Virus record (IMG/VR): IMGVR_UViG_3300035698_018317
Span: 124,001-188,000 of that record
Length of the DNA: 64,000 nucleotides
Reading direction: 5' to 3' (one strand)
Positions 1 through 64,000 of this stretch are shown piece by piece (within the stretch, counting starts at the first letter, position 1; every line of letters begins with the position of its first letter). The notes under the pieces are model-generated. The model made no database searches and had not been told where the DNA came from. It was given only the letters and a program-made list of their open reading frames with translations. A program made the position numbers and the translations under genes.

Positions 1-580
1 TCTTGCCTTTTTTCATGTCTTTGTCAACCTTGTCCATCTTATCCATCTTATCTTCTTTAGAATCGGCCTTCTTGTCGTCCTTCTTATCGTCTTTTTTATC
101 GTCTTTCTTGGCTTTACCCTTTTTAGCGGACTTGCCACCTTTTTTCATGCCTTTTTTCTGCATTTCTAGGGCATCGCCTGAATCGTCATCAGAATCAATT
201 TCTGTTTCAGTTTCTTCTTCCTCGTCACCATCACCATCTTTTTTGATAACAGTTGTTTCTTCTTCTGAATCTTCCGAATCTTTTTCGGCATCTTCATCAG
301 CGTCCGGGTCTGCGTCTTTTACGGCGGTGGGGTCAACGATTTCACCGTCATCTTCGCCATCTTCGCTTTCACCATCTTCTTTTGGGATATCGACATCGCC
401 ATCCATCTTCTTTTTGAGTTTCTTTTTGGCTTCGTCTAATTTTGTTTTTAGCTTATCAAGCATTTCATCTTCGGTTGGCATATTGCTAACTAGCCCAATG
501 TTTTGAGGATTAGAAATACCCAAAGCATGAGTGACACCAACAGATTCGTTCATCAACTTCCAATTTTTATAAGAAAGCAT
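1..580 (-). CDS. Acidic then Lys-rich head scaffold/internal protein, runs off the window start (missed by ORF track)
   Basis: Manual translation MLSYKNWKLMNESVGVTHALG...LDEAKKKLKKKMDGDVD..., D/E-rich then KDDK repeats; GGAG SD at 587-590; the + strand Ser/Phe-rich ORF 3..506 is its shadow. Confidence 0.65.
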   Translation of the reverse strand, partial: MLSYKNWKLMNESVGVTHALGISNPQNIGLVSNMPTEDEMLDKLKTKLDEAKKKLKKKMDGDVDIPKEDGESEDGEDDGEIVDPTAVKDADPDADEDAEKDSEDSEEETTVIKKDGDGDEEEETETEIDSDDDSGDALEMQKKGMKKGGKSAKKGKAKKDDKKDDKKDDKKADSKEDKMDKMDKVDKDMKKGK

Positions 581-648
581 TTTTATCTCCTATTTTTTTT
601 AACGGTCCATAAAGGCCGACAACTTTTCTAACCTATATAGATTAGTTA

Positions 649-861
649 TTATAATTTTCCGAATTTCTTAAGTATTTGTTCTCTTCTTTTACGTTCTACA
701 TCTCTGCGTTTTCTATTTCGGCTTGAATTATTAATAGGAGTTGACCTGCTAGCACTTAAAATGGTATTACCTCTGCCTCTGCCGCTTCTGCCGCTACTAG
801 CGCTTTTTACGCTTCCGATTCTTTTTCTGGCACCGCCGCCTTTATTACATCCGCAACCCAT
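649..861 (-). CDS. Small basic Cys/Arg-rich protein (MGCGCNK...)
   Basis: ORF track; AGGAGG SD upstream. Confidence 0.6.
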   Translation of the reverse strand: MGCGCNKGGGARKRIGSVKSASSGRSGRGRGNTILSASRSTPINNSSRNRKRRDVERKRREQILKKFGKL

Positions 862-941
862 ATTTTCCTCCTACGATTTTTAGAAAGTCTAGTTCCAGTT
901 CGTGACTTCCTTTTCTTTTTATTTTTTCTTCCACAGCACAT
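807..941 (-). CDS. 44-aa basic peptide MCCGRKNKKKRKSRTGTRLSKNRRRKIWVAD...
   Basis: Manual translation; ATG preceded by CATATATT motif just after a terminator; overlaps next gene by 55 nt. Confidence 0.4.
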   Translation of the reverse strand: MCCGRKNKKKRKSRTGTRLSKNRRRKIWVADVIKAAVPEKESEA

Positions 942-962
942 AATATATGTAGTGATGTTAAA

Positions 963-991
963 TAAAAAAAACGCCCTCAAAAGAGGGCGTT
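963..991 (-). terminator. Intrinsic terminator
   Basis: AACGCCCTC-AAAA-GAGGGCGTT hairpin with U-tract on minus strand, after ORF 1017..1703. Confidence 0.8.
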
Positions 992-1016
992 AGTTTGAAG
1001 GCACGACTACGACGAT

Positions 1017-1703
1017 TTAACGATACATATTGTCCGGTATAAATCCTCTACTATCATCGAATGTGAATTTCTTATTACTTTCATAGCCGCCACAATCTTT
1101 CAGTGTGGGGATAAGAAATCTCTTGTTGGTAGGTCTATATCGCTCTTGAGAGAACTTCTCAACGGCTGTTTCAAATTTATGGTAGAATTTTCCCATTTTA
1201 ATAGATGTAATGTGATGAGGAAGATTCAAACACAAAATCTGGTTCTGAATGGTTTTTAATACCTCAGACGCTCTAACCTTTTTACGCCCTTTACCAACTT
1301 TACTAAAGTCAATAAACCACAAGAAAGAATCAGGGTCATACGTAAAAACAGGATTTTGAATTCCTGCGTCCCAATGACTATCAATAATATCCGTTATTTC
1401 AGATAGCCAAAGATTACGTTTTACTACAGAAACGTATTTTGCGTAATAATAATAAGCAAAGACGCTTCTGAAACTCATAATCAAGATATGCTTGTTTGCT
1501 TTCGTGTGCATATTATGACGGAGACAGAATGGACAATAGAAACGTTGGCCTGATAAACGCTCACACCACTTCCTTATCATAGGCAGCATTCCTACTTGTT
1601 TGCCACAAAAGCAACAAGAGTAATGAATGTGTTCTGACAATTCATCGGACTCGTTTTCTATTTCTTGTAATTGTATATTTTGACGGTCTATGGTTGTGCT
1701 CAT
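1017..1703 (-). CDS. Hypothetical protein with N-terminal Zn-finger (CCFC...CPFC)
   Basis: ORF track; two Cys pairs. Confidence 0.7.
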   Translation of the reverse strand: MSTTIDRQNIQLQEIENESDELSEHIHYSCCFCGKQVGMLPMIRKWCERLSGQRFYCPFCLRHNMHTKANKHILIMSFRSVFAYYYYAKYVSVVKRNLWLSEITDIIDSHWDAGIQNPVFTYDPDSFLWFIDFSKVGKGRKKVRASEVLKTIQNQILCLNLPHHITSIKMGKFYHKFETAVEKFSQERYRPTNKRFLIPTLKDCGGYESNKKFTFDDSRGFIPDNMYR

Positions 1704-1783
1704 TTTTTACACCAAAAAAAAATAAGTTTTTGTTCTACGCTCTCTATATAAGTTTGAACTATAGTTAGCAGTAGAGGATAATT

Positions 1784-2005
1784 ATGAAAACATTCTATCA
1801 ATGGGCTGAAGAAAATAAAATAGAGCTTCCCGTAATAACGACTGACGGTGAGGATGCCACGAGCGAAAACAGAGTCAGGACTGGTTATAGTGCAAACTAT
1901 CCACCTGCCTATGTTGCTGCTCAATATCCTCATCATTACTTCAATCCTGCCAAGGCCACAGCAGACCTTGATGCGGAACAAATGAAGAAAAAAGATAAGA
2001 AGTAA
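1784..2005 (+). CDS. Small putative head-internal protein (MKTFYQWAEE; Lys-rich C-terminus)
   Basis: GAGG SD; N-terminus resembles T4 capsid-targeting sequence. Confidence 0.65.
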   Translation: MKTFYQWAEENKIELPVITTDGEDATSENRVRTGYSANYPPAYVAAQYPHHYFNPAKATADLDAEQMKKKDKK

Positions 2006-2030
2006 GCTCTAAGAATATAAACTTCTAGAC

Positions 2031-2065
2031 AACAAGCCTGCATTTTGCGGGCTTGTTTTGTTTCT
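2031..2065. terminator. Intrinsic terminator between convergent genes
   Basis: AACAAGCCTGCA-TTT-TGCGGGCTTGTT followed by T-rich tract. Confidence 0.75.
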
Positions 2066-2067
2066 TT

Positions 2068-2493
2068 TTACGGGTTACCACCTATAGCGTTACCGCCCAT
2101 AGTTTGGGGGTCAGCTTTATCAATTCTACTCTTTTGGTCTTTCCTTGTAAGGCTTGAGTGCTTCTTTTGAGAGTTTTTAACCCGTTCCCAATATCCCCAG
2201 TTATCAGGGGTCGTGGGGCTATTAACAATCATTCCCGGTGCTCTGCGATGGTATTTTTGAATTATCTGTTCTATTCGCTCGGCAGTTAGCTTACTTTCTT
2301 TCCGAATAGCAGCTAAACTTCGCCATTCATATTTTTTATGTCTAGCTAAGGCTTTGAAAAAGCGTGACTCTTCATCACCTTCTGGCGTCCCTTGAGGGAA
2401 TACATTTGTCCATCGTGGCGGCGAATTTGTGAAATTTCCTAACATTATTACTCCATTATTACTACATAAAAGTATCTGGTTTATTTGTGCCAT
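2068..2493 (-). CDS. Hypothetical protein
   Basis: ORF track. Confidence 0.65.
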   Translation of the reverse strand: MAQINQILLCSNNGVIMLGNFTNSPPRWTNVFPQGTPEGDEESRFFKALARHKKYEWRSLAAIRKESKLTAERIEQIIQKYHRRAPGMIVNSPTTPDNWGYWERVKNSQKKHSSLTRKDQKSRIDKADPQTMGGNAIGGNP

Positions 2494-2553
2494 CTGGTAT
2501 ATCTACCAAGGAGAGTATAGCAAACTTGACAAAGAATGTAAAGGGAAGAAAAG

Positions 2554-2997
2554 ATGAGACACAGAAAAAAACTGAATCGCTACGAAAGACTTGAAGAAAA
2601 CAAGAAAAAAGTTGCTCAGGCTTTGAGTGGCAAAGGCTTATATGTATATCGGAATAACACAAAAGGAGAGTTGAATCTTGCTAAACCCGCCGAGGGTGGG
2701 CAAAAATTCGTCCAGCCGGGATGTGAGTTTACAGGTGATGATTACTTTATGTTTATGATAAAAGAAACGCACGAGGCAACATTAGTACGGACGATTGAAC
2801 AACCAAAGGAGATAATTATGGAGCAAAAATTAATAGTTGACCAGCCTGATTGTATTACAACAGAGGGGAAAGTTGAACATGTTATAGTTCAGCCGAAAGA
2901 CAAACCGCTTAATGAAGAAACCCCTGAATCGAATATTGGAGAAGATATTCTTCTTGTTGATGATGCCATGGATGGAATTGAAATTATCCTAGAATAG
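2554..2997 (+). CDS. Hypothetical protein
   Basis: ORF track; followed by terminator. Confidence 0.7.
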   Translation: MRHRKKLNRYERLEENKKKVAQALSGKGLYVYRNNTKGELNLAKPAEGGQKFVQPGCEFTGDDYFMFMIKETHEATLVRTIEQPKEIIMEQKLIVDQPDCITTEGKVEHVIVQPKDKPLNEETPESNIGEDILLVDDAMDGIEIILE

Positions 2998-3047
2998 AAT
3001 TTTAGGAAACAGGTTTTTCCTGTTGGTATTTAACATTTTAGCACTTA

Positions 3048-3080
3048 GAACCCGAGCATATACGCTTGGGTTCTTTTTTT
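3048..3080 (+). terminator. Intrinsic terminator
   Basis: AGAACCCGAGC-ATATAC-GCTTGGGTTCT then T-run. Confidence 0.8.
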
Positions 3081-3129
3081 AGCTTTACAACTAAGTGAGT
3101 TGACCTACAATAAATTTGTACAAAGTGGA

Positions 3130-3158
3130 TTGACCCTGTGCGAAAGTTTTGTTATTAT
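3130..3158 (+). promoter_or_regulatory. sigma70-type early promoter
   Basis: TTGACC-17 nt-TATTAT with TGn extended -10. Confidence 0.65.
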
Positions 3159-3214
3159 ACGAGCCAGTGGAATAATCCACAGCAGAAATAACCAGTAGAG
3201 AAAGGGTAGTAAAA

Positions 3215-3691
3215 ATGAAGGCACTCATTAAAGAAGGCAAACTAATAGGTACGTGTAGTGATGAAGACGCTGTTACGGCACTGGCTGATGGAACGGCAGA
3301 TTCAATACTAACTGTAGACCCCGCAGAAGTCGCCCAATTGTCAGGACGCCCTCTGACTCTCGGCCAAAGACTTCAAAGTAAAATCAACAGTATTGGTCGT
3401 GACTTAGATGAGAGTGCGACAGAACTTGTAAAAAAAGCACCGGGATTATGTGGTGCGGCAAAAGATAAAGTACTATCTTTCGCTGCGACAATTAAAAATA
3501 AAGGCGACGAAGCTTTGGCCCAGTTGCGTGTAGTTGCTCATGAACTGACGGCTCCTGAAGCTGAAGTCGAAGCTCCCGCTGAAGTTGAAGAAGCTCCTGT
3601 TGTTGAAGCTCCTGTTGAAGCACCCGCCGAAGAAGCTCCTGCCGCTGTTGAAGCGGTCGAAGTTGTAGAAGAGGAAATCCCCACAGAATGA
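3215..3691 (+). CDS. Hypothetical protein with acidic Ala/Glu/Pro-rich tail
   Basis: ORF track; overlaps next gene (ATGA). Confidence 0.75.
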   Translation: MKALIKEGKLIGTCSDEDAVTALADGTADSILTVDPAEVAQLSGRPLTLGQRLQSKINSIGRDLDESATELVKKAPGLCGAAKDKVLSFAATIKNKGDEALAQLRVVAHELTAPEAEVEAPAEVEEAPVVEAPVEAPAEEAPAAVEAVEVVEEEIPTE

Positions 3692-5031
3692 GTACATTAG
3701 TAGTAGAAGTTTGTAAAGTTAAGTCGGTAAGACCGCATCCAAATGCGGACAGATTGGCTATAGCTACGGTGAAAGCTTGGGAAACCTGCATTCAGTATGA
3801 CCCCGATACTAAGACAGCAGCGTTCAAGCCCGGAGAAAAGTGTATCTATTTCCCACCTGATTGCATTCTTCCTCCAGCACTAGCGAATAGTCCACATCAA
3901 GTATGCAAAACCAAAAATTGTAAAAATTACAATGTAGTTAAAAGTAAAGATTACAAAAATGGAATGTGCATATCTTGTGGGTTAACGATTAAGTTTATGG
4001 ATGTAACTCCGGGTAGACTCGGCGTAATGTCCTATTGTGCTGAATTGCCGAAACAAGCTGATGGAATTCGTAGCGAGGGTGGCCGTGTAAAAGCCACACG
4101 TTTGCGTGGTCGCCCTTCCTACGGGTTTATCATGAAGATTGATGAATCTAAGGGAGATGACCCATCTTGGAAAGTGGGTCAGGATGTAAAGGCTCATTTC
4201 AAAGTAAAGAAATGGGAACCACCTGAGAAGTCCACTGATGGAGATACAGCTACTCCTAATCCTCGTTTCCATAAATATACTGACATAGAAAATTACAATA
4301 ACTTTCCTGAAATCCTTACAGAAGGGGAAGAAGTAATTTTCACAGAAAAGATTCATGGAAAAAACTGTCGATTAGGTATGGTCTTAGATACGAATGAAAA
4401 AGGTGAAGCTGTATGGACGCCCATGTGCGGAAGTCATGCAGTAAGACGAAAGAAACATAGTCTCAAAAAAATCAAAAGAACGTTCTTGAAATCTGTGTTG
4501 GATTCTTTGAAATATGGAATAAGATTCAGAAAGCCTCCCAAATACACTATTGGCCCGATTTCAGAATTTTGGGGTTATATGACTCCAAAAATCGAAAAAA
4601 TGCTGGTTTGGTTAAGGGATGATTATGAGTGGGGAGAACCTATTTCCAGTATAATCCTGTTTGGAGAAATCTACGGGAAAGGCGTTCAAGATATGACCTA
4701 TGGCCACGCAAAACGTGGACTTAGATGTTTTGATATTGCTGTAAATAGGAAATACGTTAATTTTGAATTGAAAGAAAAATTCCTTAAGCAGTTTGAAGTA
4801 GAAATGGTTCCGATACTTTATCGTGGGCCGTTTACCAGAGAAATTCTTCAAAAACACGTCGATGGACCAACCACGATGTGTGCAAAGACATTGGCAGGGA
4901 AATTCTCTGGACGTGAAGGTGTGGTAATCACGCCTGTCAAAGAACGCCATAATCCTCAAGTAGGACGTGTTATTTTTAAGGCAATCTCCGCTGATTACCT
5001 TGCAAGAAAAAACCCCACTGACGGTCACTAA
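3688..5031 (+). CDS. ATP-dependent RNA ligase (Rnl2/DRB0094-like)
   Basis: N-terminal HPNADRL module; nucleotidyltransferase motifs TEKIHG, FGEIYG, FDI, REGVVI, KAISADYL. Confidence 0.9.
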   Translation: MSTLVVEVCKVKSVRPHPNADRLAIATVKAWETCIQYDPDTKTAAFKPGEKCIYFPPDCILPPALANSPHQVCKTKNCKNYNVVKSKDYKNGMCISCGLTIKFMDVTPGRLGVMSYCAELPKQADGIRSEGGRVKATRLRGRPSYGFIMKIDESKGDDPSWKVGQDVKAHFKVKKWEPPEKSTDGDTATPNPRFHKYTDIENYNNFPEILTEGEEVIFTEKIHGKNCRLGMVLDTNEKGEAVWTPMCGSHAVRRKKHSLKKIKRTFLKSVLDSLKYGIRFRKPPKYTIGPISEFWGYMTPKIEKMLVWLRDDYEWGEPISSIILFGEIYGKGVQDMTYGHAKRGLRCFDIAVNRKYVNFELKEKFLKQFEVEMVPILYRGPFTREILQKHVDGPTTMCAKTLAGKFSGREGVVITPVKERHNPQVGRVIFKAISADYLARKNPTDGH

Positions 5032-5051
5032 GAAAAAAAGGAAAAAAGATT

Positions 5052-5291
5052 ATGTTAAAAACGATTATAGGAATTATTGTTGCTGTTGCCATTGCTCTTG
5101 TTGCGCTGAAAGTTGTGTCGTTTGTTTTCGGAGTAATTGGACTTGGCCTGACAGTTGGAAAGATTCTGGCTGTGGGTCTGTCCCTTAGTAGAAATGGCTC
5201 TATCGGTTGGGGCATTGTCCACTTTTTCTGTGGCTGGCTCTATGTCGGCTATTGGGCCTTCACAGGTGGCACGAATAAGACAACCGCTTAA
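5052..5291 (+). CDS. Small membrane protein
   Basis: Hydrophobic segments. Confidence 0.6.
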   Translation: MLKTIIGIIVAVAIALVALKVVSFVFGVIGLGLTVGKILAVGLSLSRNGSIGWGIVHFFCGWLYVGYWAFTGGTNKTTA

Positions 5292-5302
5292 GGTAGAGAC
5301 AT

Positions 5303-5434
5303 ATGATACTACTAAAAATATTTGGAACTATAACAGCAGTAATTTTAATACTAGCTGCTGACCGCCATGAACTGTCCGAAGGGACTGCCCTTCTCTGTGC
5401 TGCGGTTTCGATAACAGCTATTTGGTGTAATTAA
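5303..5434 (+). CDS. 43-aa membrane peptide (MILLKIFGTITAVILILAA...)
   Basis: Manual translation; fills the gap and abuts the NUDIX start. Confidence 0.5.
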   Translation: MILLKIFGTITAVILILAADRHELSEGTALLCAAVSITAIWCN

Positions 5435-5860
5435 TTGAGCAACAAGAAGCATTCTGCTGGCGTTTTATTGTTTAAACAAAGTTCAGATGGCATTGTAGTT
5501 CTTATTGTGCATCCATCTGGCGACTATAACGCCAAAGCCGCTTGGAGCGTTCCAAAAGGACTGATAGATGATGGGGAAACCCCTATCATAGCAGGACGAA
5601 GGGAATTAAAAGAAGAGACTGGTGCAATAGCCCCAGATATTCTTATTCCTTTGGAAGACGTTCAATACAAGAGTGGAAAAAAAGTTACCTGTTTTGCGGG
5701 GCTGGCCGATTCTGAATATCAGCCAGCCCCAGCTTCATGGGAAGTAGATAAGGTAGAATTTGTTTCTCTTGATGAAGCTGAAAATTTATTACATTCGGCA
5801 CAACAAGAATTCATTCGAAGATTGAAAAAAGCTCTAAAATGGAAAGCATTTCTAGATTGA
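5435..5860 (+). CDS. NUDIX hydrolase
   Basis: Nudix box GLIDDGETPIIAGRRELKEETG; TTG start. Confidence 0.92.
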   Translation: MSNKKHSAGVLLFKQSSDGIVVLIVHPSGDYNAKAAWSVPKGLIDDGETPIIAGRRELKEETGAIAPDILIPLEDVQYKSGKKVTCFAGLADSEYQPAPASWEVDKVEFVSLDEAENLLHSAQQEFIRRLKKALKWKAFLD

Positions 5861-5870
5861 AGGTTCTAAA

Positions 5871-6596
5871 ATGAAATATGTTGGAATAAAAAATAGAGAT
5901 ATTGTTAAAGGCAACTTGGGTGGGGGCGTGGGCGATGCGGCTGAAGCGTTATCAATAGCTGACAACTTGAAAAAAAATGGGGTAACTCCTGTAATTATTG
6001 AAAAAGATGATTTCATTCACGTTGAACATAGAGTGCCAAAAAGGGCAGTCTATGCGGGAAGTTTTGACCCATTAACTTTTGGGCATCTTTGGGTAATCAG
6101 ATATGGTTTGTCGTTGTTTGATGAGCTAATTGTTGCCATTGCTGATAATCCCGAGAAAACATATACGTTCTCATTAGAAGAACGTATTGAAATGCTAAAC
6201 AAATCTTTGATAGATGAAGATGGTCTGTACCATAGCATATCCTATAGTGATACTGGGTCAATAAGGTGGCTTGGTTCTACTTTAGAAATATGTCATATTG
6301 GGAATAAATTTCTTATTGATTTTACTTCTCAAAAAGATGCTAGATTCATATTAAGAGGTCTTCGAAATGTAAAAGATTTTTCATCTGAATTAGAGATGGC
6401 TCATTTCAACTCAGACCCCGAAATGGGTAGAGCTATGATAAAAACTGTTTGGGCACCATGTCCTAAGAGGTTTACAGGATTAAGTTCTAGCTTCGTTAAA
6501 GGATTATGTGGTCCCGATTGCTGGGAAGAGCGAGTACAACAAATGGTTCCTCCTGTTGTTTTTGATAAATTAGTAGAATGGAAAAGTAAAGGATGA
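5871..6596 (+). CDS. coaD: Phosphopantetheine adenylyltransferase with N-terminal extension
   Basis: YAGSFDPLTFGH, TFSLEERIEML, ILRGLR, SSSFVK motifs. Confidence 0.85.
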   Translation: MKYVGIKNRDIVKGNLGGGVGDAAEALSIADNLKKNGVTPVIIEKDDFIHVEHRVPKRAVYAGSFDPLTFGHLWVIRYGLSLFDELIVAIADNPEKTYTFSLEERIEMLNKSLIDEDGLYHSISYSDTGSIRWLGSTLEICHIGNKFLIDFTSQKDARFILRGLRNVKDFSSELEMAHFNSDPEMGRAMIKTVWAPCPKRFTGLSSSFVKGLCGPDCWEERVQQMVPPVVFDKLVEWKSKG

Positions 6597-6608
6597 TGTC
6601 CTTAAGAT

Positions 6609-7412
6609 ATGAAATTTCCAAAAGAATTAACAAAACAATATTGGCCAAAAACCATACCTGTGACAACATTTGCATTTTCTAAAGTTTTTAAAAATAAAGG
6701 CATCCAAAAAGAACTTGATAGTTTTAATTTAGGATTACCAAAACCATATGGTGAACGAATTGTGCTTTCTAAAGAACAAGAATCTGAATTATTTCTCAAA
6801 TTCAATTATGCTAAATATCGAGCATCTTTAATAGTTCATAAGAGTACCATAAAAAAATGGTTAGCTAAAGCGACATATTATGAAGCTGTAATAGTGCATC
6901 ATAATATATCTTTAGCTTATAGTTGGGCTATAAAAAGTCACAAATTTGGAGCAAGAACAGAAATTAGTTTTATGGACGAAGATGAAGTTGAGGCCGAGGC
7001 TATTTTTGGTTTCTACAACGCCATAATAAAATTTGATGTAGACCGTGGTTTCAAATTTTCCACTTTTGCTAAATTTCCCATTCAAACCGCTGTATTTGGC
7101 CAAAGAAGAAAGAATGAAAAACATGACCATGCAGAATTGTTTACACGTAAAAACGAAGTCATCAAAGACAAAACAAATATCCCAAGAATTGATGCGGCAA
7201 TAGATGTTGAACAAATGGTGTTTAGCAATGATGAATTATTGAAAAGTGAACGTAATGTCTTGTCCAAATTATTTGGGCTAAGAGGTGGGGAAGTCAATTT
7301 GTTACGAGAAGTGGCAGATGAATTTGGTGTTACTAAACAAAGAATTCAACAAATTAAAGTACTTACCTTGAAAAAGATTCGTAATAAATTTGAGCAGGCG
7401 GCTATCCTATGA
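6609..7412 (+). CDS. sigma70-family RNA polymerase sigma factor
   Basis: Region 2 KFDVDRGFKFSTFA; region 4 HTH LREVADEFGVTKQRIQQIK. Confidence 0.88.
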   Translation: MKFPKELTKQYWPKTIPVTTFAFSKVFKNKGIQKELDSFNLGLPKPYGERIVLSKEQESELFLKFNYAKYRASLIVHKSTIKKWLAKATYYEAVIVHHNISLAYSWAIKSHKFGARTEISFMDEDEVEAEAIFGFYNAIIKFDVDRGFKFSTFAKFPIQTAVFGQRRKNEKHDHAELFTRKNEVIKDKTNIPRIDAAIDVEQMVFSNDELLKSERNVLSKLFGLRGGEVNLLREVADEFGVTKQRIQQIKVLTLKKIRNKFEQAAIL

Positions 7413-8125
7413 AAATTTATCATGGAACATCTCATTTAATAGCTCGTAGGGCTGCTTCTTTTGGATTAGTCCCTCAAGGTTTAAAAGGCAAAATGGGGCA
7501 ATTTAGCTCTCATCCAAACATGGCTTACCTTACAACAACATATGCTTTGCATTTTGCTTGTGTACCTTTAAATGGGGTTACACACATATCCCCTGAAGAA
7601 TCTAAAATTGCCGTAATAGAAATAGAAACAGATAAATTAGATAAAGAAAAACTATATCCAGATGAAAATTTCATTTGTGAAATTGTAAGAAGGCAAAACC
7701 CATTGCCTCCAACAGAAAATCACGAAAAAACACTTCATTCATATGTAAGGGCAAATTTGGATAGGTATCAAGGGTTTTGGTCAGAGTCTTTACAAATGTT
7801 GGGAAATATTTGCTATAAAGGCTTAGTTCCTGTTGATGCAATCACTCGATATGTTATGTTTGATTTATCAAAAAATAATGACTTGATGAATTTAGACCCT
7901 ATCACTTGCACAACAAATAATGCAATTGTTGGACAGTTCTATAAACAATTTATAGCTTGGTTATTTGATGAAGTCAGAGAGTTGCCACATGTTAAAGAAG
8001 CAATAGATATTCTTTCTCACATAGAAGATAAACAATCAGACATGGCAATTCATTTTAAAAAACAAATAGAATTATTCAAAAAGTTACAAAGAAAAAGAGA
8101 TGGAATAAAAATCATTAATCTATGA
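7409..8125 (+). CDS. ADP-ribosyltransferase-fold protein (YHGT type)
   Basis: IYHGT...AYLTT...VIEI...LYPDE pattern. Confidence 0.5.
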   Translation: MKIYHGTSHLIARRAASFGLVPQGLKGKMGQFSSHPNMAYLTTTYALHFACVPLNGVTHISPEESKIAVIEIETDKLDKEKLYPDENFICEIVRRQNPLPPTENHEKTLHSYVRANLDRYQGFWSESLQMLGNICYKGLVPVDAITRYVMFDLSKNNDLMNLDPITCTTNNAIVGQFYKQFIAWLFDEVRELPHVKEAIDILSHIEDKQSDMAIHFKKQIELFKKLQRKRDGIKIINL

Positions 8126-9218
8126 TTTTCTTTTTCTTCTTTTTCTTTTTGCCATATTTTTTATCTGTTTTATCGCCTTTGATTTTGACTTTGTGCATAG
8201 AAAAATTTTGAGGTCTATGTGCAGGGTCTTGGTCAGCATATAAGTCAACGCCCCACCCACCGCTTTCTTTTATGTTTGACTCAGACGCAACACGAAATCC
8301 TGCTTCGCTTCCACCTTTATGAGGTCTTTTTGCGTGGGCATCAACATCTATGAAATGTTGATACCTTTTGTTGTAATAATCTTGACCTAATTCGCCAGAA
8401 GAAGACCTTTCCAAAGCCTGTTTAACTTCATCTGGTGTCCATGTGGATTTTGTTTGTGGGTTTATTCTAGAGAATAAAGCATTAACATCAAACCCTTTTT
8501 TTCTCATTGTAGTTAACGTGCGTCTTCCGGCGACACCGTTCTGAATGACTTTTGATATTTCATTACGAATAAAACTTATTCTTCCTTTTTGAGTGTGTAC
8601 TATGGGATTTTTCCAATTCAACAAAATTCTTTCATTTATTTTTTTCCATAATTCACTATATCTACTTGGCTCCGACCACCACAACATGTTTGGATATAAA
8701 ACAGAATTCTTATTTGCATTAGAAAAAGAATATTCCATGATTTTTTGAACTTGTTGTTCTATTTCATTTTTAGATGTTTCGTAATTACTCCTGCCTGTGA
8801 CTGCCTTTTTAGATGTTTCCGTAGGTTCGATATCATCTCTTCTAGACATTTGTTTATTTGGAGAGAAGAACACAACATCCGGCTGCATGTTTTTAGGAAC
8901 TACTGTTTTCCCTCTTCCTGCTGGTCTATATTCTGGGTCTGATTGTTTTAATTTTTTAATAATACTATTAGCGGTAAATTTGGACATGGGTGTAAAATAA
9001 GGAATAGTTTTATTTGAATCATTAATTCCTCTTAAATCATATCCAAGCGATTTAAGCTTTTTAACGACTTCTCTCATTCCAGTATTTACTAGATAAGATT
9101 TAGGACCAACTCTGCCTGAAGATATATTTACTGATTGTATATCATCCCAACCAGCTTTTATCCTGCCATTAGCAGGATTAACTGCTTGGAATAAAAAATC
9201 ATTATATCTCATTTTCAA
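8115..9218 (-). CDS. Hypothetical basic protein with poly-Lys C-terminus
   Basis: ORF track. Confidence 0.75.
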   Translation of the reverse strand: MKMRYNDFLFQAVNPANGRIKAGWDDIQSVNISSGRVGPKSYLVNTGMREVVKKLKSLGYDLRGINDSNKTIPYFTPMSKFTANSIIKKLKQSDPEYRPAGRGKTVVPKNMQPDVVFFSPNKQMSRRDDIEPTETSKKAVTGRSNYETSKNEIEQQVQKIMEYSFSNANKNSVLYPNMLWWSEPSRYSELWKKINERILLNWKNPIVHTQKGRISFIRNEISKVIQNGVAGRRTLTTMRKKGFDVNALFSRINPQTKSTWTPDEVKQALERSSSGELGQDYYNKRYQHFIDVDAHAKRPHKGGSEAGFRVASESNIKESGGWGVDLYADQDPAHRPQNFSMHKVKIKGDKTDKKYGKKKKKKKKIID

Positions 9219-9282
9219 AGCAGTTGCCCAGCTTCTAGGGAGAAACTTCTTAATATAGTCTATTCAAGCCATTGTTTAAAAT

Positions 9283-9522
9283 TCATGCTGTCTCCTCACA
9301 ATTAATACTTTTTATACTATCACTGCCATCCCCATCCCATCCAAATGTTTTCATACTTGGAGATTTAGGGTCTACTACAATACTAAAAGAATGTCCACAA
9401 TTTCCATTGGTTTTTATGTAATTTAGCAAATCTTCAAGAGTATTATCTTGGTCATTACATTTTATAACTATGGTTTTGACTTTACTACTGCCTTCATTAA
9501 AATATTGTTCAAATGTTTTCAT
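9283..9522 (-). CDS. Small putative head-internal protein (MKTFEQYFNE)
   Basis: Capsid-targeting-like N-terminus. Confidence 0.7.
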   Translation of the reverse strand: MKTFEQYFNEGSSKVKTIVIKCNDQDNTLEDLLNYIKTNGNCGHSFSIVVDPKSPSMKTFGWDGDGSDSIKSINCEETA

Positions 9523-9525
9523 GAG

Positions 9526-9801
9526 TTATCCCTGATTCATTTTGGCCACAGGTTCCATACATTTTCTGCAAATATAAACAGCCGTTGCAGTACTGTCATG
9601 GGGCCAAGAGCTATTTTTTTTATTTTTATGTAAATCACACACAAAATCTTTGGAAGATTTATCTTCTTTATTCACAAAGGCAATGTCAGCTTTGCCGCCA
9701 CATTTAGAACATTTAATTGTTTTGTCAAAGGGAGCTTGCCATGTCTTGTCAAGACCTTTTTCTCCAACATAAACAGTTTCTAGCCATTGACGAAAATGCA
9801 T
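9526..9801 (-). CDS. Small Zn-ribbon protein (MHFRQWLE)
   Basis: CSKC and CRKC pairs; capsid-targeting-like start. Confidence 0.7.
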   Translation of the reverse strand: MHFRQWLETVYVGEKGLDKTWQAPFDKTIKCSKCGGKADIAFVNKEDKSSKDFVCDLHKNKKNSSWPHDSTATAVYICRKCMEPVAKMNQG

Positions 9802-10313
9802 TATCTCTTCGGTCCTCTTTTAAGTGGCACAGGTTTTAATTTTTCTTGGTGTCTGTCTTTCTTATCTTTTAATTGATGCATCATGTTCCTTACATCGGCA
9901 GTTATTTCTGCTGCCGATGTACCATCACATTTTTTGCTAGTCTGAATAGAAACACTTCTTCTGTCTGAGTTGTAGAATCCTTTAGATAAAGTAAACTCTC
10001 CACCGTTCTTAGGCTCAAAGATAACTAATCCGCACCATTCTCCATCATCCCAATTGCGACTTGAAATCAAAATTCTAATTGGTTTGTGGTCAAAGACATG
10101 TTTGACGTGATAATCATTCTGCTTGAGAGCAGCACTAACATAGCCTAAAACTATCTTAGCGAATGAATCTAGACACTCATCCATCTTGCTACGATAGTTT
10201 ATTTCTATACTATAACGTGTTGCAGTAGTTGCTTCGTTAAAACGCTTTTTCCAGTCTTCTAGGCTGGTGTTACCGTCTATATCCAAAATGTCATGCCAAA
10301 TTTTAAATTCCAT
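9801..10313 (-). CDS. Hypothetical protein
   Basis: ORF track; TAATG coupling with next gene. Confidence 0.7.
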   Translation of the reverse strand: MEFKIWHDILDIDGNTSLEDWKKRFNEATTATRYSIEINYRSKMDECLDSFAKIVLGYVSAALKQNDYHVKHVFDHKPIRILISSRNWDDGEWCGLVIFEPKNGGEFTLSKGFYNSDRRSVSIQTSKKCDGTSAAEITADVRNMMHQLKDKKDRHQEKLKPVPLKRGPKR

Positions 10314-10354
10314 ACTGCTATATTTAGCAATACAGGCATAGTTTTAAGAGAATA

Positions 10355-10816
10355 TTATGATAAGGGTAAAGATTCCCCTAAGATAAATATGATATCACAT
10401 TCATCAGCTTCCGGCCATTCCATAGACTTAATCATCCCTTGTATAACTGCATCCCATTCTTCTCGTGAATAACCACGAGAATCATTCATACGCCTATCTA
10501 ACGTGTCTGTATTTTTAAAAACTACGTATATGATTTCATAACCGGGGACAAGCTCTTTCAATACATCTCTTTTAGACTTCTTAATATTCACTTCATCTAC
10601 AATGATATCAAGACCATTTTTAACAGCAGAAGTAATAGCAGCAGTCTGTAGGTCATGTACAATAGGTTCATATTTCATATTGTACTCATAATTTATACGT
10701 AACATGCTTCGGAAAGCATCTTTGCAGATAACAACCGTATCTTCATTTATGTTTTCTTTGGACCATGTAGACTTGCCACAACCGGGAACACCAATTAAGA
10801 TATACATTTTATTCAT
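10355..10816 (-). CDS. P-loop kinase, T4 Pnk kinase-domain-like (AAA_33)
   Basis: LIGVPGCGKSTW Walker A; ICKDAFR; IIVDEVN. Confidence 0.85.
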   Translation of the reverse strand: MNKMYILIGVPGCGKSTWSKENINEDTVVICKDAFRSMLRINYEYNMKYEPIVHDLQTAAITSAVKNGLDIIVDEVNIKKSKRDVLKELVPGYEIIYVVFKNTDTLDRRMNDSRGYSREEWDAVIQGMIKSMEWPEADECDIIFILGESLPLS

Positions 10817-10823
10817 GCTGGTT

Positions 10824-10851
10824 ATTATATCAGAATTAAAAATTTAATCAA
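10824..10851 (-). promoter_or_regulatory. sigma70-type promoter for the kinase gene
   Basis: TTGATT-16 nt-TATAAT with TGn extended -10 on minus strand. Confidence 0.6.
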
Positions 10852-11020
10852 TGGAATTATGTTTACAAAAACTGTTTGTTTTGTTATATTATTGTTTTAA
10901 CAAGGAAACAAAAATGAACGATAAAAAAATTCTAAATAATTTAAACCAAACTGTGTCACAAAATTTGATACTTTGCGAAAATGGAGAAATATCAAGAAAT
11001 GATGATACTAGCAAAGCATA

Positions 11021-11308
11021 GTGAAAGATGTTTTAGAAGTCGCTGCTATGCCAATAGGATTAATGATAGTCGGTTCGGTAGCTCAGTGGATTTCAAATGA
11101 AGGGTTTGGCGTTAACATTGATGAATATGAAGTGGCAGAAATTCTTAATGAAAAAAAGATTGATAATAATGAATCACTTAGACTTTTAAATTATATTTTT
11201 CAATTACCAATAATCAAAGAAGATATTATCGGGCATGACGAGTCTTACCCGTTATTTACAGTTGATGATTCGGAATTAGATGATTTAGAATATTATGGGT
11301 TGTTCTAG
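11021..11308 (+). CDS. Hypothetical acidic protein
   Basis: ORF track, GTG start. Confidence 0.55.
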   Translation: MKDVLEVAAMPIGLMIVGSVAQWISNEGFGVNIDEYEVAEILNEKKIDNNESLRLLNYIFQLPIIKEDIIGHDESYPLFTVDDSELDDLEYYGLF

Positions 11309-11557
11309 GAGGGTAAAAATGAGTTATAAGTCTTAAAGTAAAAGTAGCTCCTTAATTGACGCCATAAATAGTAGAGATGCTAAGTATTTGTAAATTTTTT
11401 CAATTATTCTGATTTTCTTGTCTACGCCGACCCATGTTTTTCATTCTACGATGGTCTGTTACCACAAGTATTGCAGTGGGAGCATTGTTACTATCTTATC
11501 TAGTTTATCAACATACACTCAAAAATTAATCAATAACATATAATATATCGACATATG

Positions 11558-12442
11558 CTAATCCATTGTTATGGCAGGTATATCGCCAAATCTATATATG
11601 AGGTCTTCTTTCCAGGCTGCTCTTTCTTCTTTTGCTTCAGCTAGAAGATTTTGTCCATCAAGTTGCATTCCGCCACCCGGACCCGGAGGGGCTGGATATT
11701 TACTTCTAATTCTGCCGACTATTTCTTTAGCATAACTAAGAGCACCTTCTTGCATAGCCTGAGTCACTTCTTCCCAATCTTTATTTCTTTGCAAGTAGTG
11801 AACTAATATTTTAGATACTCTAGACGGTGTTGGGTAGACTTTAATATGTTTTAATCCGCCAACAAATTCCCATCCACCAAGGTTTGAACTAACTCTTGAG
11901 TACATTTGTTCATATTGTTTATACAAAACCCATTCGCCCATTCTTCCCCAAATAGGTTGGATAGGGTCAATCAAGCCGCCCTGAATGGATGCATAAGCGC
12001 CGCCGGGATAGAAATATTCAACCGGGATAGCTCCATCTAAGTCTGATGCTTGGAAGGCGAACGTTCCTTGTTCTTTGTAGAACACATTTCTTACTATACC
12101 TACATCAGGCGGTAATTCATATACACTTTTACCCGGAGTAGAATTCATTGCGTAATAGTTAAAATATTCTCTTGGTGCATAATCTTCTAAAATCTTCAAA
12201 GATTGGTCTACACAAAAGTTTATATTTTGCTCATCTAATTCCAGTTTTATTGCTGGAGCACCTAACATATGGAGAATATAGTCTCTTATTTGCATTCTGA
12301 CTTTTTCTCTATTTGGTCTCGGTCCTAATTCGTTTTTGTTTAGAGGGTCTACAGGGCCAAGGTCTGAACATGATGAGGGACATTGAACAGATGACATGGT
12401 ATTGTTAGACGGTCTACTTATTGCTAAAGTGTTATTGGCCAT
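11558..12442 (-). CDS. gp13: Neck/head-tail adaptor, T4 gp13-like
   Basis: IRDYILHMLGAPAIKLELDEQNINFCVDQSL and GGGMQLDGQNLLAEAKEE match gp13 pattern. Confidence 0.85.
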   Translation of the reverse strand: MANNTLAISRPSNNTMSSVQCPSSCSDLGPVDPLNKNELGPRPNREKVRMQIRDYILHMLGAPAIKLELDEQNINFCVDQSLKILEDYAPREYFNYYAMNSTPGKSVYELPPDVGIVRNVFYKEQGTFAFQASDLDGAIPVEYFYPGGAYASIQGGLIDPIQPIWGRMGEWVLYKQYEQMYSRVSSNLGGWEFVGGLKHIKVYPTPSRVSKILVHYLQRNKDWEEVTQAMQEGALSYAKEIVGRIRSKYPAPPGPGGGMQLDGQNLLAEAKEERAAWKEDLIYRFGDIPAITMD

Positions 12443-12477
12443 TATAACTTTATATATTCACGGGACTATATTAATTC

Positions 12478-13455
12478 ATGGCAGAACAAAAAGTAATCCT
12501 TGGCGATTGTATGCAAATCATGTCTGAAATGGACTCAAAGAGCATAGATGTTGTAGTTTGTAGTCCTCCTTACAATTTAGGAAAAAACTATAAGACATAT
12601 GAAGATAAATTACCTCGGGAAGAATATCTCGAATGGACAAGAAAATGGATGGAACTTGTAAAGAAAGTTTTAAAAGATGATGGGTCTTTTTTTCTAAACA
12701 TAGGATTCACCAACAAAGACCCGTGGTTGGGTATGGATGTGGCATTAGTAGCGAGAGATATATTTGAATTACAGAATAACATAGCTTGGATTAAATCTTT
12801 ATTCGTAGATGGTAAGACATTCGGACATTTCAAGCCAGTTCAGAGTAAAAGGTTTATTAATAATACATTTGAACACATTTTCCATTTTACAAAGGATGGG
12901 AACATTCAGGTAGATAGATTGGGAGTTGGCGTCCCTTATAATGATAAACTAAATGCTGAACGATGGAACAATGAAGGTGGGATAAGATGTCGTGGTAATT
13001 GTTGGTATATTCCTTACGAGACGATAATCAGGGAAGCTGAAACTGGCGTGCCTGAATCTGAAATAGAAAAAAGTTGGTTAACTGTTTCTGAAGCTGCTGA
13101 AAAATCTAAAGTAAATAAAGCCATAATCACAATGGCGGCAAACAAGGGAAAGTTGATAAATAACGGGAAGAAAAGAAGAGAAAGACGGATTGACCCTGTA
13201 GATTTGGCAAGGTGGATGGAGGAAAGATTTGAACCAAAAAACGCTGACCATCCTGCGATATATCCTTGGAAGCTTCCAGAAATGTGCATTAAACTACATG
13301 GTATAAAAGATGATATGGTTATATTGGACCCATTTTTAGGTTGGGGCAATAGTCTTATTGCGTCTAAAAAGTTAGGCGTTAATGGAATTGGCATTGATGT
13401 TGATGAAGAATATGTAAAAGAAGCCAAAAGTCAAATAAATAGCATACATATATAA
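12478..13455 (+). CDS. beta-class amino (probably N4-cytosine) DNA methyltransferase with inserted HTH
   Basis: SPPY catalytic motif; HPAIYP; ILDPFLGWG SAM motif; insert at about 13030-13240. Confidence 0.9.
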   Translation: MAEQKVILGDCMQIMSEMDSKSIDVVVCSPPYNLGKNYKTYEDKLPREEYLEWTRKWMELVKKVLKDDGSFFLNIGFTNKDPWLGMDVALVARDIFELQNNIAWIKSLFVDGKTFGHFKPVQSKRFINNTFEHIFHFTKDGNIQVDRLGVGVPYNDKLNAERWNNEGGIRCRGNCWYIPYETIIREAETGVPESEIEKSWLTVSEAAEKSKVNKAIITMAANKGKLINNGKKRRERRIDPVDLARWMEERFEPKNADHPAIYPWKLPEMCIKLHGIKDDMVILDPFLGWGNSLIASKKLGVNGIGIDVDEEYVKEAKSQINSIHI

Positions 13456-13482
13456 GAGATAGTTTAAATTGAGGTTATAAAA

Positions 13483-15990
13483 ATGATAAAACATTCATTC
13501 CGTTCTTTTGCTGAGCAAAGGTCATCTGGTAATTCTGTTAGACAGGCTGCTCAAGCTCAGGTAGTCCCTGTTGGTGGTTTTGTACCCGGACAAGGTGCTC
13601 ATTCAATTTTTAAAGAAGCATCGGTAAACACAAACTTAGTTCGTACTCCTAAAATGCCTATTTTGTTTGATGAGAACGATATTAAGTTTCTTTTACAGTT
13701 TCCTCCGGGTAAGTGGCCACCCGCTCTTCAATGGAGATATGGTGAAGGTTTAAGATATGCTGCTTTAGAAAGCAACAAATCAGGTGGTGCAGTACCAGAT
13801 ACAGGAACAATAACTTTGGCAGCAAAGGGTCGGGGCAAACCTATGACCTTCCAAAATGTCAATTTATATATGGGACCGTTATTGGAAAAACTAGGAAAGC
13901 CCGTGGAAGATGGAGGAGATTACGGATTTGATTTAACCCATTGGAAAGAAATTGGCATGGAAGCTAAAACAAGTAAAGGGGAAAAACGTCTTGTAACCCC
14001 GAACTACCTAGGCTTGCTTAAAAATACTGCCGCTGGCACTATAGGAGATTGGAAAATGGCAGTCCCTACTGGATTGTTAGGTAATCCAGAAGAAGGCTCA
14101 GTAATGGGAGTTCTTAAAGCCGCTGGAAAACCGCCAACAGGAGTAGGTTTTTTATATGATGGCACAATCGCAAACTATAAAGCGGCGGGTGGAATTGTCA
14201 AACCAATGTATTCTCAGGAACAAATTTCTGGGATGATAGATGCAAAAGTAGGAGCGGGTGGTGATGGGGCGGCTGTGGTAGATTATACTTACCAAATGGG
14301 TGATGAGACTTTTACTTCGCCAGAACAAGTAAGCACACTTATGCCGGGAAAAATGTTCAACCAAGGTCTGCTGCATAATTTTACATCTAGCAGAAAAATA
14401 TTACAAGCCCTTACTCAAAAAGCATTTGAAGCAAATCCAGAATTGATGTCAGAGCCGTCATTAAAACCAGAACAGATTGCAGAAAGTTTACCTAAAGGAA
14501 AGGTTTTGGAGTTTGGCCCAAAGAGAGTAGAAATACCTTATGATTCATTCATGGATGTATTTGGTCAATCTCGTGAAGAGTTACAAGCAGCAACAAGCAG
14601 CGAAATAAGTTTACAAGATTATAGGGCAGAAGAAAGAGCTACTGGAACGGGACCGTCAGTTAGTTCCGAGGGAAAATATAAGCCTAGTCAGATGACAAAA
14701 GGAGTAGAACCTGTAAGCAACGCTGATTTGGAACGACTTGGATATAGCCGAGCTAAATATGCGGCTCTTATAAATCAATATTTCGTAGCTATAAGTTCTC
14801 AGAACACAAATGTAAGAGGATTAGACGGAGAAGAAATACCCAGTTTAATATTAAAAGCAATAGATTATGGTATTGATACTGCCAAAAAACAGTACTTCTC
14901 ATTACATGCGCAACGACTTGAAGAAAATAAATCAATTATGTATATGAATGTAAGAGGTTTAATTAAGAAGCAAAATGGCAAAGGTCCGTTTTTGGATTTT
15001 GCAGAAGCTATTAAATCGGAAGATAGAAATGCTATTGATAAATCATATCAAGCAGCAAAAAGTCTCGTTACAGGCAGAACATCTAACTACGTAGCAGAAG
15101 TTGCTCAATTAGATTTAGGATATGGCACAAGAAGAAAACAAAGAAGAACAGGTGAGTTAGATGCCACCATGCAAAGTGGTCAAAGTAAATGGGGCATTAC
15201 GCAAGGTGTGGAAAGAAGTAGAGGGACCGAAGAAGAAGAACGTCAGATTAAGAGCGGAATAGATGACGGAGGTAAAATAACTTTTGCTTATCAAGCTGGC
15301 GAAATGTGGGATAAAGCAGGCAAAATCCAAAAAGATAAAGCCAAAGCAGATATAGAAGGTGGTGGCCTTTCGGCTATCGCCAGAGAATCACAATTAAGAC
15401 GAGATTTAGAAAAATTCTTCATGTCTCAATATGTTATCGAAAAGGATTTAGAGGCAAGCGAATACGACATGGGTGCAATTAAAAACTATGCTCGTACTAT
15501 GGCGAATAAAGTTCTGCAAGTAAAAGGTCTGACTTTAATTCAGCCATCCCCAGTTGATTCGTCTTCAGATGCAAAAGAGTGGTTGTCAAAAATAGCCAGT
15601 CTTCCAAAAACTATTGATGCTGTAAGGTTGGCTAAAAATAAACCTATGTTTGCCCCAAACTTTGGAGCAGGTGAAGATGAAGAACAACAACCGGAACGAC
15701 AAGCAACAGCACAACAGCAAATGCAAACTGCCCCAACACCACAAGTTGCTGCTGACGAAGATTTTAATTTACCGTCTGCTGATATGTTTAGACATCCAGA
15801 CGATGTAAAAGATTATATAAATGCCCCTGCGTTTACTCAAGGAGTTTCTTCTCAAGGTTTTATTAAAAAATTGATGACTAATCCTCAAGAAATACAAAAA
15901 GCTAAACAGCTTAACGCTGTATTGCAATCTAAAGCATTGGCAGCAGCAGTTGCTAAAGCTGAAGAGATGGGGCAAGCAGGAGCAGCATAA
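13483..15990 (+). CDS. 835-aa hypothetical, probable head-internal protein
   Basis: ORF track; starts MIKHSFRSFAEQ; GAGG SD. Confidence 0.8.
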   Translation: MIKHSFRSFAEQRSSGNSVRQAAQAQVVPVGGFVPGQGAHSIFKEASVNTNLVRTPKMPILFDENDIKFLLQFPPGKWPPALQWRYGEGLRYAALESNKSGGAVPDTGTITLAAKGRGKPMTFQNVNLYMGPLLEKLGKPVEDGGDYGFDLTHWKEIGMEAKTSKGEKRLVTPNYLGLLKNTAAGTIGDWKMAVPTGLLGNPEEGSVMGVLKAAGKPPTGVGFLYDGTIANYKAAGGIVKPMYSQEQISGMIDAKVGAGGDGAAVVDYTYQMGDETFTSPEQVSTLMPGKMFNQGLLHNFTSSRKILQALTQKAFEANPELMSEPSLKPEQIAESLPKGKVLEFGPKRVEIPYDSFMDVFGQSREELQAATSSEISLQDYRAEERATGTGPSVSSEGKYKPSQMTKGVEPVSNADLERLGYSRAKYAALINQYFVAISSQNTNVRGLDGEEIPSLILKAIDYGIDTAKKQYFSLHAQRLEENKSIMYMNVRGLIKKQNGKGPFLDFAEAIKSEDRNAIDKSYQAAKSLVTGRTSNYVAEVAQLDLGYGTRRKQRRTGELDATMQSGQSKWGITQGVERSRGTEEEERQIKSGIDDGGKITFAYQAGEMWDKAGKIQKDKAKADIEGGGLSAIARESQLRRDLEKFFMSQYVIEKDLEASEYDMGAIKNYARTMANKVLQVKGLTLIQPSPVDSSSDAKEWLSKIASLPKTIDAVRLAKNKPMFAPNFGAGEDEEQQPERQATAQQQMQTAPTPQVAADEDFNLPSADMFRHPDDVKDYINAPAFTQGVSSQGFIKKLMTNPQEIQKAKQLNAVLQSKALAAAVAKAEEMGQAGAA

Positions 15991-16139
15991 TGATAAGTTT
16001 CAAACAATGGTTAAACGAGATGGCAGGAGCGGGTGCTATTTATGATGGCACCAGTTCTCCTGACTTTAATTGGTGGGGTAGTCCTGAAATATATCATAAA
16101 AAAAAGAAAAAGAAGAAAAGTAAAAAGAAGAAAAAATGA
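15990..16139 (+). CDS. 49-aa protein MISFKQWLNEMAGAGAIYDG...KKKKKKKSKKKKK (missed by ORF track)
   Basis: Manual translation; TAATG overlap upstream and ATGA overlap downstream. Confidence 0.7.
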   Translation: MISFKQWLNEMAGAGAIYDGTSSPDFNWWGSPEIYHKKKKKKKSKKKKK

Positions 16140-16414
16140 ACCCTTTTGAAAATCAATATCCTAATGCCGCAAAAAAATTCTTTCTACAATTGTTACCAGA
16201 GAATATAGCCCAAACTCATTGGAACATTATAGAAAGAATTTGTGATGATGTTCGTCATGAGAAAGATTACAAACAACTTGCTGCGATGTTAGTGGCAATG
16301 TATGAAGTCGGATTTATTCGTTCTATAGAGGAGCATAAAAAAGGGTTAGAAAATGCTGGGATAGAAGTAGAAATAACAGCCCCTACGCCCGCATTACCAA
16401 ATATTTTTAAGTAA
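16136..16414 (+). CDS. Hypothetical protein
   Basis: ORF track. Confidence 0.7.
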   Translation: MNPFENQYPNAAKKFFLQLLPENIAQTHWNIIERICDDVRHEKDYKQLAAMLVAMYEVGFIRSIEEHKKGLENAGIEVEITAPTPALPNIFK

Positions 16415-17030
16415 AATCTGGTTGATAATCTGAAACAACTGCTTGTACAATAAAGCCGCCAGATTTTTCTCTCATCTCATTTACTTTCCACCAACGATAA
16501 TCCCCAAATTTTACTCCACTTCTATATTTGCTAGGATAGAGTATAGAATCCTTTGTCAATTTCACATTAGTCCAGAAGAGAATCATAACATCTTCTCTTT
16601 GTATTATGATTCCTTCAAAAGTAAACTTTTCTCCATATTGAATTTTTTTATAAGATTCGTCATATAAGTCGTCTTTATGTTCTTGGACGATAGCTGGTTG
16701 GCAATGGATAACAACAACATTCTTCAGATATACAGGCTCTTTTGCTTCTTCTTCAGGTTCAGTTGCTTCAGGCTCAACTACTTCAGGTTCGACTACTTCA
16801 GGTTCGACCACTTTGGGTTCAACTACTTCAGGTTCGACCACTTTGGGTTCAACTACTTCAGGTTTTTTAAGTGGGAATGTCGGTAAAAAATCCCCCAACT
16901 CTGTCATGGCTTTATCCCAATCAAAGTTGTGAACTATAAATTTATCTTTTTCTGCCCAAAATTGTTGTTCTGAAACTTTGGGGTTGGGAGAATTAAGACG
17001 ATACACTGTTCCATCTTTCTTTTTAATCAT
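16407..17030 (-). CDS. Probable virion neck/head-closure-like protein with PEVVE repeats
   Basis: DDLYDESYKKIQYGEKF resembles gp14-type segment; located in neck module. Confidence 0.55.
   Translation of the reverse strand: MIKKKDGTVYRLNSPNPKVSEQQFWAEKDKFIVHNFDWDKAMTELGDFLPTFPLKKPEVVEPKVVEPEVVEPKVVEPEVVEPEVVEPEATEPEEEAKEPVYLKNVVVIHCQPAIVQEHKDDLYDESYKKIQYGEKFTFEGIIIQREDVMILFWTNVKLTKDSILYPSKYRSGVKFGDYRWWKVNEMREKSGGFIVQAVVSDYQPDFT
16751..16863. repeat. 15-bp coding tandem repeat (PEVVE/PKVVE, about 7 units)
   Basis: CTACTTCAGGTTCGA-type units with a perfect 30-bp duplication. Confidence 0.9.
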
Positions 17031-17123
17031 TATATCTACATTTCAAAAGTTTAGCCATAAGACTGATATATATTCTATATTAAAGTAGTTAAGAACGGTA
17101 TATAAAAACGAAAGGAAAAAAAG

Positions 17124-17546
17124 ATGTCTTTAATTGCACCAGTTGAGGGAGAGGCTAATCTACTAGGATATATGTTGGGAGAAACATCTGTTCCTGCTGG
17201 AGGTTTTTATTATCGTTTATATACCGACCCAACAACAGCCCCTACAGAAAATATTGTATTAGCAGATTTAACGGAAGTTACAGATTATTTGTATGCTCAA
17301 GTCCAGCTTACGCCTGCTAATTGGGATATTACTGAGGCTGCGGATATAACAACTGCTGAATATAACGCTACAATATCATTTAATTTTGGTGCGGCTGCAT
17401 CGGTTTACGGATATTATGTGACAAATAATGTTTTGGATGACCCAACTACCACGATATTATGGATTGAAAGATTCAATAACGCACCGTTCGAAATACCTTC
17501 AGGGGGCGGAACGATAGAAATTACGCCAAAAATTACGTTAGAATAG
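17124..17546 (+). CDS. Virion structural protein (beta-rich)
   Basis: YRLYT, VYGYYVT, ITPKITLE pattern typical of small tail structural proteins. Confidence 0.6.
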   Translation: MSLIAPVEGEANLLGYMLGETSVPAGGFYYRLYTDPTTAPTENIVLADLTEVTDYLYAQVQLTPANWDITEAADITTAEYNATISFNFGAAASVYGYYVTNNVLDDPTTTILWIERFNNAPFEIPSGGGTIEITPKITLE

Positions 17547-17557
17547 GGGATAAAAAA

Positions 17558-18091
17558 ATGTTGCTTAACAATAATGGCACTCCATACGAATCTGCTGGAA
17601 GCATTCAGCAGTTCGACCCTGATAATACTGAGCATTGTTTATTTAATCTTTGGGACCAAGAATTAATAGAAATGGGTGGCTCACCTATTTTCTATTATGA
17701 AGTTTTTATCCAAGAAGGAAGTGTAGACCCAATTTATTGGGAAGACCGTGGTAAAATTTTCTCAAATAATCCAGTTGAACTTTATTGTCTTTATGAGCCA
17801 ATTTCTTCTACGAATGACCAAGGGGCATTTGGAATAGATTCTCCAGATGAGATGATATTTGAATTTAATTACCAAGCCGTATTAGACAATATAGGACATG
17901 CCCCAAAAATAGGCTCTCGCCTTTACACCCCACATCTACGAGAAAATTGGGTTATTGTTCAAAGAAATCTTGGTGAATTCAAATTATGGGGCACACTGCG
18001 ATTGACGATTATTGCTCAAAGATTCCAAGAGAGTACTACAACAGGAGAAGGAAACGTTACTCAGAAAGCACCCGATTTCAAAATCATCTAG
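17558..18091 (+). CDS. gp14: Head-closure protein, T4 gp14-like
   Basis: QELIEMGGSPIFYY...DPIYWED...FGIDSPDEMIF. Confidence 0.7.
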   Translation: MLLNNNGTPYESAGSIQQFDPDNTEHCLFNLWDQELIEMGGSPIFYYEVFIQEGSVDPIYWEDRGKIFSNNPVELYCLYEPISSTNDQGAFGIDSPDEMIFEFNYQAVLDNIGHAPKIGSRLYTPHLRENWVIVQRNLGEFKLWGTLRLTIIAQRFQESTTTGEGNVTQKAPDFKII

Positions 18092-18357
18092 TGTTCGCCT
18101 TCTATTTTCTTTAACTTAGTATAATATTTGGGATGTTCTCTTAAATGAGCAACGGCAATTTTCAATACTTTTATTGGGTCACCATCGACCACATCTGTAT
18201 CTTTTCCCATTTTGCCATCGTGTTCTTTTTCGACTTTCATGCCCATGGTTAACTCTTCGATAGAAAGTTTAGAAATATCTACATTTCCATCTTTGGCCAA
18301 CCGTTGCAACTTCTCTTTCTGTTGGTTTCCTTCTAACCAGATATTATATTCAAGCAT
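18088..18357 (-). CDS. DUF5661-like small protein
   Basis: MGMKVEKEH...KIAVAHLREHPKYYTKL; starts MLEYNIWLE. Confidence 0.7.
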   Translation of the reverse strand: MLEYNIWLEGNQQKEKLQRLAKDGNVDISKLSIEELTMGMKVEKEHDGKMGKDTDVVDGDPIKVLKIAVAHLREHPKYYTKLKKIEGEH

Positions 18358-18417
18358 AATTAACTCCTAACTTATATACATAAGATTTTTTCATTCTACT
18401 AAATCTATATAATTCGT

Positions 18418-19404
18418 ATGGCAAAAAATCGACTCGTCAATTTAGGAGCACAAAATCAAACATCATTGTCCGATGCATGTGCTCAAGATAAGGGAATGCC
18501 AGCTTCTATAATGGATAACCCACCTGATGTTTTTTGTGACGATAACGGCACAAGAGATGATGGATGGCTTACAGATATTAGTGACAAAAAAGTTGGTATT
18601 GGAGAACAACGTTTATGTGACCCAATGCAAACAGGTCAAATAGTTAATGATGTAGAACATCCAAACAGAAATGTAGTTTATAGATATTCAAAAGCCATAA
18701 GAGGTTGTGATGAAGCGGTTATGGATTTGTTTAGAAATGTTATTGTTTTAGATGAAGATGGCAAAGCCCATCCAGTACCAATTATTTGGGCGACACAAGA
18801 AAAAGCAGTAGCCGCAGTTTTACAACAAAACGTAAGAAAAGATAATAGTTTGGTAGTAGACAGAATTAAATTGCCGATGCTGGCAATTCATTCCAATTCT
18901 TTTGATTTTAATCAAGACAGATATATTTACCATCGTGCCACAGATTACTTAAGAGGTTTAAGGTCCGATGGAAAACCGGGATTTACTATCAATGAAAAAT
19001 ATGAAAGAGACACAGTGTTTGGTGTTTCAAGGGGTATACCAGTTGATGTGGGATACACATTATACGGATGGACTCTTTATATTGAAGATATGAACCAACT
19101 TTTAGAACAAATAATAACAAAATTTTCGCCTATAGCATACATAAAAGTTAGAGGAGTTGCATGGGAAACAGGCGTAAAAATAGATTCCATAGCAAACAAT
19201 GCTGAGACAGAACCGGGTGACGAAAATATTAGAGTCATTAAGTTTGAAATTAATATGACAGCAGAGACGTATATACCACAGCCAATAAGAAGAAATAAAG
19301 CCGTCTTAAAAACTAAGATTGATGTTTATGACAAATTGAATGTTGATGAAATATCAGAATCTATAGACAGATTAGAGATAGCAGTAGATGATTGGGAAAC
19401 ATGA
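18418..19404 (+). CDS. gp15: Tail terminator/sheath stabiliser, T4 gp15-like
   Basis: VPIIWATQEK, LPMLAI, PVDVGYTL, EDMNQLLEQI; directly upstream of sheath. Confidence 0.8.
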   Translation: MAKNRLVNLGAQNQTSLSDACAQDKGMPASIMDNPPDVFCDDNGTRDDGWLTDISDKKVGIGEQRLCDPMQTGQIVNDVEHPNRNVVYRYSKAIRGCDEAVMDLFRNVIVLDEDGKAHPVPIIWATQEKAVAAVLQQNVRKDNSLVVDRIKLPMLAIHSNSFDFNQDRYIYHRATDYLRGLRSDGKPGFTINEKYERDTVFGVSRGIPVDVGYTLYGWTLYIEDMNQLLEQIITKFSPIAYIKVRGVAWETGVKIDSIANNAETEPGDENIRVIKFEINMTAETYIPQPIRRNKAVLKTKIDVYDKLNVDEISESIDRLEIAVDDWET

Positions 19405-19610
19405 TAGAAATTACAAATAAATTAAAAAGCCCCGTGCAAGTAGTAGTGCGTTCGAAGAAAGCTCCTCGTGCGTTTACGACGTTGAATATTCCGGGTGTGG
19501 GCAAGGGGCATAATGTTCGTGTAATTGAAGATGAAAGTTACACACCATATATTGACAGAGTTGAGAGTATGGGCCTTATTTCGACTAAAAAAATACAAGA
19601 AAGCTTATAG
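19401..19610 (+). CDS. Small protein between gp15 and sheath
   Basis: MIEITNKLKSPVQVVV; ATGA overlap. Confidence 0.65.
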   Translation: MIEITNKLKSPVQVVVRSKKAPRAFTTLNIPGVGKGHNVRVIEDESYTPYIDRVESMGLISTKKIQESL

Positions 19611-19622
19611 GGAGAAAAACAT

Positions 19623-22007
19623 ATGGCAATTTTAAGAGGATTTCCGCCATCGAACACAATCAGTCCTTCTGTTCGAATCACTGAAAAAGATTTGAGCTTT
19701 GTAGCAGCAGAAGATTCGTTCCATCGTGCTGGTTTGGTGGGTTTCGCAAGTAAGGGACCAATCAATATTCCAACAGCGGTGCGAACTTCGAGAGAATTAC
19801 ATACCGTATTCGGTTGGCCGCATCCTGAAGTAGGCGACCCCTACATGATTTATGCAGCAGAGCAATATCTTCTTATTGCCAACGAACTGTGGATAGTAAG
19901 AGTAGCTGAGACTGATTTGGTTAATGATGAAGTGGCACAGGTCGCAGAAGTGTCAGTCCCAATTTCGGGCACTGCTGTAATTATACAGTCTGAAGATGTT
20001 GGACCGTATAGTTTCACGGCACCGGGATTCTTCAGATGGAGAATTAACGGTACATTATCAACTAAGACATTAGTAGTAGCCGAAGCTGCAACAGTAGCTT
20101 CTCCAGTTACCTTAACTGTTGCTGAATTGGTAGAAGATTTAAACGACCAACTTGATACACCTGAAGATGAGAACCTTGAAATGAATTTCGATGGAATTTA
20201 TTTCGTGGAAGACGCAACTACTAGTAAGTTACAGATTTATAGCACGTATACTTATGGACCAAATGCTTCAATAGAGTTGGTCTCAGTTTTGGCTTCGATT
20301 TATGGTGGTGCAGCAGCCTCAGTAGGCTTGGGAACAGGAATGACTCAGGCAACCACTACTGGTGCGGCTCAAAGATATCCGGTTGATTCCGCTACCGCCC
20401 TTGGAATCTATGATTTCACAGGTTTAACGGACATGTCGCTGCAAGTAGTAGTAGATGGAACTGATAATGTATTAATTGACAATACGATACAAATAATCGA
20501 CCTTGAAAACTTAGAAGGTCTCAGTAATACAATTGGCGAAGTTGTTATCGAAATTAATGATTATATCGACAACAACCTTCCGGGCGGCTTCGATGCCGTA
20601 GCAATTGGAAACAACTTGGCATTCCGTACCGAACACTATGGTCGTGATGCACAAATATTAGTTAAAACAGTAGCATCATATTCCGTATTTGGATTTACTG
20701 GAGTTACGGCAGCGGGAACAAGCCCAGAAAGTACAACGGGCGTTGCAAATGACCATGCTGGAATTATAACGGGTGCGGCTGCTACAGGAACATGCTTCAC
20801 TTTAATGGCTGATAGTGCAGGAATCGAAGGTAATAACACTCAGGTGATAATTGCCAATGATGACTCCTCGAATACTTTCACTATGGAAGTATATACGGCA
20901 GGCGTCCAAGTTGAATCATGGGGACAACTAACCAAGAATCAAGCCAGCAGATATTATGTGGAAACATTCTTGGCCTTAGTTTCAGATTACATCCGTGTAG
21001 ACGACAATACAGCAACAACGGCATCGCCTGCCGATAGTGCTCTTGGAAGTGCTTACGTGTTGACTGGTGGTTCAGACGGTATTCCGTCAGACCCGGATGA
21101 CCAAGATGATTTGCTTATTGGTAATGAAGTTGGGTTCACAGGGCTATATGCTTTGTCGGAGCCAGAACAAATTGATATTGACCTTATTGCCGTTCCGGGG
21201 CACTCATCGACATCGGTTATTATAGCCATGCTGTTTGTTTGCCAGAGTTTAAGAATGGACTGTTTGGCCATTGTTGACCCGCCATTTGGCCTCACTGTGA
21301 ATGAAATAATCCAATGGCAGAACGGTACTCACCCACTGAATACAACAAGATTTGATTCAGATTTCGGTGCTTTGTACTGGCCTTGGGTTAAAATCGCTGA
21401 TACCTATAATGGTGTCAACGTTTGGGTGCCGCCGTCTGGTTCAGTTATGGCAGTATATGCCAGAAGTGATAACTTCGCCGCTCCTTGGTATGCCCCTGCT
21501 GGCACCACGAGAGGCGTTGTACCAGCCATTACAGACGTGTTTAGCCGTCCTACGTTAGAAGAGAGAGATGCGATGTATGGGAATCGTAATGCGATTAACC
21601 CAATCGTTCAATTCTCGGATGCAGAAGGCTTCTTAGTTTGGGGTCAAAAGACACTCCAAAGAACACCTACAGCATTGGACAGAGTAAATGTCAGAAGATT
21701 GATGTTTGTGGTTGAGAAAAGAATTCGTCAAGCGTCACGCAGGTTGCTGTTTGACCCGCATGATGATGAGTTCCGTCAACAGTTCTCAAGAATAGCAGAT
21801 ACGATTCTTAGAGAAATCCAAGTAGGACGAGGAATCAGCGCATACATAATTAAGGCAGACGAAGAATTGAACACGCCTGATGTTATCGACAGAAATGAAT
21901 TCCGTGCAAGAATTGGTATTCAGCCACTCAGAGCAGTTGAATTTATCTTTATAGAATTCAGCATCCATAGAACTGGAAGCTTTGATGAAGGTGTAGATAA
22001 TTTCTAA
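19623..22007 (+). CDS. gp18: Contractile tail sheath protein
   Basis: SPSVRITEKDLS, GFASKGP, YWPWVK, PWYAPAG, WGQKTL, RVNVRRL. Confidence 0.97.
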   Translation: MAILRGFPPSNTISPSVRITEKDLSFVAAEDSFHRAGLVGFASKGPINIPTAVRTSRELHTVFGWPHPEVGDPYMIYAAEQYLLIANELWIVRVAETDLVNDEVAQVAEVSVPISGTAVIIQSEDVGPYSFTAPGFFRWRINGTLSTKTLVVAEAATVASPVTLTVAELVEDLNDQLDTPEDENLEMNFDGIYFVEDATTSKLQIYSTYTYGPNASIELVSVLASIYGGAAASVGLGTGMTQATTTGAAQRYPVDSATALGIYDFTGLTDMSLQVVVDGTDNVLIDNTIQIIDLENLEGLSNTIGEVVIEINDYIDNNLPGGFDAVAIGNNLAFRTEHYGRDAQILVKTVASYSVFGFTGVTAAGTSPESTTGVANDHAGIITGAAATGTCFTLMADSAGIEGNNTQVIIANDDSSNTFTMEVYTAGVQVESWGQLTKNQASRYYVETFLALVSDYIRVDDNTATTASPADSALGSAYVLTGGSDGIPSDPDDQDDLLIGNEVGFTGLYALSEPEQIDIDLIAVPGHSSTSVIIAMLFVCQSLRMDCLAIVDPPFGLTVNEIIQWQNGTHPLNTTRFDSDFGALYWPWVKIADTYNGVNVWVPPSGSVMAVYARSDNFAAPWYAPAGTTRGVVPAITDVFSRPTLEERDAMYGNRNAINPIVQFSDAEGFLVWGQKTLQRTPTALDRVNVRRLMFVVEKRIRQASRRLLFDPHDDEFRQQFSRIADTILREIQVGRGISAYIIKADEELNTPDVIDRNEFRARIGIQPLRAVEFIFIEFSIHRTGSFDEGVDNF

Positions 22008-22028
22008 AAACACTGGAGGACAACAATA

Positions 22029-22598
22029 GTGGTAGATATGGCTCTTGGAAAACTTGGTAGTCAAGACTTGATATTCAAACGCAAGTTTCGATGGACGTTT
22101 AAGATTGAAGAAACATGCAAAGGAAATATCCCAGAGCACTACGTGAAAGTTGCGGCTAGGCCCAATTTGACAGTTGAAGAAACCGAAGTCAACTTCCTTA
22201 ACGCAAAAGGATGGATTCCGGGTAAGGCATCTTGGGAAACTATTACGGTAACTTACTACGATGTAGGTGGAAAAGGCGATGTTGACAGTGAGGGGATTTC
22301 CAGTTTATGGGGATGGCTTGCTACAATATATAACTTTTCAAAAGGCGGAAAGTCTGAACAGGGAGCCAATAGAAGCAACTACGCAGGTAAGGGGGTTTTA
22401 ACCTTATATGATGGTTGTGGAAAAGGCATCGAAGAATGGACGTTAGAAGATATGTGGCCGCAGGCTGTTAATTTCGGAGAATTAGATTACTCTAGTTCGG
22501 AGGAATGTACTATAGAATTGACTTTAAGATATTCAATAGTTCAATACACTAACCAATGTGGTAACAAAGTTGACCCGTGCGAATGCTCGGGATGTTAA
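22029..22598 (+). CDS. gp19: Tail tube protein 1 (gp19-like)
   Basis: KRKFRW, AARP, GKASWETITVTYYD, WPQAVNFGELDYS. Confidence 0.9.
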   Translation: MVDMALGKLGSQDLIFKRKFRWTFKIEETCKGNIPEHYVKVAARPNLTVEETEVNFLNAKGWIPGKASWETITVTYYDVGGKGDVDSEGISSLWGWLATIYNFSKGGKSEQGANRSNYAGKGVLTLYDGCGKGIEEWTLEDMWPQAVNFGELDYSSSEECTIELTLRYSIVQYTNQCGNKVDPCECSGC

Positions 22599-22622
22599 AA
22601 ATAGACTCAAGGAGATATAAAT

Positions 22623-23273
22623 ATGGCACTACAACAAATGGGATTGGGTAAACTAGGGGATAGAAGCCTTGTTTTTAAAAGAAAATTTCGTTGGACATTT
22701 AAAGTCGAAGACGTATGTTCATCGGATGAAAGGCAAACATCTGTTCCAGATAGTTTTGTAAAGCTAGCCGCTAGGCCCAACTTAACAATTGAAGAAACAG
22801 AGATAAATAGACTTAACGCAAAGGGTTGGATTCCCGGTAAGGCAGCTTGGGAAACTATTACGGTAACGTACTACGATGTAGCAGATAGAGATAATCTCGC
22901 TTTGTGGACATGGTTAGCTTCCGTATATGACTTTACAGACCCAATTAATTTAAAAATGGGGTCTAGAAGAAATGACTATGCTGCTAAGGGTGTTTTGAAG
23001 TTATATGATGGCTGTGGTGCTGTTATAGAACAATGGATACTTGAGGACTTATGGCCACAAGCAATTAATTTTGGCGAGTTAGATTATTCTAGCTCAGAGG
23101 AATCTAATATCGAATTGACTCTTAGATACTCACAAGTCAAATACAAGAGCTTCTGCCCCGGTGCTGAAATTACTGGCTGCTGCACTGAGTGCGATTCTGG
23201 TGCTTCTTCCACTGGTAGTGGAACAGGCGGAACGAATACCGGCAATGTTTCAAGTGGCGTAGTAATTGTTTAA
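22623..23273 (+). CDS. gp19: Tail tube protein 2
   Basis: Close paralogue of the preceding gene. Confidence 0.88.
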   Translation: MALQQMGLGKLGDRSLVFKRKFRWTFKVEDVCSSDERQTSVPDSFVKLAARPNLTIEETEINRLNAKGWIPGKAAWETITVTYYDVADRDNLALWTWLASVYDFTDPINLKMGSRRNDYAAKGVLKLYDGCGAVIEQWILEDLWPQAINFGELDYSSSEESNIELTLRYSQVKYKSFCPGAEITGCCTECDSGASSTGSGTGGTNTGNVSSGVVIV

Positions 23274-23295
23274 TAATCCCTTTGTTAAATTACTT

Positions 23296-23327
23296 AAAAA
23301 GTCCCTCTATTCTTAGGGGGACTTTTT
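23296..23327 (+). terminator. Intrinsic terminator
   Basis: AAAAAGTCCCT...GGGGGACTTTTT hairpin. Confidence 0.65.
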
Positions 23328-23347
23328 CGGTAATTAAGGAGTAAATT

Positions 23348-23863
23348 ATGGCTAGACAAATGGGATTTGATTTCGGTCTTGAGAGTAAAGAGACTTGTTT
23401 CAAAAGAAAATTTCGTTGGCTTCTGGTGATAGAAGGTATATCCGCTGATAAAAATAGTGTAAATTCATTACCCCCTCTGAAAAGTGCAAGACCAAATATT
23501 TCTTTCAAAGAAATGGAAGTTAAGCATTTAGTTGAAAATATTTATTATCCAGCAAGACCTGATTGGAAACCAATAACATTAGTTCTATATGATATCAAGA
23601 GAGATGACCACCCTGTATTTGATTGGATTCAAAAAATTTATGATGTGAGCAGAGAAGGTGATTGGTTCCCTTCTGGCGATAATGAATTCAAAAAAGAAGC
23701 TAGATTAGAGCTATATGATGGGTGTGGTAACATTATAGAAACTTGGAAATACGAAAACGCATGGCCACAAACCGTTGAATTCGGAGAGTTGGCCATGGGC
23801 GATTCCGCATATGTCACCGCTGATATAACTTTAAGGTATGATAGAGCCTTTATAGAAGCCTAA
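23348..23863 (+). CDS. Tail tube-like protein 3
   Basis: KRKFRW, SARP, WKPITLVLYD, WPQTVEFGEL, ITLRYD. Confidence 0.85.
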   Translation: MARQMGFDFGLESKETCFKRKFRWLLVIEGISADKNSVNSLPPLKSARPNISFKEMEVKHLVENIYYPARPDWKPITLVLYDIKRDDHPVFDWIQKIYDVSREGDWFPSGDNEFKKEARLELYDGCGNIIETWKYENAWPQTVEFGELAMGDSAYVTADITLRYDRAFIEA

Positions 23864-24087
23864 TCCTCAAATTCTTTATGGAGTATTTCTCTACATGCAG
23901 CCAAGGCATCTTCTAATTGCTTTGTTTTGCATCCTAAAGCTCTACACGCCGCACTCTTATTGAGGCGACCCTTTTTAGTATAAACTTTATTGTTGCATAA
24001 TAAAGTTTCCACTAACTTATAATGACCAGCATCTTTTAATTTATCGACCAACTCTCGTTGCTCTATAGATTCGATTAATATATTCAT
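23860..24087 (-). CDS. Small hypothetical (HTH-like) protein
   Basis: ORF track; RLNKSAACRALGCK. Confidence 0.65.
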   Translation of the reverse strand: MNILIESIEQRELVDKLKDAGHYKLVETLLCNNKVYTKKGRLNKSAACRALGCKTKQLEDALAACREILHKEFED

Positions 24088-24149
24088 AAGTAAATTATAT
24101 ATAAAACAATTAACAAGTACAAGAAAAAAATAAATATAAATTTATAAAT

Positions 24150-24671
24150 TTACTCAATAAACCTTGCTTTTTTCATAGGTTTATTTTCAGATTGGAAATT
24201 CATGAAGTTTTGATATCTTTTCTTCAATTCATTGTAGTTTCTGGCTGACCTGTAAAGCTGTCTATAATGATTCAATATACAGGTAGTCATATAGTTGAAG
24301 GCTTTTCCTTTAGAGGGGTCAAATCTGTCTATCTTCTCAAAACAAATTAATACTCCCTCTTGAATAGCATCATCGGGGTCAATAAAGCTAAATTTAGCAT
24401 ATCTTGCTATATTCTCAGATAAAGTATAAAATGCTGTAGCCAATGAGTCCTGAGATTCTTCGAAAGAAAGAATGGAATCCCTCAAAACACGATTTTTTGC
24501 CTTTAATTTTTTAGCGTCTTCAGGCTTATTTGCGTCTCTTTTGGATTTACGTTTATACGCACCATCCAAGTCTTCCACAATAAGTTCATATTTGCTTTTT
24601 GTTTTTTTAGAATTTTGAAAAGTATTAATTATATTTTCAAAGGTTTTATTATTAAGGTACTCTGTAGCCAT
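24150..24671 (-). CDS. gp55: Late-transcription sigma factor, T4 gp55-like
   Basis: EYLNNK, DDAIQEGVLICFEKIDRFDPSK, AFNYMTTCI. Confidence 0.8.
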   Translation of the reverse strand: MATEYLNNKTFENIINTFQNSKKTKSKYELIVEDLDGAYKRKSKRDANKPEDAKKLKAKNRVLRDSILSFEESQDSLATAFYTLSENIARYAKFSFIDPDDAIQEGVLICFEKIDRFDPSKGKAFNYMTTCILNHYRQLYRSARNYNELKKRYQNFMNFQSENKPMKKARFIE

Positions 24672-24762
24672 GTAATCCTATCATATGGGTAATTTAACAT
24701 TCTCATTCTTCCTTTTCATAGGATTATCTATTCTTTCTTTCTCAAACGCTCTATAATAATAT

Positions 24763-24938
24763 GTGCAAAGAATTATAGAACATCTTCTCAAGGTATTAGA
24801 GCATGAAAGTGCAGAAAAAGTTTATACCAATTTAAAAAAATATTATGAAGAATGTGGAAAACAGGAAGAAGCAGAAATTATAAGCCATATTATTTCAAAA
24901 AGATTTCATGAAAATAACAACAATCATCCTGACGTGTG
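24763..24938 (+). CDS. Small hypothetical protein (VQRIIEHLLKVLEHE...)
   Basis: Manual translation; GTG start; overlaps glycosyltransferase start. Confidence 0.45.
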
Positions 24939-25834
24939 ATAATGAATTAACTATAGAAAAGACATTGCAATCTATATCTGGAGATATCCTTATTGGAGAT
25001 ATGGGTTCAAAAGATTCTACGTTATCTATATGTGAAAAATATAATACATCAATAATTAAAATACCATTTGAAAATGACTATAGCAAAGCAAAAAATCAAC
25101 TAATATCCCACGTAAAATCCGATTGGATTTTATCTATTGAGCCGGGGGAATCATTAGTTCAAGCAAATTTTGAAGAAGCTGATATTGCTAATTCTTATCA
25201 TTTGCAAATTATATCAAATGGAGTCATATCAAAAAGTGTAAGATTTTGGCATAAAAGTAAATCATTATCTTTCGTTAATCCTGTATTTGAAATAATTGAT
25301 GAAGATTCCAAATATCTCCCATCTATTATTTATTCTTCTCCAGTAAGCGTAATGAATCAAATGGATATAATAAACAAATGGAAGAAGGATAAACCAACCG
25401 ACCCTTCTCCTTATTATTATGAGGCATGTATATTATTACAAGAAAAAAGATATGATAAGTTTTTATCAGTAGCACAAAAATATTTGTTCTTAGAAAATGC
25501 AGGCATTCCTGCTGTTATGATAAAATATTATTTAGCAGCTACCCAACTTTATATCAAGAAAAACGCATCTGATTCTCTCAGAAACATTCTCCCATGTATA
25601 GCTGCAAAACCAAATATGGCAGAATTTTGGTGTTTGTTGGGCGATGTCTATTACTATAAGAAAATATATAAAAAAGCTAAGGCTTTTTATCAAAATGCAA
25701 TTTTCGCTGGTGAGAGAAGATTAAAGGAAGATATGTGGCCGCTTGAGATAGAAAAATATCGTAACCACCCTAAAGAGATGATAAAAAGCTGTAAGGGTAT
25801 ATTAGAAGAATCTGATTATATAGCTGCCATATAG
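24908..25834 (+). CDS. GT2-like glycosyltransferase with TPR repeats
   Basis: IGDMGSKDSTL, DYSKAKN, DWILSIEPGE; TPR AEFWCLLGDVYY...AKAFYQNA. Confidence 0.8.
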   Translation: MKITTIILTCDNELTIEKTLQSISGDILIGDMGSKDSTLSICEKYNTSIIKIPFENDYSKAKNQLISHVKSDWILSIEPGESLVQANFEEADIANSYHLQIISNGVISKSVRFWHKSKSLSFVNPVFEIIDEDSKYLPSIIYSSPVSVMNQMDIINKWKKDKPTDPSPYYYEACILLQEKRYDKFLSVAQKYLFLENAGIPAVMIKYYLAATQLYIKKNASDSLRNILPCIAAKPNMAEFWCLLGDVYYYKKIYKKAKAFYQNAIFAGERRLKEDMWPLEIEKYRNHPKEMIKSCKGILEESDYIAAI

Positions 25835-26280
25835 TTGCCGCAACACTTAGCTGCTTCACTAATGTCTTTCAACAATTTAATTTGGTCTTCTACAGATTGC
25901 GGAATAATTTTATAAAAATCTGTAACGTCTTCTATCGCAGACGTAAGAATCCTAGGCAATGTGTGATTTTTAGGCATATAACTTATGCTGCCATTCTTCA
26001 CAGTAAATACTACAAATTTATTTTTGTATTCAGAAATAATTATAATCGGAGTAGAGATACCTTGCCACCGCAATTCATTTACTAAAGAAAAACTTTCATA
26101 ATCTGGAAGGCAATAACTTATTATAATACAGGAAAAATTATTTTCCGTAGTATGCTTTATTATCTCTTCCCCTGTTTTTGCCTCTATAACATCAGCATTT
26201 AAGCTAGAGATACTTTTGTTAATAGCTCTGCGTCTTTCTTCTTCTTCGTGCCCCAATAATATGAGCAATCTTTCTTTCAC
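25816..26280 (-). CDS. Stand-alone receiver-like (CheY-fold) protein, phospho-Asp missing
   Basis: AKTGEE...CIIISYCLPD...TPIIIIS...SYMPK. Confidence 0.7.
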   Translation of the reverse strand: MKERLLILLGHEEEERRRAINKSISSLNADVIEAKTGEEIIKHTTENNFSCIIISYCLPDYESFSLVNELRWQGISTPIIIISEYKNKFVVFTVKNGSISYMPKNHTLPRILTSAIEDVTDFYKIIPQSVEDQIKLLKDISEAAKCCGNYMAAI

Positions 26281-26323
26281 GTCGCCCCCTAAAAATTATT
26301 TGACTAACGGTATATATGAGCCA

Positions 26324-26704
26324 TTACCACAATATGTCAATCTCATTAACAATAATGGTTACATCATCTTCATATCGACTAATCGCCAATTGTTTTCTTC
26401 CGGGGACTAATTGTTTTAATCTACTTTCAAGTTCGAATATTTTGCAATTTATAACAGTCCAATTATTTTCGGCGAGTTTTTTTATTTCATCTTTCTCATC
26501 CATCATAACTTCACGACCCGGATAATATTTTTGAAGATACTTAGAATGTTTTTTTATTAATTTTCTATAAAATGGTACGTTACACGCACACCCCGGATTA
26601 TGAAGATATGAGGCAACGTCTTCTTGAAGCTCTATTGGTAGCGAATCTCTAAATCTTGAGTCTTTAAGAGCCGCTTTTACGTCCATCAAACCTATCTTTT
26701 TCAT
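26324..26704 (-). CDS. Hypothetical protein
   Basis: ORF track; NPGCACN. Confidence 0.7.
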   Translation of the reverse strand: MKKIGLMDVKAALKDSRFRDSLPIELQEDVASYLHNPGCACNVPFYRKLIKKHSKYLQKYYPGREVMMDEKDEIKKLAENNWTVINCKIFELESRLKQLVPGRKQLAISRYEDDVTIIVNEIDILW

Positions 26705-26966
26705 TCGGTTTCTCCGGTTGAAGTTTTTTTGGAATTACTACTCGACCACATTGGGGACACTTAAACCTTCTTGATTGTTTTATGTTCTTAGGAACAATCA
26801 CTTTTTTAGTAATAGGGTCAAGAGTTGGTGGCCCACCGGGAATACTGGACATTTTGATTTCGGTCATTTCTTTTATATCAGACCCATCTGTTATTTTTTT
26901 CCAATTACAGATTTCACAGTATAACATGTAAAGCGGGATGTTTTTTTTATTTTTCATCGAATTCAA
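26664..26966 (-). CDS. Zn-ribbon protein
   Basis: CEIC and CPQC pairs. Confidence 0.7.
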   Translation of the reverse strand: MNSMKNKKNIPLYMLYCEICNWKKITDGSDIKEMTEIKMSSIPGGPPTLDPITKKVIVPKNIKQSRRFKCPQCGRVVIPKKLQPEKPNEKDRFDGRKSGS

Positions 26967-27243
26967 TAATCGTTCTAGCTTCTAAATAGTTCATAAATAA
27001 TTCTGAGAATCCACAGATAAAGCTACCTGCGAACCCGCACATTAATATATAAAGAGGGGCATTGCTAAGTAATGCAAATCCGCATAATAATCCCGAAAAG
27101 AATCCTGTACATTTAGAACATATGGATATTGAATAAAATGGAGTCCCTAATAGGAGATTTCTCCACTTATCCAAAAATGTTTGATTTACAATAATATCTG
27201 TAAGTCCTACAACCGCACAGCAAAAAAGTATTAAGTTTATCAT
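26947..27243 (-). CDS. DUF1360-like membrane protein
   Basis: Hydrophobic helices around CSKCTGFFSG. Confidence 0.6.
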   Translation of the reverse strand: MINLILFCCAVVGLTDIIVNQTFLDKWRNLLLGTPFYSISICSKCTGFFSGLLCGFALLSNAPLYILMCGFAGSFICGFSELFMNYLEARTIIEFDEK

Positions 27244-27249
27244 TTTTTC

Positions 27250-27621
27250 CTACTTCCAAAAACATATATAAAGTTGGCCACCTTTTCGATACATCGAGGG
27301 ATATCCTTTGGGGTCCATTTTGTTAAGTTCTGATTCCGCATCGTCAATGTTGCAACTTAGCAATCTTATATTACGATGGTCTATTGATTTATCAATAGTA
27401 ATTTTATCGTCTAAGTGATGTTCAATCACTTTAATCTGCTCATTATTCAAATGGTTCAAAATGTATAATAAAGATTTGTTTTTAAGAGACCTAGCACCTG
27501 TCATAGTGGCTAACTTCCACTGGTCAAAGTATCCTTTAAATTCAGGCAGCTTTTGTCTGAGGCTGGAATCTAAAAAAACTAAATCTTCTATATTGTTAAA
27601 ATCTAGCTTTATCACACTCAT
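27250..27621 (-). CDS. Hypothetical protein
   Basis: ORF track. Confidence 0.7.
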   Translation of the reverse strand: MSVIKLDFNNIEDLVFLDSSLRQKLPEFKGYFDQWKLATMTGARSLKNKSLLYILNHLNNEQIKVIEHHLDDKITIDKSIDHRNIRLLSCNIDDAESELNKMDPKGYPSMYRKGGQLYICFWK

Positions 27622-27644
27622 ATAAGAATAACTAGGAAATAAAA

Positions 27645-28130
27645 ATGGAAGAAATTAAAACAAAAGAAAAATGGACTTTCGAGATTGTAGACGTAAGCCC
27701 TGAACTTAAAGTAACTGTATTGGAATTGCCTAGCATAGAATATGAAGAAGAGGAATTATATTTCCAAGGCAAAAAGGTCTATAAGCCAATATTTTCAACT
27801 ACTCGTTGGATACCCTTTACAGTATCATTTGCTGAGTATTATGATATGGACATAAATGGTCTTTTTGAATGGATAAGTACATTCAACATGGGAATCGGCG
27901 ACGGAACAACTACTGGGGCAATAACCAGAACAGGCATCTTAAAATGCTCTAATGGCCAAGTTTGGGAAATAGAAAATATATGGCCTCAGTCAATCAATAC
28001 TTTAGCTGACTATTCTAACTCAGAGCCTTTAAAAATTGAATTAACATTTAGTTATTCACGGGCGAGAGTTGATTATTCTAATACCGAACCACAAAACAAT
28101 AAAATATCACTTAATTGGGATAACAAATAG
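27645..28130 (+). CDS. Tail tube-fold protein 4 (tube initiator-like)
   Basis: LPSIE, WIPFTVSF, IWPQSI, IELTFSY. Confidence 0.7.
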   Translation: MEEIKTKEKWTFEIVDVSPELKVTVLELPSIEYEEEELYFQGKKVYKPIFSTTRWIPFTVSFAEYYDMDINGLFEWISTFNMGIGDGTTTGAITRTGILKCSNGQVWEIENIWPQSINTLADYSNSEPLKIELTFSYSRARVDYSNTEPQNNKISLNWDNK

Positions 28131-28139
28131 GAGAAAAAA

Positions 28140-29300
28140 ATGACAGAAGAAGTATATCAACCAAAGAGAGTGCCTATCAATCCAGACATTGTAGATACAC
28201 CAGAAATCCCTCAGAGCGAAGCCCTTGAGCCTACTGTAGAAACAATACGTCCTCCTCAAGCAGATGTAGAGCAGCCAGTGATACGTCCAGCAATGGCAGA
28301 AACAGGTATGGAGCTTAAAGGAAATATCCCTGTACAGTTCCAGAACGCCTTGTCAAATGCAAAAAAGGCAAAAAAAGAACAAGAGATTGTTGCCCCTGTC
28401 CCTGCACCTGACGCTGCTCCTGCTCCAGCGGTGGCACCACCAGCGGTATCGCAAGAAGTTCAGCCAAGTGTTCCGCCCGGAACTGTTAGGACTCTTGAAC
28501 AATTAATTCAAGGAATCCAAACTCGTTCTACTCTTTATGAAGAAATTACCCTTCCATCAAAAGGAAGGTTTTATGACGGCGATGATGGGCCACAAGATGG
28601 TGTAATCCGCATTCGACCGATGACAGGTGAAGAAGAACAGATTTTGGCTACCCCTAGATTTGTCAAAAAGGGTCAGGCAATTAATATGATATTTGACAGA
28701 TGTATGCAAGATGGTTTTCAGTCAGAAAGATTTATCACACCAGATAGAACATATATGTTGATTTATCTACGTGGTATTTCTTATACACCATCATATGACG
28801 TAGAAGTTAAATGCCCACAGTGTGACAGGAAATTTGCGACAGTCATAGATTTAAATGATTTATATGTTGAATCTTGCCCAGAAAATTTCTCAGCCACTAG
28901 TTTGAAGGATTCTCTTCCAACGACTGGTTATAACTTCACCTATCGTCTTTCGACTGGAACTGATGAACAAAGAGTTCAAGAGCATAGAGATAGAAAACTT
29001 AGAGGTGGATTTGAAACAAGCGGGCAAGCTGATGATACCCTGCTATTCCGCACAGCAATTATGGTAGAAGAAATAGAAGGGCTTACAGACAAAGACGAAC
29101 TACAAGCCCTGTTAAGAAAATTACCTATTAATGATGTGGCTTATTTAAGAACGGCTGTCAATGAGCCTCCATTTGGTGTAGACACCAAGGTTGAGATTCC
29201 TTGTCCGGGTTGTTTAGCAGATTTTGAAATAGAACTTCCCCTTGAATCAAATTTTTTCTTCCCAAAGGGCCGCAGGAAGACGCCGAACATGCGAGCGTAG
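28140..29300 (+). CDS. gp26: Baseplate hub/tail assembly chaperone, T4 gp26-like
   Basis: ITLPSKG, IRPMTGEEEQIL, DRTYMLIYLRGISY, CPQC and CPGC, PFGVDT. Confidence 0.8.
   Translation: MTEEVYQPKRVPINPDIVDTPEIPQSEALEPTVETIRPPQADVEQPVIRPAMAETGMELKGNIPVQFQNALSNAKKAKKEQEIVAPVPAPDAAPAPAVAPPAVSQEVQPSVPPGTVRTLEQLIQGIQTRSTLYEEITLPSKGRFYDGDDGPQDGVIRIRPMTGEEEQILATPRFVKKGQAINMIFDRCMQDGFQSERFITPDRTYMLIYLRGISYTPSYDVEVKCPQCDRKFATVIDLNDLYVESCPENFSATSLKDSLPTTGYNFTYRLSTGTDEQRVQEHRDRKLRGGFETSGQADDTLLFRTAIMVEEIEGLTDKDELQALLRKLPINDVAYLRTAVNEPPFGVDTKVEIPCPGCLADFEIELPLESNFFFPKGRRKTPNMRA
29252..29267 (+). promoter_or_regulatory. Tandem -1 ribosomal slippery sites T TTT TTC and C CCA AAG
   Basis: Both heptamers are in X XXY YYZ phase with the gp26-like frame; -1 frame is open from 29246 into the 29315 ORF. 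Confidence 0.7.
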
Positions 29301-29314
29301 AACTTTGGAAAAAT

Positions 29315-29485
29315 ATGATGGAAGAAATATTTTTCTTCCAATATCATTTGCATATGAGCAGAGCGGAAGCCTTCCATATGCCTGTGCATGAAAGAAAATG
29401 GTTGATTGATAGATTTATCGAACAAAAGCAAAAAGAAAATTCAGCCATGGAAGATTCAAGAAGAAGAGCAAAAAGAAAAACTTAA
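29315..29485 (+). CDS. gp51: gp51-like hub assembly protein / frameshift extension (missed by ORF track)
   Basis: MMEEIFFFQYHLHMSRAEAFHMPVHERKWLIDRFIEQKQKEN. Confidence 0.75.
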   Translation: MMEEIFFFQYHLHMSRAEAFHMPVHERKWLIDRFIEQKQKENSAMEDSRRRAKRKT

Positions 29486-29518
29486 TGATAAATACTAGTG
29501 AAAGTTTAAGGTAATTAA

Positions 29519-30256
29519 GTGGCTACAAAAGAAAGATATCAAAATCCAGTTGTTGGAGATAGTGTAAGATTAAAGCTATTTTCATTTAGGTCAAATAACA
29601 GAACGAATTTTAATTCTGTAGACAAAGTAGAAATATACTTCTTAGACCCTGTGGAAGTAACTGAAGAAAATCCAGAGGGTAGAAGATTAGTAGACACTCT
29701 AACAGGTGCTTCTATTGTTAATGTTGAAACAGGTCTATATGAAGTTACGGTAGCTCTGGAAGATACGAAATATACAATAGGAGATTATGTAGATGTGTGG
29801 TACGCCTACATAGAAGCAAATGATGACCTTTCTACTGTAGAGAATACATGGAAGATTTATCCTGATTTATTCTATACAAGTCCTCTTCCGATTGTATATG
29901 ATTTTTCGTTTGCATTTAGACCTAATAAGCTAAGACTTGGTTCCAAACAATATCTTATCATAGACATAGTTCCTAATGTAAGAAATGCTTCGGATTTAGC
30001 AAGATACTATGAAAATCTAGCTATTGTTTCTCCTTTGAAAATATCTATAACACAAGTCTGCGGTGAGTGTTTGCCAGCAGAGGAAGATTTAAGAGTAATT
30101 GCTGAAGAAGAGAATGTAGAATTCCGAGAAAAAGGAAGAGGATATTATTTCTTGGATACAGAAGACTGGACAGAAGGATTGTATGATGTCTGGTTTACTA
30201 TGGAGTTTGGTGGAAACACATATATTTCTAGTAAACAACAACTTCAAATATATTAA
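29519..30256 (+). CDS. Virion protein with two Ig-like beta domains
   Basis: GLYEVTV, GDYVDVW, GLYDVWF patterns; GTG start. Confidence 0.6.
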   Translation: MATKERYQNPVVGDSVRLKLFSFRSNNRTNFNSVDKVEIYFLDPVEVTEENPEGRRLVDTLTGASIVNVETGLYEVTVALEDTKYTIGDYVDVWYAYIEANDDLSTVENTWKIYPDLFYTSPLPIVYDFSFAFRPNKLRLGSKQYLIIDIVPNVRNASDLARYYENLAIVSPLKISITQVCGECLPAEEDLRVIAEEENVEFREKGRGYYFLDTEDWTEGLYDVWFTMEFGGNTYISSKQQLQIY

Positions 30257-30328
30257 ACGCAATACAATTGGTAAAAAAGACAACATTTTAAATGTTGTCT
30301 TTTTTTTCCCAAAACCATATATATCTTT

Positions 30329-31141
30329 ATGGGAGCAACAACAACAGAGGGGTCCGGCGCTGGTTCAGCGGCAGGTGCATTAAGAGGTCTTACTTTAGAT
30401 AATTTACATAGAGTACTTGCCTCTGATGGTAAAAGTCCCTCTACTACAAATGACGGTTTACAATTCGTAAAAGAAATATTAAAAACAAGGACTGTTTCTG
30501 GTACTTCAATAACAGCCGGAAGTGATGATGAACTTATTATTATAACGGCTACTAGCGATGTAACCATTTCGCTTCCTGACCCAACAACCTTTACTGGTCA
30601 GGGATTTATTATAAAAAGAGCCAATAGTGCTACTAGTTCACTTACTTTATTACCAGTCGCCGGAAATATAGAGGGTGCTTCTAGTTGGCAAACTATACAT
30701 TCTAGAATTGGGATTCAAGTAATATCCACAGGAACAGAATGGGCAATTACTTCATGGTATCATCCTGATGAAAGTAGTGAATCGTCCGCTTATAAAGCGA
30801 TTATGTCTTCTGAGCTAAATTTCAAAACTATCGCAGATTATACACTGTATGTTGTTCCATCCGATAAAATATTTTTAATTGATTCGATGGAAATAATTAC
30901 TACCGCCATCACGGGTGCCGCCACTGCACCTACTATAAGATTCGGAAATAGTGTAGATAGAGATAAGAATTGGGGACCAACAATAACCACATCTAATACT
31001 TTTAATTTTAGACATGTTGTTAGCAATCCGCAACATGGTGCTGTAGCTGGAACGTCTATCTCGGGGGGGATAACTATTGGTAGTACAGCAACTACTCATT
31101 CTGGATACTTTGTAATCAGAGGCACTTTGCTTGATGTTTAA
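30329..31141 (+). CDS. Fibre-like virion protein
   Basis: DVTISLPDP...FIIKRA motif; N-terminus shared with 50350 gene. Confidence 0.65.
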   Translation: MGATTTEGSGAGSAAGALRGLTLDNLHRVLASDGKSPSTTNDGLQFVKEILKTRTVSGTSITAGSDDELIIITATSDVTISLPDPTTFTGQGFIIKRANSATSSLTLLPVAGNIEGASSWQTIHSRIGIQVISTGTEWAITSWYHPDESSESSAYKAIMSSELNFKTIADYTLYVVPSDKIFLIDSMEIITTAITGAATAPTIRFGNSVDRDKNWGPTITTSNTFNFRHVVSNPQHGAVAGTSISGGITIGSTATTHSGYFVIRGTLLDV

Positions 31142-31680
31142 TCTTGAGGTTGGACTGGGTTAGTCGGCGTTTGGGACAATTGTTGTTGTGGAGTAGCTTG
31201 AGGTTGTTCAACGCTCTGGACTCGTTGCATCATTTTTTCTAATTCGCCACTAAAGCTCATTATCGTGCCATCAAATTCATTTCCTAATCCAGCAGCCTGC
31301 AATTCTCTTCTTAATGTTTGTAGCCCTTGATTTATATTAGTTGCAGCCGTAAGAACTTGCTGTACAGATTGTTGCTGTTTTTGAGCGTTCTGTTGAGCCT
31401 GTGCTGTCTCGACGCCACCAGCGGTTTGTGTTTGCGCTACTGGTTGCGATGGTACTTCATTCCCTGTGGGTTCTGGCTGTGTTGCCACATCTTCTTGTTC
31501 TAAACTCAGTTGATTCATATTAATTCGTATATTTCGCTCACGACGAATAAGGTCATTAATTTTTTTTGAATTAGGGCCAGATTGCTTTTGTAATTGTTTT
31601 AGCTCTTTCCTAAGCTCTTCTAATTCTTGAGCAAGAGATTCTTTATTTCGTTGTTCAATATATTTATTAAATGTTCTCAT
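31138..31680 (-). CDS. Gln-rich coiled-coil putative head-internal protein (MRTFNKYIEQ)
   Basis: Capsid-targeting-like N-terminus. Confidence 0.75.
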   Translation of the reverse strand: MRTFNKYIEQRNKESLAQELEELRKELKQLQKQSGPNSKKINDLIRRERNIRINMNQLSLEQEDVATQPEPTGNEVPSQPVAQTQTAGGVETAQAQQNAQKQQQSVQQVLTAATNINQGLQTLRRELQAAGLGNEFDGTIMSFSGELEKMMQRVQSVEQPQATPQQQLSQTPTNPVQPQD

Positions 31681-31985
31681 TATTTATTTCCTAACAATAT
31701 CAATCCATCCCTCACTGGATGCCCAGCACGATTCCACAAGCTGAAAGCTTGCTCTGCTGACATATTCTGAGGATTTGTAGCTAATACTCTCTTTTTTATT
31801 TTAGAATAACGAATCCCATTTAGCACATCTTTAAAAAATAATAACATTGAACTACGATTATTCTTTTCCCCAAATAAATCAGAGTCAACATCAGTATCAG
31901 GTAAAGACCTCACATCGTCAATAAACCCTTGCACGACGGACTCGATTGATTCATCTTGTTCAGCATATTCACTAAATGTTCTCAT
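31680..31985 (-). CDS. Putative head-internal protein (MRTFSEYAEQ)
   Basis: Capsid-targeting-like N-terminus; CTAAATAA upstream. Confidence 0.75.
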   Translation of the reverse strand: MRTFSEYAEQDESIESVVQGFIDDVRSLPDTDVDSDLFGEKNNRSSMLLFFKDVLNGIRYSKIKKRVLATNPQNMSAEQAFSLWNRAGHPVRDGLILLGNK

Positions 31986-32034
31986 TATGATTATTTAGGT
32001 GATTAGTTATTTATTTAGCTTACTAAATACTTGT

Positions 32035-33321
32035 ATGGAATTTAAAAAGTGGATAAATTTATCCGAAGGTATTTTGGGGTATGTCATTGCAGCCTGTATC
32101 ACAGAAGGACGGAAAGCCCCAGAATCTCTTAGAGGTAGTGATTTTTCATCAACTTTATTTGACACAACTCCTAAATCCAAACAGATTTTAGGAGCGGATG
32201 CATGTCCAGTAAATCCTCTTAGTGGTTATGATACACACATTAAATCCATACAAAAATTTGCATTTTCAGGACCAGACCAGTTTGCCCAGACAATGCTTTT
32301 TTCTCCATTATCAGCAAATGTTCCATTTACAAAGCACTGGGATAATTTCCAAGTGCTTATGATGATATTGAAACATTATTTCCCAAACAAAGTAAACCCA
32401 CAAAAATTAGAATTTATAGTTGATGCATTTAATGATAAGTATCATGCAATGGCTCATACTATAGCTGGATTTAAATATAACACAATTGCTGACATATGGA
32501 ATAATAGAGAAAAATTATTCAACGAACTTCCCAAATTATCTAAAGAGGGAGATGATGAAAAGTTGATAAGAAGATTGTCTGAAATCCCCGGTGTCCAGTC
32601 TGTCAAAGCTGGATTTATTGCTCAATTGTTATTTGGTAAAGCAGGCTGTATAGACACTCACAATATAGATATTTATAGCAAAGTATTCCCAGATATGGCT
32701 GATGAGTTTGACGAAAAGAAGTGGAAGGGAAAAGATGGAGCTAAGAATTATGTTGCTTTGTTAAGAAAGTTGGAAAAAGAAAAGAAAGTAGGCAGCAAAC
32801 AATTGTGGGATATTTGGGTAGATTTTGTAGAGCATTTCTATCGTCTTGTATCAACGCATGGCGAGGGTATCTATGCTGATATGGGGTCTTCGTTGAATCC
32901 AGATGACCCAGTTTATCAAGCAATAAAAGAAAAAGAAATAAAAATCCCTAAAATAAAAATAGGTCAATCCACAAAAAGACAAGCTATGGTTCCGGTTGTT
33001 TCTGGTAAGCATGGTATGGGTGCTAGTGCAACTCATTTACAAGATGACCCTGATGAAATGCTAAGACAGTTCCAACGAATACAAAGAGGTGAGGAAGGCA
33101 GCATTGCTTCTAAAGCAGTTCCGTTCAGAGCGGGTTTACATGACCCATCAATTGGAATGGCAACACAACCATCTTCGCTACACTATTTTGGAAAAGCTCT
33201 TAGTGACAAGGGAGAAGTAGACCCAGATAGGATTAGAGACATCATAAATAGACGACAAAAGCGGGGCGGTAAAAAAGCGTGGGCCGCACGAAATGCAAAA
33301 CAACAAGGAAATCTTTTTTAA
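32035..33321 (+). CDS. Protein with HhH DNA-glycosylase-like core (start corrected to MEFKKWINLSE)
   Basis: LSEIPGVQSVKAGFIAQLLFGKAGCIDTHN; TAAATA motif before ATG 32035. Confidence 0.6.
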   Translation: MEFKKWINLSEGILGYVIAACITEGRKAPESLRGSDFSSTLFDTTPKSKQILGADACPVNPLSGYDTHIKSIQKFAFSGPDQFAQTMLFSPLSANVPFTKHWDNFQVLMMILKHYFPNKVNPQKLEFIVDAFNDKYHAMAHTIAGFKYNTIADIWNNREKLFNELPKLSKEGDDEKLIRRLSEIPGVQSVKAGFIAQLLFGKAGCIDTHNIDIYSKVFPDMADEFDEKKWKGKDGAKNYVALLRKLEKEKKVGSKQLWDIWVDFVEHFYRLVSTHGEGIYADMGSSLNPDDPVYQAIKEKEIKIPKIKIGQSTKRQAMVPVVSGKHGMGASATHLQDDPDEMLRQFQRIQRGEEGSIASKAVPFRAGLHDPSIGMATQPSSLHYFGKALSDKGEVDPDRIRDIINRRQKRGGKKAWAARNAKQQGNLF

Positions 33322-33337
33322 TAAACTATATTAAAGC

Positions 33338-33886
33338 ATGGATGAAGAAGATTTTATAGTAGACAATATTGTTTCTCACAAACCCAAAAGAATTAAATCA
33401 GGCAAAAAGGGCAAGCGTGTAGAGTTAAATCTCGTAAAGGCTCTTAATGAAAGATTTAGTAAGTTATTCTTGTTAAACCCAGATTGGGGCCAGTTTTCAA
33501 GAACCATTGGTTCTGGAAATAGATGGGGCCAGCAAGTGGTATTACCAAAACATGCAAAAGACACCTTCACAGGCGACCTTGTTTGTCCTGAAAATTTTGA
33601 ATTCGTAATTGAATCAAAGGGCGGATATAACGATATAGATTTGTGTTCTGCGTTTGGTGGAAAGTGCAAAGGCTTAGATAATTTTTTAGACCAAGTAACT
33701 AGCGATAGTAAAAGGTCAGGAAAGAAGCCTTTGTTGGTTTGGAAAAAAGACCGAAAACCCAGTTTAGCATTTATTACTAAAGAACTTCCGCATCCATTCA
33801 AGTGTTCAATGAAATATAATGAATGGACCGCAGTATCCTTAAAGGATTTGCTTGAGTTAGACGATGAGTTCTTTTTTTCTAGCTAA
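33338..33886 (+). CDS. Holliday junction resolvase (Hjc-like PD-(D/E)xK)
   Basis: KGKRVE, GDLV, FVIESK motifs. Confidence 0.8.
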   Translation: MDEEDFIVDNIVSHKPKRIKSGKKGKRVELNLVKALNERFSKLFLLNPDWGQFSRTIGSGNRWGQQVVLPKHAKDTFTGDLVCPENFEFVIESKGGYNDIDLCSAFGGKCKGLDNFLDQVTSDSKRSGKKPLLVWKKDRKPSLAFITKELPHPFKCSMKYNEWTAVSLKDLLELDDEFFFSS

Positions 33887-33972
33887 ACCTGAGATGATAT
33901 CGCAAAAACAGCAGCAAGAAGAGCAAGAACTGCCGCTACAATGGCTATTTCTATTAATGAAAATTTTCCCAT
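33883..33972 (-). CDS. 29-aa hydrophobic peptide MGKFSLIEIAIVAAVLALLAAVFAISSQV
   Basis: Manual translation; TAATG overlap with upstream ORF. Confidence 0.55.
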   Translation of the reverse strand: MGKFSLIEIAIVAAVLALLAAVFAISSQV

Positions 33973-34142
33973 TACCTTCCTAACAACACCAAAGTTCCTT
34001 GCATATCTAATTTGCATTGTTCTAAAGCATCACAAACCAAGATGCCATCTGTGTGGCTAAGTGGTGGTGATGTGGTAAGAAGGATTTCATCAAGCAGACC
34101 CCGTATATCAGTTATATTTGTTCTTATTTCTTTTGTTTTCAT
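33972..34142 (-). CDS. Small helical protein, paralogue of the GATase C-terminal domain
   Basis: DGILVCDALEQCKLDMQGTLVLLGR. Confidence 0.75.
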   Translation of the reverse strand: MKTKEIRTNITDIRGLLDEILLTTSPPLSHTDGILVCDALEQCKLDMQGTLVLLGR

Positions 34143-34144
34143 CT

Positions 34145-34339
34145 TTATACTTTCTCTTTGGCATCCTCGCATGGATACGGTCGTGCTTTTGCTGCGGCTA
34201 AACTCTCATAAGGGCACTTGAATGTTCTTCCCTCGTTCAAGTGAGCGGTACACGCTGTTCCGGGTTTGCCTTTATCTATGTCACTGCACCTATGATGCCA
34301 ATAACACCAAGTTTTATATTCTACTTCTTTTGTTTTCAT
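34145..34339 (-). CDS. Small Cys/His-rich protein
   Basis: ORF track. Confidence 0.6.
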   Translation of the reverse strand: MKTKEVEYKTWCYWHHRCSDIDKGKPGTACTAHLNEGRTFKCPYESLAAAKARPYPCEDAKEKV

Positions 34340-34533
34340 CTTCCTAACAAATCTAAAGACCCTTCCATGTCTAATTTAGATTGCTCTAAAGCATCGTCCA
34401 ACATAACACCATTAGCAACGGTCAATTGTCTGCCTTCTACGTTAAGTAAAGAAAGAGGCAAGTATGACTCAATTTTATCAAGTTGGTCCCGAAGGACAGA
34501 TATCTTTGTTCCAATTAATTCTTTGATTACCAT
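34336..34533 (-). CDS. Small helical protein, paralogue of the GATase C-terminal domain
   Basis: NGVMLDDALEQSKLDMEGSLDLLGR. Confidence 0.75.
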   Translation of the reverse strand: MVIKELIGTKISVLRDQLDKIESYLPLSLLNVEGRQLTVANGVMLDDALEQSKLDMEGSLDLLGR

Positions 34534-34548
34534 ATATATTTATCAGCC

Positions 34549-34728
34549 TTAGAATTTTGTCCATTGAAGCATTACGTGTGTATTCAAGCATACTTGCCCT
34601 AATACATCGACTAACATATTGCCATCTCCTACTGTTATTCCAGAGACTTGTGCAATTTTCTCGATTTTACCAAGCATCTCACGCATGGCCGTAATGCTTG
34701 CCTCAACTTTTTTTGGAGTCTCAGCCAT
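34549..34728 (-). CDS. 59-aa divergent paralogue (MAETPKKVEASITAMREMLGKIE...DGNMLVDVLGQVCL)
   Basis: Manual translation. Confidence 0.6.
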   Translation of the reverse strand: MAETPKKVEASITAMREMLGKIEKIAQVSGITVGDGNMLVDVLGQVCLNTHVMLQWTKF

Positions 34729-34731
34729 TAC

Positions 34732-36054
34732 TTATTTACCAAGCAACTTCAAAGACCCTTCCATGTCCAGACTAGATTGCTCTAAAGCATCTGCTAACAT
34801 AACGCCATCTTCTGCTGTCATGTCTTCACCGCTTTTCACAACCGTCTCGATTTCATCAAGTTTTTCACGAATAGTGGCAATGGTTGTTTCAACTTTTTTA
34901 ATCAATTCTTTATCCGCCAGTGCGTTGTTATCTTCGTTGTCATCATCATCAATCGTGACATTATTTAATTCTTCGTCCCACTCTTTATCTTCCGCTTTTT
35001 TTTTGGCGGCGGCAGTGTTGTTTTTGGCCCATTTGCCGTTTTTATATATACCATCTTTCCTGTTGTTGTGCTGATTGTATGAGTTATAATTGGTGCTGCA
35101 ATAAGATTTTTTACCAATAACATCTTCGTCATCATCTAATTTGGTAATGACTTCAGCAACAGGTTTATTTTGGGGGATTTTGATTTCATCGCCTTCATGT
35201 TCGAATGACGTAAAGCCAGTAGCTCTGACATCAAACTTACGAAGAGTTTTATTCTCTAGAATAGGATGAGCAGGGTTCGTACTGAGAACCCAAATTTCCT
35301 CTGTAGGAAGCTCAATAAGCTTTGTCTTTGTTTTTACAATTTCAGAAGCTTCTGGACAAGACAGAATAGCACGATGCCAGATTTCTGGTGTACTACAGAA
35401 GAATACTAATCCCAGAGTTTTTCGAAGGTCCATCAGCCAAAGAGGACGATGCCTATTTCTGAAGAGCCAAAGTCGGCGATGACCTTTTTCTAATCTTTCA
35501 CCGATAGCAACTGCCATTTGGCCTTTAACAACTTGAGACCAAATATTACGCAGTCCACTTATACGATGGATAATATTATCATCTAGATTCATACCATCAA
35601 GGTCATCATCTAATATTTCCCCAGCTTCAAATATACGAAGCAAAATTTCTGAATCGCAAGACGAATTAACTTCATACTTTTGTTTCAGAGCTTTATATTC
35701 GATATCAGGGATTCGTCCATTATGTGCAAGACCAATCGTTCGGTCTGTACTTGCGAATGGATGATTATTTTTGTTGACGTGTGCTGTCCCAACACCTGTA
35801 CTCGATGCTCTTGCATGTATAATAAGAAGGTCTGGATTTGCCGCACAAACACTCTTCCATGTTGGGGTGTTAATGAAGTCGGAGGACTTTTCAGGCTCTT
35901 TGTGATAAATGATTTTACCATCACCACTTTGAGTTCCCCACATGCCAGAGGCATCAGTTCCACGAACTTCCAGTTGGTCAAAAACAGAGTTCATTATTTG
36001 AAATGAAACTTCTGGTTTTTTACTTTTGCCAATAAATCCTGCAATACCGCACAT
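34732..36054 (-). CDS. Class II glutamine amidotransferase domain protein
   Basis: MCGIAG, RGTDASG, HARAS, NNHPF, HNG, DSE motifs. Confidence 0.9.
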   Translation of the reverse strand: MCGIAGFIGKSKKPEVSFQIMNSVFDQLEVRGTDASGMWGTQSGDGKIIYHKEPEKSSDFINTPTWKSVCAANPDLLIIHARASSTGVGTAHVNKNNHPFASTDRTIGLAHNGRIPDIEYKALKQKYEVNSSCDSEILLRIFEAGEILDDDLDGMNLDDNIIHRISGLRNIWSQVVKGQMAVAIGERLEKGHRRLWLFRNRHRPLWLMDLRKTLGLVFFCSTPEIWHRAILSCPEASEIVKTKTKLIELPTEEIWVLSTNPAHPILENKTLRKFDVRATGFTSFEHEGDEIKIPQNKPVAEVITKLDDDEDVIGKKSYCSTNYNSYNQHNNRKDGIYKNGKWAKNNTAAAKKKAEDKEWDEELNNVTIDDDDNEDNNALADKELIKKVETTIATIREKLDEIETVVKSGEDMTAEDGVMLADALEQSSLDMEGSLKLLGK

Positions 36055-36108
36055 ACATATAAACCTTTTTGTAGTCTGCGAAAAATAAATAGGTTTTCGA
36101 CAAGGGGC

Positions 36109-36136
36109 AGTATATCACAATCCTACGTCAAATCAA
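36109..36136 (-). promoter_or_regulatory. sigma70-type promoter for the GATase operon
   Basis: TTGATT-16 nt-TATACT with TGn. Confidence 0.55.
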
Positions 36137-36146
36137 CTCAAATCAA

Positions 36147-36689
36147 CTAAAATTGAGGAAATTGTTGAGGCGGTTGTGGTGCCTGTTGTTGATTTGGGTC
36201 CATCTGGGGCTGTTGTGGGGGCATTTGTGCCCCTTCTGGCGGTGGAGGCTGTTGTTGAGGCGGTTGTTGCTGTTGCGGCTGTTCTGGAGGAGATTCCCCT
36301 TGTGACGGGGGTAAAGCTTCATTTTCAGGAGGTGCTTCTTCTGGCGAGGCTAATGCATTTACAGGTGCCCCTACACTATCTGCTAATTTCTGTAATTCTT
36401 CTACTGATGCGGTCATAACCTCGCTCAAATCATCTTTTTCATCAATAGCCTTAGAAATGGCAACCCCTACTGTTTGTAGCGGGGCAAGATACTGAGTATC
36501 CTTCTTCGGCCAGTGCGTGTGAAGAATAGTACGTATTTGATTCACTATTTTTTCAGAAGCAGTGACTACTTGACGCTTACCCATTCCTTCACTGTTATCA
36601 AGTAAATTCTGCATAGCGTTAGTTAGGTCGCCTATCTTTTCATTTAAAAAAGATGCGTCTTCATTTAGTAAGTAGTCTCTGAATCTCAT
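36147..36689 (-). CDS. Putative head-internal protein, Pro/Gln-rich tail (MRFRDYLLNE)
   Basis: Capsid-targeting-like N-terminus. Confidence 0.75.
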   Translation of the reverse strand: MRFRDYLLNEDASFLNEKIGDLTNAMQNLLDNSEGMGKRQVVTASEKIVNQIRTILHTHWPKKDTQYLAPLQTVGVAISKAIDEKDDLSEVMTASVEELQKLADSVGAPVNALASPEEAPPENEALPPSQGESPPEQPQQQQPPQQQPPPPEGAQMPPQQPQMDPNQQQAPQPPQQFPQF

Positions 36690-36816
36690 GTTAGTATCTA
36701 TTCTAGAAAAAGTGGTTTTTGCGGCTGATTACAAAAATGCTTGAAACATAAGGGCAATCAAAATAGTGCTTGACATAAATATGAGTTCCCAAATATCAAC
36801 TAATCGCCAAAACCGC

Positions 36817-37455
36817 TTAAATGATTCTGCTTCTGCCAGCCATATTTTTTCTTGTTTTATATTCACTTAAACCTTGTCTTATCGGCGACGGCGCATGACC
36901 ATCTTCCCGTCTCAATCGTTCATGTGTGGTAAGCGGTTTATAGTAGCAGCCAAAGGCGTGTTCTCGTAACGCATAAAGACCCTTTTTTCCTGTATAGTTA
37001 GAACGGAGAACCTTACCTTCTATAAGGTCTAATCTTTCGATACATTTATCATATATGTTCTTCCACCACCGAGGGGGTTCTTTAATGCCTGTTTTGTGAC
37101 ACCAATACTCAGGATGCTCTATTTCAAAATTCTCTAAAATATATCCCTTTATTTGCTTCGAAGAAACCATGGGAGACCGTATAGAAGAAAGCTCTTTAAA
37201 TACATATTCTATTTGTGCTGATTGATAGTCTATGTGGTTATTACATTTTGCATCTACATCACTATGGTCAGGAAGAAGTTTGGGAAGGACTAATTTGGGT
37301 CGATTCACAATTTCTTTTTTTAACTTGTAATGTTCGTGTGCTGTTGTTACAATTCTCTCAATGTTAGCAAGAGCTACATCTTCAAGGCGTAATTGCTCTA
37401 TTTGAGCAGCAATTTCTACTCGCTTATTTTGAATGTATTTTATATCATCAATCAT
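36817..37455 (-). CDS. Coiled-coil plus winged-helix (Mrr_N-like) protein
   Basis: PRWWKNIYDKCIERL...KKGLYAL. Confidence 0.5.
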   Translation of the reverse strand: MIDDIKYIQNKRVEIAAQIEQLRLEDVALANIERIVTTAHEHYKLKKEIVNRPKLVLPKLLPDHSDVDAKCNNHIDYQSAQIEYVFKELSSIRSPMVSSKQIKGYILENFEIEHPEYWCHKTGIKEPPRWWKNIYDKCIERLDLIEGKVLRSNYTGKKGLYALREHAFGCYYKPLTTHERLRREDGHAPSPIRQGLSEYKTRKNMAGRSRII

Positions 37456-37490
37456 AAAAGCATTATAAGATAAATCGGGGAAAAAATCAA

Positions 37491-37979
37491 CTACTTTCCT
37501 GTGCTACCAAAACCACCTAAACCACGGTCGGTATCTGATAGTTCTCCAACTTCTTCGATTTCGCCATAAATGGTCTGTTCGATTTTGAGTTGTCCTATTC
37601 TATCGCCTTTTTTGTAAATCTTAAGAGCTGGTACGAAACCGCTAGCGGAGAATGTTGCCCCATGTGCTCTTTTAATATATGAATATATACACTTAAATCT
37701 AAATCTTATTGAATTTCTGTAAGAATTATCTATAAGTCCTTCGCCATTACAAAGAACTAAATCATATTTGCTCACACTAGACCGAGCAGATATTTTGAGA
37801 TGATACCCAATTGGCAATTCAACGGCAATGCCAGTATCATATTCTATATATCTTTTATCTTTAGACCATACGCCATCATCTATGGCTACAACATCATAAC
37901 CTGAATCGGTTGGAGTCCCTTGAGTGGGTATCTGTGCATCATCATGCGTTCTTTTTACTTTCATACTAATTTTATTCAT
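37491..37979 (-). CDS. dut: Trimeric dUTPase
   Basis: DSGYD, ARSS, GLIDNSYR, GDRIGQL, RGLGGFGSTG. Confidence 0.97.
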   Translation of the reverse strand: MNKISMKVKRTHDDAQIPTQGTPTDSGYDVVAIDDGVWSKDKRYIEYDTGIAVELPIGYHLKISARSSVSKYDLVLCNGEGLIDNSYRNSIRFRFKCIYSYIKRAHGATFSASGFVPALKIYKKGDRIGQLKIEQTIYGEIEEVGELSDTDRGLGGFGSTGK

Positions 37980-38203
37980 ATTTCTTTTCCTGCTGAAAAT
38001 GTAGCAATAACTCTATATGTTTCCAAATTAACGACTCTCATCATGCCATAAAAAATAGAATCTTTTGATAATATTTTAGCTTCTATCCTAGCAGATTCTT
38101 CGTCGTCAAAATCTGTGTGCCTTACATCTTCCCATTGACTGTCTTGATATCTATTTTGTAATGTAAATCTATTCATTATTTTATGCTTCATATAGCATTT
38201 CAT
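37976..38203 (-). CDS. Small hypothetical protein
   Basis: ORF track. Confidence 0.6.
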   Translation of the reverse strand: MKCYMKHKIMNRFTLQNRYQDSQWEDVRHTDFDDEESARIEAKILSKDSIFYGMMRVVNLETYRVIATFSAGKEI

Positions 38204-38801
38204 ATGTGACTAATTCTTTAGGGGGAACATATAAATTAAATTTACCATACTTTTCATTCCAATTCTTTTTCCACCATATATCACATTTTCCATCGGAGTA
38301 CACCTTTTGGTTTCGTTTGTTTTTTATCCACTTTTTAGTAGTGAGTTCATCAAACTTTTCTGGCTTATCCCATTTTTCTTTTGTCCTATTCCAATTTGCT
38401 ATAAGTCTGGTGCAAATACGACAAAGTTCTTTGCTCTCACATCTAGAAACAGATTGTAATTTATGATTCTTCGTGACTCCGACATAGTAATATTCAGACA
38501 TATGATTAAATAATGCCTTTATATCTCTTCCTTTTTTTGTCTTTTCGTGATTCCACCCATAAAACGGCTGGGCTATCACCACTGGGTAGTCGGGCCAGTT
38601 ATATCTAATTTTAAACTGGATGGGGACATTCTTTTTATCGGCAAAATCTGCCCACAAATCTATCCCTGTTTTATCTTCGTCTAACGTAACAGGTCTTACA
38701 TCTTTAAAGTGTTTAATGTTAGTTAGAATTTCAATACATTCGTTCGTGTTTTTATCAGAAACATTCTTTCTGTTTACAAATGACGTTTCGTTTACTGGCA
38801 T
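38181..38801 (-). CDS. Possible PD-(D/E)xK nuclease
   Basis: DEDKTGIDLW...PIQFKIR. Confidence 0.5.
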   Translation of the reverse strand: MPVNETSFVNRKNVSDKNTNECIEILTNIKHFKDVRPVTLDEDKTGIDLWADFADKKNVPIQFKIRYNWPDYPVVIAQPFYGWNHEKTKKGRDIKALFNHMSEYYYVGVTKNHKLQSVSRCESKELCRICTRLIANWNRTKEKWDKPEKFDELTTKKWIKNKRNQKVYSDGKCDIWWKKNWNEKYGKFNLYVPPKELVTYEMLYEA

Positions 38802-38813
38802 AATTTCCTTTCA

Positions 38814-41462
38814 TTAGCCGCATTTACTCCACCCACATGAGCAGCCTATGCAACCTTCATTTCTCATTAAATCATTTCCGCCACATTCTGGGCATTTTCC
38901 ATTTACTTTTGTACCATTCTTGATATACTTCTTCAAAGCACGAGATATCGCCTTTGAAAGACAGCATAAATCACCTTCTGATTTTTCCAACTGTTCTACA
39001 ACATAGAGGATGTCTGCTCCATGACGAAGGGATGTAGAGATAAGACGGGTAAAGATGTCTTCTTCTGGCGTTGCATCTTTTGTCACATCATCAATTGTGA
39101 AACCATCTTCTTCAAATCGTAATGAATAAACACCGCTTTTTGTTTTTGTAATAGTTCCAACTACGTTTTTCTTGGGGACAAAACCGTTTTCCATTACAAA
39201 TATTTCATATGGGTCTCCACCCAACAGCCCAACCATAACCAGATAATCAAAAGTTCTTACTTTATCCAACTTCTTAGTTACTTTGATATGGTGAATATCA
39301 CACTGAAGTACATTAGGTCTTATCGGTGCTTTCGTTTTAGAAATTTGCCCTATATCAGCGGCATGAGGGCTAATTCCAAAATATTGCTCAAGCTCCCCAT
39401 GCTCCTTCTTGGTAAAGTTTTGGTCATGAATATTCAAACCTTCCGATATCAACTTGGTTGCAAGAGATTTAAAAGGAACATAAGAAATAATTCCATACAT
39501 CTTCTTGTCAGGGAAGGCAGCTATACTTTTAACTTCTTTTTTATGTGCAGCGAGAATAAAATTATAAATATCACGCCACTTAGCACTTTCTGGGAGCATG
39601 TATGTAACAGAGATAGAAGAGTCTATATGTTTCATTACTTGCTCCATCAAGTCTAATTTATCCATTGGTTTTACAACAGTAGAGCGATGGAACTTGATTC
39701 CTAATTTTTTCAAATTATTATCTATGAATTCAGCTACAGGCTTCCCATGTTTACCGTCCCATGTGTCCTTAATAGTATCGCTTGCGATGGGGATTTCTAA
39801 ACCATGTTCTTTAAAGGCTTGTCTAACAACAGCAGGCACACAGAAATAGTATTCATAATGACCAGCAATACGTGTTCTCTTCCAGAAATAAATACCAAAA
39901 GCAGGTTCAATTCCATAAGACAAAACTAAATCTCTAAACATAAGAGATAATGTACCTGTTGGTGCAATGCTGGAACAATTGCAATTTCGCATGGTTTTGA
40001 AATCCAAACCAAGCTTCATCATTCTTTTTACAAATGGTGAAGCTTCAAATTTTTCTTTCTTGAACAAACCGAAGCTTCCTTTTTCCTTGCCTAATTCTAT
40101 TGAATACTTATAAAGATGATAATTATATCTCTTTGTGAATTCTGCAATGGCTTTATTACCTTCAGGTGTACCGTATTCAAGACCTTGTTTGAATAACCAT
40201 CCTGCGATGTTGGTATATCCAGCCCCAATACGTCTCAATTTTTCTATAGCCATTTTCTGGAATGGGGTAGCATAAGTTCCAATACGGGCTTCCATGGTGT
40301 TTACGTTATCAAGGAACCTCACTAGGGATTCGCCTACCTTTTGAAGTTGTGCCTCGTATTCTTCTGGAATAACAGAAAACGTTCCTACATTAGCTGATGA
40401 TAGAACACAAAGTGCATCTCTAGAAAGATATTGCTCTGAGCAAGCATTTGTAGAAATTATCCTGCTGTCGTATTCGTCCTTGGGGTCATAAACATAATCT
40501 GAATTAGAATATTTTCTAGCAATGTCTATATTTTGTATCCCCGGTTCGGCGAATTTAGACATATTTTTCGCTATAAGCTCAAGAAGTTGTCTAGCTTTAA
40601 CTGTCTTGATAATTTTTTCTTCTTTTCGATTTTTCCTAGCAAGATAGTAGTGCTTTTTCTTTTTCTCATCATATAAAGAATCTTTGTCCGTACTATGGAC
40701 ATCTAAGAAAACTTTTTGTCCCTTTCTAATTTCTGGGATGGTAAAGGTGAGATTCCAATCTTTGTCCTTTTCTACCGCCTTATAAAATGCTTCTGTACAA
40801 TGAACAGATATATTAGCATTTTGCATATGCGTAGTGTCTTCCTTCATCTTGATGAATTCTTCAACATCAGGATGGTCGCAAGAAAGAGAGAAAAGCATAG
40901 CAGGCACACGACCGAATTGACCAACATAATAACCAATTGAATCTATAAATTTCATCCAATGAGTAGCACCAGAAGATGTGCTTGCGGAATTTTTCACAGA
41001 TGTCCCTACAGGGCGTAGTCGAGAAAAATCAACACCTATTCCTTGACGGAATGCGGCGGCTTTAGCAACTGTATAAGCTGTATTTTTGATAATGCTTTCT
41101 AAATTGTCCCATTCTTCATCATCTCTACCGTTTCCTAAAGAGATAGTGGTGCAATTACATAAAGAAACATTTTTACCTGATGCTGCACCTTGCATAATAC
41201 TTCCTGCTGGGTGCCACCAATCTTTGTAAATTTCATCAAACCATCGCTTAGACCAATATTTTTTAAGTGCTGCTGTTTCTTCAGCAGAGGCAACAAAATC
41301 ACATACTCTTTTTATTGCTTGGACATAAGTTTCGCCTTCAAATAGAATGTATTTTTTATTAAACGCATCTATGGCGAATTGGTTACTTTTGAAATATTCG
41401 TCGGTGGTTTGGTCTTTGACAGACTCATAAGTTATAACGGTATCAACGCTCTTTTCCATCAT
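38814..41462 (-). CDS. nrdJ: Class II (B12-dependent) ribonucleotide reductase with C-terminal TSCPD/Zn-ribbon domain
   Basis: SLCNC, GIGVDFSRLRP, TNACSEQ, SIAPTGTLS, C-terminal CPECG...EGCIGCSCGWSKCG. Confidence 0.93.
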   Translation of the reverse strand: MMEKSVDTVITYESVKDQTTDEYFKSNQFAIDAFNKKYILFEGETYVQAIKRVCDFVASAEETAALKKYWSKRWFDEIYKDWWHPAGSIMQGAASGKNVSLCNCTTISLGNGRDDEEWDNLESIIKNTAYTVAKAAAFRQGIGVDFSRLRPVGTSVKNSASTSSGATHWMKFIDSIGYYVGQFGRVPAMLFSLSCDHPDVEEFIKMKEDTTHMQNANISVHCTEAFYKAVEKDKDWNLTFTIPEIRKGQKVFLDVHSTDKDSLYDEKKKKHYYLARKNRKEEKIIKTVKARQLLELIAKNMSKFAEPGIQNIDIARKYSNSDYVYDPKDEYDSRIISTNACSEQYLSRDALCVLSSANVGTFSVIPEEYEAQLQKVGESLVRFLDNVNTMEARIGTYATPFQKMAIEKLRRIGAGYTNIAGWLFKQGLEYGTPEGNKAIAEFTKRYNYHLYKYSIELGKEKGSFGLFKKEKFEASPFVKRMMKLGLDFKTMRNCNCSSIAPTGTLSLMFRDLVLSYGIEPAFGIYFWKRTRIAGHYEYYFCVPAVVRQAFKEHGLEIPIASDTIKDTWDGKHGKPVAEFIDNNLKKLGIKFHRSTVVKPMDKLDLMEQVMKHIDSSISVTYMLPESAKWRDIYNFILAAHKKEVKSIAAFPDKKMYGIISYVPFKSLATKLISEGLNIHDQNFTKKEHGELEQYFGISPHAADIGQISKTKAPIRPNVLQCDIHHIKVTKKLDKVRTFDYLVMVGLLGGDPYEIFVMENGFVPKKNVVGTITKTKSGVYSLRFEEDGFTIDDVTKDATPEEDIFTRLISTSLRHGADILYVVEQLEKSEGDLCCLSKAISRALKKYIKNGTKVNGKCPECGGNDLMRNEGCIGCSCGWSKCG

Positions 41463-41570
41463 TGTGTTTTCTTTCTTTTCTACGCTCAGGTCTTGAACTA
41501 CTTTTCAAATCAAATTATCTAACAATATTATTCCTAAAAATAATATCTAATTTAATATTAAGTTTGTTCA

Positions 41571-43559
41571 TCAAACTAAAGTTGTAAATTCGTTTTTTCT
41601 TTCCAAGTTAATAGAATCACAATCGCCTAACGCCTCTAATAAATCACGGTCATGTGTAGTCACAAACACCTTTTTGTTCTTCGATAACTGCATAATCATG
41701 TTGTATACGTTCTCTACACCTAGTGGGTCTATGTTCGTTGTAACTTCATCTAAAAACAAAATAGATGAAGCTGCTCCAGAATCTATTGTCATTATGTGAG
41801 CAAATGCTTGAGACACAGCAAGGTTAAGTCGCCTTCGTTCGCCACCTGATAAATTATGGTAAACAAATGATTCGCTTTTACTCGGAACTCTGCTAATTAT
41901 CTCATTAAATTCATTATCAAATTCTAATTTGATTTTTCCATCAATAAGGAATTGAAGCCAATAAGTAATACGAGAATTTAATGCTGGAATTATTCCATCA
42001 ATAATAAATTTTCTTATTCCGTTATCTCCGAAAGCATTGACCCAAAAATTATAATAAGGCAAGTCTTGTTCGGTTTTTTCTAGTTCAGTTTTCTTATCTT
42101 TACATTCATTTTCCTTGTCCTCTTTTTCTTTAATAGATAATAATTTTATCTCTTTGTAAGGAGAAAGTCCATCAATTTCTTTTTTCTTTACTATTGCTTG
42201 TTTCTTAAGGCTTTCAATGTCGTTATTAAGAATCTTATCGTCTGCATCTGCATCTGGTTTATTAACTTTAGACAAACGAGACATGTTAAAAGTGATACTG
42301 GTAATTATCTTAGAGTTATTTAAAGATTTCTTTGAGGCTAATTCAACAGCCTCATTTAATTTTTTTGTTTTTAAATTTATTGTTTCTAGAAGGGCTGATT
42401 TTTCTTTGGCAATTAATTTTTGAGCTTCTAGTTTTTCTTTCTCTTTGTCAATGATTTTTTCAGATTCTATTGTGAGATGTTCATAATTTTCTTTTTTAAC
42501 AATTCCAAGACACGTTGGGCATTTCTTACCTTTTTTATTTTCATAATCAGATATGGTCTTCTCATTTTTTCTAATTGTAGATGAGAAATCTGCCATGTTA
42601 GATTGTGCCTTATTTAAAGCAGAATCCAATTCATATTTCTTGGCAAGCTCTTCATCTAATTGCCCTTGAACCGTTTCTTTTATCTTGTTTATTTGCTCAA
42701 TCTCAGATTGACGCAGAGACATCTTTTCTTCTAATTCTTTCAACTCTTCTTGTGCTTCGTTGTACTTAATAAGAGCAGCCCCAGAATTACTATTTCTGAG
42801 AGATATAGTTTTAGTTTTAATAAGATTGATTAATTCAGCAAGTTCTTCTTCTTTATTGTTTTTCCATTCTTCTTCTTGTTGTTTTATTTTCTCAATACGA
42901 GTTTCGCATGAATTTAATTGGGAAAGAAAACTGGAATATTGTTCAGAAATTAGTTTTATTTTTTCTTTGTATTTGCTCTTTATTTTCTTGGCTTTATCTG
43001 AATACTCCCGATAAGAACCTAAAGATAACAAGTTATCAATAATTTGTCTTTTCGTTGGGGTATCGCTCTCTAGGAAACACCCACTGTTGTTATCCCTGAA
43101 TATAACAGTATTTACAAACGTTTCATACGAGAGGCCGATAATGTCTTGAATCGCTTTCTGGGTATCGGTCATGCTCCCACGAGTCTTTTCATTATTTTCA
43201 TCCCATATATGGTCTTTACTTTCCCACAACTTAAGCTTGTTGGGCTTTCTACTTCGAACTATTCGATAGTTATCCCATATAATTTCTACTTCTAAATCCT
43301 TACATATTGTAAGATTTATTATCTTATCATTTGTAAGTTTTTTAATAGTTTTTCCATACAAAGCATAAACAAGTATTTCAGGTATGCTTGACTTTCCAAC
43401 TCCATTTGAAGATGCGTGTCCTTCATCATCTAAAATATCTTTATTCTTACCACGAACAAGAATTATATTCCCGTATGATTTTAAATCAATTTCGATTCCC
43501 TCTGGGCCGAAACATAAGAAATTCTTTGCCCGAATATATTGAAAGTCTAAATTCTTCAT
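41571..43559 (-). CDS. gp46: SbcC/Rad50/T4 gp46-like ATPase
   Basis: SNGVGKSS, CPTC zinc hook, LSGGE, LFLDE, TTH. Confidence 0.95.
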   Translation of the reverse strand: MKNLDFQYIRAKNFLCFGPEGIEIDLKSYGNIILVRGKNKDILDDEGHASSNGVGKSSIPEILVYALYGKTIKKLTNDKIINLTICKDLEVEIIWDNYRIVRSRKPNKLKLWESKDHIWDENNEKTRGSMTDTQKAIQDIIGLSYETFVNTVIFRDNNSGCFLESDTPTKRQIIDNLLSLGSYREYSDKAKKIKSKYKEKIKLISEQYSSFLSQLNSCETRIEKIKQQEEEWKNNKEEELAELINLIKTKTISLRNSNSGAALIKYNEAQEELKELEEKMSLRQSEIEQINKIKETVQGQLDEELAKKYELDSALNKAQSNMADFSSTIRKNEKTISDYENKKGKKCPTCLGIVKKENYEHLTIESEKIIDKEKEKLEAQKLIAKEKSALLETINLKTKKLNEAVELASKKSLNNSKIITSITFNMSRLSKVNKPDADADDKILNNDIESLKKQAIVKKKEIDGLSPYKEIKLLSIKEKEDKENECKDKKTELEKTEQDLPYYNFWVNAFGDNGIRKFIIDGIIPALNSRITYWLQFLIDGKIKLEFDNEFNEIISRVPSKSESFVYHNLSGGERRRLNLAVSQAFAHIMTIDSGAASSILFLDEVTTNIDPLGVENVYNMIMQLSKNKKVFVTTHDRDLLEALGDCDSINLERKNEFTTLV

Positions 43560-43999
43560 TAAAAAGCCTTATCGTGTTTATAGGGTCTGGTTTTATTGTA
43601 ATTATGTTTGGCTAATATCGCCTCTGGAAGATTTAATTTCTTTTGAATTGAAAAATCCATAATTCGAATAACAGCATCAGCTAGTTCTGCTTCTAAGTTG
43701 GTAAATTCTGGAATCTTATCATCTGGGGGATTGCCATGTCTTATGGCCTCTAATGCTTCGCTTAATTCTGAATGCATAAGAGCTATTTTTGTCCCGTCAT
43801 CTGGGTCATCTTCCCAAAATCCATGGTCTATTGCGGTTTCATTAGTCAACTTGGCAACGTGGGAAAAACCCTGCATGAAGAATTGCAGTTGGCTTTTTTC
43901 CCGAATATCTGCGAGTTTCATTTCATCTTCAGGAGTATTGTGATGACCACAGCTACATTTTTTATTTTTCATTTTTATCCTCGCATATATTATGCCCAA
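43559..43999 (-). CDS. MazG-like nucleotide pyrophosphohydrolase (likely start 43972)
   Basis: KIALMHSELSEALEA...ELADAVIRIMD...KHNYNKTRPYKH. Confidence 0.85.
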   Translation of the reverse strand: MGIIYARIKMKNKKCSCGHHNTPEDEMKLADIREKSQLQFFMQGFSHVAKLTNETAIDHGFWEDDPDDGTKIALMHSELSEALEAIRHGNPPDDKIPEFTNLEAELADAVIRIMDFSIQKKLNLPEAILAKHNYNKTRPYKHDKAF

Positions 44000-45032
44000 T
44001 TTTTAACAATTTTTCTTTATCGAGGCCATCAAGAGAGTCTGCCTCGTTTTTAACTTCGATATATTTTTCTAACATTTCTGATTCTTTGTAGAGAATAGCT
44101 TTAGCATTTATTACGAGGTCTTCTTCCTCTTCTTTGTCGGCTTGTTTAAACTCTAAAGTCCCTACACTATTTTTATTTAATATTTCACTTCTCAATTCAA
44201 CGATATCAGAAGATGTTAAATCATCCATAATGACTTGAACAAAATTGCCATTTAAATCATATTTGTCTATGTCTTTCTGAGGAATGATAAAGTGTTGGGG
44301 GCTAAAATCGTTTCTTACGTATTCTCTTTCTTGTGTTTCCAAGTCATATACAAGTAGCTCTTTATGAGTAAAAGCTTCTCCAAAACTTAACTGAAGTGGG
44401 GAGCCAATATATTCAATATTTGGCTTGATAGTTTGTTTGGCATGATAATGACCAAGAAATACTTGGTCCCAATTTTTGAATATATCCGGGGTCATTTTGT
44501 CCATGTATCCATCATGTTCGACAGAAACATTAGAATGAACGCCAGCCCTAACATTAAGTAATGCTCCATCTATAGCACAATGGCCACATAATATCTTATG
44601 TTTAGAGTCATTTTTAATTTCAGTGATATCTTCACCGGGATTAGATGTATAGGGAAGGAAGCTAATTGGATATTCACCTACTTGTAAGGTACAGGGACGG
44701 TTTATAACGACCGCATTAGGAAGGCTTTTAAGGGGATAGACACTACTCACATCCCATTTATTTAAATGCCATATATCATGATTGCCCAATAAAAAATAGA
44801 CATGCACAGACCCATCCATATATTTTTCAAATATTTCGAAAGACTTTTGATAGGTGTATACGTCTATTTTTTGTTTTTCGTGAAATAAATCACCAAGAAG
44901 CAAAATGTGTTTAATTTTCTTTTCTTTTGCTGTTTCAAATATCCAAGTAAGTGCATCTAAACAATTTTGAAGACGACTATAACTCTTTTTGTGTGGATAT
45001 AGATGTAAGTCAGCAGATAACAATACTTTCAT
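43962..45032 (-). CDS. gp47: SbcD/Mre11/T4 gp47-like nuclease
   Basis: ADLH, LGDLFH, LGNHD, GHYH, YIGSP. Confidence 0.95.
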   Translation of the reverse strand: MKVLLSADLHLYPHKKSYSRLQNCLDALTWIFETAKEKKIKHILLLGDLFHEKQKIDVYTYQKSFEIFEKYMDGSVHVYFLLGNHDIWHLNKWDVSSVYPLKSLPNAVVINRPCTLQVGEYPISFLPYTSNPGEDITEIKNDSKHKILCGHCAIDGALLNVRAGVHSNVSVEHDGYMDKMTPDIFKNWDQVFLGHYHAKQTIKPNIEYIGSPLQLSFGEAFTHKELLVYDLETQEREYVRNDFSPQHFIIPQKDIDKYDLNGNFVQVIMDDLTSSDIVELRSEILNKNSVGTLEFKQADKEEEEDLVINAKAILYKESEMLEKYIEVKNEADSLDGLDKEKLLKIGHNICEDKNEK

Positions 45033-45073
45033 AACAACCTCTATTGAGCGGATAACTCAATAGAGCCATCCGA

Positions 45074-45538
45074 CTACATCATTGGTGGGGGAGGGGCCGC
45101 AGCGGGGGGCATTCCCGGCTGTTGAGGCGGCTGTTGTTGTGGTTGAATTGGTGGTGGAGGTTGTTGTGGTTGTGGGGGTTGTTGTTGCTGTTGCATAGAA
45201 TCTACCATATTTGGGTCGGCTTCGCCAGCTTTTTCTTCTGGATTTACAGGTTTCCCTGAAAGTATTTTTTCTATTACTTCCCAAACGTTAGTAGCTTTGA
45301 ATTCTGCGGCTGGTTCTGGTTGTCCCGGTTGTGGTTGACCACCCATCGGGTCCATGCCGCCCATTGGAGGAGCACCGCCACCCATCGGGGGAGCACCACC
45401 ACCCATTGGAGGAGCACCACCCATTGGAGGGGCACCACCCATTGGGTCCATTCCACCGCCGCCCATTGGAGGAGCACCGCCGCCCATTGGAGGAGCTTGC
45501 GGGTCTTGTTCTATGATAAAATCTTCGAAAGTTTTCAT
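45074..45538 (-). CDS. Low-complexity putative head-internal protein (MKTFEDFIIEQ; PPMGG repeats)
   Basis: ORF track; capsid-targeting-like start. Confidence 0.75.
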   Translation of the reverse strand: MKTFEDFIIEQDPQAPPMGGGAPPMGGGGMDPMGGAPPMGGAPPMGGGAPPMGGGAPPMGGMDPMGGQPQPGQPEPAAEFKATNVWEVIEKILSGKPVNPEEKAGEADPNMVDSMQQQQQPPQPQQPPPPIQPQQQPPQQPGMPPAAAPPPPMM

Positions 45539-45682
45539 TACAATATATATAGTGATTCTAGTTCACAAAGAAAAACAAGTTTTTTCTTGTTTTTTCATTA
45601 AAAATATTCTATATTACTTACAGTGGTAGATACGCTACCGAAGATTGCAGCAAAAGGCTGCGTAGAAGAAGGAAAACAAAAT

Positions 45683-46612
45683 ATGTACGAAGAAAAAATT
45701 GCTAGTGCTATTGCGCTCATAGCGGAACACAACGAAGCCATTGGAAAAGATGACGATGGCAATCCAAATCCGGGGTATATAGACCCCACAGATTTCACAA
45801 CATGCTTAAAGGCATCAGGTGGAACTTCCGAAGAAAGACTTAAAGGGTTCTCTTATGAGGATATTTTAACCTGTCTTCCAAAAGTCAAAACACCATCTGG
45901 TATAGAGGCATTTCCTCGTGTTGTGGCTAAAGAAATTGCAAAAATATTTCGAGGTGGCGAAAAAGTTGAAAATCGTCCTATTAGTCGCAGAAGAACAGAA
46001 CGTATGACTTTAAGGGAATTAGTCGAGAGTTTCGACCCAGAAGAACACACATCTGCAATTGCCAAAAGACTTTATGAAATTTCCAACGGGCAAGCTTTTA
46101 TTGTATTTGAAAATGGTCGTGTTGTAGATGTAGACACCACCATGAAGCTACTGTTGGAAATTAAACAAGGTCATAAAGGAAGGGCAAACATAAAGGTAAA
46201 TGACAAAATAAAAAGAGTCCATAAAATAGGACAATTACCTGATAATTATGCTGTTGAAAACCCATTATACCCACGCCGTCCATTGCGACCCGACGGAACT
46301 TGTGACCAAACAGGACGCTCATGGGAAGGAGTTACTTTAGAAATAATGCAACTTGTTAGACTTGCAATAACAACAGGAGAATTAAAAGTAAACTTAGAAA
46401 TGGCCCATAATACATTGGATATGGCTATGGGTGAAGGTGCCGAAGAAAAGCTTAGAGATAGATATAGAGATGCTTCTGTTCTGTTCGATGAAAAACCAGA
46501 TGATAGACCTAAATTGAAAATTTCATTAAACGGAAACTCTAAAGGAAATCCTTTAAAAGAAGGTCGCCCCGTAAGATGGAAAAAAGAAGGCAATGCGTAT
46601 CGTTCACTATAA
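45683..46612 (+). CDS. Hypothetical protein (ATG start MYEEK preferred)
   Basis: AAGGA SD before 45683. Confidence 0.7.
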   Translation: MYEEKIASAIALIAEHNEAIGKDDDGNPNPGYIDPTDFTTCLKASGGTSEERLKGFSYEDILTCLPKVKTPSGIEAFPRVVAKEIAKIFRGGEKVENRPISRRRTERMTLRELVESFDPEEHTSAIAKRLYEISNGQAFIVFENGRVVDVDTTMKLLLEIKQGHKGRANIKVNDKIKRVHKIGQLPDNYAVENPLYPRRPLRPDGTCDQTGRSWEGVTLEIMQLVRLAITTGELKVNLEMAHNTLDMAMGEGAEEKLRDRYRDASVLFDEKPDDRPKLKISLNGNSKGNPLKEGRPVRWKKEGNAYRSL

Positions 46613-46630
46613 AACAATAAAGGATAAAAA

Positions 46631-47425
46631 ATGTCAAAAGAAAAAAAGAAATTATATGTAGCAATTGTGTTGGATAAGTCTGGTTCTATGTGGAAAACAA
46701 GAGAAGCTGCCATTATAGGATACAATGAACAAGTTCAACAGTTAAAAATAAATGAAGATGATTTAGAAACAGAAGTTTGTTTGGTAACGTTTAATGGACA
46801 AGTTTTTGAACATCTATGGTGCGTCCCTACTGATGACTTGACAGAAATAGGTGATGATGATTATAAACCATTGGGTGCCACGGCTCTGCGAGATGCCATG
46901 GGATATACAATCAAAAAACTCATGGACACTACAGACTACGAAGATGAAAATAATGCCTATCTCGTTATTGCCATTTCCGATGGTGATACCATGAGTGATA
47001 AACATTACAGTGTTGGTGCTTTAAAAGAATTAATCGAAGGCTGTCAAGCAACGAAACAATGGACGTTCACCCACATGGGATGTAATGAGAATTATCTGAA
47101 AGAAATGGCAAAAGAAACCGGAATTCCAGTGGCTAATTATGCTGCATGGGATAATACATCTCTTGATTCTACGAGGGGTGGAATGAAGAGAGCGACCGCA
47201 AGAACACAACTATATCGTAAAAGCATCGCTGGAGGGCAATGTTGTTCATCAAACTTTATGTCAGATGTGGACAACCAAGTTGCTGATTTCACGAAAGTAG
47301 ATGATATAGATTTAATCGCAAAGAATGTTGATGTTGCATCAATCCCAAAACCCTCAACGACAACTAAAGCTAGAACAGTTTTCTGCGAAGCTAAAGCTGT
47401 TGAGTGGCCCCAAGAAGATAATTAA
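46631..47425 (+). CDS. von Willebrand factor A domain protein
   Basis: MIDAS DKSGS, GATALRDAMG, ISDG. Confidence 0.9.
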   Translation: MSKEKKKLYVAIVLDKSGSMWKTREAAIIGYNEQVQQLKINEDDLETEVCLVTFNGQVFEHLWCVPTDDLTEIGDDDYKPLGATALRDAMGYTIKKLMDTTDYEDENNAYLVIAISDGDTMSDKHYSVGALKELIEGCQATKQWTFTHMGCNENYLKEMAKETGIPVANYAAWDNTSLDSTRGGMKRATARTQLYRKSIAGGQCCSSNFMSDVDNQVADFTKVDDIDLIAKNVDVASIPKPSTTTKARTVFCEAKAVEWPQEDN

Positions 47426-47441
47426 GATGTATAGATAAAGA

Positions 47442-47645
47442 GTGGGTTACAATAATTACAAACAGACTGACCGCAGTAAGTGCGAAGGTTGTATGGTTCC
47501 GTGGGAAACTTATACGGGATTTGGGATGTGCGGAAATAGAAATGGCCAATGCCCTTCGGGGCTAAGCTATCTATCGAAAGAAGATGAGGAATTGCGGCAA
47601 AAAGCCCTGTTTGAAAGTTACGCATATAAAAAAAATCCACTGTAA
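47442..47645 (+). CDS. Small Cys-rich protein
   Basis: ORF track. Confidence 0.55.
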   Translation: MGYNNYKQTDRSKCEGCMVPWETYTGFGMCGNRNGQCPSGLSYLSKEDEELRQKALFESYAYKKNPL

Positions 47646-47658
47646 TCCGATTTTTATG

Positions 47659-47687
47659 TTTACAAACTAGAACGGATGCACTATTAT
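47659..47687 (+). promoter_or_regulatory. sigma70-type promoter of the leader/tRNA operon
   Basis: TTTACA-17 nt-TATTAT. Confidence 0.7.
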
Positions 47688-47710
47688 ACGTTAGAAGTAG
47701 GAAAAGAAAC

Positions 47711-47797
47711 ATGAACACGAATACGTTTTATTTTAGTCTAAGCTTATTATCCTCATCGCTGCTCTTGAGCAACGATAAAGGAACTGCTGTGGACTAA
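47711..47797 (+). CDS. Putative attenuator leader peptide MNTNTFYFSLSLLSSSLLLSNDKGTAVD
   Basis: AGGA SD; 15 consecutive F/Y/S/L codons at 47726-47770; lies between promoter and terminator. Confidence 0.75.
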   Translation: MNTNTFYFSLSLLSSSLLLSNDKGTAVD

Positions 47798-47821
47798 GGT
47801 ACAAAACACCTAGAGACGGGC

Positions 47822-47857
47822 AAAAGCCCCGAACCACAACGGTTCGGGGCTTTTTTT
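47822..47857 (+). terminator. Intrinsic terminator (attenuator) just before the first tRNA
   Basis: AAAAGCCCCGAACC-ACAAC-GGTTCGGGGCTTTT plus T7. Confidence 0.9.
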
Positions 47858-47868
47858 GTTGTATTTTT

Positions 47869-47957
47869 GGAAAATAGGCAGATATTGGCTTGCTGCGCTG
47901 GTTTGCTAAACCAGTTGGCCTGAAAGGGTCATGAGGGTTCGAATCCCTTGTTTTCCG
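47869..47957 (+). tRNA. trnS: tRNA-Ser(GCT)
   Basis: CTGGT-TT GCT AA-ACCAG; long variable arm; GGTTCGAATCC. Confidence 0.95.
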
Positions 47958-47960
47958 TTT

Positions 47961-48048
47961 GGAAAGTAGCCGAATATTGGTTTGTCGGGCTAGTTTCGAA
48001 AACTAGTTGGCCTTCGGGTCATAAGGGTTCGATTCCTCTTACTTTCCG
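47961..48048 (+). tRNA. trnS: tRNA-Ser(CGA)
   Basis: CTAGT-TT CGA AA-ACTAG; long variable arm. Confidence 0.95.
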
Positions 48049-48117
48049 TGGTGACGATTGCCAATGCAACGCTAGGTTGCATTAGTTTAAATAAATTTAA
48101 AAGTGAATATTGCCATC

Positions 48118-48189
48118 GGGCGGTTAACACTGTGGTCAGTGTGCTGGATTGAAGTCCCAGAAAAGTTGGTTCGATACCATCACCGCCCA
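48118..48189 (+). tRNA. Atypical tRNA, anticodon GAA (Phe-like)
   Basis: GGGCGGT/ACCGCCC acceptor; A31-C39 mismatch; loop TT GAA GT; T-stem mismatch. Confidence 0.7.
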
Positions 48190-48207
48190 TTTTATGTACA
48201 CTCCAAC

Positions 48208-48281
48208 GGTGGTTAGAGTGTGACGGTAGCACGGGTGAGCCTGAAACTCATCAAGAATGGGTTCGATTCCCATAACCACCA
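48208..48281 (+). tRNA. Atypical tRNA, loop CC TGA AA, short variable loop
   Basis: GGTGGTT/AACCACC acceptor; GTGAG/CTCAT stem; C at position 33. Confidence 0.65.
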
Positions 48282-48287
48282 TTAGTC

Positions 48288-48362
48288 GGAGCTTTGGTAC
48301 TGGTCTGGTGACAGTGTGCGCCTGAAGAGCGTAAAAGTTCGGTTCGATTCCGAAAGGCTCCA
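48288..48362 (+). tRNA. Atypical tRNA-Phe(GAA) with G37 and enlarged D-loop
   Basis: GGAGCTT/AGGCTCC; TGCGC-CT GAA GA-GCGTA. Confidence 0.75.
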
Positions 48363-48377
48363 TTTAGTTGTAAAAAC

Positions 48378-48450
48378 GCTGCGGTAGCTCAGTTGGTAGA
48401 GCACTAGACTGAAAATCTAGGTGTCGCTGGTTCGATTCCAGTCCGTAGCA
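48378..48450 (+). tRNA. trnF: tRNA-Phe(GAA), canonical
   Basis: AGCTCAGTTGGTAGAGC D-arm; CTAGA-CT GAA AA-TCTAG. Confidence 0.95.
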
Positions 48451-48452
48451 TT

Positions 48453-48600
48453 GGATATTCACATGGCGGAATATATTGTTTCATTGACCCTTGTTCTTTA
48501 TAGAAATGCAAATGGAACTACAAGGCACACGCAGCTTTCTTCGGGAAGTGTGACCTCCCAGCCGAGGTCTTGTCCGTTCAATTCGGACTGTGAATATCCT
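48453..48600 (+). ncRNA. 148-nt tRNA-like structured RNA
   Basis: 11-bp terminal helix GGATATTCACA/TGTGAATATCC next to T-arm GTCCG-TTCAATT-CGGAC; three further hairpins. Confidence 0.7.
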
Positions 48601-48604
48601 AAAC

Positions 48605-48686
48605 GGCAGTATTGAGCAATTGGCTGCTCCCCAGATTGTAAATCTGGCGTCGAAAGGCATTGAAGGTTCGAGTCCTTCTGCTGCCA
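48605..48686 (+). tRNA. trnY: tRNA-Tyr(GTA) copy 1
   Basis: CCAGA-TT GTA AA-TCTGG; long variable arm. Confidence 0.93.
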
Positions 48687-48689
48687 GTT

Positions 48690-48920
48690 ATGAGTAAGAA
48701 AGATGAAAATAAGCGTAGAGAATACCAAATGCAGAATTATTCCGTGTATTATTTTCCTATAACAGGAGAAGTAATGTGTTGCCCAAAAAAAAGAAGTGTA
48801 TTTGGCGAGTTGCACGACCACCACTATTACATAAATTATTGTACTGATTGTGGGCAGCGAGTAAAACTTTTTGTTGCTAAAAGAAAACGTGTAGTTTGTG
48901 AACGTTGTAAAAAAGATTAG
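48690..48920 (+). CDS. Small Zn-ribbon protein inside the tRNA cluster
   Basis: ATG 48690; CTDC and CERC pairs. Confidence 0.6.
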   Translation: MSKKDENKRREYQMQNYSVYYFPITGEVMCCPKKRSVFGELHDHHYYINYCTDCGQRVKLFVAKRKRVVCERCKKD

Positions 48921-48928
48921 TCTATTTC

Positions 48929-49010
48929 GGCAGTATTGAGCAATTGGCCGCTCAGCGGACTGTAAATCCGCCGCCTTCGGGCATTGAAGGTTCGAGTCCT
49001 TCTGCTGCCA
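48929..49010 (+). tRNA. trnY: tRNA-Tyr(GTA) copy 2
   Basis: GCGGA-CT GTA AA-TCCGC. Confidence 0.95.
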
Positions 49011-49016
49011 TTATTA

Positions 49017-49122
49017 GCCCCCGTGACGGAATTGGCAGACGTGCGAGTTTTAAGGGTTTAAGAACCCACTAAAAGAAACTCGTGTCCATACGGGCGTACA
49101 GGTTCGAGTCCTGTCGGGGGCA
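49017..49122 (+). tRNA. trnL: tRNA-Leu body with 22-nt insertion in the anticodon loop
   Basis: Leu-type D-arm and A73; 29-nt loop at 49049-49077 between CGAGT/ACTCG. Confidence 0.8.
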
Positions 49123-49344
49123 TTAAGATTCAAATTCTTTTTGAATCATCTCCATTACTTTGTTAAAATCTTTTTCACTAGTTGTTTTGGTTTGAACGTA
49201 TTCGGCAGCTTTATCTATAGTGAGACCGCCTGTGCGAATGCTATTTACCATCTTACTAGCTAATTTATTTAAATTTAATTCACCATAACCCCCAACAAGT
49301 GGTGGCATTAATCTTGATTCTAACCATGTGTTAAAAGTTTTCAT
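49123..49344 (-). CDS. Small putative head-internal protein (MKTFNTWLE), antisense within the tRNA cluster
   Basis: Start corrected to 49344; TAGATACA motif upstream. Confidence 0.65.
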   Translation of the reverse strand: MKTFNTWLESRLMPPLVGGYGELNLNKLASKMVNSIRTGGLTIDKAAEYVQTKTTSEKDFNKVMEMIQKEFES

Positions 49345-49357
49345 AATGTATCTATTC

Positions 49358-49442
49358 GCCCTAGTGACGGAATTGGCAGACGTGCTGGCCTTAAAAGCCG
49401 GTGTCAATATATGGCGTGCAGGTTCGAGTCCTGTCTAGGGTA
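49358..49442 (+). tRNA. trnL: tRNA-Leu(TAA)
   Basis: CTGGC-CT TAA AA-GCCGG. Confidence 0.92.
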
Positions 49443-49448
49443 TTTTCT

Positions 49449-49517
49449 GGGGACGTGGTGTGCAGAATGAAGTTAGGACTACACAAGGCTTATAGGTTCG
49501 AGTCCTATCACGGAACA
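49449..49517 (+). pseudogene. Degenerate tRNA remnant
   Basis: Intact T-arm ATAGG-TTCGAGT-CCTAT and 4-bp CGTG/CACG; no recognisable anticodon arm. Confidence 0.45.
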
Positions 49518-49522
49518 TCTCT

Positions 49523-49610
49523 GGAAAGCAGCCGAATATTGGTTTGTCGGGCTAGTTTTGAAAACTAGTTGGCCTCCGGGTCATAAGGGTTCGATTCCTC
49601 TTGCTTTCCT
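49523..49610 (+). tRNA. trnS: tRNA-Ser(TGA)
   Basis: CTAGT-TT TGA AA-ACTAG. Confidence 0.93.
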
Positions 49611-49613
49611 TTT

Positions 49614-49702
49614 GGATGGGAGCCGAATATTGGTTTGTCGGGCTAGTTTGGAAAACTAGTTGGCCTGAAAGGGTCATTAGGGTCCAATTCCCTACTCATC
49701 CG
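49614..49702 (+). tRNA. trnS: tRNA-Ser(GGA)
   Basis: CTAGT-TT GGA AA-ACTAG; T-loop variant TCCAATT. Confidence 0.88.
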
Positions 49703-49760
49703 TTCGAATAAAAATATAAAAATTATTCGAACCTTTACTATTATATAGTGGAGGTAAAAA

Positions 49761-50321
49761 ATGAAAGAAAATATTCTTAGATTAAGAAAAGAAGGAAAAT
49801 CATATGGAGAAATACAAAAAGAGCTAGGTTGTTCTAAAAGCACAATCTCATATCACTGTGGAGAAGGGCAGAGGGAAAAACAGGTTGAGAGGCAAAGGCA
49901 ATTCAGAAAAAACAATGTAATTACTAGAAGAATTGGTTCGTTTACACAAAACAGACCTAAAAAAAAGAACAAACAACCTAAATTTGAAAGAAGCGTAACT
50001 CAAAAAACACAAGAAAAAAGTTATGATTTCCAACGCAAACAAAAATGTTCTAAATTTAATTTCAAAGATGTATTAGAGCATTATGGAGAACAAACAACAT
50101 GTTACTTATCTGGAAGACTTATTGATTTATCAGAACCTAGAACTTATCATTTTGACCATATAATTCCGGTTTCAAAAGGAGGAGATTGTAGTTTTGAAAA
50201 CTTAGGAATTGTTCGTAAAGAAGCAAATAGGGCTAAAAGTGACCTATTAGTAGAAGAATTTATTGAGCTTTGTAAAGACATTCTCGAATACAATGGTTAT
50301 ACAGTAATTAAAAACGATTAA
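49761..50321 (+). CDS. HTH plus HNH homing endonuclease
   Basis: SYGEIQKELGCSKSTISYH; HFDHIIPVSKGG...N...N. Confidence 0.88.
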   Translation: MKENILRLRKEGKSYGEIQKELGCSKSTISYHCGEGQREKQVERQRQFRKNNVITRRIGSFTQNRPKKKNKQPKFERSVTQKTQEKSYDFQRKQKCSKFNFKDVLEHYGEQTTCYLSGRLIDLSEPRTYHFDHIIPVSKGGDCSFENLGIVRKEANRAKSDLLVEEFIELCKDILEYNGYTVIKND

Positions 50322-50349
50322 TTATCAAACTAAAACAATATATAATGTT

Positions 50350-51336
50350 ATGGGTGCTCAAACTACAGAGGGAACAGGATTTGGTTCTGCTGAAGGTCCA
50401 ATTAGAGGACTAGGCGATGTAACCAAGATTCTAAAAAAGAATGCTGATGGGTCAGCATTCTCAAGTGAAGATAGCGTCATTAGAGAAACTAGTGGCGGTG
50501 ATGCTGTAGATATACCTATAGACCCAATAGATGGCTTAGATGCTGAAAATGTTCAAGAAGCTTTAGAAGAACTCCAAGAAGAAGTTGAGGCTGGTGGGAT
50601 TCCACCATTAGCGGAAAACATCACTGTTATACCAGTTGGAGATTTAACATCAACAAATGTACAAGATGCGTTAGAAGAACATCAGGATGACATAGATAAT
50701 ATCGAATCAGATGTTGCTATAAATGCATTTGATATTTTTACTAATGCCACAAATATTGATGGAAAAATAGATAAGATTTCTGCTCCGGTTACTGGGAATT
50801 TCCCATTAATTACGGCGACTGGTGAGGTGTCTAATTCTACGGTGGGTCCAGATGATTATTATACTCAGGGAGAAATAGACGCTTTAGAATACAGTCACTC
50901 TAGCTTATTAGACCTTCAAGGTGGAAGTGCTTCAGAAAGATACCATTTAACAAATGCACAACATACCAATTTAACTGATGGCGACCCCACATTTGATACG
51001 ATTGTTTTAAATGATATTATCCTTAATGACAGCCAAGCCACAACAAAAGAATATGTAGATTCTATAGTAGCTGGTTCTGGTGCTTGGTTAGACCCTGTAA
51101 TTGACTTCAGTACAGAAGCAGCAGCCACAGAAACTACTGGCTTTCGCTATATTGCCTCTGCGGATGGTTCGACTTGGACAAAAGATAATATTTATGAATA
51201 TAATGGTGCATCGTGGGATGAAACAGTAATAGCTTCAGGAAATACTACTTTTGTAGAAGATTTAGGATTAGTCTACTTATTCACTGGAACTAGTTGGGTT
51301 GATACTGGTGGAGTGTTCCAAATCATAATGACTTAG
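50350..51336 (+). CDS. Fibre-like virion protein, 5' part (frameshifted at about 51303-51336)
   Basis: AENVQEALEEL/STNVQDALEEH repeats; ATTKEYVD; continues in the -1 frame. Confidence 0.75.
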   Translation: MGAQTTEGTGFGSAEGPIRGLGDVTKILKKNADGSAFSSEDSVIRETSGGDAVDIPIDPIDGLDAENVQEALEELQEEVEAGGIPPLAENITVIPVGDLTSTNVQDALEEHQDDIDNIESDVAINAFDIFTNATNIDGKIDKISAPVTGNFPLITATGEVSNSTVGPDDYYTQGEIDALEYSHSSLLDLQGGSASERYHLTNAQHTNLTDGDPTFDTIVLNDIILNDSQATTKEYVDSIVAGSGAWLDPVIDFSTEAAATETTGFRYIASADGSTWTKDNIYEYNGASWDETVIASGNTTFVEDLGLVYLFTGTSWVDTGGVFQIIMT

Positions 51337-53795
51337 ATGGTCTTCAAGGAGGTTCTGGAGACGATACAGAACAGTATCACTTAACACAAGCAGCACATGA
51401 CATAGCAGAAACATTCAATGTAAGTACTCCATCTAATTTTGATAAATTAGTATACGATAGCGGGTCAAGCGAATGGGTGAATGATAATCCAGACGAAATT
51501 TATCATAAATCTTCTGATGAAATATTGACAGAAACTCATGGTATTTTCTTTGTAAATGCCTCTGGAGGGGATGTCACACTGACTATAGCTGACAGTGCTC
51601 TAAATAATAACAATTCTGGAATAATGAGATTTTATAAGTCATCGAATGATGAATTTGAAGTCATTATTGTAACTTCTGGTGGGCAAAACATTGGCACTGA
51701 TACATCCCAAACCATTTGGAAAATTGATGAAGGATTTTCTTGCATTAGTGATTATAATGGAGGTGTAAATTCTGGATGGAGGATTGTTCAAGATAGCAGA
51801 ACATTCACAGGTCAAGTTTCTAAAATTTTCCAAGTAGCTACTCAAGGAGCCGAATACACATCTGTAGTCGATGCTATTGCTGATATTAACCTTATTGGGG
51901 ATGCATCTGCTACTATTAAGTATGTTATTGATGTGGCACCCGGAATCTATACAGAAGACCCATTTGTTGTGCCTGATTATGTTTCTATAATGGGTAAAAA
52001 CGATGAAGCTACATTTATAAAAACAAATGATAATACTGTAACGTTTATTGAATTAGGTCATAATTCTGTTCTTTACAACCTTAGAGTAGATGGTGACTCA
52101 CCTGTTACAAATGCGGTAGTTAGCGTATATTGTACTGATGAATCTGAATTGGTTAGAGTTGTTTTTCAAAACTCAGGAACATGTGTAAAAACAGTAAGTG
52201 GATTTACAACTGTTGAGTCTTGTAAGTTTAAGGATAGTTGTAATATAGGAATTGAGGTCACTGGTGGTATTGTAGGGTCAACGAGCCTATTTTCAGAAGT
52301 TTCAGATATATTCCTCTATGCAAATGGCGGCCTTCTTGTTGCCAACAACATGTTTAGTTCCAATGCCACAACCCATTTATACGCAAATAATGGTGGAACT
52401 TTACAACCAAATTTAATTAATTGTGAATTTGGAACAAATGTGTTGAGAACTGGAACAACTGGTGTAAACACAATTACAGGCTCTAATATTCATGGCGAAA
52501 GCTCTCAAACATGGCATGTTTTGCAAGAAGCCGCATCTGGAGAGATGCATCTAACTGCAAATTTATTGTTAGCGACGAAAATTTCTATGGTAAGTCCTGA
52601 AAATATCACTATTGATTTCAATAGTGAGTTAGAAGGAGATGAAGGCCATGTGTTTTATGAAGAGCTTCAAGTAGGGGCACCAGAAAAAGGCAGAGAATCT
52701 GTATTTGGTGAGGGAGATAGTTACACTCGTGGAATGTTGGTATATACCGAAACGGCAGGCGGTGTATTTGTCGATGAATCTGAAGCCGCAGCGAGTGCTT
52801 CTGGCTCAACTTTTGAATTCACGGGTGTTGCTGCCGACAACGCAATCTATGTTTCTTCAGATTTGCAAGACGTAACAGACTACAAACAATTTTTAGGAAT
52901 TAAAGCTAGTATTATTGTTGCAGCAACAGGAACGGGAGAAATAGTAACCGAATATTGGGATGGTTCAAGTTGGACGGAATTTAATAATATGTCAGCGGAA
53001 GCTGATGTCCCTTACACTCAACATGCAAATAACATATTTGAGCGTACAGGTTCAGAGCAAATTAGATTTCAAGATATATCTTTATCTTCGGCAACATGGA
53101 CAAAAAATGACCCATTAACACTTGGCGACCCCAATCAGGGAACTAATAGATTTTGGGTTAGGTTCAGAATAGATTCACTGCTAATTACAGCTCCAATATT
53201 TCAGCAATTCAAAGTCCATAGCAATAGAACCGAAATTAATGCTGATGGATTTGTTGAATATATGGGAGGGGCAAGAAAAAGAATCAGCATTGAAGGAATT
53301 AATTTAGGAAACACATTTGAAATTGATGGGTTTGCTCCTAAAGACAATACTGTTGATTTCGGTCCCACAATCAATCTTAAAGTTAAGAAAAATAAATTTG
53401 AAGATACCAAACTAGACGGTTTTGGACAAGCGATTGCAGTGCCAGATGGTTTGGATACTTCTATGCCATTAAGATATGTAGTTCGATGGTCGCTAAATTC
53501 CGATGAACCGTCTGGTGATGTTGCATTGGATTTTGTATACGGACAAGCACAAGTAGGCACGATATTAGATGGCACTAATACAGAAGTTATAATCACCGAC
53601 ATTACCACTACTGTAGCAAATACAGCCGATGAAATTTATGAGACTGTATACTCATTCTCTATCACAAGCTCGCTGCCTGAAGACGGATTATTTATAGTTC
53701 TTAAAAGAGATGCAGATGGAGGTGCTACTGGAGATACTTATGGTGGTGATGTATATATTGTAAATACTGAGTTGCTTGGGTATTTTTGGCATTAA
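51303..53795 (+). CDS. Fibre-like virion protein, 3' part (open frame starts 51303; ORF track start 51477)
   Basis: VPNHNDLDGLQGG...YHLT, then pectin-lyase-like beta-helix (YTSVVDAI...IDVAPGIYTE). Confidence 0.75.
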   Translation, partial: YWWSVPNHNDLDGLQGGSGDDTEQYHLTQAAHDIAETFNVSTPSNFDKLVYDSGSSEWVNDNPDEIYHKSSDEILTETHGIFFVNASGGDVTLTIADSALNNNNSGIMRFYKSSNDEFEVIIVTSGGQNIGTDTSQTIWKIDEGFSCISDYNGGVNSGWRIVQDSRTFTGQVSKIFQVATQGAEYTSVVDAIADINLIGDASATIKYVIDVAPGIYTEDPFVVPDYVSIMGKNDEATFIKTNDNTVTFIELGHNSVLYNLRVDGDSPVTNAVVSVYCTDESELVRVVFQNSGTCVKTVSGFTTVESCKFKDSCNIGIEVTGGIVGSTSLFSEVSDIFLYANGGLLVANNMFSSNATTHLYANNGGTLQPNLINCEFGTNVLRTGTTGVNTITGSNIHGESSQTWHVLQEAASGEMHLTANLLLATKISMVSPENITIDFNSELEGDEGHVFYEELQVGAPEKGRESVFGEGDSYTRGMLVYTETAGGVFVDESEAAASASGSTFEFTGVAADNAIYVSSDLQDVTDYKQFLGIKASIIVAATGTGEIVTEYWDGSSWTEFNNMSAEADVPYTQHANNIFERTGSEQIRFQDISLSSATWTKNDPLTLGDPNQGTNRFWVRFRIDSLLITAPIFQQFKVHSNRTEINADGFVEYMGGARKRISIEGINLGNTFEIDGFAPKDNTVDFGPTINLKVKKNKFEDTKLDGFGQAIAVPDGLDTSMPLRYVVRWSLNSDEPSGDVALDFVYGQAQVGTILDGTNTEVIITDITTTVANTADEIYETVYSFSITSSLPEDGLFIVLKRDADGGATGDTYGGDVYIVNTELLGYFWH

Positions 53796-53818
53796 AATTA
53801 TTTTACTATATTAAATAC

Positions 53819-54364
53819 ATGAAATACAAGTGTTCAATATATAAAGAAGAGCCGGAACACTGCCGAGATTACCCATGGAACGAGGCAAATGACCTTTTTC
53901 CTAGTTGTATTTTCTACAATGCAGAAACAGACACAATAATTACAGAAGAAACAGTCTTGGAAACAAAAACAAAAGAAGAGCTTCAAGAATACTGCATTAG
54001 TTGTGGAAAATGTTGTTTTTATTGGGAAGATGGTAAACCAGTAATTCCTTGTTCGGCATTAGAAATCACAGAAGATGTAATAAGTGAGGAAGTGATAAGA
54101 GCCGAAATAAAGTCACAAAACTTGTCAGATGGGTCATTTATACAATGGAAATATGCAGATACAAAAATGTTAGTCGGTTATTTTGATGGCTTGCATTCTT
54201 TTCGTGCGACGTTTAACCCAGCCACTTTAGAGTGGGATGCGATGCGACGAATTACGGCTGACTTTGCAAAAATGAGTGGACATAAGATTCTTGCAGAAGC
54301 GATGGTTGCATGTGAGGTTGAAGCTTATCATAGGCAAAAAAGACGCTGTTTTATAATGAGCTAG
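53819..54364 (+). CDS. CxxCxxCC (YkgJ-like) Cys-cluster protein with permuted motif order
   Basis: CSIY..EP.HCRDYP precedes CISCGKCC; ACTATATT before ATG 53819. Confidence 0.6.
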   Translation: MKYKCSIYKEEPEHCRDYPWNEANDLFPSCIFYNAETDTIITEETVLETKTKEELQEYCISCGKCCFYWEDGKPVIPCSALEITEDVISEEVIRAEIKSQNLSDGSFIQWKYADTKMLVGYFDGLHSFRATFNPATLEWDAMRRITADFAKMSGHKILAEAMVACEVEAYHRQKRRCFIMS

Positions 54365-54908
54365 TTATCTCATCGACCATATGGCCTAGTTTTTCAACTG
54401 ACATTTTAAGTGATTCATTTCGGAAAGCATTTGTCATGTTTGGGAAATCTTGGACACTTTCTTCCATGGCAAGTGTCAACATAATTACAGCATCATAAGT
54501 GGCAATCGCAATGCTTCGAATTGGCTCTTCTTTTGTTTCTATGTTAGATTTTTTTTGTATTGCCGTGTCTCTTAGCTTCTTGGATGTCTGCCTGATACTT
54601 TCAACAGATTTTTCTTTATAAGGATGGTTTTCCCAAACTCGTGTTGTGTATAGTTCTTTAGAGTATTCTCGGATTACCTTTCGAATAATACCCATCTCTT
54701 CAGATATGTGCCCTAATTCGTATCGCAAACCATTATCACCTAATGCTTTTCCAAGAGACCCTAAAATACAATGAGCAGCTTCAGCAAAACTCTGAGCACC
54801 TATTTCGTATTCTGTATTTGACTCATAACCACCTGCGTCGGGTAAGCCGCCATATGCTTGCGTGGCGATAGGACATGCTTCTTGAATTAACCAATTTTTG
54901 AAGTTCAT
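54351..54908 (-). CDS. Putative head-internal protein (MNFKNWLIQE)
   Basis: Start corrected to 54908. Confidence 0.7.
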   Translation of the reverse strand: MNFKNWLIQEACPIATQAYGGLPDAGGYESNTEYEIGAQSFAEAAHCILGSLGKALGDNGLRYELGHISEEMGIIRKVIREYSKELYTTRVWENHPYKEKSVESIRQTSKKLRDTAIQKKSNIETKEEPIRSIAIATYDAVIMLTLAMEESVQDFPNMTNAFRNESLKMSVEKLGHMVDEITSSL

Positions 54909-54941
54909 AAAATTATATATACAGTTTGTGCTCAAAAACAA

Positions 54942-54965
54942 GCGAGAGTGGTGGAATTGGCAGAC
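54942..54965 (+). pseudogene. 5' fragment of a Leu-type tRNA
   Basis: GCGAGAG TG GTGGAATTGGCAGAC then AT-rich DNA; no anticodon or T-arm. Confidence 0.6.
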
Positions 54966-55009
54966 AATATTTTATAAAAAAAATTACACCACGCTAACTA
55001 TTATATTAT

Positions 55010-55519
55010 ATGCCAATATGTAAAAAATGTAATAAAGAATTTCCAAGTAGGATAGGTAATAAAACTTATCATAAAAGAAGTTATTGTTTAAAATGTTCTC
55101 CTCCGGGTTCCGGTATGGGGTATGAAATAAGAAAGGCCACTAGAAAAAAAGAAAAAGTAAAAGGAAAAAAAGAATGCCCTATTTGCGGGAAATTTTCGAC
55201 TTGGACTAAAAATAATGTTTGTTCAACATGTCGGATGATGTGGCAGAGATGGAAAACAAAAAAAAGAGCGGTAGATATGAAAGGCGGCAAATGCTGCAAG
55301 TGTGGAGAAACAGATATGCGGGTTTTAACCTTCCACCATCTTAATGTGGAGGACAAAGAATATAATATTTCCAATTTCTACTCAAGAATTTGTTGGGAGA
55401 AAATAGTTTTAGAAATAGAAAAATGTGATTTAATGTGTTTTAATTGTCATGTGAGATTACATTCCGAAATCAATAGAGCCAAGTATTCTTGCATAGAACA
55501 ATACTATGCTATGACCTAA
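55010..55519 (+). CDS. HNH endonuclease with Zn ribbons
   Basis: CCKCG...LTFHHLN...EIEKCDLMCFNCH..LH. Confidence 0.85.
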   Translation: MPICKKCNKEFPSRIGNKTYHKRSYCLKCSPPGSGMGYEIRKATRKKEKVKGKKECPICGKFSTWTKNNVCSTCRMMWQRWKTKKRAVDMKGGKCCKCGETDMRVLTFHHLNVEDKEYNISNFYSRICWEKIVLEIEKCDLMCFNCHVRLHSEINRAKYSCIEQYYAMT

Positions 55520-55585
55520 TCTATCTTCACTTTCTCTCAGAAAAAGACTTTCATTTTTGGGTTTATGCCCTATAATGACAGTTCA

Positions 55586-55691
55586 GGCTGAATGACGGAA
55601 TTGGCAGACGTGCGAGCTTTTAGGGTTTGAAAACCCATTAAAAGGTGCTCGTGTCCTTCGGGGCGTGTGGGTTCGAATCCCTCTTTGGCCA
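55586..55691 (+). tRNA. trnL: Second tRNA-Leu body with 22-nt anticodon-loop insertion
   Basis: 29-nt loop at 55618-55646 between CGAGC/GCTCG. Confidence 0.8.
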
Positions 55692-55705
55692 GTAAGGAAA
55701 TTGTT

Positions 55706-56164
55706 ATGTGGCGTGAAGAATACGACGAATACGATGATGATGGCTATCCTTATTATTATCATGATGGCCTTGGTTGTCGTTGTTATAAATATGACAGACC
55801 TCCTTATAATAAAAATTATAACGTGCCGTCTCATATTCATATAATGAACAAGAATGAGGCGAAAGTAATGCGTCGTCTCAAAAATGAAACTGGTTTATCT
55901 GAAGAGGGTATTCGAAAGATTAAGAAATATCGAATTATGCTTTCTGAAGCTCAAAAAGAAGGGCAAAAAGCCAAACGGACAAGGGTGCAAAAAGCTAGAG
56001 ATGAAGTAATGAAATGCGTTTGTCGTAAGCTTAAATTAGCCAAAGAACATCCTGTTACACAGAAAGCATATCGTGAAGAATGGGAACGGCGGCGAAAGGA
56101 ATATGATAATCGTCCTTGTTGTAATAGTAGTATTTATCTAGAATCACCAAAGGATGATAGATAA
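55706..56164 (+). CDS. Hypothetical basic protein (start corrected to MWREE)
   Basis: AAGGA SD; track start lies inside the tRNA. Confidence 0.65.
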   Translation: MWREEYDEYDDDGYPYYYHDGLGCRCYKYDRPPYNKNYNVPSHIHIMNKNEAKVMRRLKNETGLSEEGIRKIKKYRIMLSEAQKEGQKAKRTRVQKARDEVMKCVCRKLKLAKEHPVTQKAYREEWERRRKEYDNRPCCNSSIYLESPKDDR

Positions 56165-56169
56165 AATCC

Positions 56170-56253
56170 AGCCTCGTGACGGAATTGGCAGACGTTCGGG
56201 ACTTAAAATCCCGTGCCCTTCGGGGCGTGTGGGTTCGAGTCCCACCGAGGCTA
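56170..56253 (+). tRNA. trnL: tRNA-Leu(TAA) copy 2
   Basis: CGGGA-CT TAA AA-TCCCG. Confidence 0.95.
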
Positions 56254-56267
56254 TTTAGAAATAATCA

Positions 56268-56351
56268 GGCCGAGTGACGGAACTGGCAGACGTGCGGGGT
56301 TCAAATTCCCGTGTCCGAAAGGGCGTGTGGGTTCGAGTCCCACCTCGGCCA
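56268..56351 (+). tRNA. trnL: tRNA-Leu(CAA)
   Basis: CGGGG-TT CAA AT-TCCCG. Confidence 0.95.
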
Positions 56352-56368
56352 GTATAAAGGTGATTAAA

Positions 56369-56647
56369 ATGACCTTACGAAGTGGAATAAAAATTATACA
56401 TCCTTCTATAAACGCTCCTGAGTTAGAAGAGACAACTTGTATCAAGTGTGGGGAAAATTTTCTTTCAGAAGACCGACGAAGAATTAGATATTGTTCAAAA
56501 TGCAGAAAGATTGTTAATTCTCCGTCACACAAATTAGGTATAGCATCAGAACATATAGATTATCGTAAAATTTTTAACCATCTGGAACCTCGCCAGATAC
56601 GACAAATGAAAATAAAAAGTCGTACAATTAGGCAATATCACTCATAG
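56369..56647 (+). CDS. Small Zn-ribbon protein (start corrected to MTLRS)
   Basis: AAGGTG SD; CIKC and CSKC. Confidence 0.65.
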   Translation: MTLRSGIKIIHPSINAPELEETTCIKCGENFLSEDRRRIRYCSKCRKIVNSPSHKLGIASEHIDYRKIFNHLEPRQIRQMKIKSRTIRQYHS

Positions 56648-57041
56648 ACTTATGTTTGAAAAGGAATCTATGCACATGTCTCATGAACTCTGGAAGTGTT
56701 GCTACTTTATCTACACGCAATGCTTCTGGAGTGAATGGTTGTGGTTTTCCCGGCATATCAGAAGAACGTCTGATAAACCCTGTAATCACAGAAGGAACTC
56801 CCTTATTGTTAGGTCTAATTACTACCACAACAATATTACCATTAGACCCATCTAAAGGGTCTGTTTGAGCATATTCTGGTAATTCTGCCACTTGGAGTGC
56901 CCATGAATTTTTATCATCATAAACATCTTTTGCGACATCTGCTAGTTGTTCAACTTGTTTGAGAATATCGGGCCAACGGGCTAATCGACTTCTTAATTGT
57001 TCAAGTGCGTGTTGTTTGACGTAACCTTTAAAAGTCTCCAT
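56628..57041 (-). CDS. Hypothetical protein
   Basis: GGAGG SD. Confidence 0.75.
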   Translation of the reverse strand: METFKGYVKQHALEQLRSRLARWPDILKQVEQLADVAKDVYDDKNSWALQVAELPEYAQTDPLDGSNGNIVVVVIRPNNKGVPSVITGFIRRSSDMPGKPQPFTPEALRVDKVATLPEFMRHVHRFLFKHKSMSDIA

Positions 57042-57160
57042 GGTCCTCCTTTAATTTATTTATTCATTATAACTAATTATTTTATAAAAGCAAGTATGGT
57101 TTTTGTTAGGCGAATATACAGTTCTTGGGATTAAACTAATGGAATTTTCTAGTAAACCCC

Positions 57161-57188
57161 TTGAATTGTTGGTGGAGTAAAGTAGAAT
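57161..57188 (+). promoter_or_regulatory. sigma70-type promoter
   Basis: TTGAAT-16 nt-TAGAAT. Confidence 0.45.
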
Positions 57189-57209
57189 AGGTGCAGAGAA
57201 ACCAGTATT

Positions 57210-59219
57210 TTGAAAAGACACACCAAGGAAATTAGTATGATTACGTGGAGAGATTTGCTTAAATTTTCAGAGACTCTTGATGAGACAGAGAAGAAAAAAG
57301 AGATTTTGATTTCAAATCCATCAAGAAAGCTGCATTATGTTTCGTACACTTGTGATGTCCAGACAGAGACAGGTGCGTTCTCAGTAGGCACTAAATACAT
57401 TAGGGCTGGGGCGAAACCAGCAGCTAGAATAAACTCTTTGTATCCCACTTGGGAAAAAATGGACGTGTTTATAGGTGAGCTTAAAGAGGAAGATTTAGAC
57501 GAGCCAGTTCTTATTTCTAGTCCTAAGTCGGAACTACATGAGGCCACCTTGTGTAAGAAATCCACCAAAGGAACTGTTTTCATACAGGCAGGTAAGAAGA
57601 TATACACATATTGGTCTTCACACTTCGAAGAACATAAAATATGTTTGTGTCGTGGTTTTAAGAATATATTTGAATACAAATTCTTAGAATTCAAGTCTCC
57701 AGTAGGGTTGATTACAAAAGACAAGAAATGGGTTCTTGAAAAGATTTGGCATGAATGGGAGAGTACCACCGCTGGCCCTTACACAGAATTAATGAAACAG
57801 AAGATAAAAAATCATCTTCAAAAAGCTACAGAGAGCGAAATACAGAAGTTAATGGAAGCAGACGGGACTACTGAAGAGTTTGAGAAGAAGTTTGAAGAGC
57901 CAAAAGAAGATGAATATTCATATTGGTATGAATTACATAGAAAATCTAGCCCTGTATCTTTTAGTTCAAAAGTACATTTGTATCGAGGTATAAACTGTAT
58001 AGAAGAAGAATGTCTTTTAGATATGTCAACAGGCATATGGACAATTGAGGCAAATTGGTTGCCAAAGAAAAAGGTGCTTCCTCTTCCTAAGACTATTTTC
58101 CAAATTTCTTCCGGTGACGTTGATGGCCTTTTCGCCTTGATAGGAACCAAAAACTTGTTTGATTGGGATATAACCCCTAAAACAAGTAAAAAATATTGGT
58201 ACATACATATTTGTCATCCTAAAGCTGAAGAAATATATTTGTGCCGAGGTGAAAAAAGTCCAGAAGAATTTATCGTAATGAAAAAGTGGTCATTGAATGC
58301 GAGTATGTGGTATAAGCTAGAAGATTGGTCAAAATGGCCAACCGACTCAAAAAGACCGTTCTGGGGCAAAGTAGAAAAAAACCTCATAGAAGTTTCTCAA
58401 GAGCAGATGTGTGAGATTTTGTTTTGCGTAGGCAAAACTGTATTAGTGGGCACTGATAAAATCAAAATAGAAGACATGTTAAGCGATAAAAAATTAGTGC
58501 CGCCCGAATACAAATATTGGTATCTTCATATTAAGAATGAAGATAAAAAAACAGAGGCAATATATGTGTATCGTGGTTTAAAAAAGCTAGAAACATTTAA
58601 GAAGATTAGTTTACTAGGTGATACATGGAAACTACAAAACTTCAATTGGACTCATGTAATGCCATGGGGTTCAAAAAGGCCAATGGACCCCTCAGACGTG
58701 ACTAAAAATGTTATAGAAATTGACAAAATAGAAGCAGAAAAATTGTTGTCTATTGATAGCAAACCAAAAACGTTTGACTGCAATACACATGTTACTCGTT
58801 ATCAGGTATGGAATAAAAAAAAAGATGACCTGAATGGTAAAGGATACAAGTATCAAAATGCGAAAGGCGACGATACAAAGGACGATGATAAAAATTACAA
58901 GTATTGTTGTTGGGCAGAACAAACCACCAATGGGTTGATGATTGATAGGCGTATATGTTTGAAGCGTAGTTTTGGTGACGAAAGCTCTTACAAAATAATG
59001 ACGATAAATCAGAGGGGTGTTTTATCAACATGGAAATGCAGTGGAGCTTGGAGAGATTGCATGGGGTTTAGTTTGGCTCACCTTGTTGGCAAAGATGTAA
59101 TATCTAAGCAAATCTCTAAATATTACGCAAACCAAATTTTGAATTTGGTTGGCAAAACAAACTTGTATTGTGTTAGGAATGTAGTTAATTGGGAAAAAGA
59201 TGCTGAAATAATATGCTGA
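57210..59219 (+). CDS. 669-aa internally repeated protein (start may be ATG 57238)
   Basis: Repeats of Y.YWY.H...IY(L/V)(C/Y)RG. Confidence 0.75.
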   Translation: MKRHTKEISMITWRDLLKFSETLDETEKKKEILISNPSRKLHYVSYTCDVQTETGAFSVGTKYIRAGAKPAARINSLYPTWEKMDVFIGELKEEDLDEPVLISSPKSELHEATLCKKSTKGTVFIQAGKKIYTYWSSHFEEHKICLCRGFKNIFEYKFLEFKSPVGLITKDKKWVLEKIWHEWESTTAGPYTELMKQKIKNHLQKATESEIQKLMEADGTTEEFEKKFEEPKEDEYSYWYELHRKSSPVSFSSKVHLYRGINCIEEECLLDMSTGIWTIEANWLPKKKVLPLPKTIFQISSGDVDGLFALIGTKNLFDWDITPKTSKKYWYIHICHPKAEEIYLCRGEKSPEEFIVMKKWSLNASMWYKLEDWSKWPTDSKRPFWGKVEKNLIEVSQEQMCEILFCVGKTVLVGTDKIKIEDMLSDKKLVPPEYKYWYLHIKNEDKKTEAIYVYRGLKKLETFKKISLLGDTWKLQNFNWTHVMPWGSKRPMDPSDVTKNVIEIDKIEAEKLLSIDSKPKTFDCNTHVTRYQVWNKKKDDLNGKGYKYQNAKGDDTKDDDKNYKYCCWAEQTTNGLMIDRRICLKRSFGDESSYKIMTINQRGVLSTWKCSGAWRDCMGFSLAHLVGKDVISKQISKYYANQILNLVGKTNLYCVRNVVNWEKDAEIIC

Positions 59220-59273
59220 AATAATACTGGCAATATTCTCTCTTTTTAGTTAGTATGTACATGAGGAAGAGAT

Positions 59274-59927
59274 ATGTATTTTATAGGTGACATTCACGGT
59301 GCTTTTAATTGGTACTTAGCTAAAGGAATCAAAGCTGCTAGTAGCTCTATTCAGCTTGGCGACTTTGGTTGGGGATTTCCTCCAGAAAAAAATAAGCGAG
59401 GGAAAGTTCTAGCCGAATCTTTAATGAGTAAAGATTTAGAGTCTATCCCCGCTATGCCGCAACATAAATTTTTATGTGGTAATCACGATGATAGGAAGTT
59501 TGTCGCAAATCATCCCAACTACATAGGAGATTGTGGGTATGATAAAAATTCAGAAATATTCTATATTAGTGGTGCTTTTTCAATTGATTTTGAGTGGAGA
59601 ACGATTGGTATAGATATGTGGGAGTATGAAGAGCTTGATTATAAAGTCCTTCTTGAAATGATTGAAATGTTTGCAGACATCAAGCCCCGAATTGTGGTCT
59701 CTCATAGTTGTCCTGCTGCTGCTCAATTTGCTATGTTCCCACATACCACAAAAAGGCACTGGCATCCTCGAACTCAATTTGCCATGGATGAAGCTTTTGA
59801 TAAATGGCAACCAGAGCGATGGTATTTCGGACATTACCACTTCAGTAAACATGTCGATATTGGTAAAACGAGGTTTCAGTGTGTTGGAATCAATCAAAGA
59901 GTAGAGTTAAAAGGTGTAGATTGGTAA
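59274..59927 (+). CDS. Calcineurin-like metallophosphoesterase
   Basis: GDIHG, LGDFG, GNHD, SHSCP, FGHYH. Confidence 0.92.
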   Translation: MYFIGDIHGAFNWYLAKGIKAASSSIQLGDFGWGFPPEKNKRGKVLAESLMSKDLESIPAMPQHKFLCGNHDDRKFVANHPNYIGDCGYDKNSEIFYISGAFSIDFEWRTIGIDMWEYEELDYKVLLEMIEMFADIKPRIVVSHSCPAAAQFAMFPHTTKRHWHPRTQFAMDEAFDKWQPERWYFGHYHFSKHVDIGKTRFQCVGINQRVELKGVDW

Positions 59928-59941
59928 TAAATTAATTGCTT

Positions 59942-59976
59942 AGAAAAAGGTGTCACAATTTGTGGCACCTTTTTCT
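59942..59976. terminator. Bidirectional intrinsic terminator
   Basis: AGAAAAAGGTGTCAC-AATTT-GTGGCACCTTTTTCT. Confidence 0.85.
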
Positions 59977-59989
59977 ATATTATAGTAAC

Positions 59990-61324
59990 ATGTTTATTCC
60001 AGATAAATTTCACTTCATATACCTTAATGAAGGAGCGGGAGCAAAACCGTTTAGTCTAGTTCATTATGTTTCTATTAAATCAGCAATAGAGGTCAACAAT
60101 CCTGATTCTGTAACCTTATATTATTCTAAAGAGCCTGATTCTTTCTGGTGGGATAAAATCAAAGGTCAAGTAAATTTAGAAAAAGTAGTACCGCCTAATA
60201 GTGTTTTTGGTAGACCAATAACTCATGTGGCTCACAAAGCTGATGTATTAAGACTTGAAAAACTAATTAAGCATGGGGGGATTTATTTAGATATAGATAT
60301 AGTTTGTTTAAAACCATTTAAAGATTTATTGAATAACAAAGTAGTTCTTGGTAGAGAAAAAAAGCAACAGATTTGTAATGGCGTCATTATGGCCAAAAAA
60401 AACTCCGCATTTCTTAAGGAATGGTATCAACTTTACAGGAGTTTTGATGACACACAATGGTCAACACATTCAGGTTATCTTTCAACTCGATTAGCTCAAT
60501 TCAACCCCTCAGTACGGTTAGAACCACCAGAGTCATTCTTTATTCCAAGTTATCGTAGACTTCCTGCCTTATTCAAAAGAAATCAAAACTTTCCACAAGC
60601 ATACTGTTATCATCTATGGGAAAAATTGTCTTGGAATTTCATAAAACAATTAACAGTCTCAAAGATTAGAAAAGAAGATACAACATTTAATGTGGTGGCA
60701 AGAAAATATTTATCTGATATAGTAATTCCACCATCGGAGGATAAGTCTAAGCATAAACATAAAGTAATATGGAGAAAATATCCTATATTTATACATACGC
60801 CGAAAACAGCAGGCACTTCTATGGCGAAGATTTTGAAGAATAATAAGATTCGTCATTTCTGGCACAAGCCTGCTAAAGAATTATTAAGAGGCAATCCTTT
60901 TTCTTTCGCATTCGTAAGAAATCCTTACGATAGATTTGTAAGTGCTTATCAATTTGTAAAAGATGGAATAGTTGACCCTGTACAGAATAAAAGTGTTTTT
61001 AAAATCATAAAGAAATGTGGTGATTTTGAAACGTTCTGTATGGATTTTAAAAATTATCCAGTTTGTACAAACCATGTAATTTTTGAACCACAATACAAAT
61101 TCCTATGTGATAAAGAAAAAATTATAGTTGATTTTATAGGCCGATATGAGAATCTACATGAAGATTGGTTTAAGTTGCTTAAAAAGCTTAAAATAAAAGA
61201 TACTCCACTTCCTATGTTAAGAAAGAGTAAAAGAACCTCAGATTATATGTCGTACTATACAGAAGATGCCAAACAAGCTATAGGTGAATATTATAAAAAG
61301 GATTTCGAAATATTTGGATATTAA
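59990..61324 (+). CDS. GT32-like (DXD) glycosyltransferase fused to a sulfotransferase-2 domain
   Basis: ADVLRLEKL..HGGIYLDIDI; FIHTPKTAGTS, RNPYDRFVSAY, FIGRYENL. Confidence 0.88.
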   Translation: MFIPDKFHFIYLNEGAGAKPFSLVHYVSIKSAIEVNNPDSVTLYYSKEPDSFWWDKIKGQVNLEKVVPPNSVFGRPITHVAHKADVLRLEKLIKHGGIYLDIDIVCLKPFKDLLNNKVVLGREKKQQICNGVIMAKKNSAFLKEWYQLYRSFDDTQWSTHSGYLSTRLAQFNPSVRLEPPESFFIPSYRRLPALFKRNQNFPQAYCYHLWEKLSWNFIKQLTVSKIRKEDTTFNVVARKYLSDIVIPPSEDKSKHKHKVIWRKYPIFIHTPKTAGTSMAKILKNNKIRHFWHKPAKELLRGNPFSFAFVRNPYDRFVSAYQFVKDGIVDPVQNKSVFKIIKKCGDFETFCMDFKNYPVCTNHVIFEPQYKFLCDKEKIIVDFIGRYENLHEDWFKLLKKLKIKDTPLPMLRKSKRTSDYMSYYTEDAKQAIGEYYKKDFEIFGY

Positions 61325-61985
61325 AATAATACATCTTCTTTCGTATCCTAAAGAGGAAAGAGAAATTAATTCTATTTCCTCAATAAGTAAATTGGATATT
61401 CCTTATACTCAACACGTAAACACTGTGTTCACAGGTAAACCTCCTGAGAGTAAATGGCCGTGTGAAAATTCCATAAGGGAGACATCATACGGATGTTACG
61501 ATTCTCATAAAAAAGCTCTTGGTGAATTTAATACAGATTATCTTTTAGTCTGTGAGTGTGATTGTATTATCTCAATTCCTCCTAGCCAATTTCTTGAAAT
61601 ATTACCATTTTATATCAAAGATATGGAAGAGAATAATATTGCTTGTTTAGGGATTGGCTCTTTTTGTAATACGATAAAAAAAGAAACTAAAGAATTGTAT
61701 ATTTGTGAGAAAATGGCCTGTACTCAATGTTTGCTATACTCGTCTGAATATAAAGAAATGATAAACCAAGATGAAGATTGGCAACCATATGACAGTTGGT
61801 TGAGTCGAATTTTAGGAGAAAAAGGAAAATTAGCTGTTGTAAAACAACGTACAACGCATCAACATATTGGTCGTTCATTGATAGATGGATTAGATAAAAG
61901 AATGGCGAAAAGAGTAGATTCTAATGGCACAGAAGATATATTTACCATATGGTCAGATGGCATGATATACAATGCTACTTTTTAA
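61284..61985 (-). CDS. Glycosyltransferase-like (GT25/GT-A) protein
   Basis: SYGCYDSHKKAL...LLVCECDC. Confidence 0.55.
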
Positions 61986-61992
61986 GTTTCAT

Positions 61993-63138
61993 TTATTGTA
62001 TTGTAATGGGCAGTTTTTTTGATTGGTAAAAAGGAATGGGAGGTGTTCTACGGTATTCAAACCTATTCTGTTGGCTTTTTCTTACACACATATCAAATAA
62101 CTCCAAGTCGATATCTTGTAAGACAGCACAATATTTTTTTGTTCCCTTTGGGCATTTATCTAAAGGAAGTGGAGAAACGATACCACATGGCTTATGTTGA
62201 CAAAATCCACTACCAAACATGAAGGTGGGAATTTTATATTTATGAGCGATATATTTAGGAGGAAGAGTGGACATAATACCTACAGAAGGAATTCTAAATG
62301 CTTCTCCAAGATGTACTCCAGCAGAATCAGGAGACACAATAAATTCTGCATTAAACGCTAAAGAGAATACGTCTATTGCTTCTGTTTTTCCAGAAAGATT
62401 TTTTACCCCTTCTATTTCTTCCAGTCTATCTAAACAATTATAACGTCCGTAAACATAAACCTTTACACCATATTGTTTTAATATATGTTTAATTAATTTT
62501 ATGTTTGTTTTAGGAGGAAGATTTTTGCAATTCCCACTTGAATGCCACTGTAGTAGGACATATTTATCGTTTTTATCTATACCAAGTCTTTCGTAATAAT
62601 CTTTATTTGGATATAATATTTCTTCATTTGTGAAAGCCCCAAAATCAGGAAGACCTTCATATTCCATACCCACAGTATTATACAGACGTTGTATAATACT
62701 TTGATTATCTACCCATGACCTATCCGCTCTGTCTTTTTCCGTCCAAAAAAACATAGCAGGTATTTTGTGTGTAAATGTGTCAAATTCTTCTTTTGTGATA
62801 TATGGTTCTCTAAGATTTATACTTGAAGGAAGAAAATTAGAATAGAATTTATTTATAGGAGGAGTAGAACACACATCTAATCTACATCTCATTCTACTTT
62901 TAATCCTATATATATCTCTTAAATAAGTGATAAGCCAGATTGAATCACCCATGCCAAGAGTGGCATCGCCTTGCATCATATACACAGCCGATTCTTCTGG
63001 GCTTATACGGTTTCCGCTGTATACTTCGATATCATAATCAGGAGCTACTTCACTAACTGCGTTTTGGGGTAATGAGCGAGGCTTACCCCAAGTTACGTAT
63101 TTTTTTTTGTCTTGTTTTCTTGTCCATGTCCAAAACAT
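61993..63138 (-). CDS. GT9 (heptosyltransferase-like) glycosyltransferase
   Basis: GMGDSIW; NLSGKT...VSPDSAGVHLGEAFRIPSVGI. Confidence 0.8.
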   Translation of the reverse strand: MFWTWTRKQDKKKYVTWGKPRSLPQNAVSEVAPDYDIEVYSGNRISPEESAVYMMQGDATLGMGDSIWLITYLRDIYRIKSRMRCRLDVCSTPPINKFYSNFLPSSINLREPYITKEEFDTFTHKIPAMFFWTEKDRADRSWVDNQSIIQRLYNTVGMEYEGLPDFGAFTNEEILYPNKDYYERLGIDKNDKYVLLQWHSSGNCKNLPPKTNIKLIKHILKQYGVKVYVYGRYNCLDRLEEIEGVKNLSGKTEAIDVFSLAFNAEFIVSPDSAGVHLGEAFRIPSVGIMSTLPPKYIAHKYKIPTFMFGSGFCQHKPCGIVSPLPLDKCPKGTKKYCAVLQDIDLELFDMCVRKSQQNRFEYRRTPPIPFYQSKKLPITIQ

Positions 63139-63141
63139 AAA

Positions 63142-64000
63142 TTACTTTGCTTTCTTTTTAGAAGTTTTCTTTTTGGGAGTTTTCTTTTTATTTTCTAAGA
63201 CATTATCGCTTATACACTTCTCTTTTGCAACAGATTCCTCTATACTATTAGAAAGTTCATCAATAATTTCGTTCTCAATTTCATTTTCATCAGGTCGTGT
63301 TGGTGCATCCGCTGTGAAAGAACGTGCAGTAAATGAAATTTCTGGATAGTAAGCTTCGTAATACCATTTATTTCGATTCACAATGGAGGTTATAATGCGT
63401 GGAGAAAGTTTTCTGAGTTCTGGCTTCTCCAATTTAGATTTGATTTTATGCATGTACTTCATACGATAGAATGAGTCGGCTTCTGGAATCGTTGTTTGTT
63501 CAATGTTATCAAAGTCTATCTTTTGAGTTTTAACTCCTATCCATGTGAACAACTCATCCATAGTTTTTTGCGGGTCGCTTAGGAAATCTTCATATCTCCA
63601 AAAATATATGTTTCGCATTATATCAGGAATATCACCAAGATTATAAATGGCCTTTAATGGACCACCTATAACTCCATTATCATCAAACATTGCCCCAGCC
63701 CTCTTATCTACTATATGCTGTTCACAATGGTCTGGGAAATCTAGAAGAAGTGTTTCTTTATGTCTTTTTTCTATACTAGAAAATACACCTCTTAAATCTC
63801 TGAGACATACTATCATTTTAAAATTAGGATAAAGGTGTTGTAATGTGGGAGCACTATGACACCATCCTCTATTTTTATCTATAGTAATAGGAGTATTTGT
63901 ATCTGAAGACCATTCTCCCATAAACGCTTTAAGAGACCGCTTTAGACGTTTGTAGACAACTTCAAAATTAGAATCTAATTGGGTTAAAAGAAAAGGGTCA
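63142..64000 (-). CDS. P-loop sulfotransferase, 5' end outside the window
   Basis: Frame open to the window edge; IDKNRGW, KMIVCLRDL...SS.E, RYEDF. Confidence 0.8.
   Translation of the reverse strand, partial: DPFLLTQLDSNFEVVYKRLKRSLKAFMGEWSSDTNTPITIDKNRGWCHSAPTLQHLYPNFKMIVCLRDLRGVFSSIEKRHKETLLLDFPDHCEQHIVDKRAGAMFDDNGVIGGPLKAIYNLGDIPDIMRNIYFWRYEDFLSDPQKTMDELFTWIGVKTQKIDFDNIEQTTIPEADSFYRMKYMHKIKSKLEKPELRKLSPRIITSIVNRNKWYYEAYYPEISFTARSFTADAPTRPDENEIENEIIDELSNSIEESVAKEKCISDNVLENKKKTPKKKTSKKKAK

Follow-up and report, generated by a model that had tools for sequence, protein, structure and literature searches.

A greatly expanded N-terminal tag, probably a T4-type capsid-targeting sequence, in a ~500-kb phage of the T4 superfamily

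The internal proteins IPI, IPII and IPIII of phage T4 are otherwise unrelated small proteins that share a capsid-targeting sequence (CTS; MKTYQEFIAE / MKTFKEF...), an N-terminal peptide of ~10 residues in which aromatics three apart are followed by a hydrophobic residue and Glu. The targeting determinants of the IPIII tag lie at residues 4 and 7 and those for processing at residues 8 and 10 (PMC9026906). At least 10 different Ips have been reported across related T-even phages, and the N-terminal signal is already accepted as a basis for listing the internal proteins of these phages (PMC12373910). T4 Alt, a packaged ADP-ribosyltransferase of 682 aa, is also trimmed by gp21 but has a propeptide of its own. 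In the giant myoviruses phiKZ and SPN3US a T4-related prohead protease cuts ejection proteins after Glu, although their propeptides are mostly at least 100 residues long and carry an A/S/G-x-E cleavage motif, processing is limited to 8 proteins, and a common short tag is absent. For SPN3US, ~50 head proteins have been reported, with many proteins packaged and ejected (PMC5694885). Injected anti-defence cargo is exemplified by polyvalent proteins and the phage P1 Dar proteins, in which enzymatic domains, ART-PolyVal among them, travel with the DNA (PMC7824862). Those domains are fused in one giant protein or loaded via DarA/Hdf, whereas in the phage described here each small protein has its own tag. 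Encapsulin cargo-loading peptides direct unrelated enzymes into an HK97-fold shell and are likewise short, portable and attached by a flexible linker, but they are usually C-terminal, have another motif and undergo no proteolytic removal, and no DNA is involved.

We analysed a window of 64,000 nucleotides from a 225-kb contig, which is a fragment of a ~500-kb uncultured phage; 307 genes were called on the contig by our own heuristic procedure, and the nearest GenBank records are uncultured phages of 485–642 kb. The contig carries T4-type head genes for the portal (gp20), the prohead protease (S77, gp21-type) and the capsid protein (gp23), together with a terminase, gp15 and a baseplate protein; the phage further encodes ClpP, a membrane-anchored AAA ATPase and a trypsin-like peptidase. 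The initial annotation held that about 15 unrelated genes in this window begin with a T4 CTS-like peptide. All 17 of the N-terminal peptides quoted there translate exactly at their coordinates, each being a start in our gene call, and the genes are indeed unrelated, as comparison of all pairs of tag-trimmed proteins by blastp gave no similarity at E < 1e-3.

The motif was searched with a loose regular expression, M-x(1-4)-[FY]-x-x-[WYF]-x(1-4)-E, and a strict one, M-x-x-[FY]-x-x-[WYF]-x(1-4)-E. The loose expression matched 14 of the 86 genes in the window (P = 3e-15) and 36 of 307 on the whole contig, where 2.8 were expected, while the strict one matched 22 cf. 0.7 expected. Genome-wide enrichment was confirmed by comparing gene starts with all other ATG-initiated open frames (loose matches at 35/281 ATG gene starts vs 24/3336 other ATGs with an open frame, binomial P = 1e-31). 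Tagged genes account for 12–15% of genes here (36–47 in 225 kb), or ~1 in 8; because the tag is both genome-wide and clade-wide, the estimate of about 15 was too low and the tag is not limited to the window. An aromatic pair was present at 45 gene starts in a test that did not assume Glu, and Glu followed within 1–4 residues in 36 of these (80%; 30% for the same pattern inside proteins; P = 7e-12). The second aromatic was followed by a hydrophobic residue in 78% at gene starts and 32% inside proteins. Both residues are therefore enriched independently of the regular expression. The second aromatic alternates between Trp, Tyr and Phe, with Trp commonest. Relative to Met1 the motif shifts by 1–3 residues and Glu falls at position 8–13, so that strict T4 numbering is valid for only 22 of the 36 genes. 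Tagged genes also cluster (11 adjacent pairs vs 4.1 expected, P = 0.0007), and it is in accessory regions that they do so.

Tagged starts at 1784, 13483, 15990 and 32035 are on the + strand and the remaining ones on the − strand, where each start coordinate marks the first start-codon base; scores are bits against a tag HMM, on which only 3 of 3300 decoys score as high as 8 bits and about one decoy per 307 genes scores 6 bits. The gene at 1..580 (−, start 580, MLSYKNWKLMNE, 14.0 bits) runs past the window edge (contig 123786–124580, 264 aa) and is low-complexity, acidic and basic, beyond its tag, of which MLSYKxWKx[LIV]NE-S is kept in 9 of 11 metagenome homologues. A 73-aa product is encoded at 1784..2005 (+, MKTFYQWAEE, 16.1 bits), with an orthologue in a 572-kb relative (55% identity) that starts MKTFLQWAED. 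The large gene at 13483..15990 (+, 835 aa, MIKHSFRSFAEQ, 7.9 bits) sits within a T4-like neck and tail gene block; searches of its product against Pfam and PHROG gave no match, and the N-terminal peptide of its counterpart in the relative is tag-like too. Directly behind it, 15990..16139 (+, MISFKQWLNE, 16.8 bits) encodes a 49-aa mini-protein composed of tag, short middle and poly-Lys tail, and the relative has an orthologue (MNFKKWLEM) in the same slot behind the large gene. Orthologues were likewise found there for 18088..18357 (−, 89 aa, MLEYNIWLE, 11.4 bits; 51% identity, MEFKTWIE) and 36147..36689 (−, 180 aa with a Pro/Gln-rich tail, MRFRDYLLNE, 14.5 bits; 47% identity, MLFKEFVLNE). Adjacent tagged genes at 31138..31680 (−, 180 aa, Gln-rich and coiled-coil-like, MRTFNKYIEQ, 14.8 bits) and 31680..31985 (−, 101 aa, MRTFSEYAEQ, 12.3 bits) are followed by 32035..33321 (+, 428 aa, MEFKKWINLSE, 14.0 bits). 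The protein from 45074..45538 (−, 154 aa, 12.3 bits) begins MKTFEDFIIEQ and continues with PPMGGG repeats; 49123..49344 (−, 73 aa, MKTFNTWLE, 15.3 bits) is flanked by opposite-strand tRNA genes, and 54351..54908 (−, 185 aa) starts MNFKNWLIQE (14.0 bits). Upstream GTG or TTG alternatives exist for the genes starting at 32035, 49344 and 54908, and in these genes it is the tag that favours the ATG.

Tagged genes at 9283..9522 (−, 79 aa, MKTFEQYFNE, 13.2 bits) and 9526..9801 (−, 91 aa, MHFRQWLE, 12.6 bits) lie between two of the three cases that had been flagged as weaker: 8115..9212 (−, 365 aa, MRYNDFLFQ without Glu, a borderline 5.2 bits) and 9801..10313 (−, 170 aa, MEFKIWHDILD with Asp replacing Glu, 7.7 bits), the latter with CTAAATA 14 nt upstream. 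The third is 56628..57041 (−, 137 aa, METFKGYVKQ with Gln replacing Glu, 6.0 bits). Given the rate at which decoys reach 6 bits, these three are plausible but not secure; 8115..9212, which adjoins three tagged or tag-like genes, is helped by its poly-Lys C-terminal tail and by its place in a run of four such genes.

The tag was also found in relatives. The complete 572-kb genome has 42 tagged genes vs 9 expected (~4–5% of its genes), and a 194-kb T4-like phage has no regex-level excess (3 vs 2.5 expected). Twelve tagged genes have orthologues in the 572-kb relative at 29–61% overall identity, of which 8 match the expression and 4 have partial, tag-like starts as judged by eye. Among tag-bearing contigs, a class of our own making in which most members are small genome fragments, the S77 protease was encoded by 10 of 17 large and 9 of 21 smaller ones. 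Three metagenome protein families keep the tag, with some members that lack it beginning at the enzyme core: HAD_SAK_1 homologues have tag plus variable linker in 31 of 43 cases while at least 5 begin directly at the DxDxT core, and the family of the glycosylase-like product of 32035..33321 shows the same modularity, most full-length homologues being tagged down to 30% identity. Judging from these alignments, the tag is dispensable for the fold, yet it is kept in most members. AF2 models place it on a floppy extension (pLDDT ~53) outside cores with pLDDT > 90.

The conserved positions correspond to the T4 determinants, namely the aromatics (4 and 7), the hydrophobic residue (8) and Glu (10). 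An HMM built from the tags of this phage only scored T4 ipI, ipIII and ipII at 10.6, 9.0 and 8.9 bits, ranking them 1, 3 and 4 among 273 T4 ORFs. Moreover, in the major capsid protein residues 1–10 end in [FLV]-L-N-E (MNANARFLNE-A, cf. MEGNSRFLNE-A in the 572-kb relative), which is present in the N-terminus of the S77 protease too. The likeness to the T4 IPs extends to accessory, clustered, fast-evolving genes and to the gp21-type protease and gp23 capsid protein found in both. Differences are that Trp is the commonest second aromatic here, that spacing is variable, and that the predicted cargo includes sizeable enzymes and poly-Lys mini-proteins. T4 has three such genes, and the far greater number here counts against equating the two. 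Every sequence-level prediction of the capsid-targeting interpretation that was tested was borne out (head machinery, T4 determinant positions, HMM, portable add-on), and we put the probability that the shared N-terminus is a greatly expanded T4-type CTS at roughly 0.7.

That the tag reflects chance or start-codon choice has a negligible likelihood: three starts do need ATG to be preferred over GTG or TTG, but the comparison with all other ATG-initiated frames has already refuted this idea, and the tag was replicated in an independent genome and in searches of 5.8 billion and 1.8 billion proteins. A nucleic-acid feature, in which the peptide has no role and the conserved element is a translation-initiation or leaderless-mRNA need, or a mobile cassette of promoter and start codon that recombination has spread, could explain why many tags begin with the AT-rich ATG AAA ACA TTT and why a promoter-like CTA[AT]ATA lies within 24 nt of the ATG in 9/36 tagged vs 13/271 untagged genes. 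We consider it very improbable, as the second aromatic and the spacing vary, Phe and Glu codons are used about as elsewhere in the genome, the longest shared word is 13 nt at most, upstream regions resemble one another no more than those of untagged genes do, an ordinary Shine-Dalgarno sequence precedes half of tagged and untagged genes alike, and the peptide is kept in homologues at 30–50% identity and at loci from genomes of 24–57% GC. These comparisons indicate selection on the amino acids of the tag, not on the DNA. An inherited remnant or harmless shuffled exon-like piece without present function would fit the gathering of tagged genes in accessory regions and the two thirds of them without a homologue in the 572-kb relative; it is nonetheless improbable, since the aromatics, hydrophobic residue and Glu are conserved while linker and remainder diverge, and since the tag, though cleanly lost in some members, persists in most.

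Alternatively, the common partner to which the tag docks or sorts proteins may not be the prohead core but, for example, a chaperone or AAA+ translocase of the phage, a protease adaptor by which degradation is timed, a hub for assembling RNA-repair enzymes or a phage-made compartment. A modular, amino-acid-conserved tag on a floppy linker fits any peptide-docking system, the phage has the ClpP, peptidase and AAA ATPase mentioned above, and several tagged enzymes share an RNA-repair theme (HAD_SAK_1, PolyA_pol, cREC and AAA_33 kinase). However, this would make a coincidence of the position-by-position match to an experimentally defined T4 tag alongside homologous head machinery; the capsid protein's own N-terminus also ends in L-N-E, and poly-Lys mini-proteins would be readily understood as head contents associated with DNA. 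We therefore regard such a partner as unlikely.

Under the capsid-targeting interpretation, by analogy with T4, an amphipathic M-[KR]-[TS]-F-[KR]-x-[WYF]-[LIV]-(x)-E on a flexible linker would head each of the unrelated proteins, the two aromatics would dock it onto the scaffolding core during prohead assembly, and the gp21-type S77 protease would cleave after Glu. No T4 gp55 or gp45 homologue was found when the phage was searched, and late co-expression of the tagged genes is thus without support. Domain searches assigned the tagged proteins a HAD_SAK_1 phosphatase, a CCA-type nucleotidyltransferase (PolyA_pol), cREC, an AAA_33 kinase and an ART-PolyVal ADP-ribosyltransferase. The last of these is a parallel to packaged Alt, both being ADP-ribosyltransferases with an N-terminal propeptide (here a putative one), but at 117 aa it is much smaller, is of a different ART family and bears an IP-type tag in place of Alt's propeptide; its distant homologues have an internal FKxWFGDSKVV at the corresponding place, so part of this 'tag' may belong to the domain itself. 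The product of 32035..33321 consists of tag, ~50 floppy residues and an HhH-GPD (Ogg2-like DNA glycosylase) fold (AF2 pLDDT 41–53 for residues 1–60 and > 90 afterwards; VIA-align to 3fhg, Z 13.6, rmsd 3.2 over 194/207 residues), and K191 and D207 are invariant in its family. Packaging of such tRNA and RNA repair enzymes is not known from any phage, which counts against the interpretation. Many low-complexity and poly-Lys proteins resemble effectors less than material that fills the head or binds DNA, and probably serve as DNA counter-ions or head filling. The 'anti-defence or takeover arsenal' of the initial annotation is an inference, and the cargo that could be identified is mixed. Given the near-identity of the tag to the T4 head-loading tag, a list of proteins that are probably injected along with the DNA can be drawn up from sequence. 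Once freed they would remain in the head beside the DNA and reach the host at infection, where the enzymes (phosphatase, nucleotidyltransferase, cREC, small ART-PolyVal and glycosylase-like protein) may provide a ready-made tool kit ahead of any gene expression.

All 17 N-terminal peptides listed in the initial annotation were found exactly in the window, each at a start picked by our own heuristic gene caller. We described this N-terminal tag by a loose regular expression, M-x(1-4)-[FY]-x-x-[WYF]-x(1-4)-E, and by a strict one in which the first spacer is fixed at two residues. Enrichment over non-start positions was computed across the whole contig and was pronounced: the loose expression matched 36 gene starts vs 2.8 expected from internal positions, and the strict expression 22 vs 0.7. 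Loose matches occurred at 12.5% of ATG gene starts compared to 0.7% of other ATGs with an open frame (P = 1e-31), and in the window alone 14 of 86 genes were tagged (P = 3e-15). A profile HMM made from the contig's tags brought the total to 41–47 genes (13–15% of contig genes), the extra HMM-only genes probably reflecting starts that were mis-set in our gene calling. Motif onset lay 2–6 residues from Met1 in all 36 tagged proteins. Since the expressions themselves demand Glu, this residue was examined on its own: in the 45 gene starts carrying the aromatic pair, Glu followed within 1–4 residues in 80% vs 30% internally (P = 7e-12), and a hydrophobic residue followed the second aromatic in 78% vs 32% internally. 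The resulting consensus was M-[KR]-[TS]-F-[KR]-x-[WYF]-[LIV]-(x)-E. Tagged genes were clustered (11 adjacent pairs vs 4.1 expected, P = 0.0007). Window genes for core replication and tail functions carried no tag, among them those for ribonucleotide reductase, an SMC/ABC-type ATPase, RNA ligase, sheath and tube.

A second common N-terminus, MG[AS]xT[TS]EGxGxG, was present on three proteins (window 30329–31141 (+) and 50350–51336 (+), and contig 91670–92059 (-)). Similarity was detectable just between the two window members and was confined to their first 50–58 residues.

The source is a bacteriophage for which the standard genetic code was sufficient and in which nothing resembling human sequence was encountered, represented by a single IMG/VR viral contig of 225,284 bp (36.8% GC; the window is its bases 124001–188000). 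CheckV placed its completeness at 44%, corresponding to a genome of ~500 kb, and 307 genes were called (92% coding). T4-type tail genes (tail sheath, a gp15-like sheath stabiliser and a baseplate protein) lay within the window. The head module was located on the contig outside the window and comprised the large terminase, gp20 portal (PF07230), S77 (gp21-type) prohead protease (contig 87508–88230; PF03420, 90 bits), a presumed scaffold assigned solely from its location between the protease and capsid genes, and the gp23-type major capsid protein (PF07068, 289 bits). The closest GenBank records were uncultured metagenomic phages of 485–642 kb, and the capsid protein was 78% identical to its counterpart in a 595-kb record. 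No cultured relative was found, and a near-identity DNA search against the phage collection gave no match.

Several other features of the contig were noted. The T4-type portal (833 aa; contig 81805–84306, or 5805–8306 of searched locus L006, outside the window) was interrupted by an intein splicing domain. Also outside the window, a trypsin-like peptidase gene adjoined the portal gene (contig 84335–85144), a ClpP homologue was encoded nearby (contig 96233–96790), and a membrane-anchored AAA ATPase gene adjoined the terminase gene (contig 77100–78488); BCS1-like ATPases have been speculated to transport folded proteins into jumbo-phage heads (PMC7824862). Between the portal and protease genes, at the site of the T4 core proteins gp67 and gp68, a 629-aa protein (contig 85600–87489) began with MKRKLISYDVFE, its version in the complete 572-kb relative G003 beginning with MKRKLIKFDAFE; this start held an aromatic-x-x-aromatic-Glu motif that was too far from Met1 for the regular expression. 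In the window, three tandem paralogues with 34–59% identity (22029–23863) directly followed the sheath gene, which is the expected tail tube position, and a single ORF (59936–61324) combined glycosyltransferase (DXD) and sulfotransferase domains. Eleven tRNA genes (five Ser, three Leu, two Tyr and one Phe) were found at window 47868–49703 and 56170–56351, and a tagged gene (49123–49344) lay between two tRNA genes on the opposite strand.

The T4 internal protein genes ipII and ipIII begin with MKTYQEFIAE and ipI with MKTFKEF. In IPIII, residues 4 and 7 are the main determinants of targeting and residues 8 and 10 those of processing (reviewed in PMC9026906); these positions correspond to the aromatic pair, the hydrophobic residue and the Glu that the contig tags conserve. 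The aromatics, Phe or Tyr followed by Trp, Tyr or Phe, fell exactly at 4 and 7 in 22 of 36 tags and were displaced by 1–2 residues in the others, and Glu occurred anywhere from 8 to 13. This variable spacing, both between Met1 and the motif and in where the Glu falls, is a caveat to a T4-type reading. The tag HMM, built from contig tags alone and reaching 8 bits in 3 of 3300 internal decoys, scored ipI at 10.6, ipIII at 9.0 and ipII at 8.9 bits, ranking them 1, 3 and 4 among 273 T4 ORFs in 82 kb. T4 gene 57B (MMEFKDFST...; 15953–16411 of T4 locus L140), which lies beside ipI, scored 9.9 bits, between the internal proteins. The capsid protein began with MNANARFLNE-A in the contig and MEGNSRFLNE-A in G003, so that in T4 numbering Phe is at 7, Leu at 8 and Glu at 10, an arrangement resembling the 10-residue propeptide of T4 gp24. 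VLNE-A was present in the N-terminus of the S77 protease itself. These N-termini suggest that [FLV]-L-N-E, with which many tags end, may be a cleavage site of this phage's S77 protease. A complex prediction for protease residues 45–240 with a 49-aa tagged protein (window 15990–16139 (+)) scored 0.02, below our mark, and carries no weight for or against the reading. A basic character like that of the T4 internal proteins was rejected as a general property, as mature tagged proteins had a median pI of 6.1 vs 6.0 for other genes.

The simplest account of the shared N-terminus, to which we assign a probability of about 0.7, is the T4 capsid-targeting system used at a much larger scale. By analogy with T4, tagged proteins would dock onto the prohead core, the tag would be cut after Glu by the prohead protease and the proteins would be injected into the host. 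A docking peptide that has some other function is an unlikely alternative to such targeting. Still less probable, even when taken jointly, are explanations at the level of nucleic acid or without any function. Upstream sequences were no more alike among tagged genes than among untagged ones, the first 33 coding bases had at most 13 identical bases in common, Phe and Glu codons in the tags were used roughly as genome-wide, the second aromatic varied among W, Y and F, and an ordinary Shine-Dalgarno sequence preceded half of the tagged genes, the same share as in untagged genes. The description of the tagged genes as unrelated was also borne out: after trimming of the tag, the proteins gave no mutual blastp match at E < 1e-3, and Pfam domains differed among all those that had one.

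Two other kinds of N-terminal signal were considered and rejected. Sec and Tat signals either open with a positive n-region and continue into a hydrophobic h-region of at least ~10 residues, or carry a twin-arginine motif. Direct inspection of the sequences showed tags that were amphipathic and charged, had Glu at 8–13 and lacked a hydrophobic core. The ejection-protein propeptides of phiKZ and SPN3US are ~100 residues or more in length and end in A/S/G-x-E (PMC5694885), whereas the tags spanned ~10 residues and usually had an aromatic or aliphatic residue two places before Glu.

A promoter-like element, CTA[AT]ATA, was observed 3–24 nt before the ATG of 9 of 36 tagged and 13 of 271 untagged genes (P = 2.6e-4), with window examples upstream of 10313, 32035, 45538 and 54908. 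It often left no space for a ribosome-binding site, and this placement suggests leaderless or near-leaderless mRNAs. An argument from late promoters was rejected and expression timing was not used as evidence, because the element was not clearly present in front of structural genes and tblastn with T4 gp55, gp45 and gp44 gave no match in the contig or in G003.

The tag behaved as a module. Among 43 metagenome homologues of the HAD_SAK_1 phosphatase, 31 carried the tag, followed by a linker variable in length and sequence and then the invariant DxDxT strand, and at least five had no tag and started at the DxDxT strand. A tagged 428-aa protein (window 32035–33321 (+)) had 273 relatives, and most of the full-length ones started with a tag, down to ~30% identity; with relatives of ~200 aa, alignment was limited to the core (residues 140–270). 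The family of the 264-aa protein starting at window 580 kept MLSYKxWKx[LIV]NE-S before an acidic/basic low-complexity body that recalls T4 core protein gp67. In AlphaFold models of the HAD_SAK_1 and 428-aa proteins, the tag had a pLDDT of ~53 and lay outside folded cores with pLDDT >90; no secondary structure was assigned to it in the former, and in the latter a low-confidence helix spanned residues 3–21.

PHROGs and Pfam searches of the tagged window proteins were almost all blank, so that family matches did not reveal function there, and the majority of all tagged proteins had no known family. Structure comparison, the sole basis of the assignment, matched the 428-aa protein to the HhH-GPD (Ogg2-like) fold (VIA-align Z 13.6, rmsd 3.2 Å over 194 of 207 residues; Foldseek probability 1.0 but E 0.018). 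A Lys191/Asp207 pair was invariant in this glycosylase-like family, for which a profile search against PDB sequences gave no match. Recognised cargo on the contig consisted of HAD_SAK_1, a PolyA_pol/CCA-type nucleotidyltransferase, cREC_REC and a 117-aa ART-PolyVal protein, and at other tagged IMG/VR loci of three more PolyA_pol proteins, an AAA_33 kinase, an LMW phosphatase, DUF6267 and GP88. The tag of the ART protein may be partly native to its domain, as distant homologues had an internal FKxWFGDSKVV in the same place. Several tagged proteins were tiny with poly-Lys ends, or contained Pro/Gly/Gln repeats; proteins with poly-Lys tails or PPMGGG or Gln-Pro repeats (window 15990–16139, 8115–9212 and 45074–45538; contig 92076–92213) are possibly DNA counter-ions or head filling. 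Overall, the cargo looks broader than anti-defence.

A degenerate DNA pattern for MKTFxxW[L]E retrieved 88 stretches in IMG/VR, mostly at ORF starts. Many of these loci had 3–5 tagged ORFs within a few kb, their GC ranged from 24 to 57%, and many of the contigs were fragments of ~500-kb genomes by CheckV. Of the contigs classed as tag-bearing, 10 of the 17 large ones and 9 of the 21 smaller ones yielded an S77 protease. In G003, the regular expression matched 42 starts vs 9 expected, and the HMM 32 vs 1.3 at ≥8 bits; in G014, a complete 194-kb T4-like phage, the expression was not enriched (3 vs 2.5) and the HMM gave a marginal excess at 6 bits (7 vs 1.7). G003 had orthologues of 12 of the 36 tagged genes (29–61% identity), eight of which matched the expression, the remaining four beginning with peptides that by eye were partial and tag-like. 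In several IMG/VR fragments tagged genes lay a few kb from the capsid gene, but we claim no significant linkage to the head module because the sample was small and included near-duplicates. A tagged 555-aa protein (loci L023 and L062) was not counted among tagged capsid proteins, its match to the capsid family being marginal (Pfam E 3.5e-5, PHROGs 2.6e-4) and its neighbours lysis genes.

Ip1–3 of T-even phages each inhibit type IV restriction enzymes, and T-even internal proteins have already been catalogued by their N-terminal signal (PMC12373910), which gives a precedent for the listing logic of the initial annotation. The tag and its use are known in T4 and close kin; what appears new is the scale, the clade and the cargo. 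Literature searches of incomplete coverage returned no description of the tag in huge phages, so novelty is unproven. We lean slightly towards a broader reading, in which a clade of ~500-kb uncultured phages marks 5–15% of its genes with the T4-type tag, as a general code for cargo, and each head would bring in a pre-made proteome that could be read from sequence alone. This proteome would combine a kit for tRNA and RNA repair with an ADP-ribosyltransferase and a DNA-glycosylase-like enzyme, and would add poly-Lys peptides that coat DNA as well as dozens of unknown proteins.

To our knowledge, huge phages of >500 kb are known almost solely from metagenomes. Should the tag act as it does in T4, it would provide a culture-free list, from sequence only, of the proteins delivered alongside their DNA. 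Some of this cargo would be unexpected, for instance RNA-repair enzymes with the potential to forestall defences that cut tRNAs. Out of hundreds of genes without known function, the tag list is a short list of candidate early-acting factors. If this account is true, the naturally varied tags would be usable for packaging proteins in engineered T4 capsids, and the known range of the T4 targeting code would extend well past T-even phages, into a remote branch of their superfamily and a tenfold larger cargo set.

Follow-up and report, generated by a model that had tools for sequence, protein, structure and literature searches.

Comparative evidence for a -1 ribosomal frameshift yielding a long form of a T4 gp26-type putative tail-hub assembly chaperone in a huge phage

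Results

A phased slippery heptamer and an open -1 frame at the end of a gp26/gp51-family gene

Comparative sequence analysis strongly supports that a huge phage makes a short and a long version of its T4 gp26-type protein, an inferred tail-hub assembly chaperone, from one gene by a conserved -1 ribosomal slip, which T4 appears to achieve with two separate genes (26 and 51). In the absence of protein or ribosome data, frameshifting itself is inferred. The window analysed here is a stretch of 64,000 nucleotides (positions 124,001 to 188,000 of IMG/VR virus record IMGVR_UViG_3300035698_018317, a 225-kb record estimated to be 44% complete, whose nearest public relative is a 595-kb uncultured phage). 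The features of the locus, all on the + strand, are as follows.

27645..28130 (+): tube-like gene immediately upstream of ORF1, in the same orientation (phrog_4542 'tail tube protein' at 1e-5).
28140..29300 (+): ORF1, the short (0-frame) product, 386 aa, with a variable Pro/Ala-rich N-terminal region of about 130 aa and a basic C-terminal tail (PKGRRKTPNMRA).
29243..29245 (+): TGA, the last stop in the -1 frame before the slip site.
29252..29258 (+): conserved slippery heptamer T_TTT_TTC (Asn371 third base, Phe372, Phe373).
29258..29314 (+): -1-frame linker (LPKGPQEDAEHASVELWKN), read only after the slip; its last 7 residues form the start of helix 1 of the modelled tail domain, and GPQEDAEHASVELWK is an example of a linker peptide upstream of the Met of ORF2.
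29261..29267 (+): second phased heptamer C_CCA_AAG, lineage-specific, which could act as an extra slip site in this phage.
29294..29482 (+): tail domain as modelled (63 aa), a helical hairpin with helices 2-19, 23-28 and 31-62.
29298..29300 (+): ORF1 stop codon TAG.
29315..29485 (+): ORF2 as a mechanical ORF (56 aa plus TAA), the core of the C-terminal tail domain of the long product.

We first wanted to confirm the arrangement itself. ORF1 ends with LPLESNFFFPKGRRKTPNMRA before its stop, and in its frame the codons are AAT TTT TTC TTC CCA AAG, so that T_TTT_TTC and C_CCA_AAG are both phased as X_XXY_YYZ. The -1 frame is closed by the TGA and is then open to the TAA at 29483-85, reading FFLPKGPQEDAEHASVELWKNMMEEIFFFQYHLH. 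ORF1 matches PF12322 (T4_baseplate, the T4 gp26/gp51 family) at 2.4e-16, with 60.6 bits against a cut-off of 24.5, over residues 143-373, the match ending exactly at the FFF motif, and it matches phrog_150 'baseplate hub' at 8e-20. A scan of the phage's own genome record found this single PF12322 locus. ORF2 matches only an unnamed PHROG (phrog_20255, 1e-4). A Shine-Dalgarno motif (taggag) precedes the ATG of ORF1, and the sheath gene and the tube genes also have one, whereas no Shine-Dalgarno-like motif was found before the ATG of ORF2 (29315). To determine whether such an arrangement could be due to chance, we looked at the 82 mechanical ORFs of at least 100 aa in the window. Only ORF1 and one spurious antisense ORF combine a phased heptamer near the end with 60 or more open -1 codons. 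Moreover, contigs from three independent DNA runs cross the T-run without an indel. The observation made in the original prediction is therefore confirmed.

The slip site is conserved at the nucleotide level

Next, we looked for the same arrangement in related phages. For this, we scanned IMG/VR and JGI metagenomes and obtained 90 loci with ORF1 relatives at 42-78% identity, plus one identical contig. They represent 76 distinct junctions (47-78% protein identity). In every locus, the ORF2 homologue lies in the -1 frame, and that frame is open from the FFF motif to its end. The heptamer TTTTTTC is present in 74 of 76 junctions, and the remaining two have AAC TTT TTT TTC, which is the same heptamer one codon later. 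To determine whether this conservation reflects more than the protein sequence, we compared the third positions of conserved two-fold codons. At 22 other conserved Phe, Tyr, Asn, Asp or Cys columns of the same gene, the fraction of T at the third position ranges from 0.28 to 0.70, while at N371, F372, F373 and F374 it is 0.97, 1.00, 0.03 and 0.01. The third bases of N371 and F372 affect no protein in either frame, and only the slip site explains why they are fixed. Contrarily, C_CCA_AAG, proposed in the original prediction as a second slippery site, occurs in only 5 of 76 and was rejected as the main site. The junction peptide at the conserved site is therefore NFFLPKGPQ and not NFFFPKGPQ, although a slip at C_CCA_AAG in this phage would give the latter.

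We also looked for a stimulatory RNA structure downstream of the heptamer. Folding of the 75 nt after the heptamer in the 76 loci gave a mean z of -0.84 against shuffles, and 45-nt windows compared with native in-gene windows gave a z of -0.31. No common hairpin or pseudoknot emerged, and the CCC...GGG hairpin found in some loci starts right at the heptamer, too close to act. The site therefore looks heptamer-only, and its efficiency may be low.

The linker upstream of ORF2 is translated in the -1 frame

To define whether the stretch between the two ORFs is coding, the junctions were aligned on the start of the conserved ORF2 domain. The preceding 18 nt, which lie downstream of the ORF1 stop in most loci, show -1-frame codon periodicity (entropy 1.25 / 0.59 / 1.52 at codon positions 1/2/3) and encode a conserved motif S-[LI]-x-L-W-x-x-L-[MA]-E-E, in which Leu codons vary synonymously. 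The ORF1 stop lies 23 nt before the EE of this motif in 60 of 75 junctions. It should be noted that the 0-frame tail after the heptamer is also conserved (basic, ending QA before the stop), so part of the conservation in the overlap reflects the short form. The residue that is Met in the window is Met in only 40 of 75 junctions, Ala in 26 and Leu in 6. Between the heptamer and the domain, 45 of the 76 junctions have an ATG, 13 have only a TTG or GTG (ordinary Leu or Val codons), and 18 have no start codon of any kind, meaning that 31 of 76 lack an ATG. Accordingly, gene callers give this ORF ragged or truncated N-termini. In addition, an AF2 model of the 63-aa tail (mean pLDDT 94.6; about 95 for helix 2-19) starts its first helix seven residues upstream of the window's ATG.

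A relative with two tandem genes as a natural control

A profile search of 1.8 billion cluster representatives found 573 relatives of the tail (E<=1e-3), nearly all of them small ORFs. Interestingly, one of them, P0091, is a 327-aa protein with the tail at its C-terminus. Its contig, L114 (a Logan SRR17828886 contig; L numbers are handles), carries two tandem PF12322 genes of the same clade (44-49% identity to ORF1). Copy 1 (371 aa) ends with GFFFPIAKRETEEK before its stop; its codons are GGG TTC TTT TTC, so the heptamer is gone, and its -1 frame is closed. Copy 2 (P0091) lacks the N-terminal extension and is an in-frame fusion reading ETGFFLPSPDSEKG...NLMEEQLFFLNHF, whose FFLP junction is exactly what a slip on T_TTT_TTC predicts. 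Where two genes supply the two forms, the synonymous constraint on the heptamer disappears, which locates the slip site and shows that both forms are wanted. In the AF2 model of P0091 (pLDDT 84), the junction sits at the border between the folded domain and a disordered linker. This model, of a close relative and not of the window protein itself, matches the SP-15 'baseplate hub subunit' at E 1.9e-16 (TM 0.63/0.82) and dozens of 'baseplate hub (assembly) proteins' in BFVD, while no solved structure was found to share the fold.

Tail domains in the -1 or +1 frame in more distant family members

Distant members of the family repeat this theme. XacN1 (GCT TTT TTT), Atu_ph07 (CAT TTT TTC) and PA5oct (AGT TTT TTC) have the same kind of heptamer (T_TTT_TTY) at the homologous C-terminal FF, followed by a -1-frame tail domain; in PA5oct, that frame has no Met at all and is unannotated. 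SP-15, LIS04, HSE3, GXN1, Mel-JY01, L003 and L014 have the tail domain in the +1 frame, open across the ORF1 end, and SP-15, LIS04 and Mel-JY01 have no ATG before the conserved part. All these tails align with that of the window. In SP-15, HSE3, LIS04 and Mel-JY01, the gene order is sheath, tube, gp26-like gene, small ORF, and then a tape-measure gene or a long unannotated ORF, which is the classical G/GT position. The window holds a sheath gene and three tandem tube paralogues at 19623-23863, in addition to the tube-like gene directly upstream of ORF1 (absent at this position in L001), but no tape-measure gene follows the locus, the next genes (29519-30256 and 30329-31141) not being recognisable tape measures.

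Discussion

Altogether, these results make it highly likely that most ribosomes terminate at the TAG at 29298 and make the 386-aa short form, while a minority slip back one base on U_UUU_UUC when the two tRNA-Phe in the P and A sites re-pair. Some may also slip on C_CCA_AAG in this phage. After the slip, the ribosome would read CTT CCC AAA GGG in the -1 frame, adding a flexible acidic linker and the 63-aa predicted helical-hairpin tail domain, to give a 448-aa long form with ESNFF followed by LPKGPQEDAEH at the junction. The comparison shows the slip site, the translated linker, the dependence of the tail domain on upstream translation in many relatives, and the existence of relatives that encode the two forms as two genes. 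The long form probably represents a few per cent of the product, as for heptamer-only sites such as lambda G/GT. By inference, the two forms act like lambda gpG and gpGT, or T4 gp26 and gp51: the shared PF12322 domain would hold the tape measure or hub, and the tail domain of the rare long form would recruit another tail part.

An alternative is that ORF2 is made only as a separate small protein, starting at ATG 29315/29318 by coupling or re-initiation after ORF1 terminates 14 nt upstream, the -1 relation and the heptamers being incidental. Indeed, the window and 41 of 76 relatives have an ATG directly before the EE of the domain, the ORF1 stop sits at a fixed short distance upstream, L001 has an overlapping TAATG, and some distant relatives (HSE3, L014, XacN1) carry a Met near the domain start. 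However, this is unlikely given the junctions without any canonical start, the conservation of the sequence upstream of the ATG as -1-frame protein forming part of the modelled helix 1, the fixed synonymous sites of the heptamer, the relaxation of this constraint in copy 1 of L114, and the lack of a Shine-Dalgarno motif. Since ORF2 in this phage has ATG ATG, some free ORF2 product cannot be excluded. It is also improbable, although judged without RNA reads, that RNA polymerase slips on the T-run (six T, eight in L012/L013) and inserts one extra U: six T is probably short for productive transcriptional slippage, and FFF could be encoded by TTT TTT TTT, giving a longer run, whereas the C bases of TTC TTC are kept in 74-75 of 76, which holds the run at exactly six in the X_XXY_YYZ phase. 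Finally, although homopolymers are error-prone and P0091 is called as a single fused ORF, a sequencing indel or a meaningless overlap is refuted in practice by the two-frame arrangement shared by 76 independent assemblies, by the three DNA runs, and by P0091 lying next to a second, short paralogue and encoding its junction with different codons (TTT TTC TTG CCA).

The conserved frameshift in tail-chaperone genes is a hallmark of long-tailed phages (Xu, Hendrix and Duda 2004, cited in PMC9024508), and T4-type phages have been the outlier. The chaperone idea is not new, since T4 gp26 and gp51 are listed as hub assembly chaperones (PMC3004832) and one GenBank record (Acinetobacter phage Octan) already names both 'tape measure protein assembly chaperone'. 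The frameshift link in this protein family is new as far as we could find, and none of the annotated records with a PF12322-type gene that we fetched marks a frameshift. Hundreds of small 'hypothetical' ORFs with ragged starts in huge-phage and jumbo-phage genomes are probably the second half of a recoded gene, which current records leave split or unannotated. Slightly more likely than not, the whole PF12322 family may be a second, unrelated lineage of tail or tape-measure chaperones that has to be made as a short and a long form, differing only by a small helical tail. Evolution would have solved this in three interchangeable ways: a -1 frameshift on U_UUU_UUY (this huge-phage clade, XacN1, Atu_ph07, PA5oct), a +1 frame change at the same C-terminal FF (SP-15, LIS04, Mel-JY01, HSE3, GXN1 and others), and gene duplication with an in-frame fusion (T4 genes 26 and 51; L114). 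T4 would then have its G and GT equivalents in gp26 and gp51, and the 'catalytic' role of gp51 would reside in its 45-aa tail.

Comparison with known systems

The analogy with the lambda gpG/gpGT tail assembly chaperones, made in the original prediction, holds in several respects. In both cases, a -1 slip on an in-phase heptamer near the end of a chaperone gene (inferred here) yields a short form and a rarer C-terminally extended form, no downstream structure is evident, as appears to be so for lambda, and in distant relatives the gene sits between the tube gene and a tape-measure gene or a long unannotated ORF. On the other hand, we found no sequence or fold relation to known tail assembly chaperones, with no chaperone family hit in Pfam, NCBIfam or PHROGs and no PDB fold match; the relation is one of inferred mechanism and role and not of demonstrable homology. 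The heptamer is U_UUU_UUC rather than G_GGA_AAG, the tape-measure gene is not adjacent in this window, and ORF2 has its own ATG in about half the clade.

The comparison with T4 calls for a refinement, since the original prediction took ORF2 as a gp51-like protein. T4 gp26 (208 aa) and gp51 (249 aa) both match PF12322 over residues 1 to about 205 (215.6 and 177.5 bits, respectively), so they are paralogues, and ORF2 is not a homologue of whole gp51. At most, it corresponds to the roughly 45-aa C-terminal extension (listed as PF28602) that gp51 has and gp26 lacks, NPDEIFTFYQINH...MIPAERGFVLKLIEKDKQ. Profile-profile comparison with hhalign always places the ORF2 family on gp51 residues about 196-249, collinearly, with the motifs EIFxF...P-x-ER...IE-K lining up, but with P between 0.009 and 0.047 only, and pairwise BLASTP finds nothing, so this similarity is suggestive and not proof. 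The original prediction also described the chaperones as 'still frameshift-linked', which implies a direction of evolution that was not tested here; L114 shows that a frameshift arrangement and a two-gene arrangement both occur within one clade. In architecture, gp26 is the domain alone and gp51 is the domain plus a helical C-terminal tail, so that ORF1, despite its extra N-terminal region of about 130 aa, corresponds to gp26 and the 448-aa transframe product to gp51, T4 using two divergently transcribed paralogous genes and no frameshift. This offers a plausible explanation for why T4 has two genes instead.

Genomic surroundings and sequence features of ORF1

We looked at the genes that surround ORF1, the gene of the gp26/gp51-family protein, and at features of its sequence. 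The features of the window are as follows.

19623-23863: a tail sheath gene followed by three tandem tail-tube paralogues (189, 216 and 171 aa)
27645-28130: a fourth, weaker tube-like gene, directly upstream of ORF1
28140-28530: N-terminal region of ORF1 (residues 1 to about 130)
28812-28823 and 29199-29210: the two Cys pairs of ORF1 (CPQC, CPGC)
29298-29300: the ORF1 stop
29519-30256: a 245-aa ORF of unknown function
about 30273-30308: an inverted repeat plus T-run
30253-30567 (- strand): a mechanical antisense ORF
30329-31141 (+ strand): a gene whose start is overlapped by the antisense ORF

The tube-like gene found directly upstream of ORF1 is missing at that position in the related locus L001. 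The 245-aa ORF is the conserved downstream neighbour (L001, 3693-4439; L114, the Logan SRR17828886 contig, 3502-4236). By eye, the inverted repeat plus T-run that follows this ORF looks like an intrinsic terminator closing the operon. The antisense ORF also has phased heptamers and a long open -1 frame, but it overlaps the start of the + strand gene and looks spurious.

The N-terminal region of ORF1 is Pro/Ala/Gln-rich and varies in length and sequence. It is absent from T4 gp26/gp51. The two Cys pairs of ORF1 look like a zinc ribbon, although they are replaced by non-Cys residues in the relatives L008 and L009 (DPDS, NPYT), so any metal site is not universal in the clade. At the other end of the gene, the ORF1 stop sits 23 nt before the EE of the tail domain in 60 of 75 junctions. 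This stop is usually TAG (52 of 75), and the short form usually ends in Q-A. The fixed position of the stop may reflect a dual-coding constraint with the -1-frame S-[LIV] codons. Finally, when the sequences of the tail domain alignment were compared with known families, 15 of 31 gave weak hits below cut-off to DUF6760 (best 4e-4) and 13 to Tma16.

Arrangement of the gene and its tail domain in relatives

Interestingly, L114 carries tandem PF12322 genes (1383-3484). Copy 1 is short, has lost the heptamer (GGG TTC TTT TTC) and has a closed -1 frame, while copy 2 (the protein P0091, 327 aa) carries the tail domain in frame with the junction FFLP. The N-terminal extension is present in copy 1 but is lacking in copy 2. 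In the GenBank record of Acinetobacter phage Octan (MT409116), although we found no open-access paper stating the basis for this, both gp26 and gp51 are annotated 'tape measure protein assembly chaperone'.

In another set of relatives, namely SP-15 (locus L002, 3240-3467), LIS04 (L107, 2180-2422), Mel-JY01 (L109, 2230-2461) and the loci L004, L106, L003 and L014, the tail domain is in the +1 frame, open across the ORF1 end. SP-15, LIS04 and Mel-JY01 have no ATG before the conserved part. The motifs at the FF are 'TTT C' or 'TTT TTT TGG', and this may be +1 (or -2) recoding in the same family. In contrast, the cultivated jumbo phages PA5oct (locus L112, about 2310-2543), Atu_ph07 (L110, about 2270-2513) and XacN1 (L108, about 2235-2486) have T_TTT_TTY at the C-terminal FF of their 'baseplate hub' gene and a -1-frame tail domain after it. 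In PA5oct, the -1 ORF has no Met and no annotation, while in Atu_ph07 the annotated small CDS starts inside the domain.

What the first reader, a model, noticed from the sequence alone, without database searches (positions are those of the whole stretch)
47659..47957. Leader-peptide attenuator that appears to sense the tRNAs it controls
Seen: promoter TTTACA-17-TATTAT, SD, a 28-codon ORF, then a GC-rich U7 terminator 11 nt before the first tRNA. Codons 6-20 are TTT TAT TTT AGT CTA AGC TTA TTA TCC TCA TCG CTG CTC TTG AGC: only Phe, Tyr, Ser and Leu, using 5 of 6 Ser and 5 of 6 Leu codons. The tRNAs in this window are exactly Ser x4 (all isoacceptors), Phe-like x4, Tyr x2 and Leu x5. Established: his, trp and pheST leaders use ribosome stalling at cognate codons to prevent terminator formation. 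Inference: the phage makes these tRNAs only when the matching charged tRNAs run short (starvation or host anticodon nucleases), with sensing resolved per isoacceptor. Candidate competing pairings: 47794-47813 (CUA-A-GGU/ACCUAG), 47786-47792 GCUGUGG with 47834-47840 CCACAAC (6 of 7), 47818-47821 with 47826-47829. I know of no described attenuator for tRNA genes themselves.
Basis: partly seen in the sequence, partly recalled or inferred. Interest (0 to 1): 0.93.

Follow-up and report, generated by a model that had tools for sequence, protein, structure and literature searches.

The report
Translated leader and terminator before phage tRNAs
An uncultured jumbo phage places a conserved promoter, a tiny Phe/Tyr/Ser/Leu-only reading frame inside a long RNA hairpin, and its strongest terminator just before a cluster of Ser, Phe, Tyr and Leu tRNA genes; this looks like an attenuator, but the RNA switch that would let it sense tRNA supply is weak at best.

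Summary
The whole module, from the -35 hexamer to the T-run, recurs in three related phage lineages, always 10-13 nt upstream of a tRNA-Ser(GCU). It is 88-100% identical between lineages where neutral sites of the neighbouring gene are 56-87% identical. The substitution pattern modestly supports translation. The 15-codon Phe/Tyr/Ser/Leu run is not explained by base composition (0 of 250,000 shuffles), and the downstream tRNAs in two lineages are only Ser, Phe, Tyr and Leu types. The first two tRNAs have no promoter of their own, so transcription must pass the terminator.

The proposed sensing switch fails the main test. Five E. coli attenuators sequester the terminator's 5' arm by 6-13 kcal/mol when a ribosome sits on control codons and by about 0 to -4 at the stop codon. 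The phage leader stays flat (-5 to -9, baseline -5.7) and is no better than shuffles (p 0.19-0.43). A cruder kinetic proxy gives a weak positive hint (top 7% of shuffles). The leader is identical in a lineage that keeps only Ser(GCU) and a GAA tRNA, and three of six Leu codons have no matching phage tRNA in the window.

Best reading: a translated leader-terminator gate of fixed or unknown control. tRNA sensing remains a live rival at about 0.25.

The parts
47659..47687 (+). Sigma-70-type promoter: TTTACA, 17-nt spacer, TATTAT
   Evidence: Consensus scan gives 10 of 12 matches. Both hexamers are invariant in the three lineages while the 17-nt spacer carries 5 substitutions.
47694..47710 (+). 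Open, purine-rich 5' end of the transcript, with SD AGGA at 47699-47702
   Evidence: Unpaired in the minimum-free-energy and centroid folds. Positions 47694-47723 are 80% purine. SD and ATG are kept in all lineages.
47711..47797 (+). 28-codon leader ORF (27 codons in lineages B and C)
   Evidence: All 4 transitions between lineages are synonymous (P 0.024), there is one T-to-K transversion, and the single deletion is 3 nt and in frame. The other two frames give 2 of 5 and 0 of 5 synonymous.
47726..47770 (+). Block of 15 codons encoding only Phe, Tyr, Ser and Leu
   Evidence: Codon adaptation of the whole 28-codon leader is 0.476 (0.416 for this block) against a gene mean of 0.718, and the leader value is lower than all 1674 gene windows of 28 codons.
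47725..47807 (+). Long irregular hairpin: region 1 (47725-47743) pairs with region 2 (47786-47807, which holds the stop codon); apical hairpin at 47750-47782
   Evidence: -26.8 kcal/mol, z = -4.4, 0 of 200 shuffles fold as well. In lineages B and C, the 3-nt deletion plus a C-to-U change restores an 8-bp apical stem.
47818..47829 (+). Constitutive mini-hairpin GGGC-AAAA-GCCC that holds 4 nt of the terminator's 5' arm
   Evidence: Present whatever the ribosome position, worth about -5.7 to -7 kcal/mol. Invariant in all lineages.
47788..47792 (+). UGUGG, which can pair with CCACA (47834-47838) only when region 1 is masked: the sole ribosome-dependent competitor of the terminator
   Evidence: It adds about 1-3 kcal/mol at equilibrium and raises the path barrier from 2.7 to 7-8 kcal/mol.
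47822..47857 (+). Intrinsic terminator: A-tract, 10-bp GC-rich stem, loop ACAAC, T7
   Evidence: Stems are invariant in the three lineages; lineage B has a 2-nt insertion in the loop.
47868..47958 (+). tRNA-Ser(GCU), first gene of the cluster, with an 8-bp acceptor stem
   Evidence: Between lineages A and C, two anticodon-stem pairs changed on both sides and stayed paired (sequences).
47961..48048 (+). tRNA-Ser(CGA), second gene, with no promoter between it and the terminator

Best explanation
Segment 47659-47857 is the promoter-proximal leader of the phage's tRNA cluster and works as a gate. A host-type promoter fires. The first ~30 nt stay open, so ribosomes load and translate a 27-28-residue peptide. 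The coding region folds into an 85-nt hairpin. Most polymerases then stop at a very strong intrinsic terminator, releasing a stable, structured leader RNA of about 165 nt. The polymerases that read through carry on into tRNA-Ser(GCU), tRNA-Ser(CGA) and beyond, and RNase P cuts the tRNAs out. The invariant GGGC/GCCC mini-hairpin, which must be displaced before the terminator stem can close, probably sets a fixed level of leakage. On present evidence the gate is constitutive, or is opened by a factor not visible in the sequence, rather than switched by ribosome position. The peptide and/or the leader RNA probably has a function of its own, because the module is more conserved than the tRNAs it precedes. 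Shown: the anatomy, its conservation, the hairpin, and the lack of a strong ribosome-dependent antiterminator. Inferred: translation (modest support), read-through as the source of the first tRNAs, RNase P processing, and the leak-setting role of the mini-hairpin.
For: Only three haplotypes of the module exist in all data searched, and each sits directly before a tRNA-Ser(GCU) although the upstream genes differ. Module identity is 88-89% (A vs B/C) and 100% (B vs C), against 56% and 87% at fourfold sites of the adjacent VWA gene. The first tRNA in lineage B is a different sequence (47-53% identity). No promoter-like site fits in the 10 nt between the T-run and the tRNA. tRNA-Ser(GCU) is under structural selection, so it must be expressed. 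The terminator is the strongest of only five in 64 kb. Sequestration of the terminator's 5' arm is flat across ribosome positions (-5.0 to -8.8, baseline -5.7), whereas thrL, trpL, hisL, leuL and pheM peak at -6.4 to -13.5 on control codons and fall to about 0 (hisL -0.6 to -3.6) at the stop codon. Against shuffles the phage leader scores p = 0.19-0.43, while four of the five controls score p <= 0.04. The leader is unchanged in lineage B, which lacks Tyr and Leu tRNAs within 13 kb downstream. The rare GC-containing codons lie in helices, and the two unpaired codons (TTA TTA) are the genome's commonest Leu codon.
Against: This reading does not explain why all 15 central codons specify exactly the four amino acids served by the downstream tRNAs, which base composition alone does not produce. 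It also leaves open why the strongest terminator in the window stands before promoterless functional genes if nothing regulates it. Codon diversity and rarity (P 0.008 and 0.0009) are what a sensitive attenuator would show. The path-barrier proxy does depend on ribosome position (2.7 vs 7-8 kcal/mol), and the native sequence is in the top 7% of shuffles. With only three haplotypes, covariation cannot settle which helices matter.
Confidence: 0.4

Rival explanations
1. tRNA-supply-sensing attenuator. Ribosomes that stall on the Phe/Tyr/Ser/Leu codons keep region 1 covered. This frees region 2, whose UGUGG pairs with CCACA at the top of the terminator. Together with the GGGC/GCCC mini-hairpin, that pairing delays nucleation of the terminator stem long enough for polymerase to escape into the tRNA genes. 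The result would be on-demand or homeostatic synthesis of these tRNAs.
For: Leader codons and the tRNA repertoire share the same four-amino-acid alphabet in lineages A and C. The topology resembles an attenuator: control codons lie in region 1 and the stop codon lies inside region 2. The leader uses rare and diverse codons. The first tRNAs depend on read-through. The predicted refolding barrier is 7-8 kcal/mol with a ribosome on control codons and 2.7 at the stop codon or with no ribosome, within the range of trpL, leuL and pheM and in the top 7% of shuffles. There is a sub-threshold Thr_leader match over the whole model (26.5 bits, E 0.007).
Against: The equilibrium switch is only 1-3 kcal/mol, against 8-13 in four controls (3.5 in hisL), and is not better than shuffles. 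The barrier proxy fails to separate real trpL and leuL leaders from shuffles, so its hint is weak. The competitor helix is 5 bp and shows no covariation. The leader is identical in lineage B, which has a reduced tRNA set. TCG is missing from the lineage C leader although that lineage has tRNA-Ser(CGA). No phage tRNA reads CUA or CUC. No Rfam leader family reaches its threshold.
Confidence: 0.25
2. Insulator with a cis-acting read-through element. The structured leader RNA made from the module's own promoter modifies the transcribing polymerase, as put RNA does in phage HK022, so that it passes the terminator. Transcripts arriving from upstream genes are stopped. The ORF would then be secondary.
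For: A conserved, very stable two-level hairpin lies between the promoter and the terminator. The module travels with the tRNAs, not with the upstream gene. The terminator also faces the co-directional upstream operon.
Against: No similarity to any curated RNA family was found. The synonymous bias and the in-frame deletion point to translation, which would melt the hairpin. This idea does not explain the codon alphabet.
Confidence: 0.1
3. Independent small gene whose adjacency to the tRNAs is incidental, for example a small membrane-active or type I toxin-like peptide, or a dual-function small RNA expressed early.
For: The unit is self-contained, with a promoter, SD, ORF and terminator. The mRNA is highly structured. 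The peptide has a hydrophobic centre and polar ends. Small early cassettes bounded by promoters and stem-loops are common in T4-like phages (PMC4122927).
Against: The hydrophobic stretch is only 15-16 residues and is rich in Ser. No antisense promoter was found. The peptide matches no protein family. Three lineages keep the 10-13-nt spacing to tRNA-Ser(GCU) while the upstream context changes. The module is single copy, so it is not a repeated cassette boundary.
Confidence: 0.15

Closest known systems
Ribosome-mediated transcription attenuators of amino-acid operons and of pheST (E. coli trpL, hisL, leuL, thrL, pheM)
   Same: A promoter-proximal SD and short ORF (14-32 codons; leuL also has 28), a run of codons for the relevant amino acids, a helix pairing the control-codon region with the stop-codon region, and an intrinsic terminator 24-64 nt after the stop codon (28 nt here) before the first structural gene.
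   Different: The downstream genes are tRNAs, not enzymes. Four amino acids are represented. The mutually exclusive 2:3 antiterminator, which is the defining part, is missing or reduced to a 5-bp helix. No Rfam leader model reaches its threshold.
T-box riboswitches
   Same: Leader RNAs with a terminator that couple expression of translation-related genes to tRNA charging.
   Different: T-boxes sense uncharged tRNA directly, without translation. No T-box match was found even at E <= 10, and no specifier or T-box sequence is present.
Phage T4 tRNA operon
   Same: A cluster of phage tRNA genes interspersed with homing-endonuclease genes and transcribed as a polycistronic precursor.
   Different: In T4 a middle promoter lies just upstream, and transcription runs through the cluster to a terminator at its end (PMC2330249, citing Broida and Abelson 1985). 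My scan found no terminator between trna.2 and tRNA-Gln. There is no leader ORF and terminator in front.
HK022 put RNA and other processive antitermination RNAs
   Same: A structured RNA transcribed between a promoter and the first terminator.
   Different: There is no sequence or family match. Those elements are not translated. This comparison rests on my own knowledge of HK022 and was not tested here.
Promoter-early stem-loop (PeSL) cassettes of T4-like phages (PMC4122927)
   Same: A conserved early-type promoter and a stem-loop terminator bracketing a small ORF. A terminator-promoter pair of that kind lies at 3048-3111.
   Different: PeSLs are repeated within a genome and act as recombination points. 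This module is single copy in the window and in all loci searched.

Membership tests
Leader-peptide (ribosome-mediated) transcription attenuator | Short ORF with a ribosome-binding site directly downstream of the operon promoter | tested here: met
   Promoter 47659-47687, AGGA 47699-47702, ATG 47711, and an open 5' end. All are kept in three lineages.
Leader-peptide (ribosome-mediated) transcription attenuator | The ORF is translated | tested here: inconclusive
   4 of 4 transitions are synonymous (P 0.024) and the deletion is in frame. This rests on only two ORF haplotypes.
Leader-peptide (ribosome-mediated) transcription attenuator | Run of regulatory codons matching what the operon supplies | tested here: met
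   15 of 15 codons are F, Y, S or L, and the tRNAs are Ser, Phe, Tyr and Leu types. However, 3 of the 15 codons (CUA, CUG, CUC) have no matching tRNA in the window.
Leader-peptide (ribosome-mediated) transcription attenuator | Intrinsic terminator between the leader ORF and the first structural gene | tested here: met
   47822-47857, -24.7 kcal/mol, T7.
Leader-peptide (ribosome-mediated) transcription attenuator | Antiterminator helix that excludes the terminator and forms only when the ribosome sits on the control codons | tested here: not met
   The sequestration switch is 1-3 kcal/mol, against 8-13 in thrL, trpL, leuL and pheM. The native sequence is no better than shuffles, p 0.19-0.43. 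A weak kinetic hint remains.
Leader-peptide (ribosome-mediated) transcription attenuator | Control codons co-vary with the regulated product across relatives | tested here: not met
   The leader is identical in lineages B and C although their tRNA sets differ greatly. The TCG codon is absent where tRNA-Ser(CGA) is present.
Leader-peptide (ribosome-mediated) transcription attenuator | Read-through responds to the supply of charged tRNA | not testable with these tools
   This needs in vitro coupled assays or reporters.
Rfam leader families (Thr_leader, His_leader, Phe_leader, others) | Score at or above the family's gathering threshold | tested here: not met
   Thr_leader 26.5 bits (threshold 55), His_leader 20.1 (49), Phe_leader 17.7 (55). 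Nothing was found at gathering thresholds.
T-box riboswitch | Stem I specifier and the conserved T-box antiterminator sequence | tested here: not met
   No T-box match at E <= 10 in 47600-48120.
Type I toxin-antitoxin | Small peptide with a membrane-spanning hydrophobic helix, plus an overlapping or nearby antisense RNA gene | tested here: not met
   The hydrophobic stretch is 15-16 residues and Ser-rich. There is no promoter-like site on the minus strand in 47600-47900. The peptide matches no family.
PeSL promoter/stem-loop repeats | Several near-identical copies per genome at cassette boundaries | tested here: not met
   nhmmer with the module profile finds one copy in the window and none elsewhere in the related loci.

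The most novel reading that the evidence does not exclude
This would be the first ribosome-mediated attenuator found in front of tRNA genes. A phage would measure, by translating a 15-codon Phe/Tyr/Ser/Leu test track, whether the cell can still decode those codons (for example after tRNA cleavage by a host defence or after phage-induced tRNA loss). It would open a strong terminator to make its own replacement tRNAs only when decoding falters. The switch would be an unusually small competitor that blocks the terminator loop, not a classical 2:3 helix.
Probability: 0.25. Interest if true: 0.88.

Novelty: new variant of a known kind. Interest (0 to 1): 0.6.

Why it matters
How phage tRNA genes are regulated is almost unknown. 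In the textbook case, T4, a promoter simply sits in front of the cluster. Here a conserved, translated, structured leader and a strong terminator stand between the promoter and the tRNAs, so tRNA output must be set at the read-through step. If that step responds to decoding capacity, it would extend leader-peptide attenuation from making amino acids and synthetases to making tRNAs themselves. It would also tie phage tRNA carriage to sensing of tRNA-targeting defences. If the gate is fixed, the module is still an unusually conserved small RNA and peptide of unknown role in a new jumbo-phage group. In either case the element is short enough to test directly in laboratory E. coli or in a cell-free system.

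Tried and rejected
- GenBank phages: blastn with 47400-48100 found no match. The tail sheath protein is at most 40% identical to any known phage, so no cultured relative or host is available.
- Sequence scans: exact and codon-degenerate scans of IMG/VR, of JGI/ENA metagenomes and of GTDB genomes yielded only three module haplotypes. All other pattern hits were chance matches by nhmmer.
- More distant VWA-gene relatives (L004-L006) have neither tRNAs nor the module nearby.
- Rfam at gathering thresholds and at E <= 10 gave no family. Pfam and PHROGs gave nothing for the peptide.
- Internal promoter for the first tRNAs: none fits in the 10-nt gap. The TTTACA-type promoter motif is not enriched in the window.
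- PeSL repeat: rejected, because the module is single copy.
- Base composition as the sole cause of the F/Y/S/L run: rejected, although the pyrimidine-rich and purine-rich arms contribute.
- Covariation: no pair has changes on both sides among the three haplotypes. Only one indel-plus-substitution compensation was seen.
- The findpath barrier proxy proved a poor discriminator, because real trpL and leuL leaders are no better than shuffles. I give it little weight.
- An earlier count of mine, that five third-position changes supported coding, was wrong and is corrected.
- I recalled that 1980s sequencing of the phage T5 tRNA region reported short ORFs among the tRNA genes. I could not verify this in the library, so I do not use it.

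Full report
**What is there.** The window is positions 124001-188000 of a 225-kb viral contig. The contig belongs to a myovirus with tail sheath, baseplate hub, SbcCD-like nuclease, ribonucleotide reductase and RNA ligase genes. It has no close cultured relative. All elements of the finding are present at the stated coordinates:
- Promoter: TTTACA, 17-nt spacer, TATTAT at 47659-47687.
- Ribosome-binding site: AGGA, 8 nt before the ATG.
- ORF: 28 codons at 47711-47797. Codons 6-20 encode only Phe, Tyr, Ser and Leu.
- Terminator: a 10-bp GC-rich stem with loop ACAAC and a T7 run at 47822-47857.
- First gene: tRNA-Ser(GCU), starting 10-11 nt after the T-run.

All Leu tRNAs read UUR, and two of them carry inserts in the anticodon loop.

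**Is it more than chance?** F/Y/S/L runs of 12-16 occur five other times in the six-frame translation of the window, mostly in simple T-rich repeats. Run length alone is therefore not decisive. But shuffling the 45 nt of this block never gave 15 of 15 such codons in 250,000 trials, and the shuffles averaged 7.5-8.7. The ORF has the poorest codon adaptation of any 28-codon stretch compared: 0.476, against a gene mean of 0.718 and 0 of 1674 gene windows as low. It avoids the commonest Ser and Leu codons. The terminator is the strongest of only five canonical ones in 64 kb. The hairpin inside the leader folds at -26.8 kcal/mol with z = -4.4.

**Relatives.** Scans of viral, metagenomic and genomic collections found the module in three lineages only:
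- Lineage A: the window.
- Lineage B: L002 and identical copies.
- Lineage C: L012, L034, L102-L104.

In each lineage the module lies 10-13 nt upstream of a tRNA-Ser(GCU), while the upstream context differs. In A it follows a VWA gene and a 67-codon ORF. In C it follows the VWA gene directly. In B it follows the VWA gene, that gene's own terminator, and two inserted genes. The module is 88-89% identical between A and B/C, and 100% identical between B and C apart from a 2-nt loop insertion. Fourfold-degenerate sites of the VWA gene are 56% and 87% identical for the same comparisons.

The differences are not spread evenly. There are five in the promoter spacer, none in the hexamers, and none in the terminator stems. 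This is the footprint of a working promoter and terminator. Within the ORF all four transitions are synonymous (P 0.024), one transversion changes Thr to Lys, and the only deletion is 3 nt. That is modest support for translation. The deletion, together with a C-to-U change, rebuilds an 8-bp apical stem, which is the one piece of comparative support for the fold.

**Does the leader track the tRNAs?** Lineages A and C both carry only Ser, Phe, Tyr and Leu types, so the shared four-letter alphabet is a stable property. Finer tracking fails:
- Lineage B has only a different Ser(GCU) and a GAA tRNA in the 13 kb downstream, yet its leader is identical to C's. About 25 changes would be expected if the module were drifting.
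- Lineage C has tRNA-Ser(CGA), but its leader lacks TCG.
- No phage tRNA seen reads CUA or CUC.
- A Leu codon differs (UUG in A, CUG in B and C).

**The switch.** The transcript is predicted to fold as follows:
- An open 5' end.
- A long helix between region 1 (47725-47743, codons 5-11) and region 2 (47786-47807, which includes the stop codon).
- An apical hairpin (47750-47782).
- A GGGC/GCCC mini-hairpin (47818-47821 with 47826-47829).
- The terminator.

This is the terminated shape of a classical attenuator. I then asked how strongly the terminator's 5' arm is held by other RNA before its 3' arm is made, as a function of ribosome position. I used E. coli thrL, trpL, hisL, leuL and pheM as positive controls. 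In every control the arm is sequestered most strongly, by 6 to 13 kcal/mol, with the ribosome on control codons. Sequestration falls to about 0 (hisL -0.6 to -3.6) at the stop codon and stays small (-0.1 to -2.6) without a ribosome. In the phage leader it stays between -5.0 and -8.8, with -5.7 at the stop codon. The baseline comes from the constitutive mini-hairpin. Against shuffles of the upstream RNA, four of the five controls are significant (p <= 0.04) and the phage leader is not (p 0.19, or 0.43 with the mini-hairpin held fixed).

A second, kinetic proxy is the best direct refolding path into the terminator. It depends on ribosome position in the phage (2.7 vs 7-8 kcal/mol), and the native sequence lies in the top 7% of shuffles. 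This proxy does not distinguish real trpL or leuL leaders from shuffles, so I give it little weight. Other possible pairings of upstream segments with the terminator exist, but the ensemble calculation already includes them.

**Interpretation.** The first two tRNAs have no room for a promoter and show compensatory evolution. Polymerase must therefore pass the terminator, and the module is an attenuator in the broad sense. The evidence favours a gate whose leak is fixed, or set by something other than ribosome position, producing an abundant, conserved leader RNA or peptide with a role of its own (confidence 0.4). The tRNA-sensing reading stays alive at about 0.25. It alone explains the shared amino-acid alphabet, the codon rarity and the placement. 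It lacks the defining switch, and the available relatives contradict its per-isoacceptor form. A put-like insulator (0.1) and an unrelated small gene (0.15) are the remaining options.

**Comparison with known systems.** The nearest systems in logic are the leader-peptide attenuators, especially pheST, which controls a synthetase. Membership fails on the antiterminator and on codon tracking, and no Rfam leader model reaches its threshold. T-box elements are excluded. In T4 the tRNA cluster has a promoter immediately upstream and no leader terminator (PMC2330249). I found no description of a leader ORF and terminator in front of phage tRNA genes in the literature searched. That library is incomplete.

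Noticed in passing
window 49017-49122 and 55586-55691; L102 7756-7851, 11624-11729, about 12176-12281, 13291-13396: tRNA genes (Leu-type bodies and one Phe body) carry 22-30-nt inserts in the anticodon loop. ARAGORN places most of them at or near position 37/38, and each insert holds a small hairpin. They are far too short for group I introns. The phage encodes an RNA ligase at 3688-5031. No cause or processing route is known to me.
   Followed up: partly
window 47868-47958, 47961-48048, 49523-49610, 49613-49703: The four long Ser tRNAs have 8-bp acceptor stems. The whole-window Rfam run at gathering thresholds did not call them, and one scores best against the tRNA-Sec model (35.5 bits). 8/4-type tRNA-Ser in phages has been described (PMC5389517).
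   Followed up: partly
window 47868-49703 and 55586-56351; L102 7024-13396: In two lineages the tRNA repertoire is restricted to Ser, Phe, Tyr and Leu types, that is, readers of UNN codons plus AGY, or equivalently the long-variable-arm tRNAs plus Phe. It includes several diverged GAA-anticodon tRNAs (48118-48189, 48288-48362, 48378-48450, and 48208-48281 with loop CCUGAAA). Why these four amino acids is unexplained.
   Followed up: partly
window 48057-48117: A 60-nt element (hairpin TGCAAC/GTTGCA followed by an AT-rich tract) is conserved in all three lineages just upstream of the first GAA tRNA. It includes a 22-nt stretch found by exact match in lineages A and B and also present in C. It could be an internal promoter, a processing site or a weak terminator.
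   Followed up: partly
window 3048-3111: A strong terminator (3048-3080) is followed immediately by a TTTACA-type promoter-like site (3084-3111), resembling the promoter/stem-loop pairs described in T4-like phages.
   Followed up: no
window 49761-50321 and 55010-55519; L102 12342-13256: HNH endonuclease genes flank the tRNA sub-clusters, and lineage C has a LAGLIDADG-like ORF. This echoes segB in the T4 tRNA cluster. A small Cys-rich ORF lies between the two tRNA-Tyr genes, at about 48690-48920.
   Followed up: no
L002 6862-8972: Lineage B has two extra genes (218 and 469 codons) and a separate terminator inserted between the VWA gene and the leader module. Its first tRNA is an unrelated 83-nt Ser(GCU).
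   Followed up: partly
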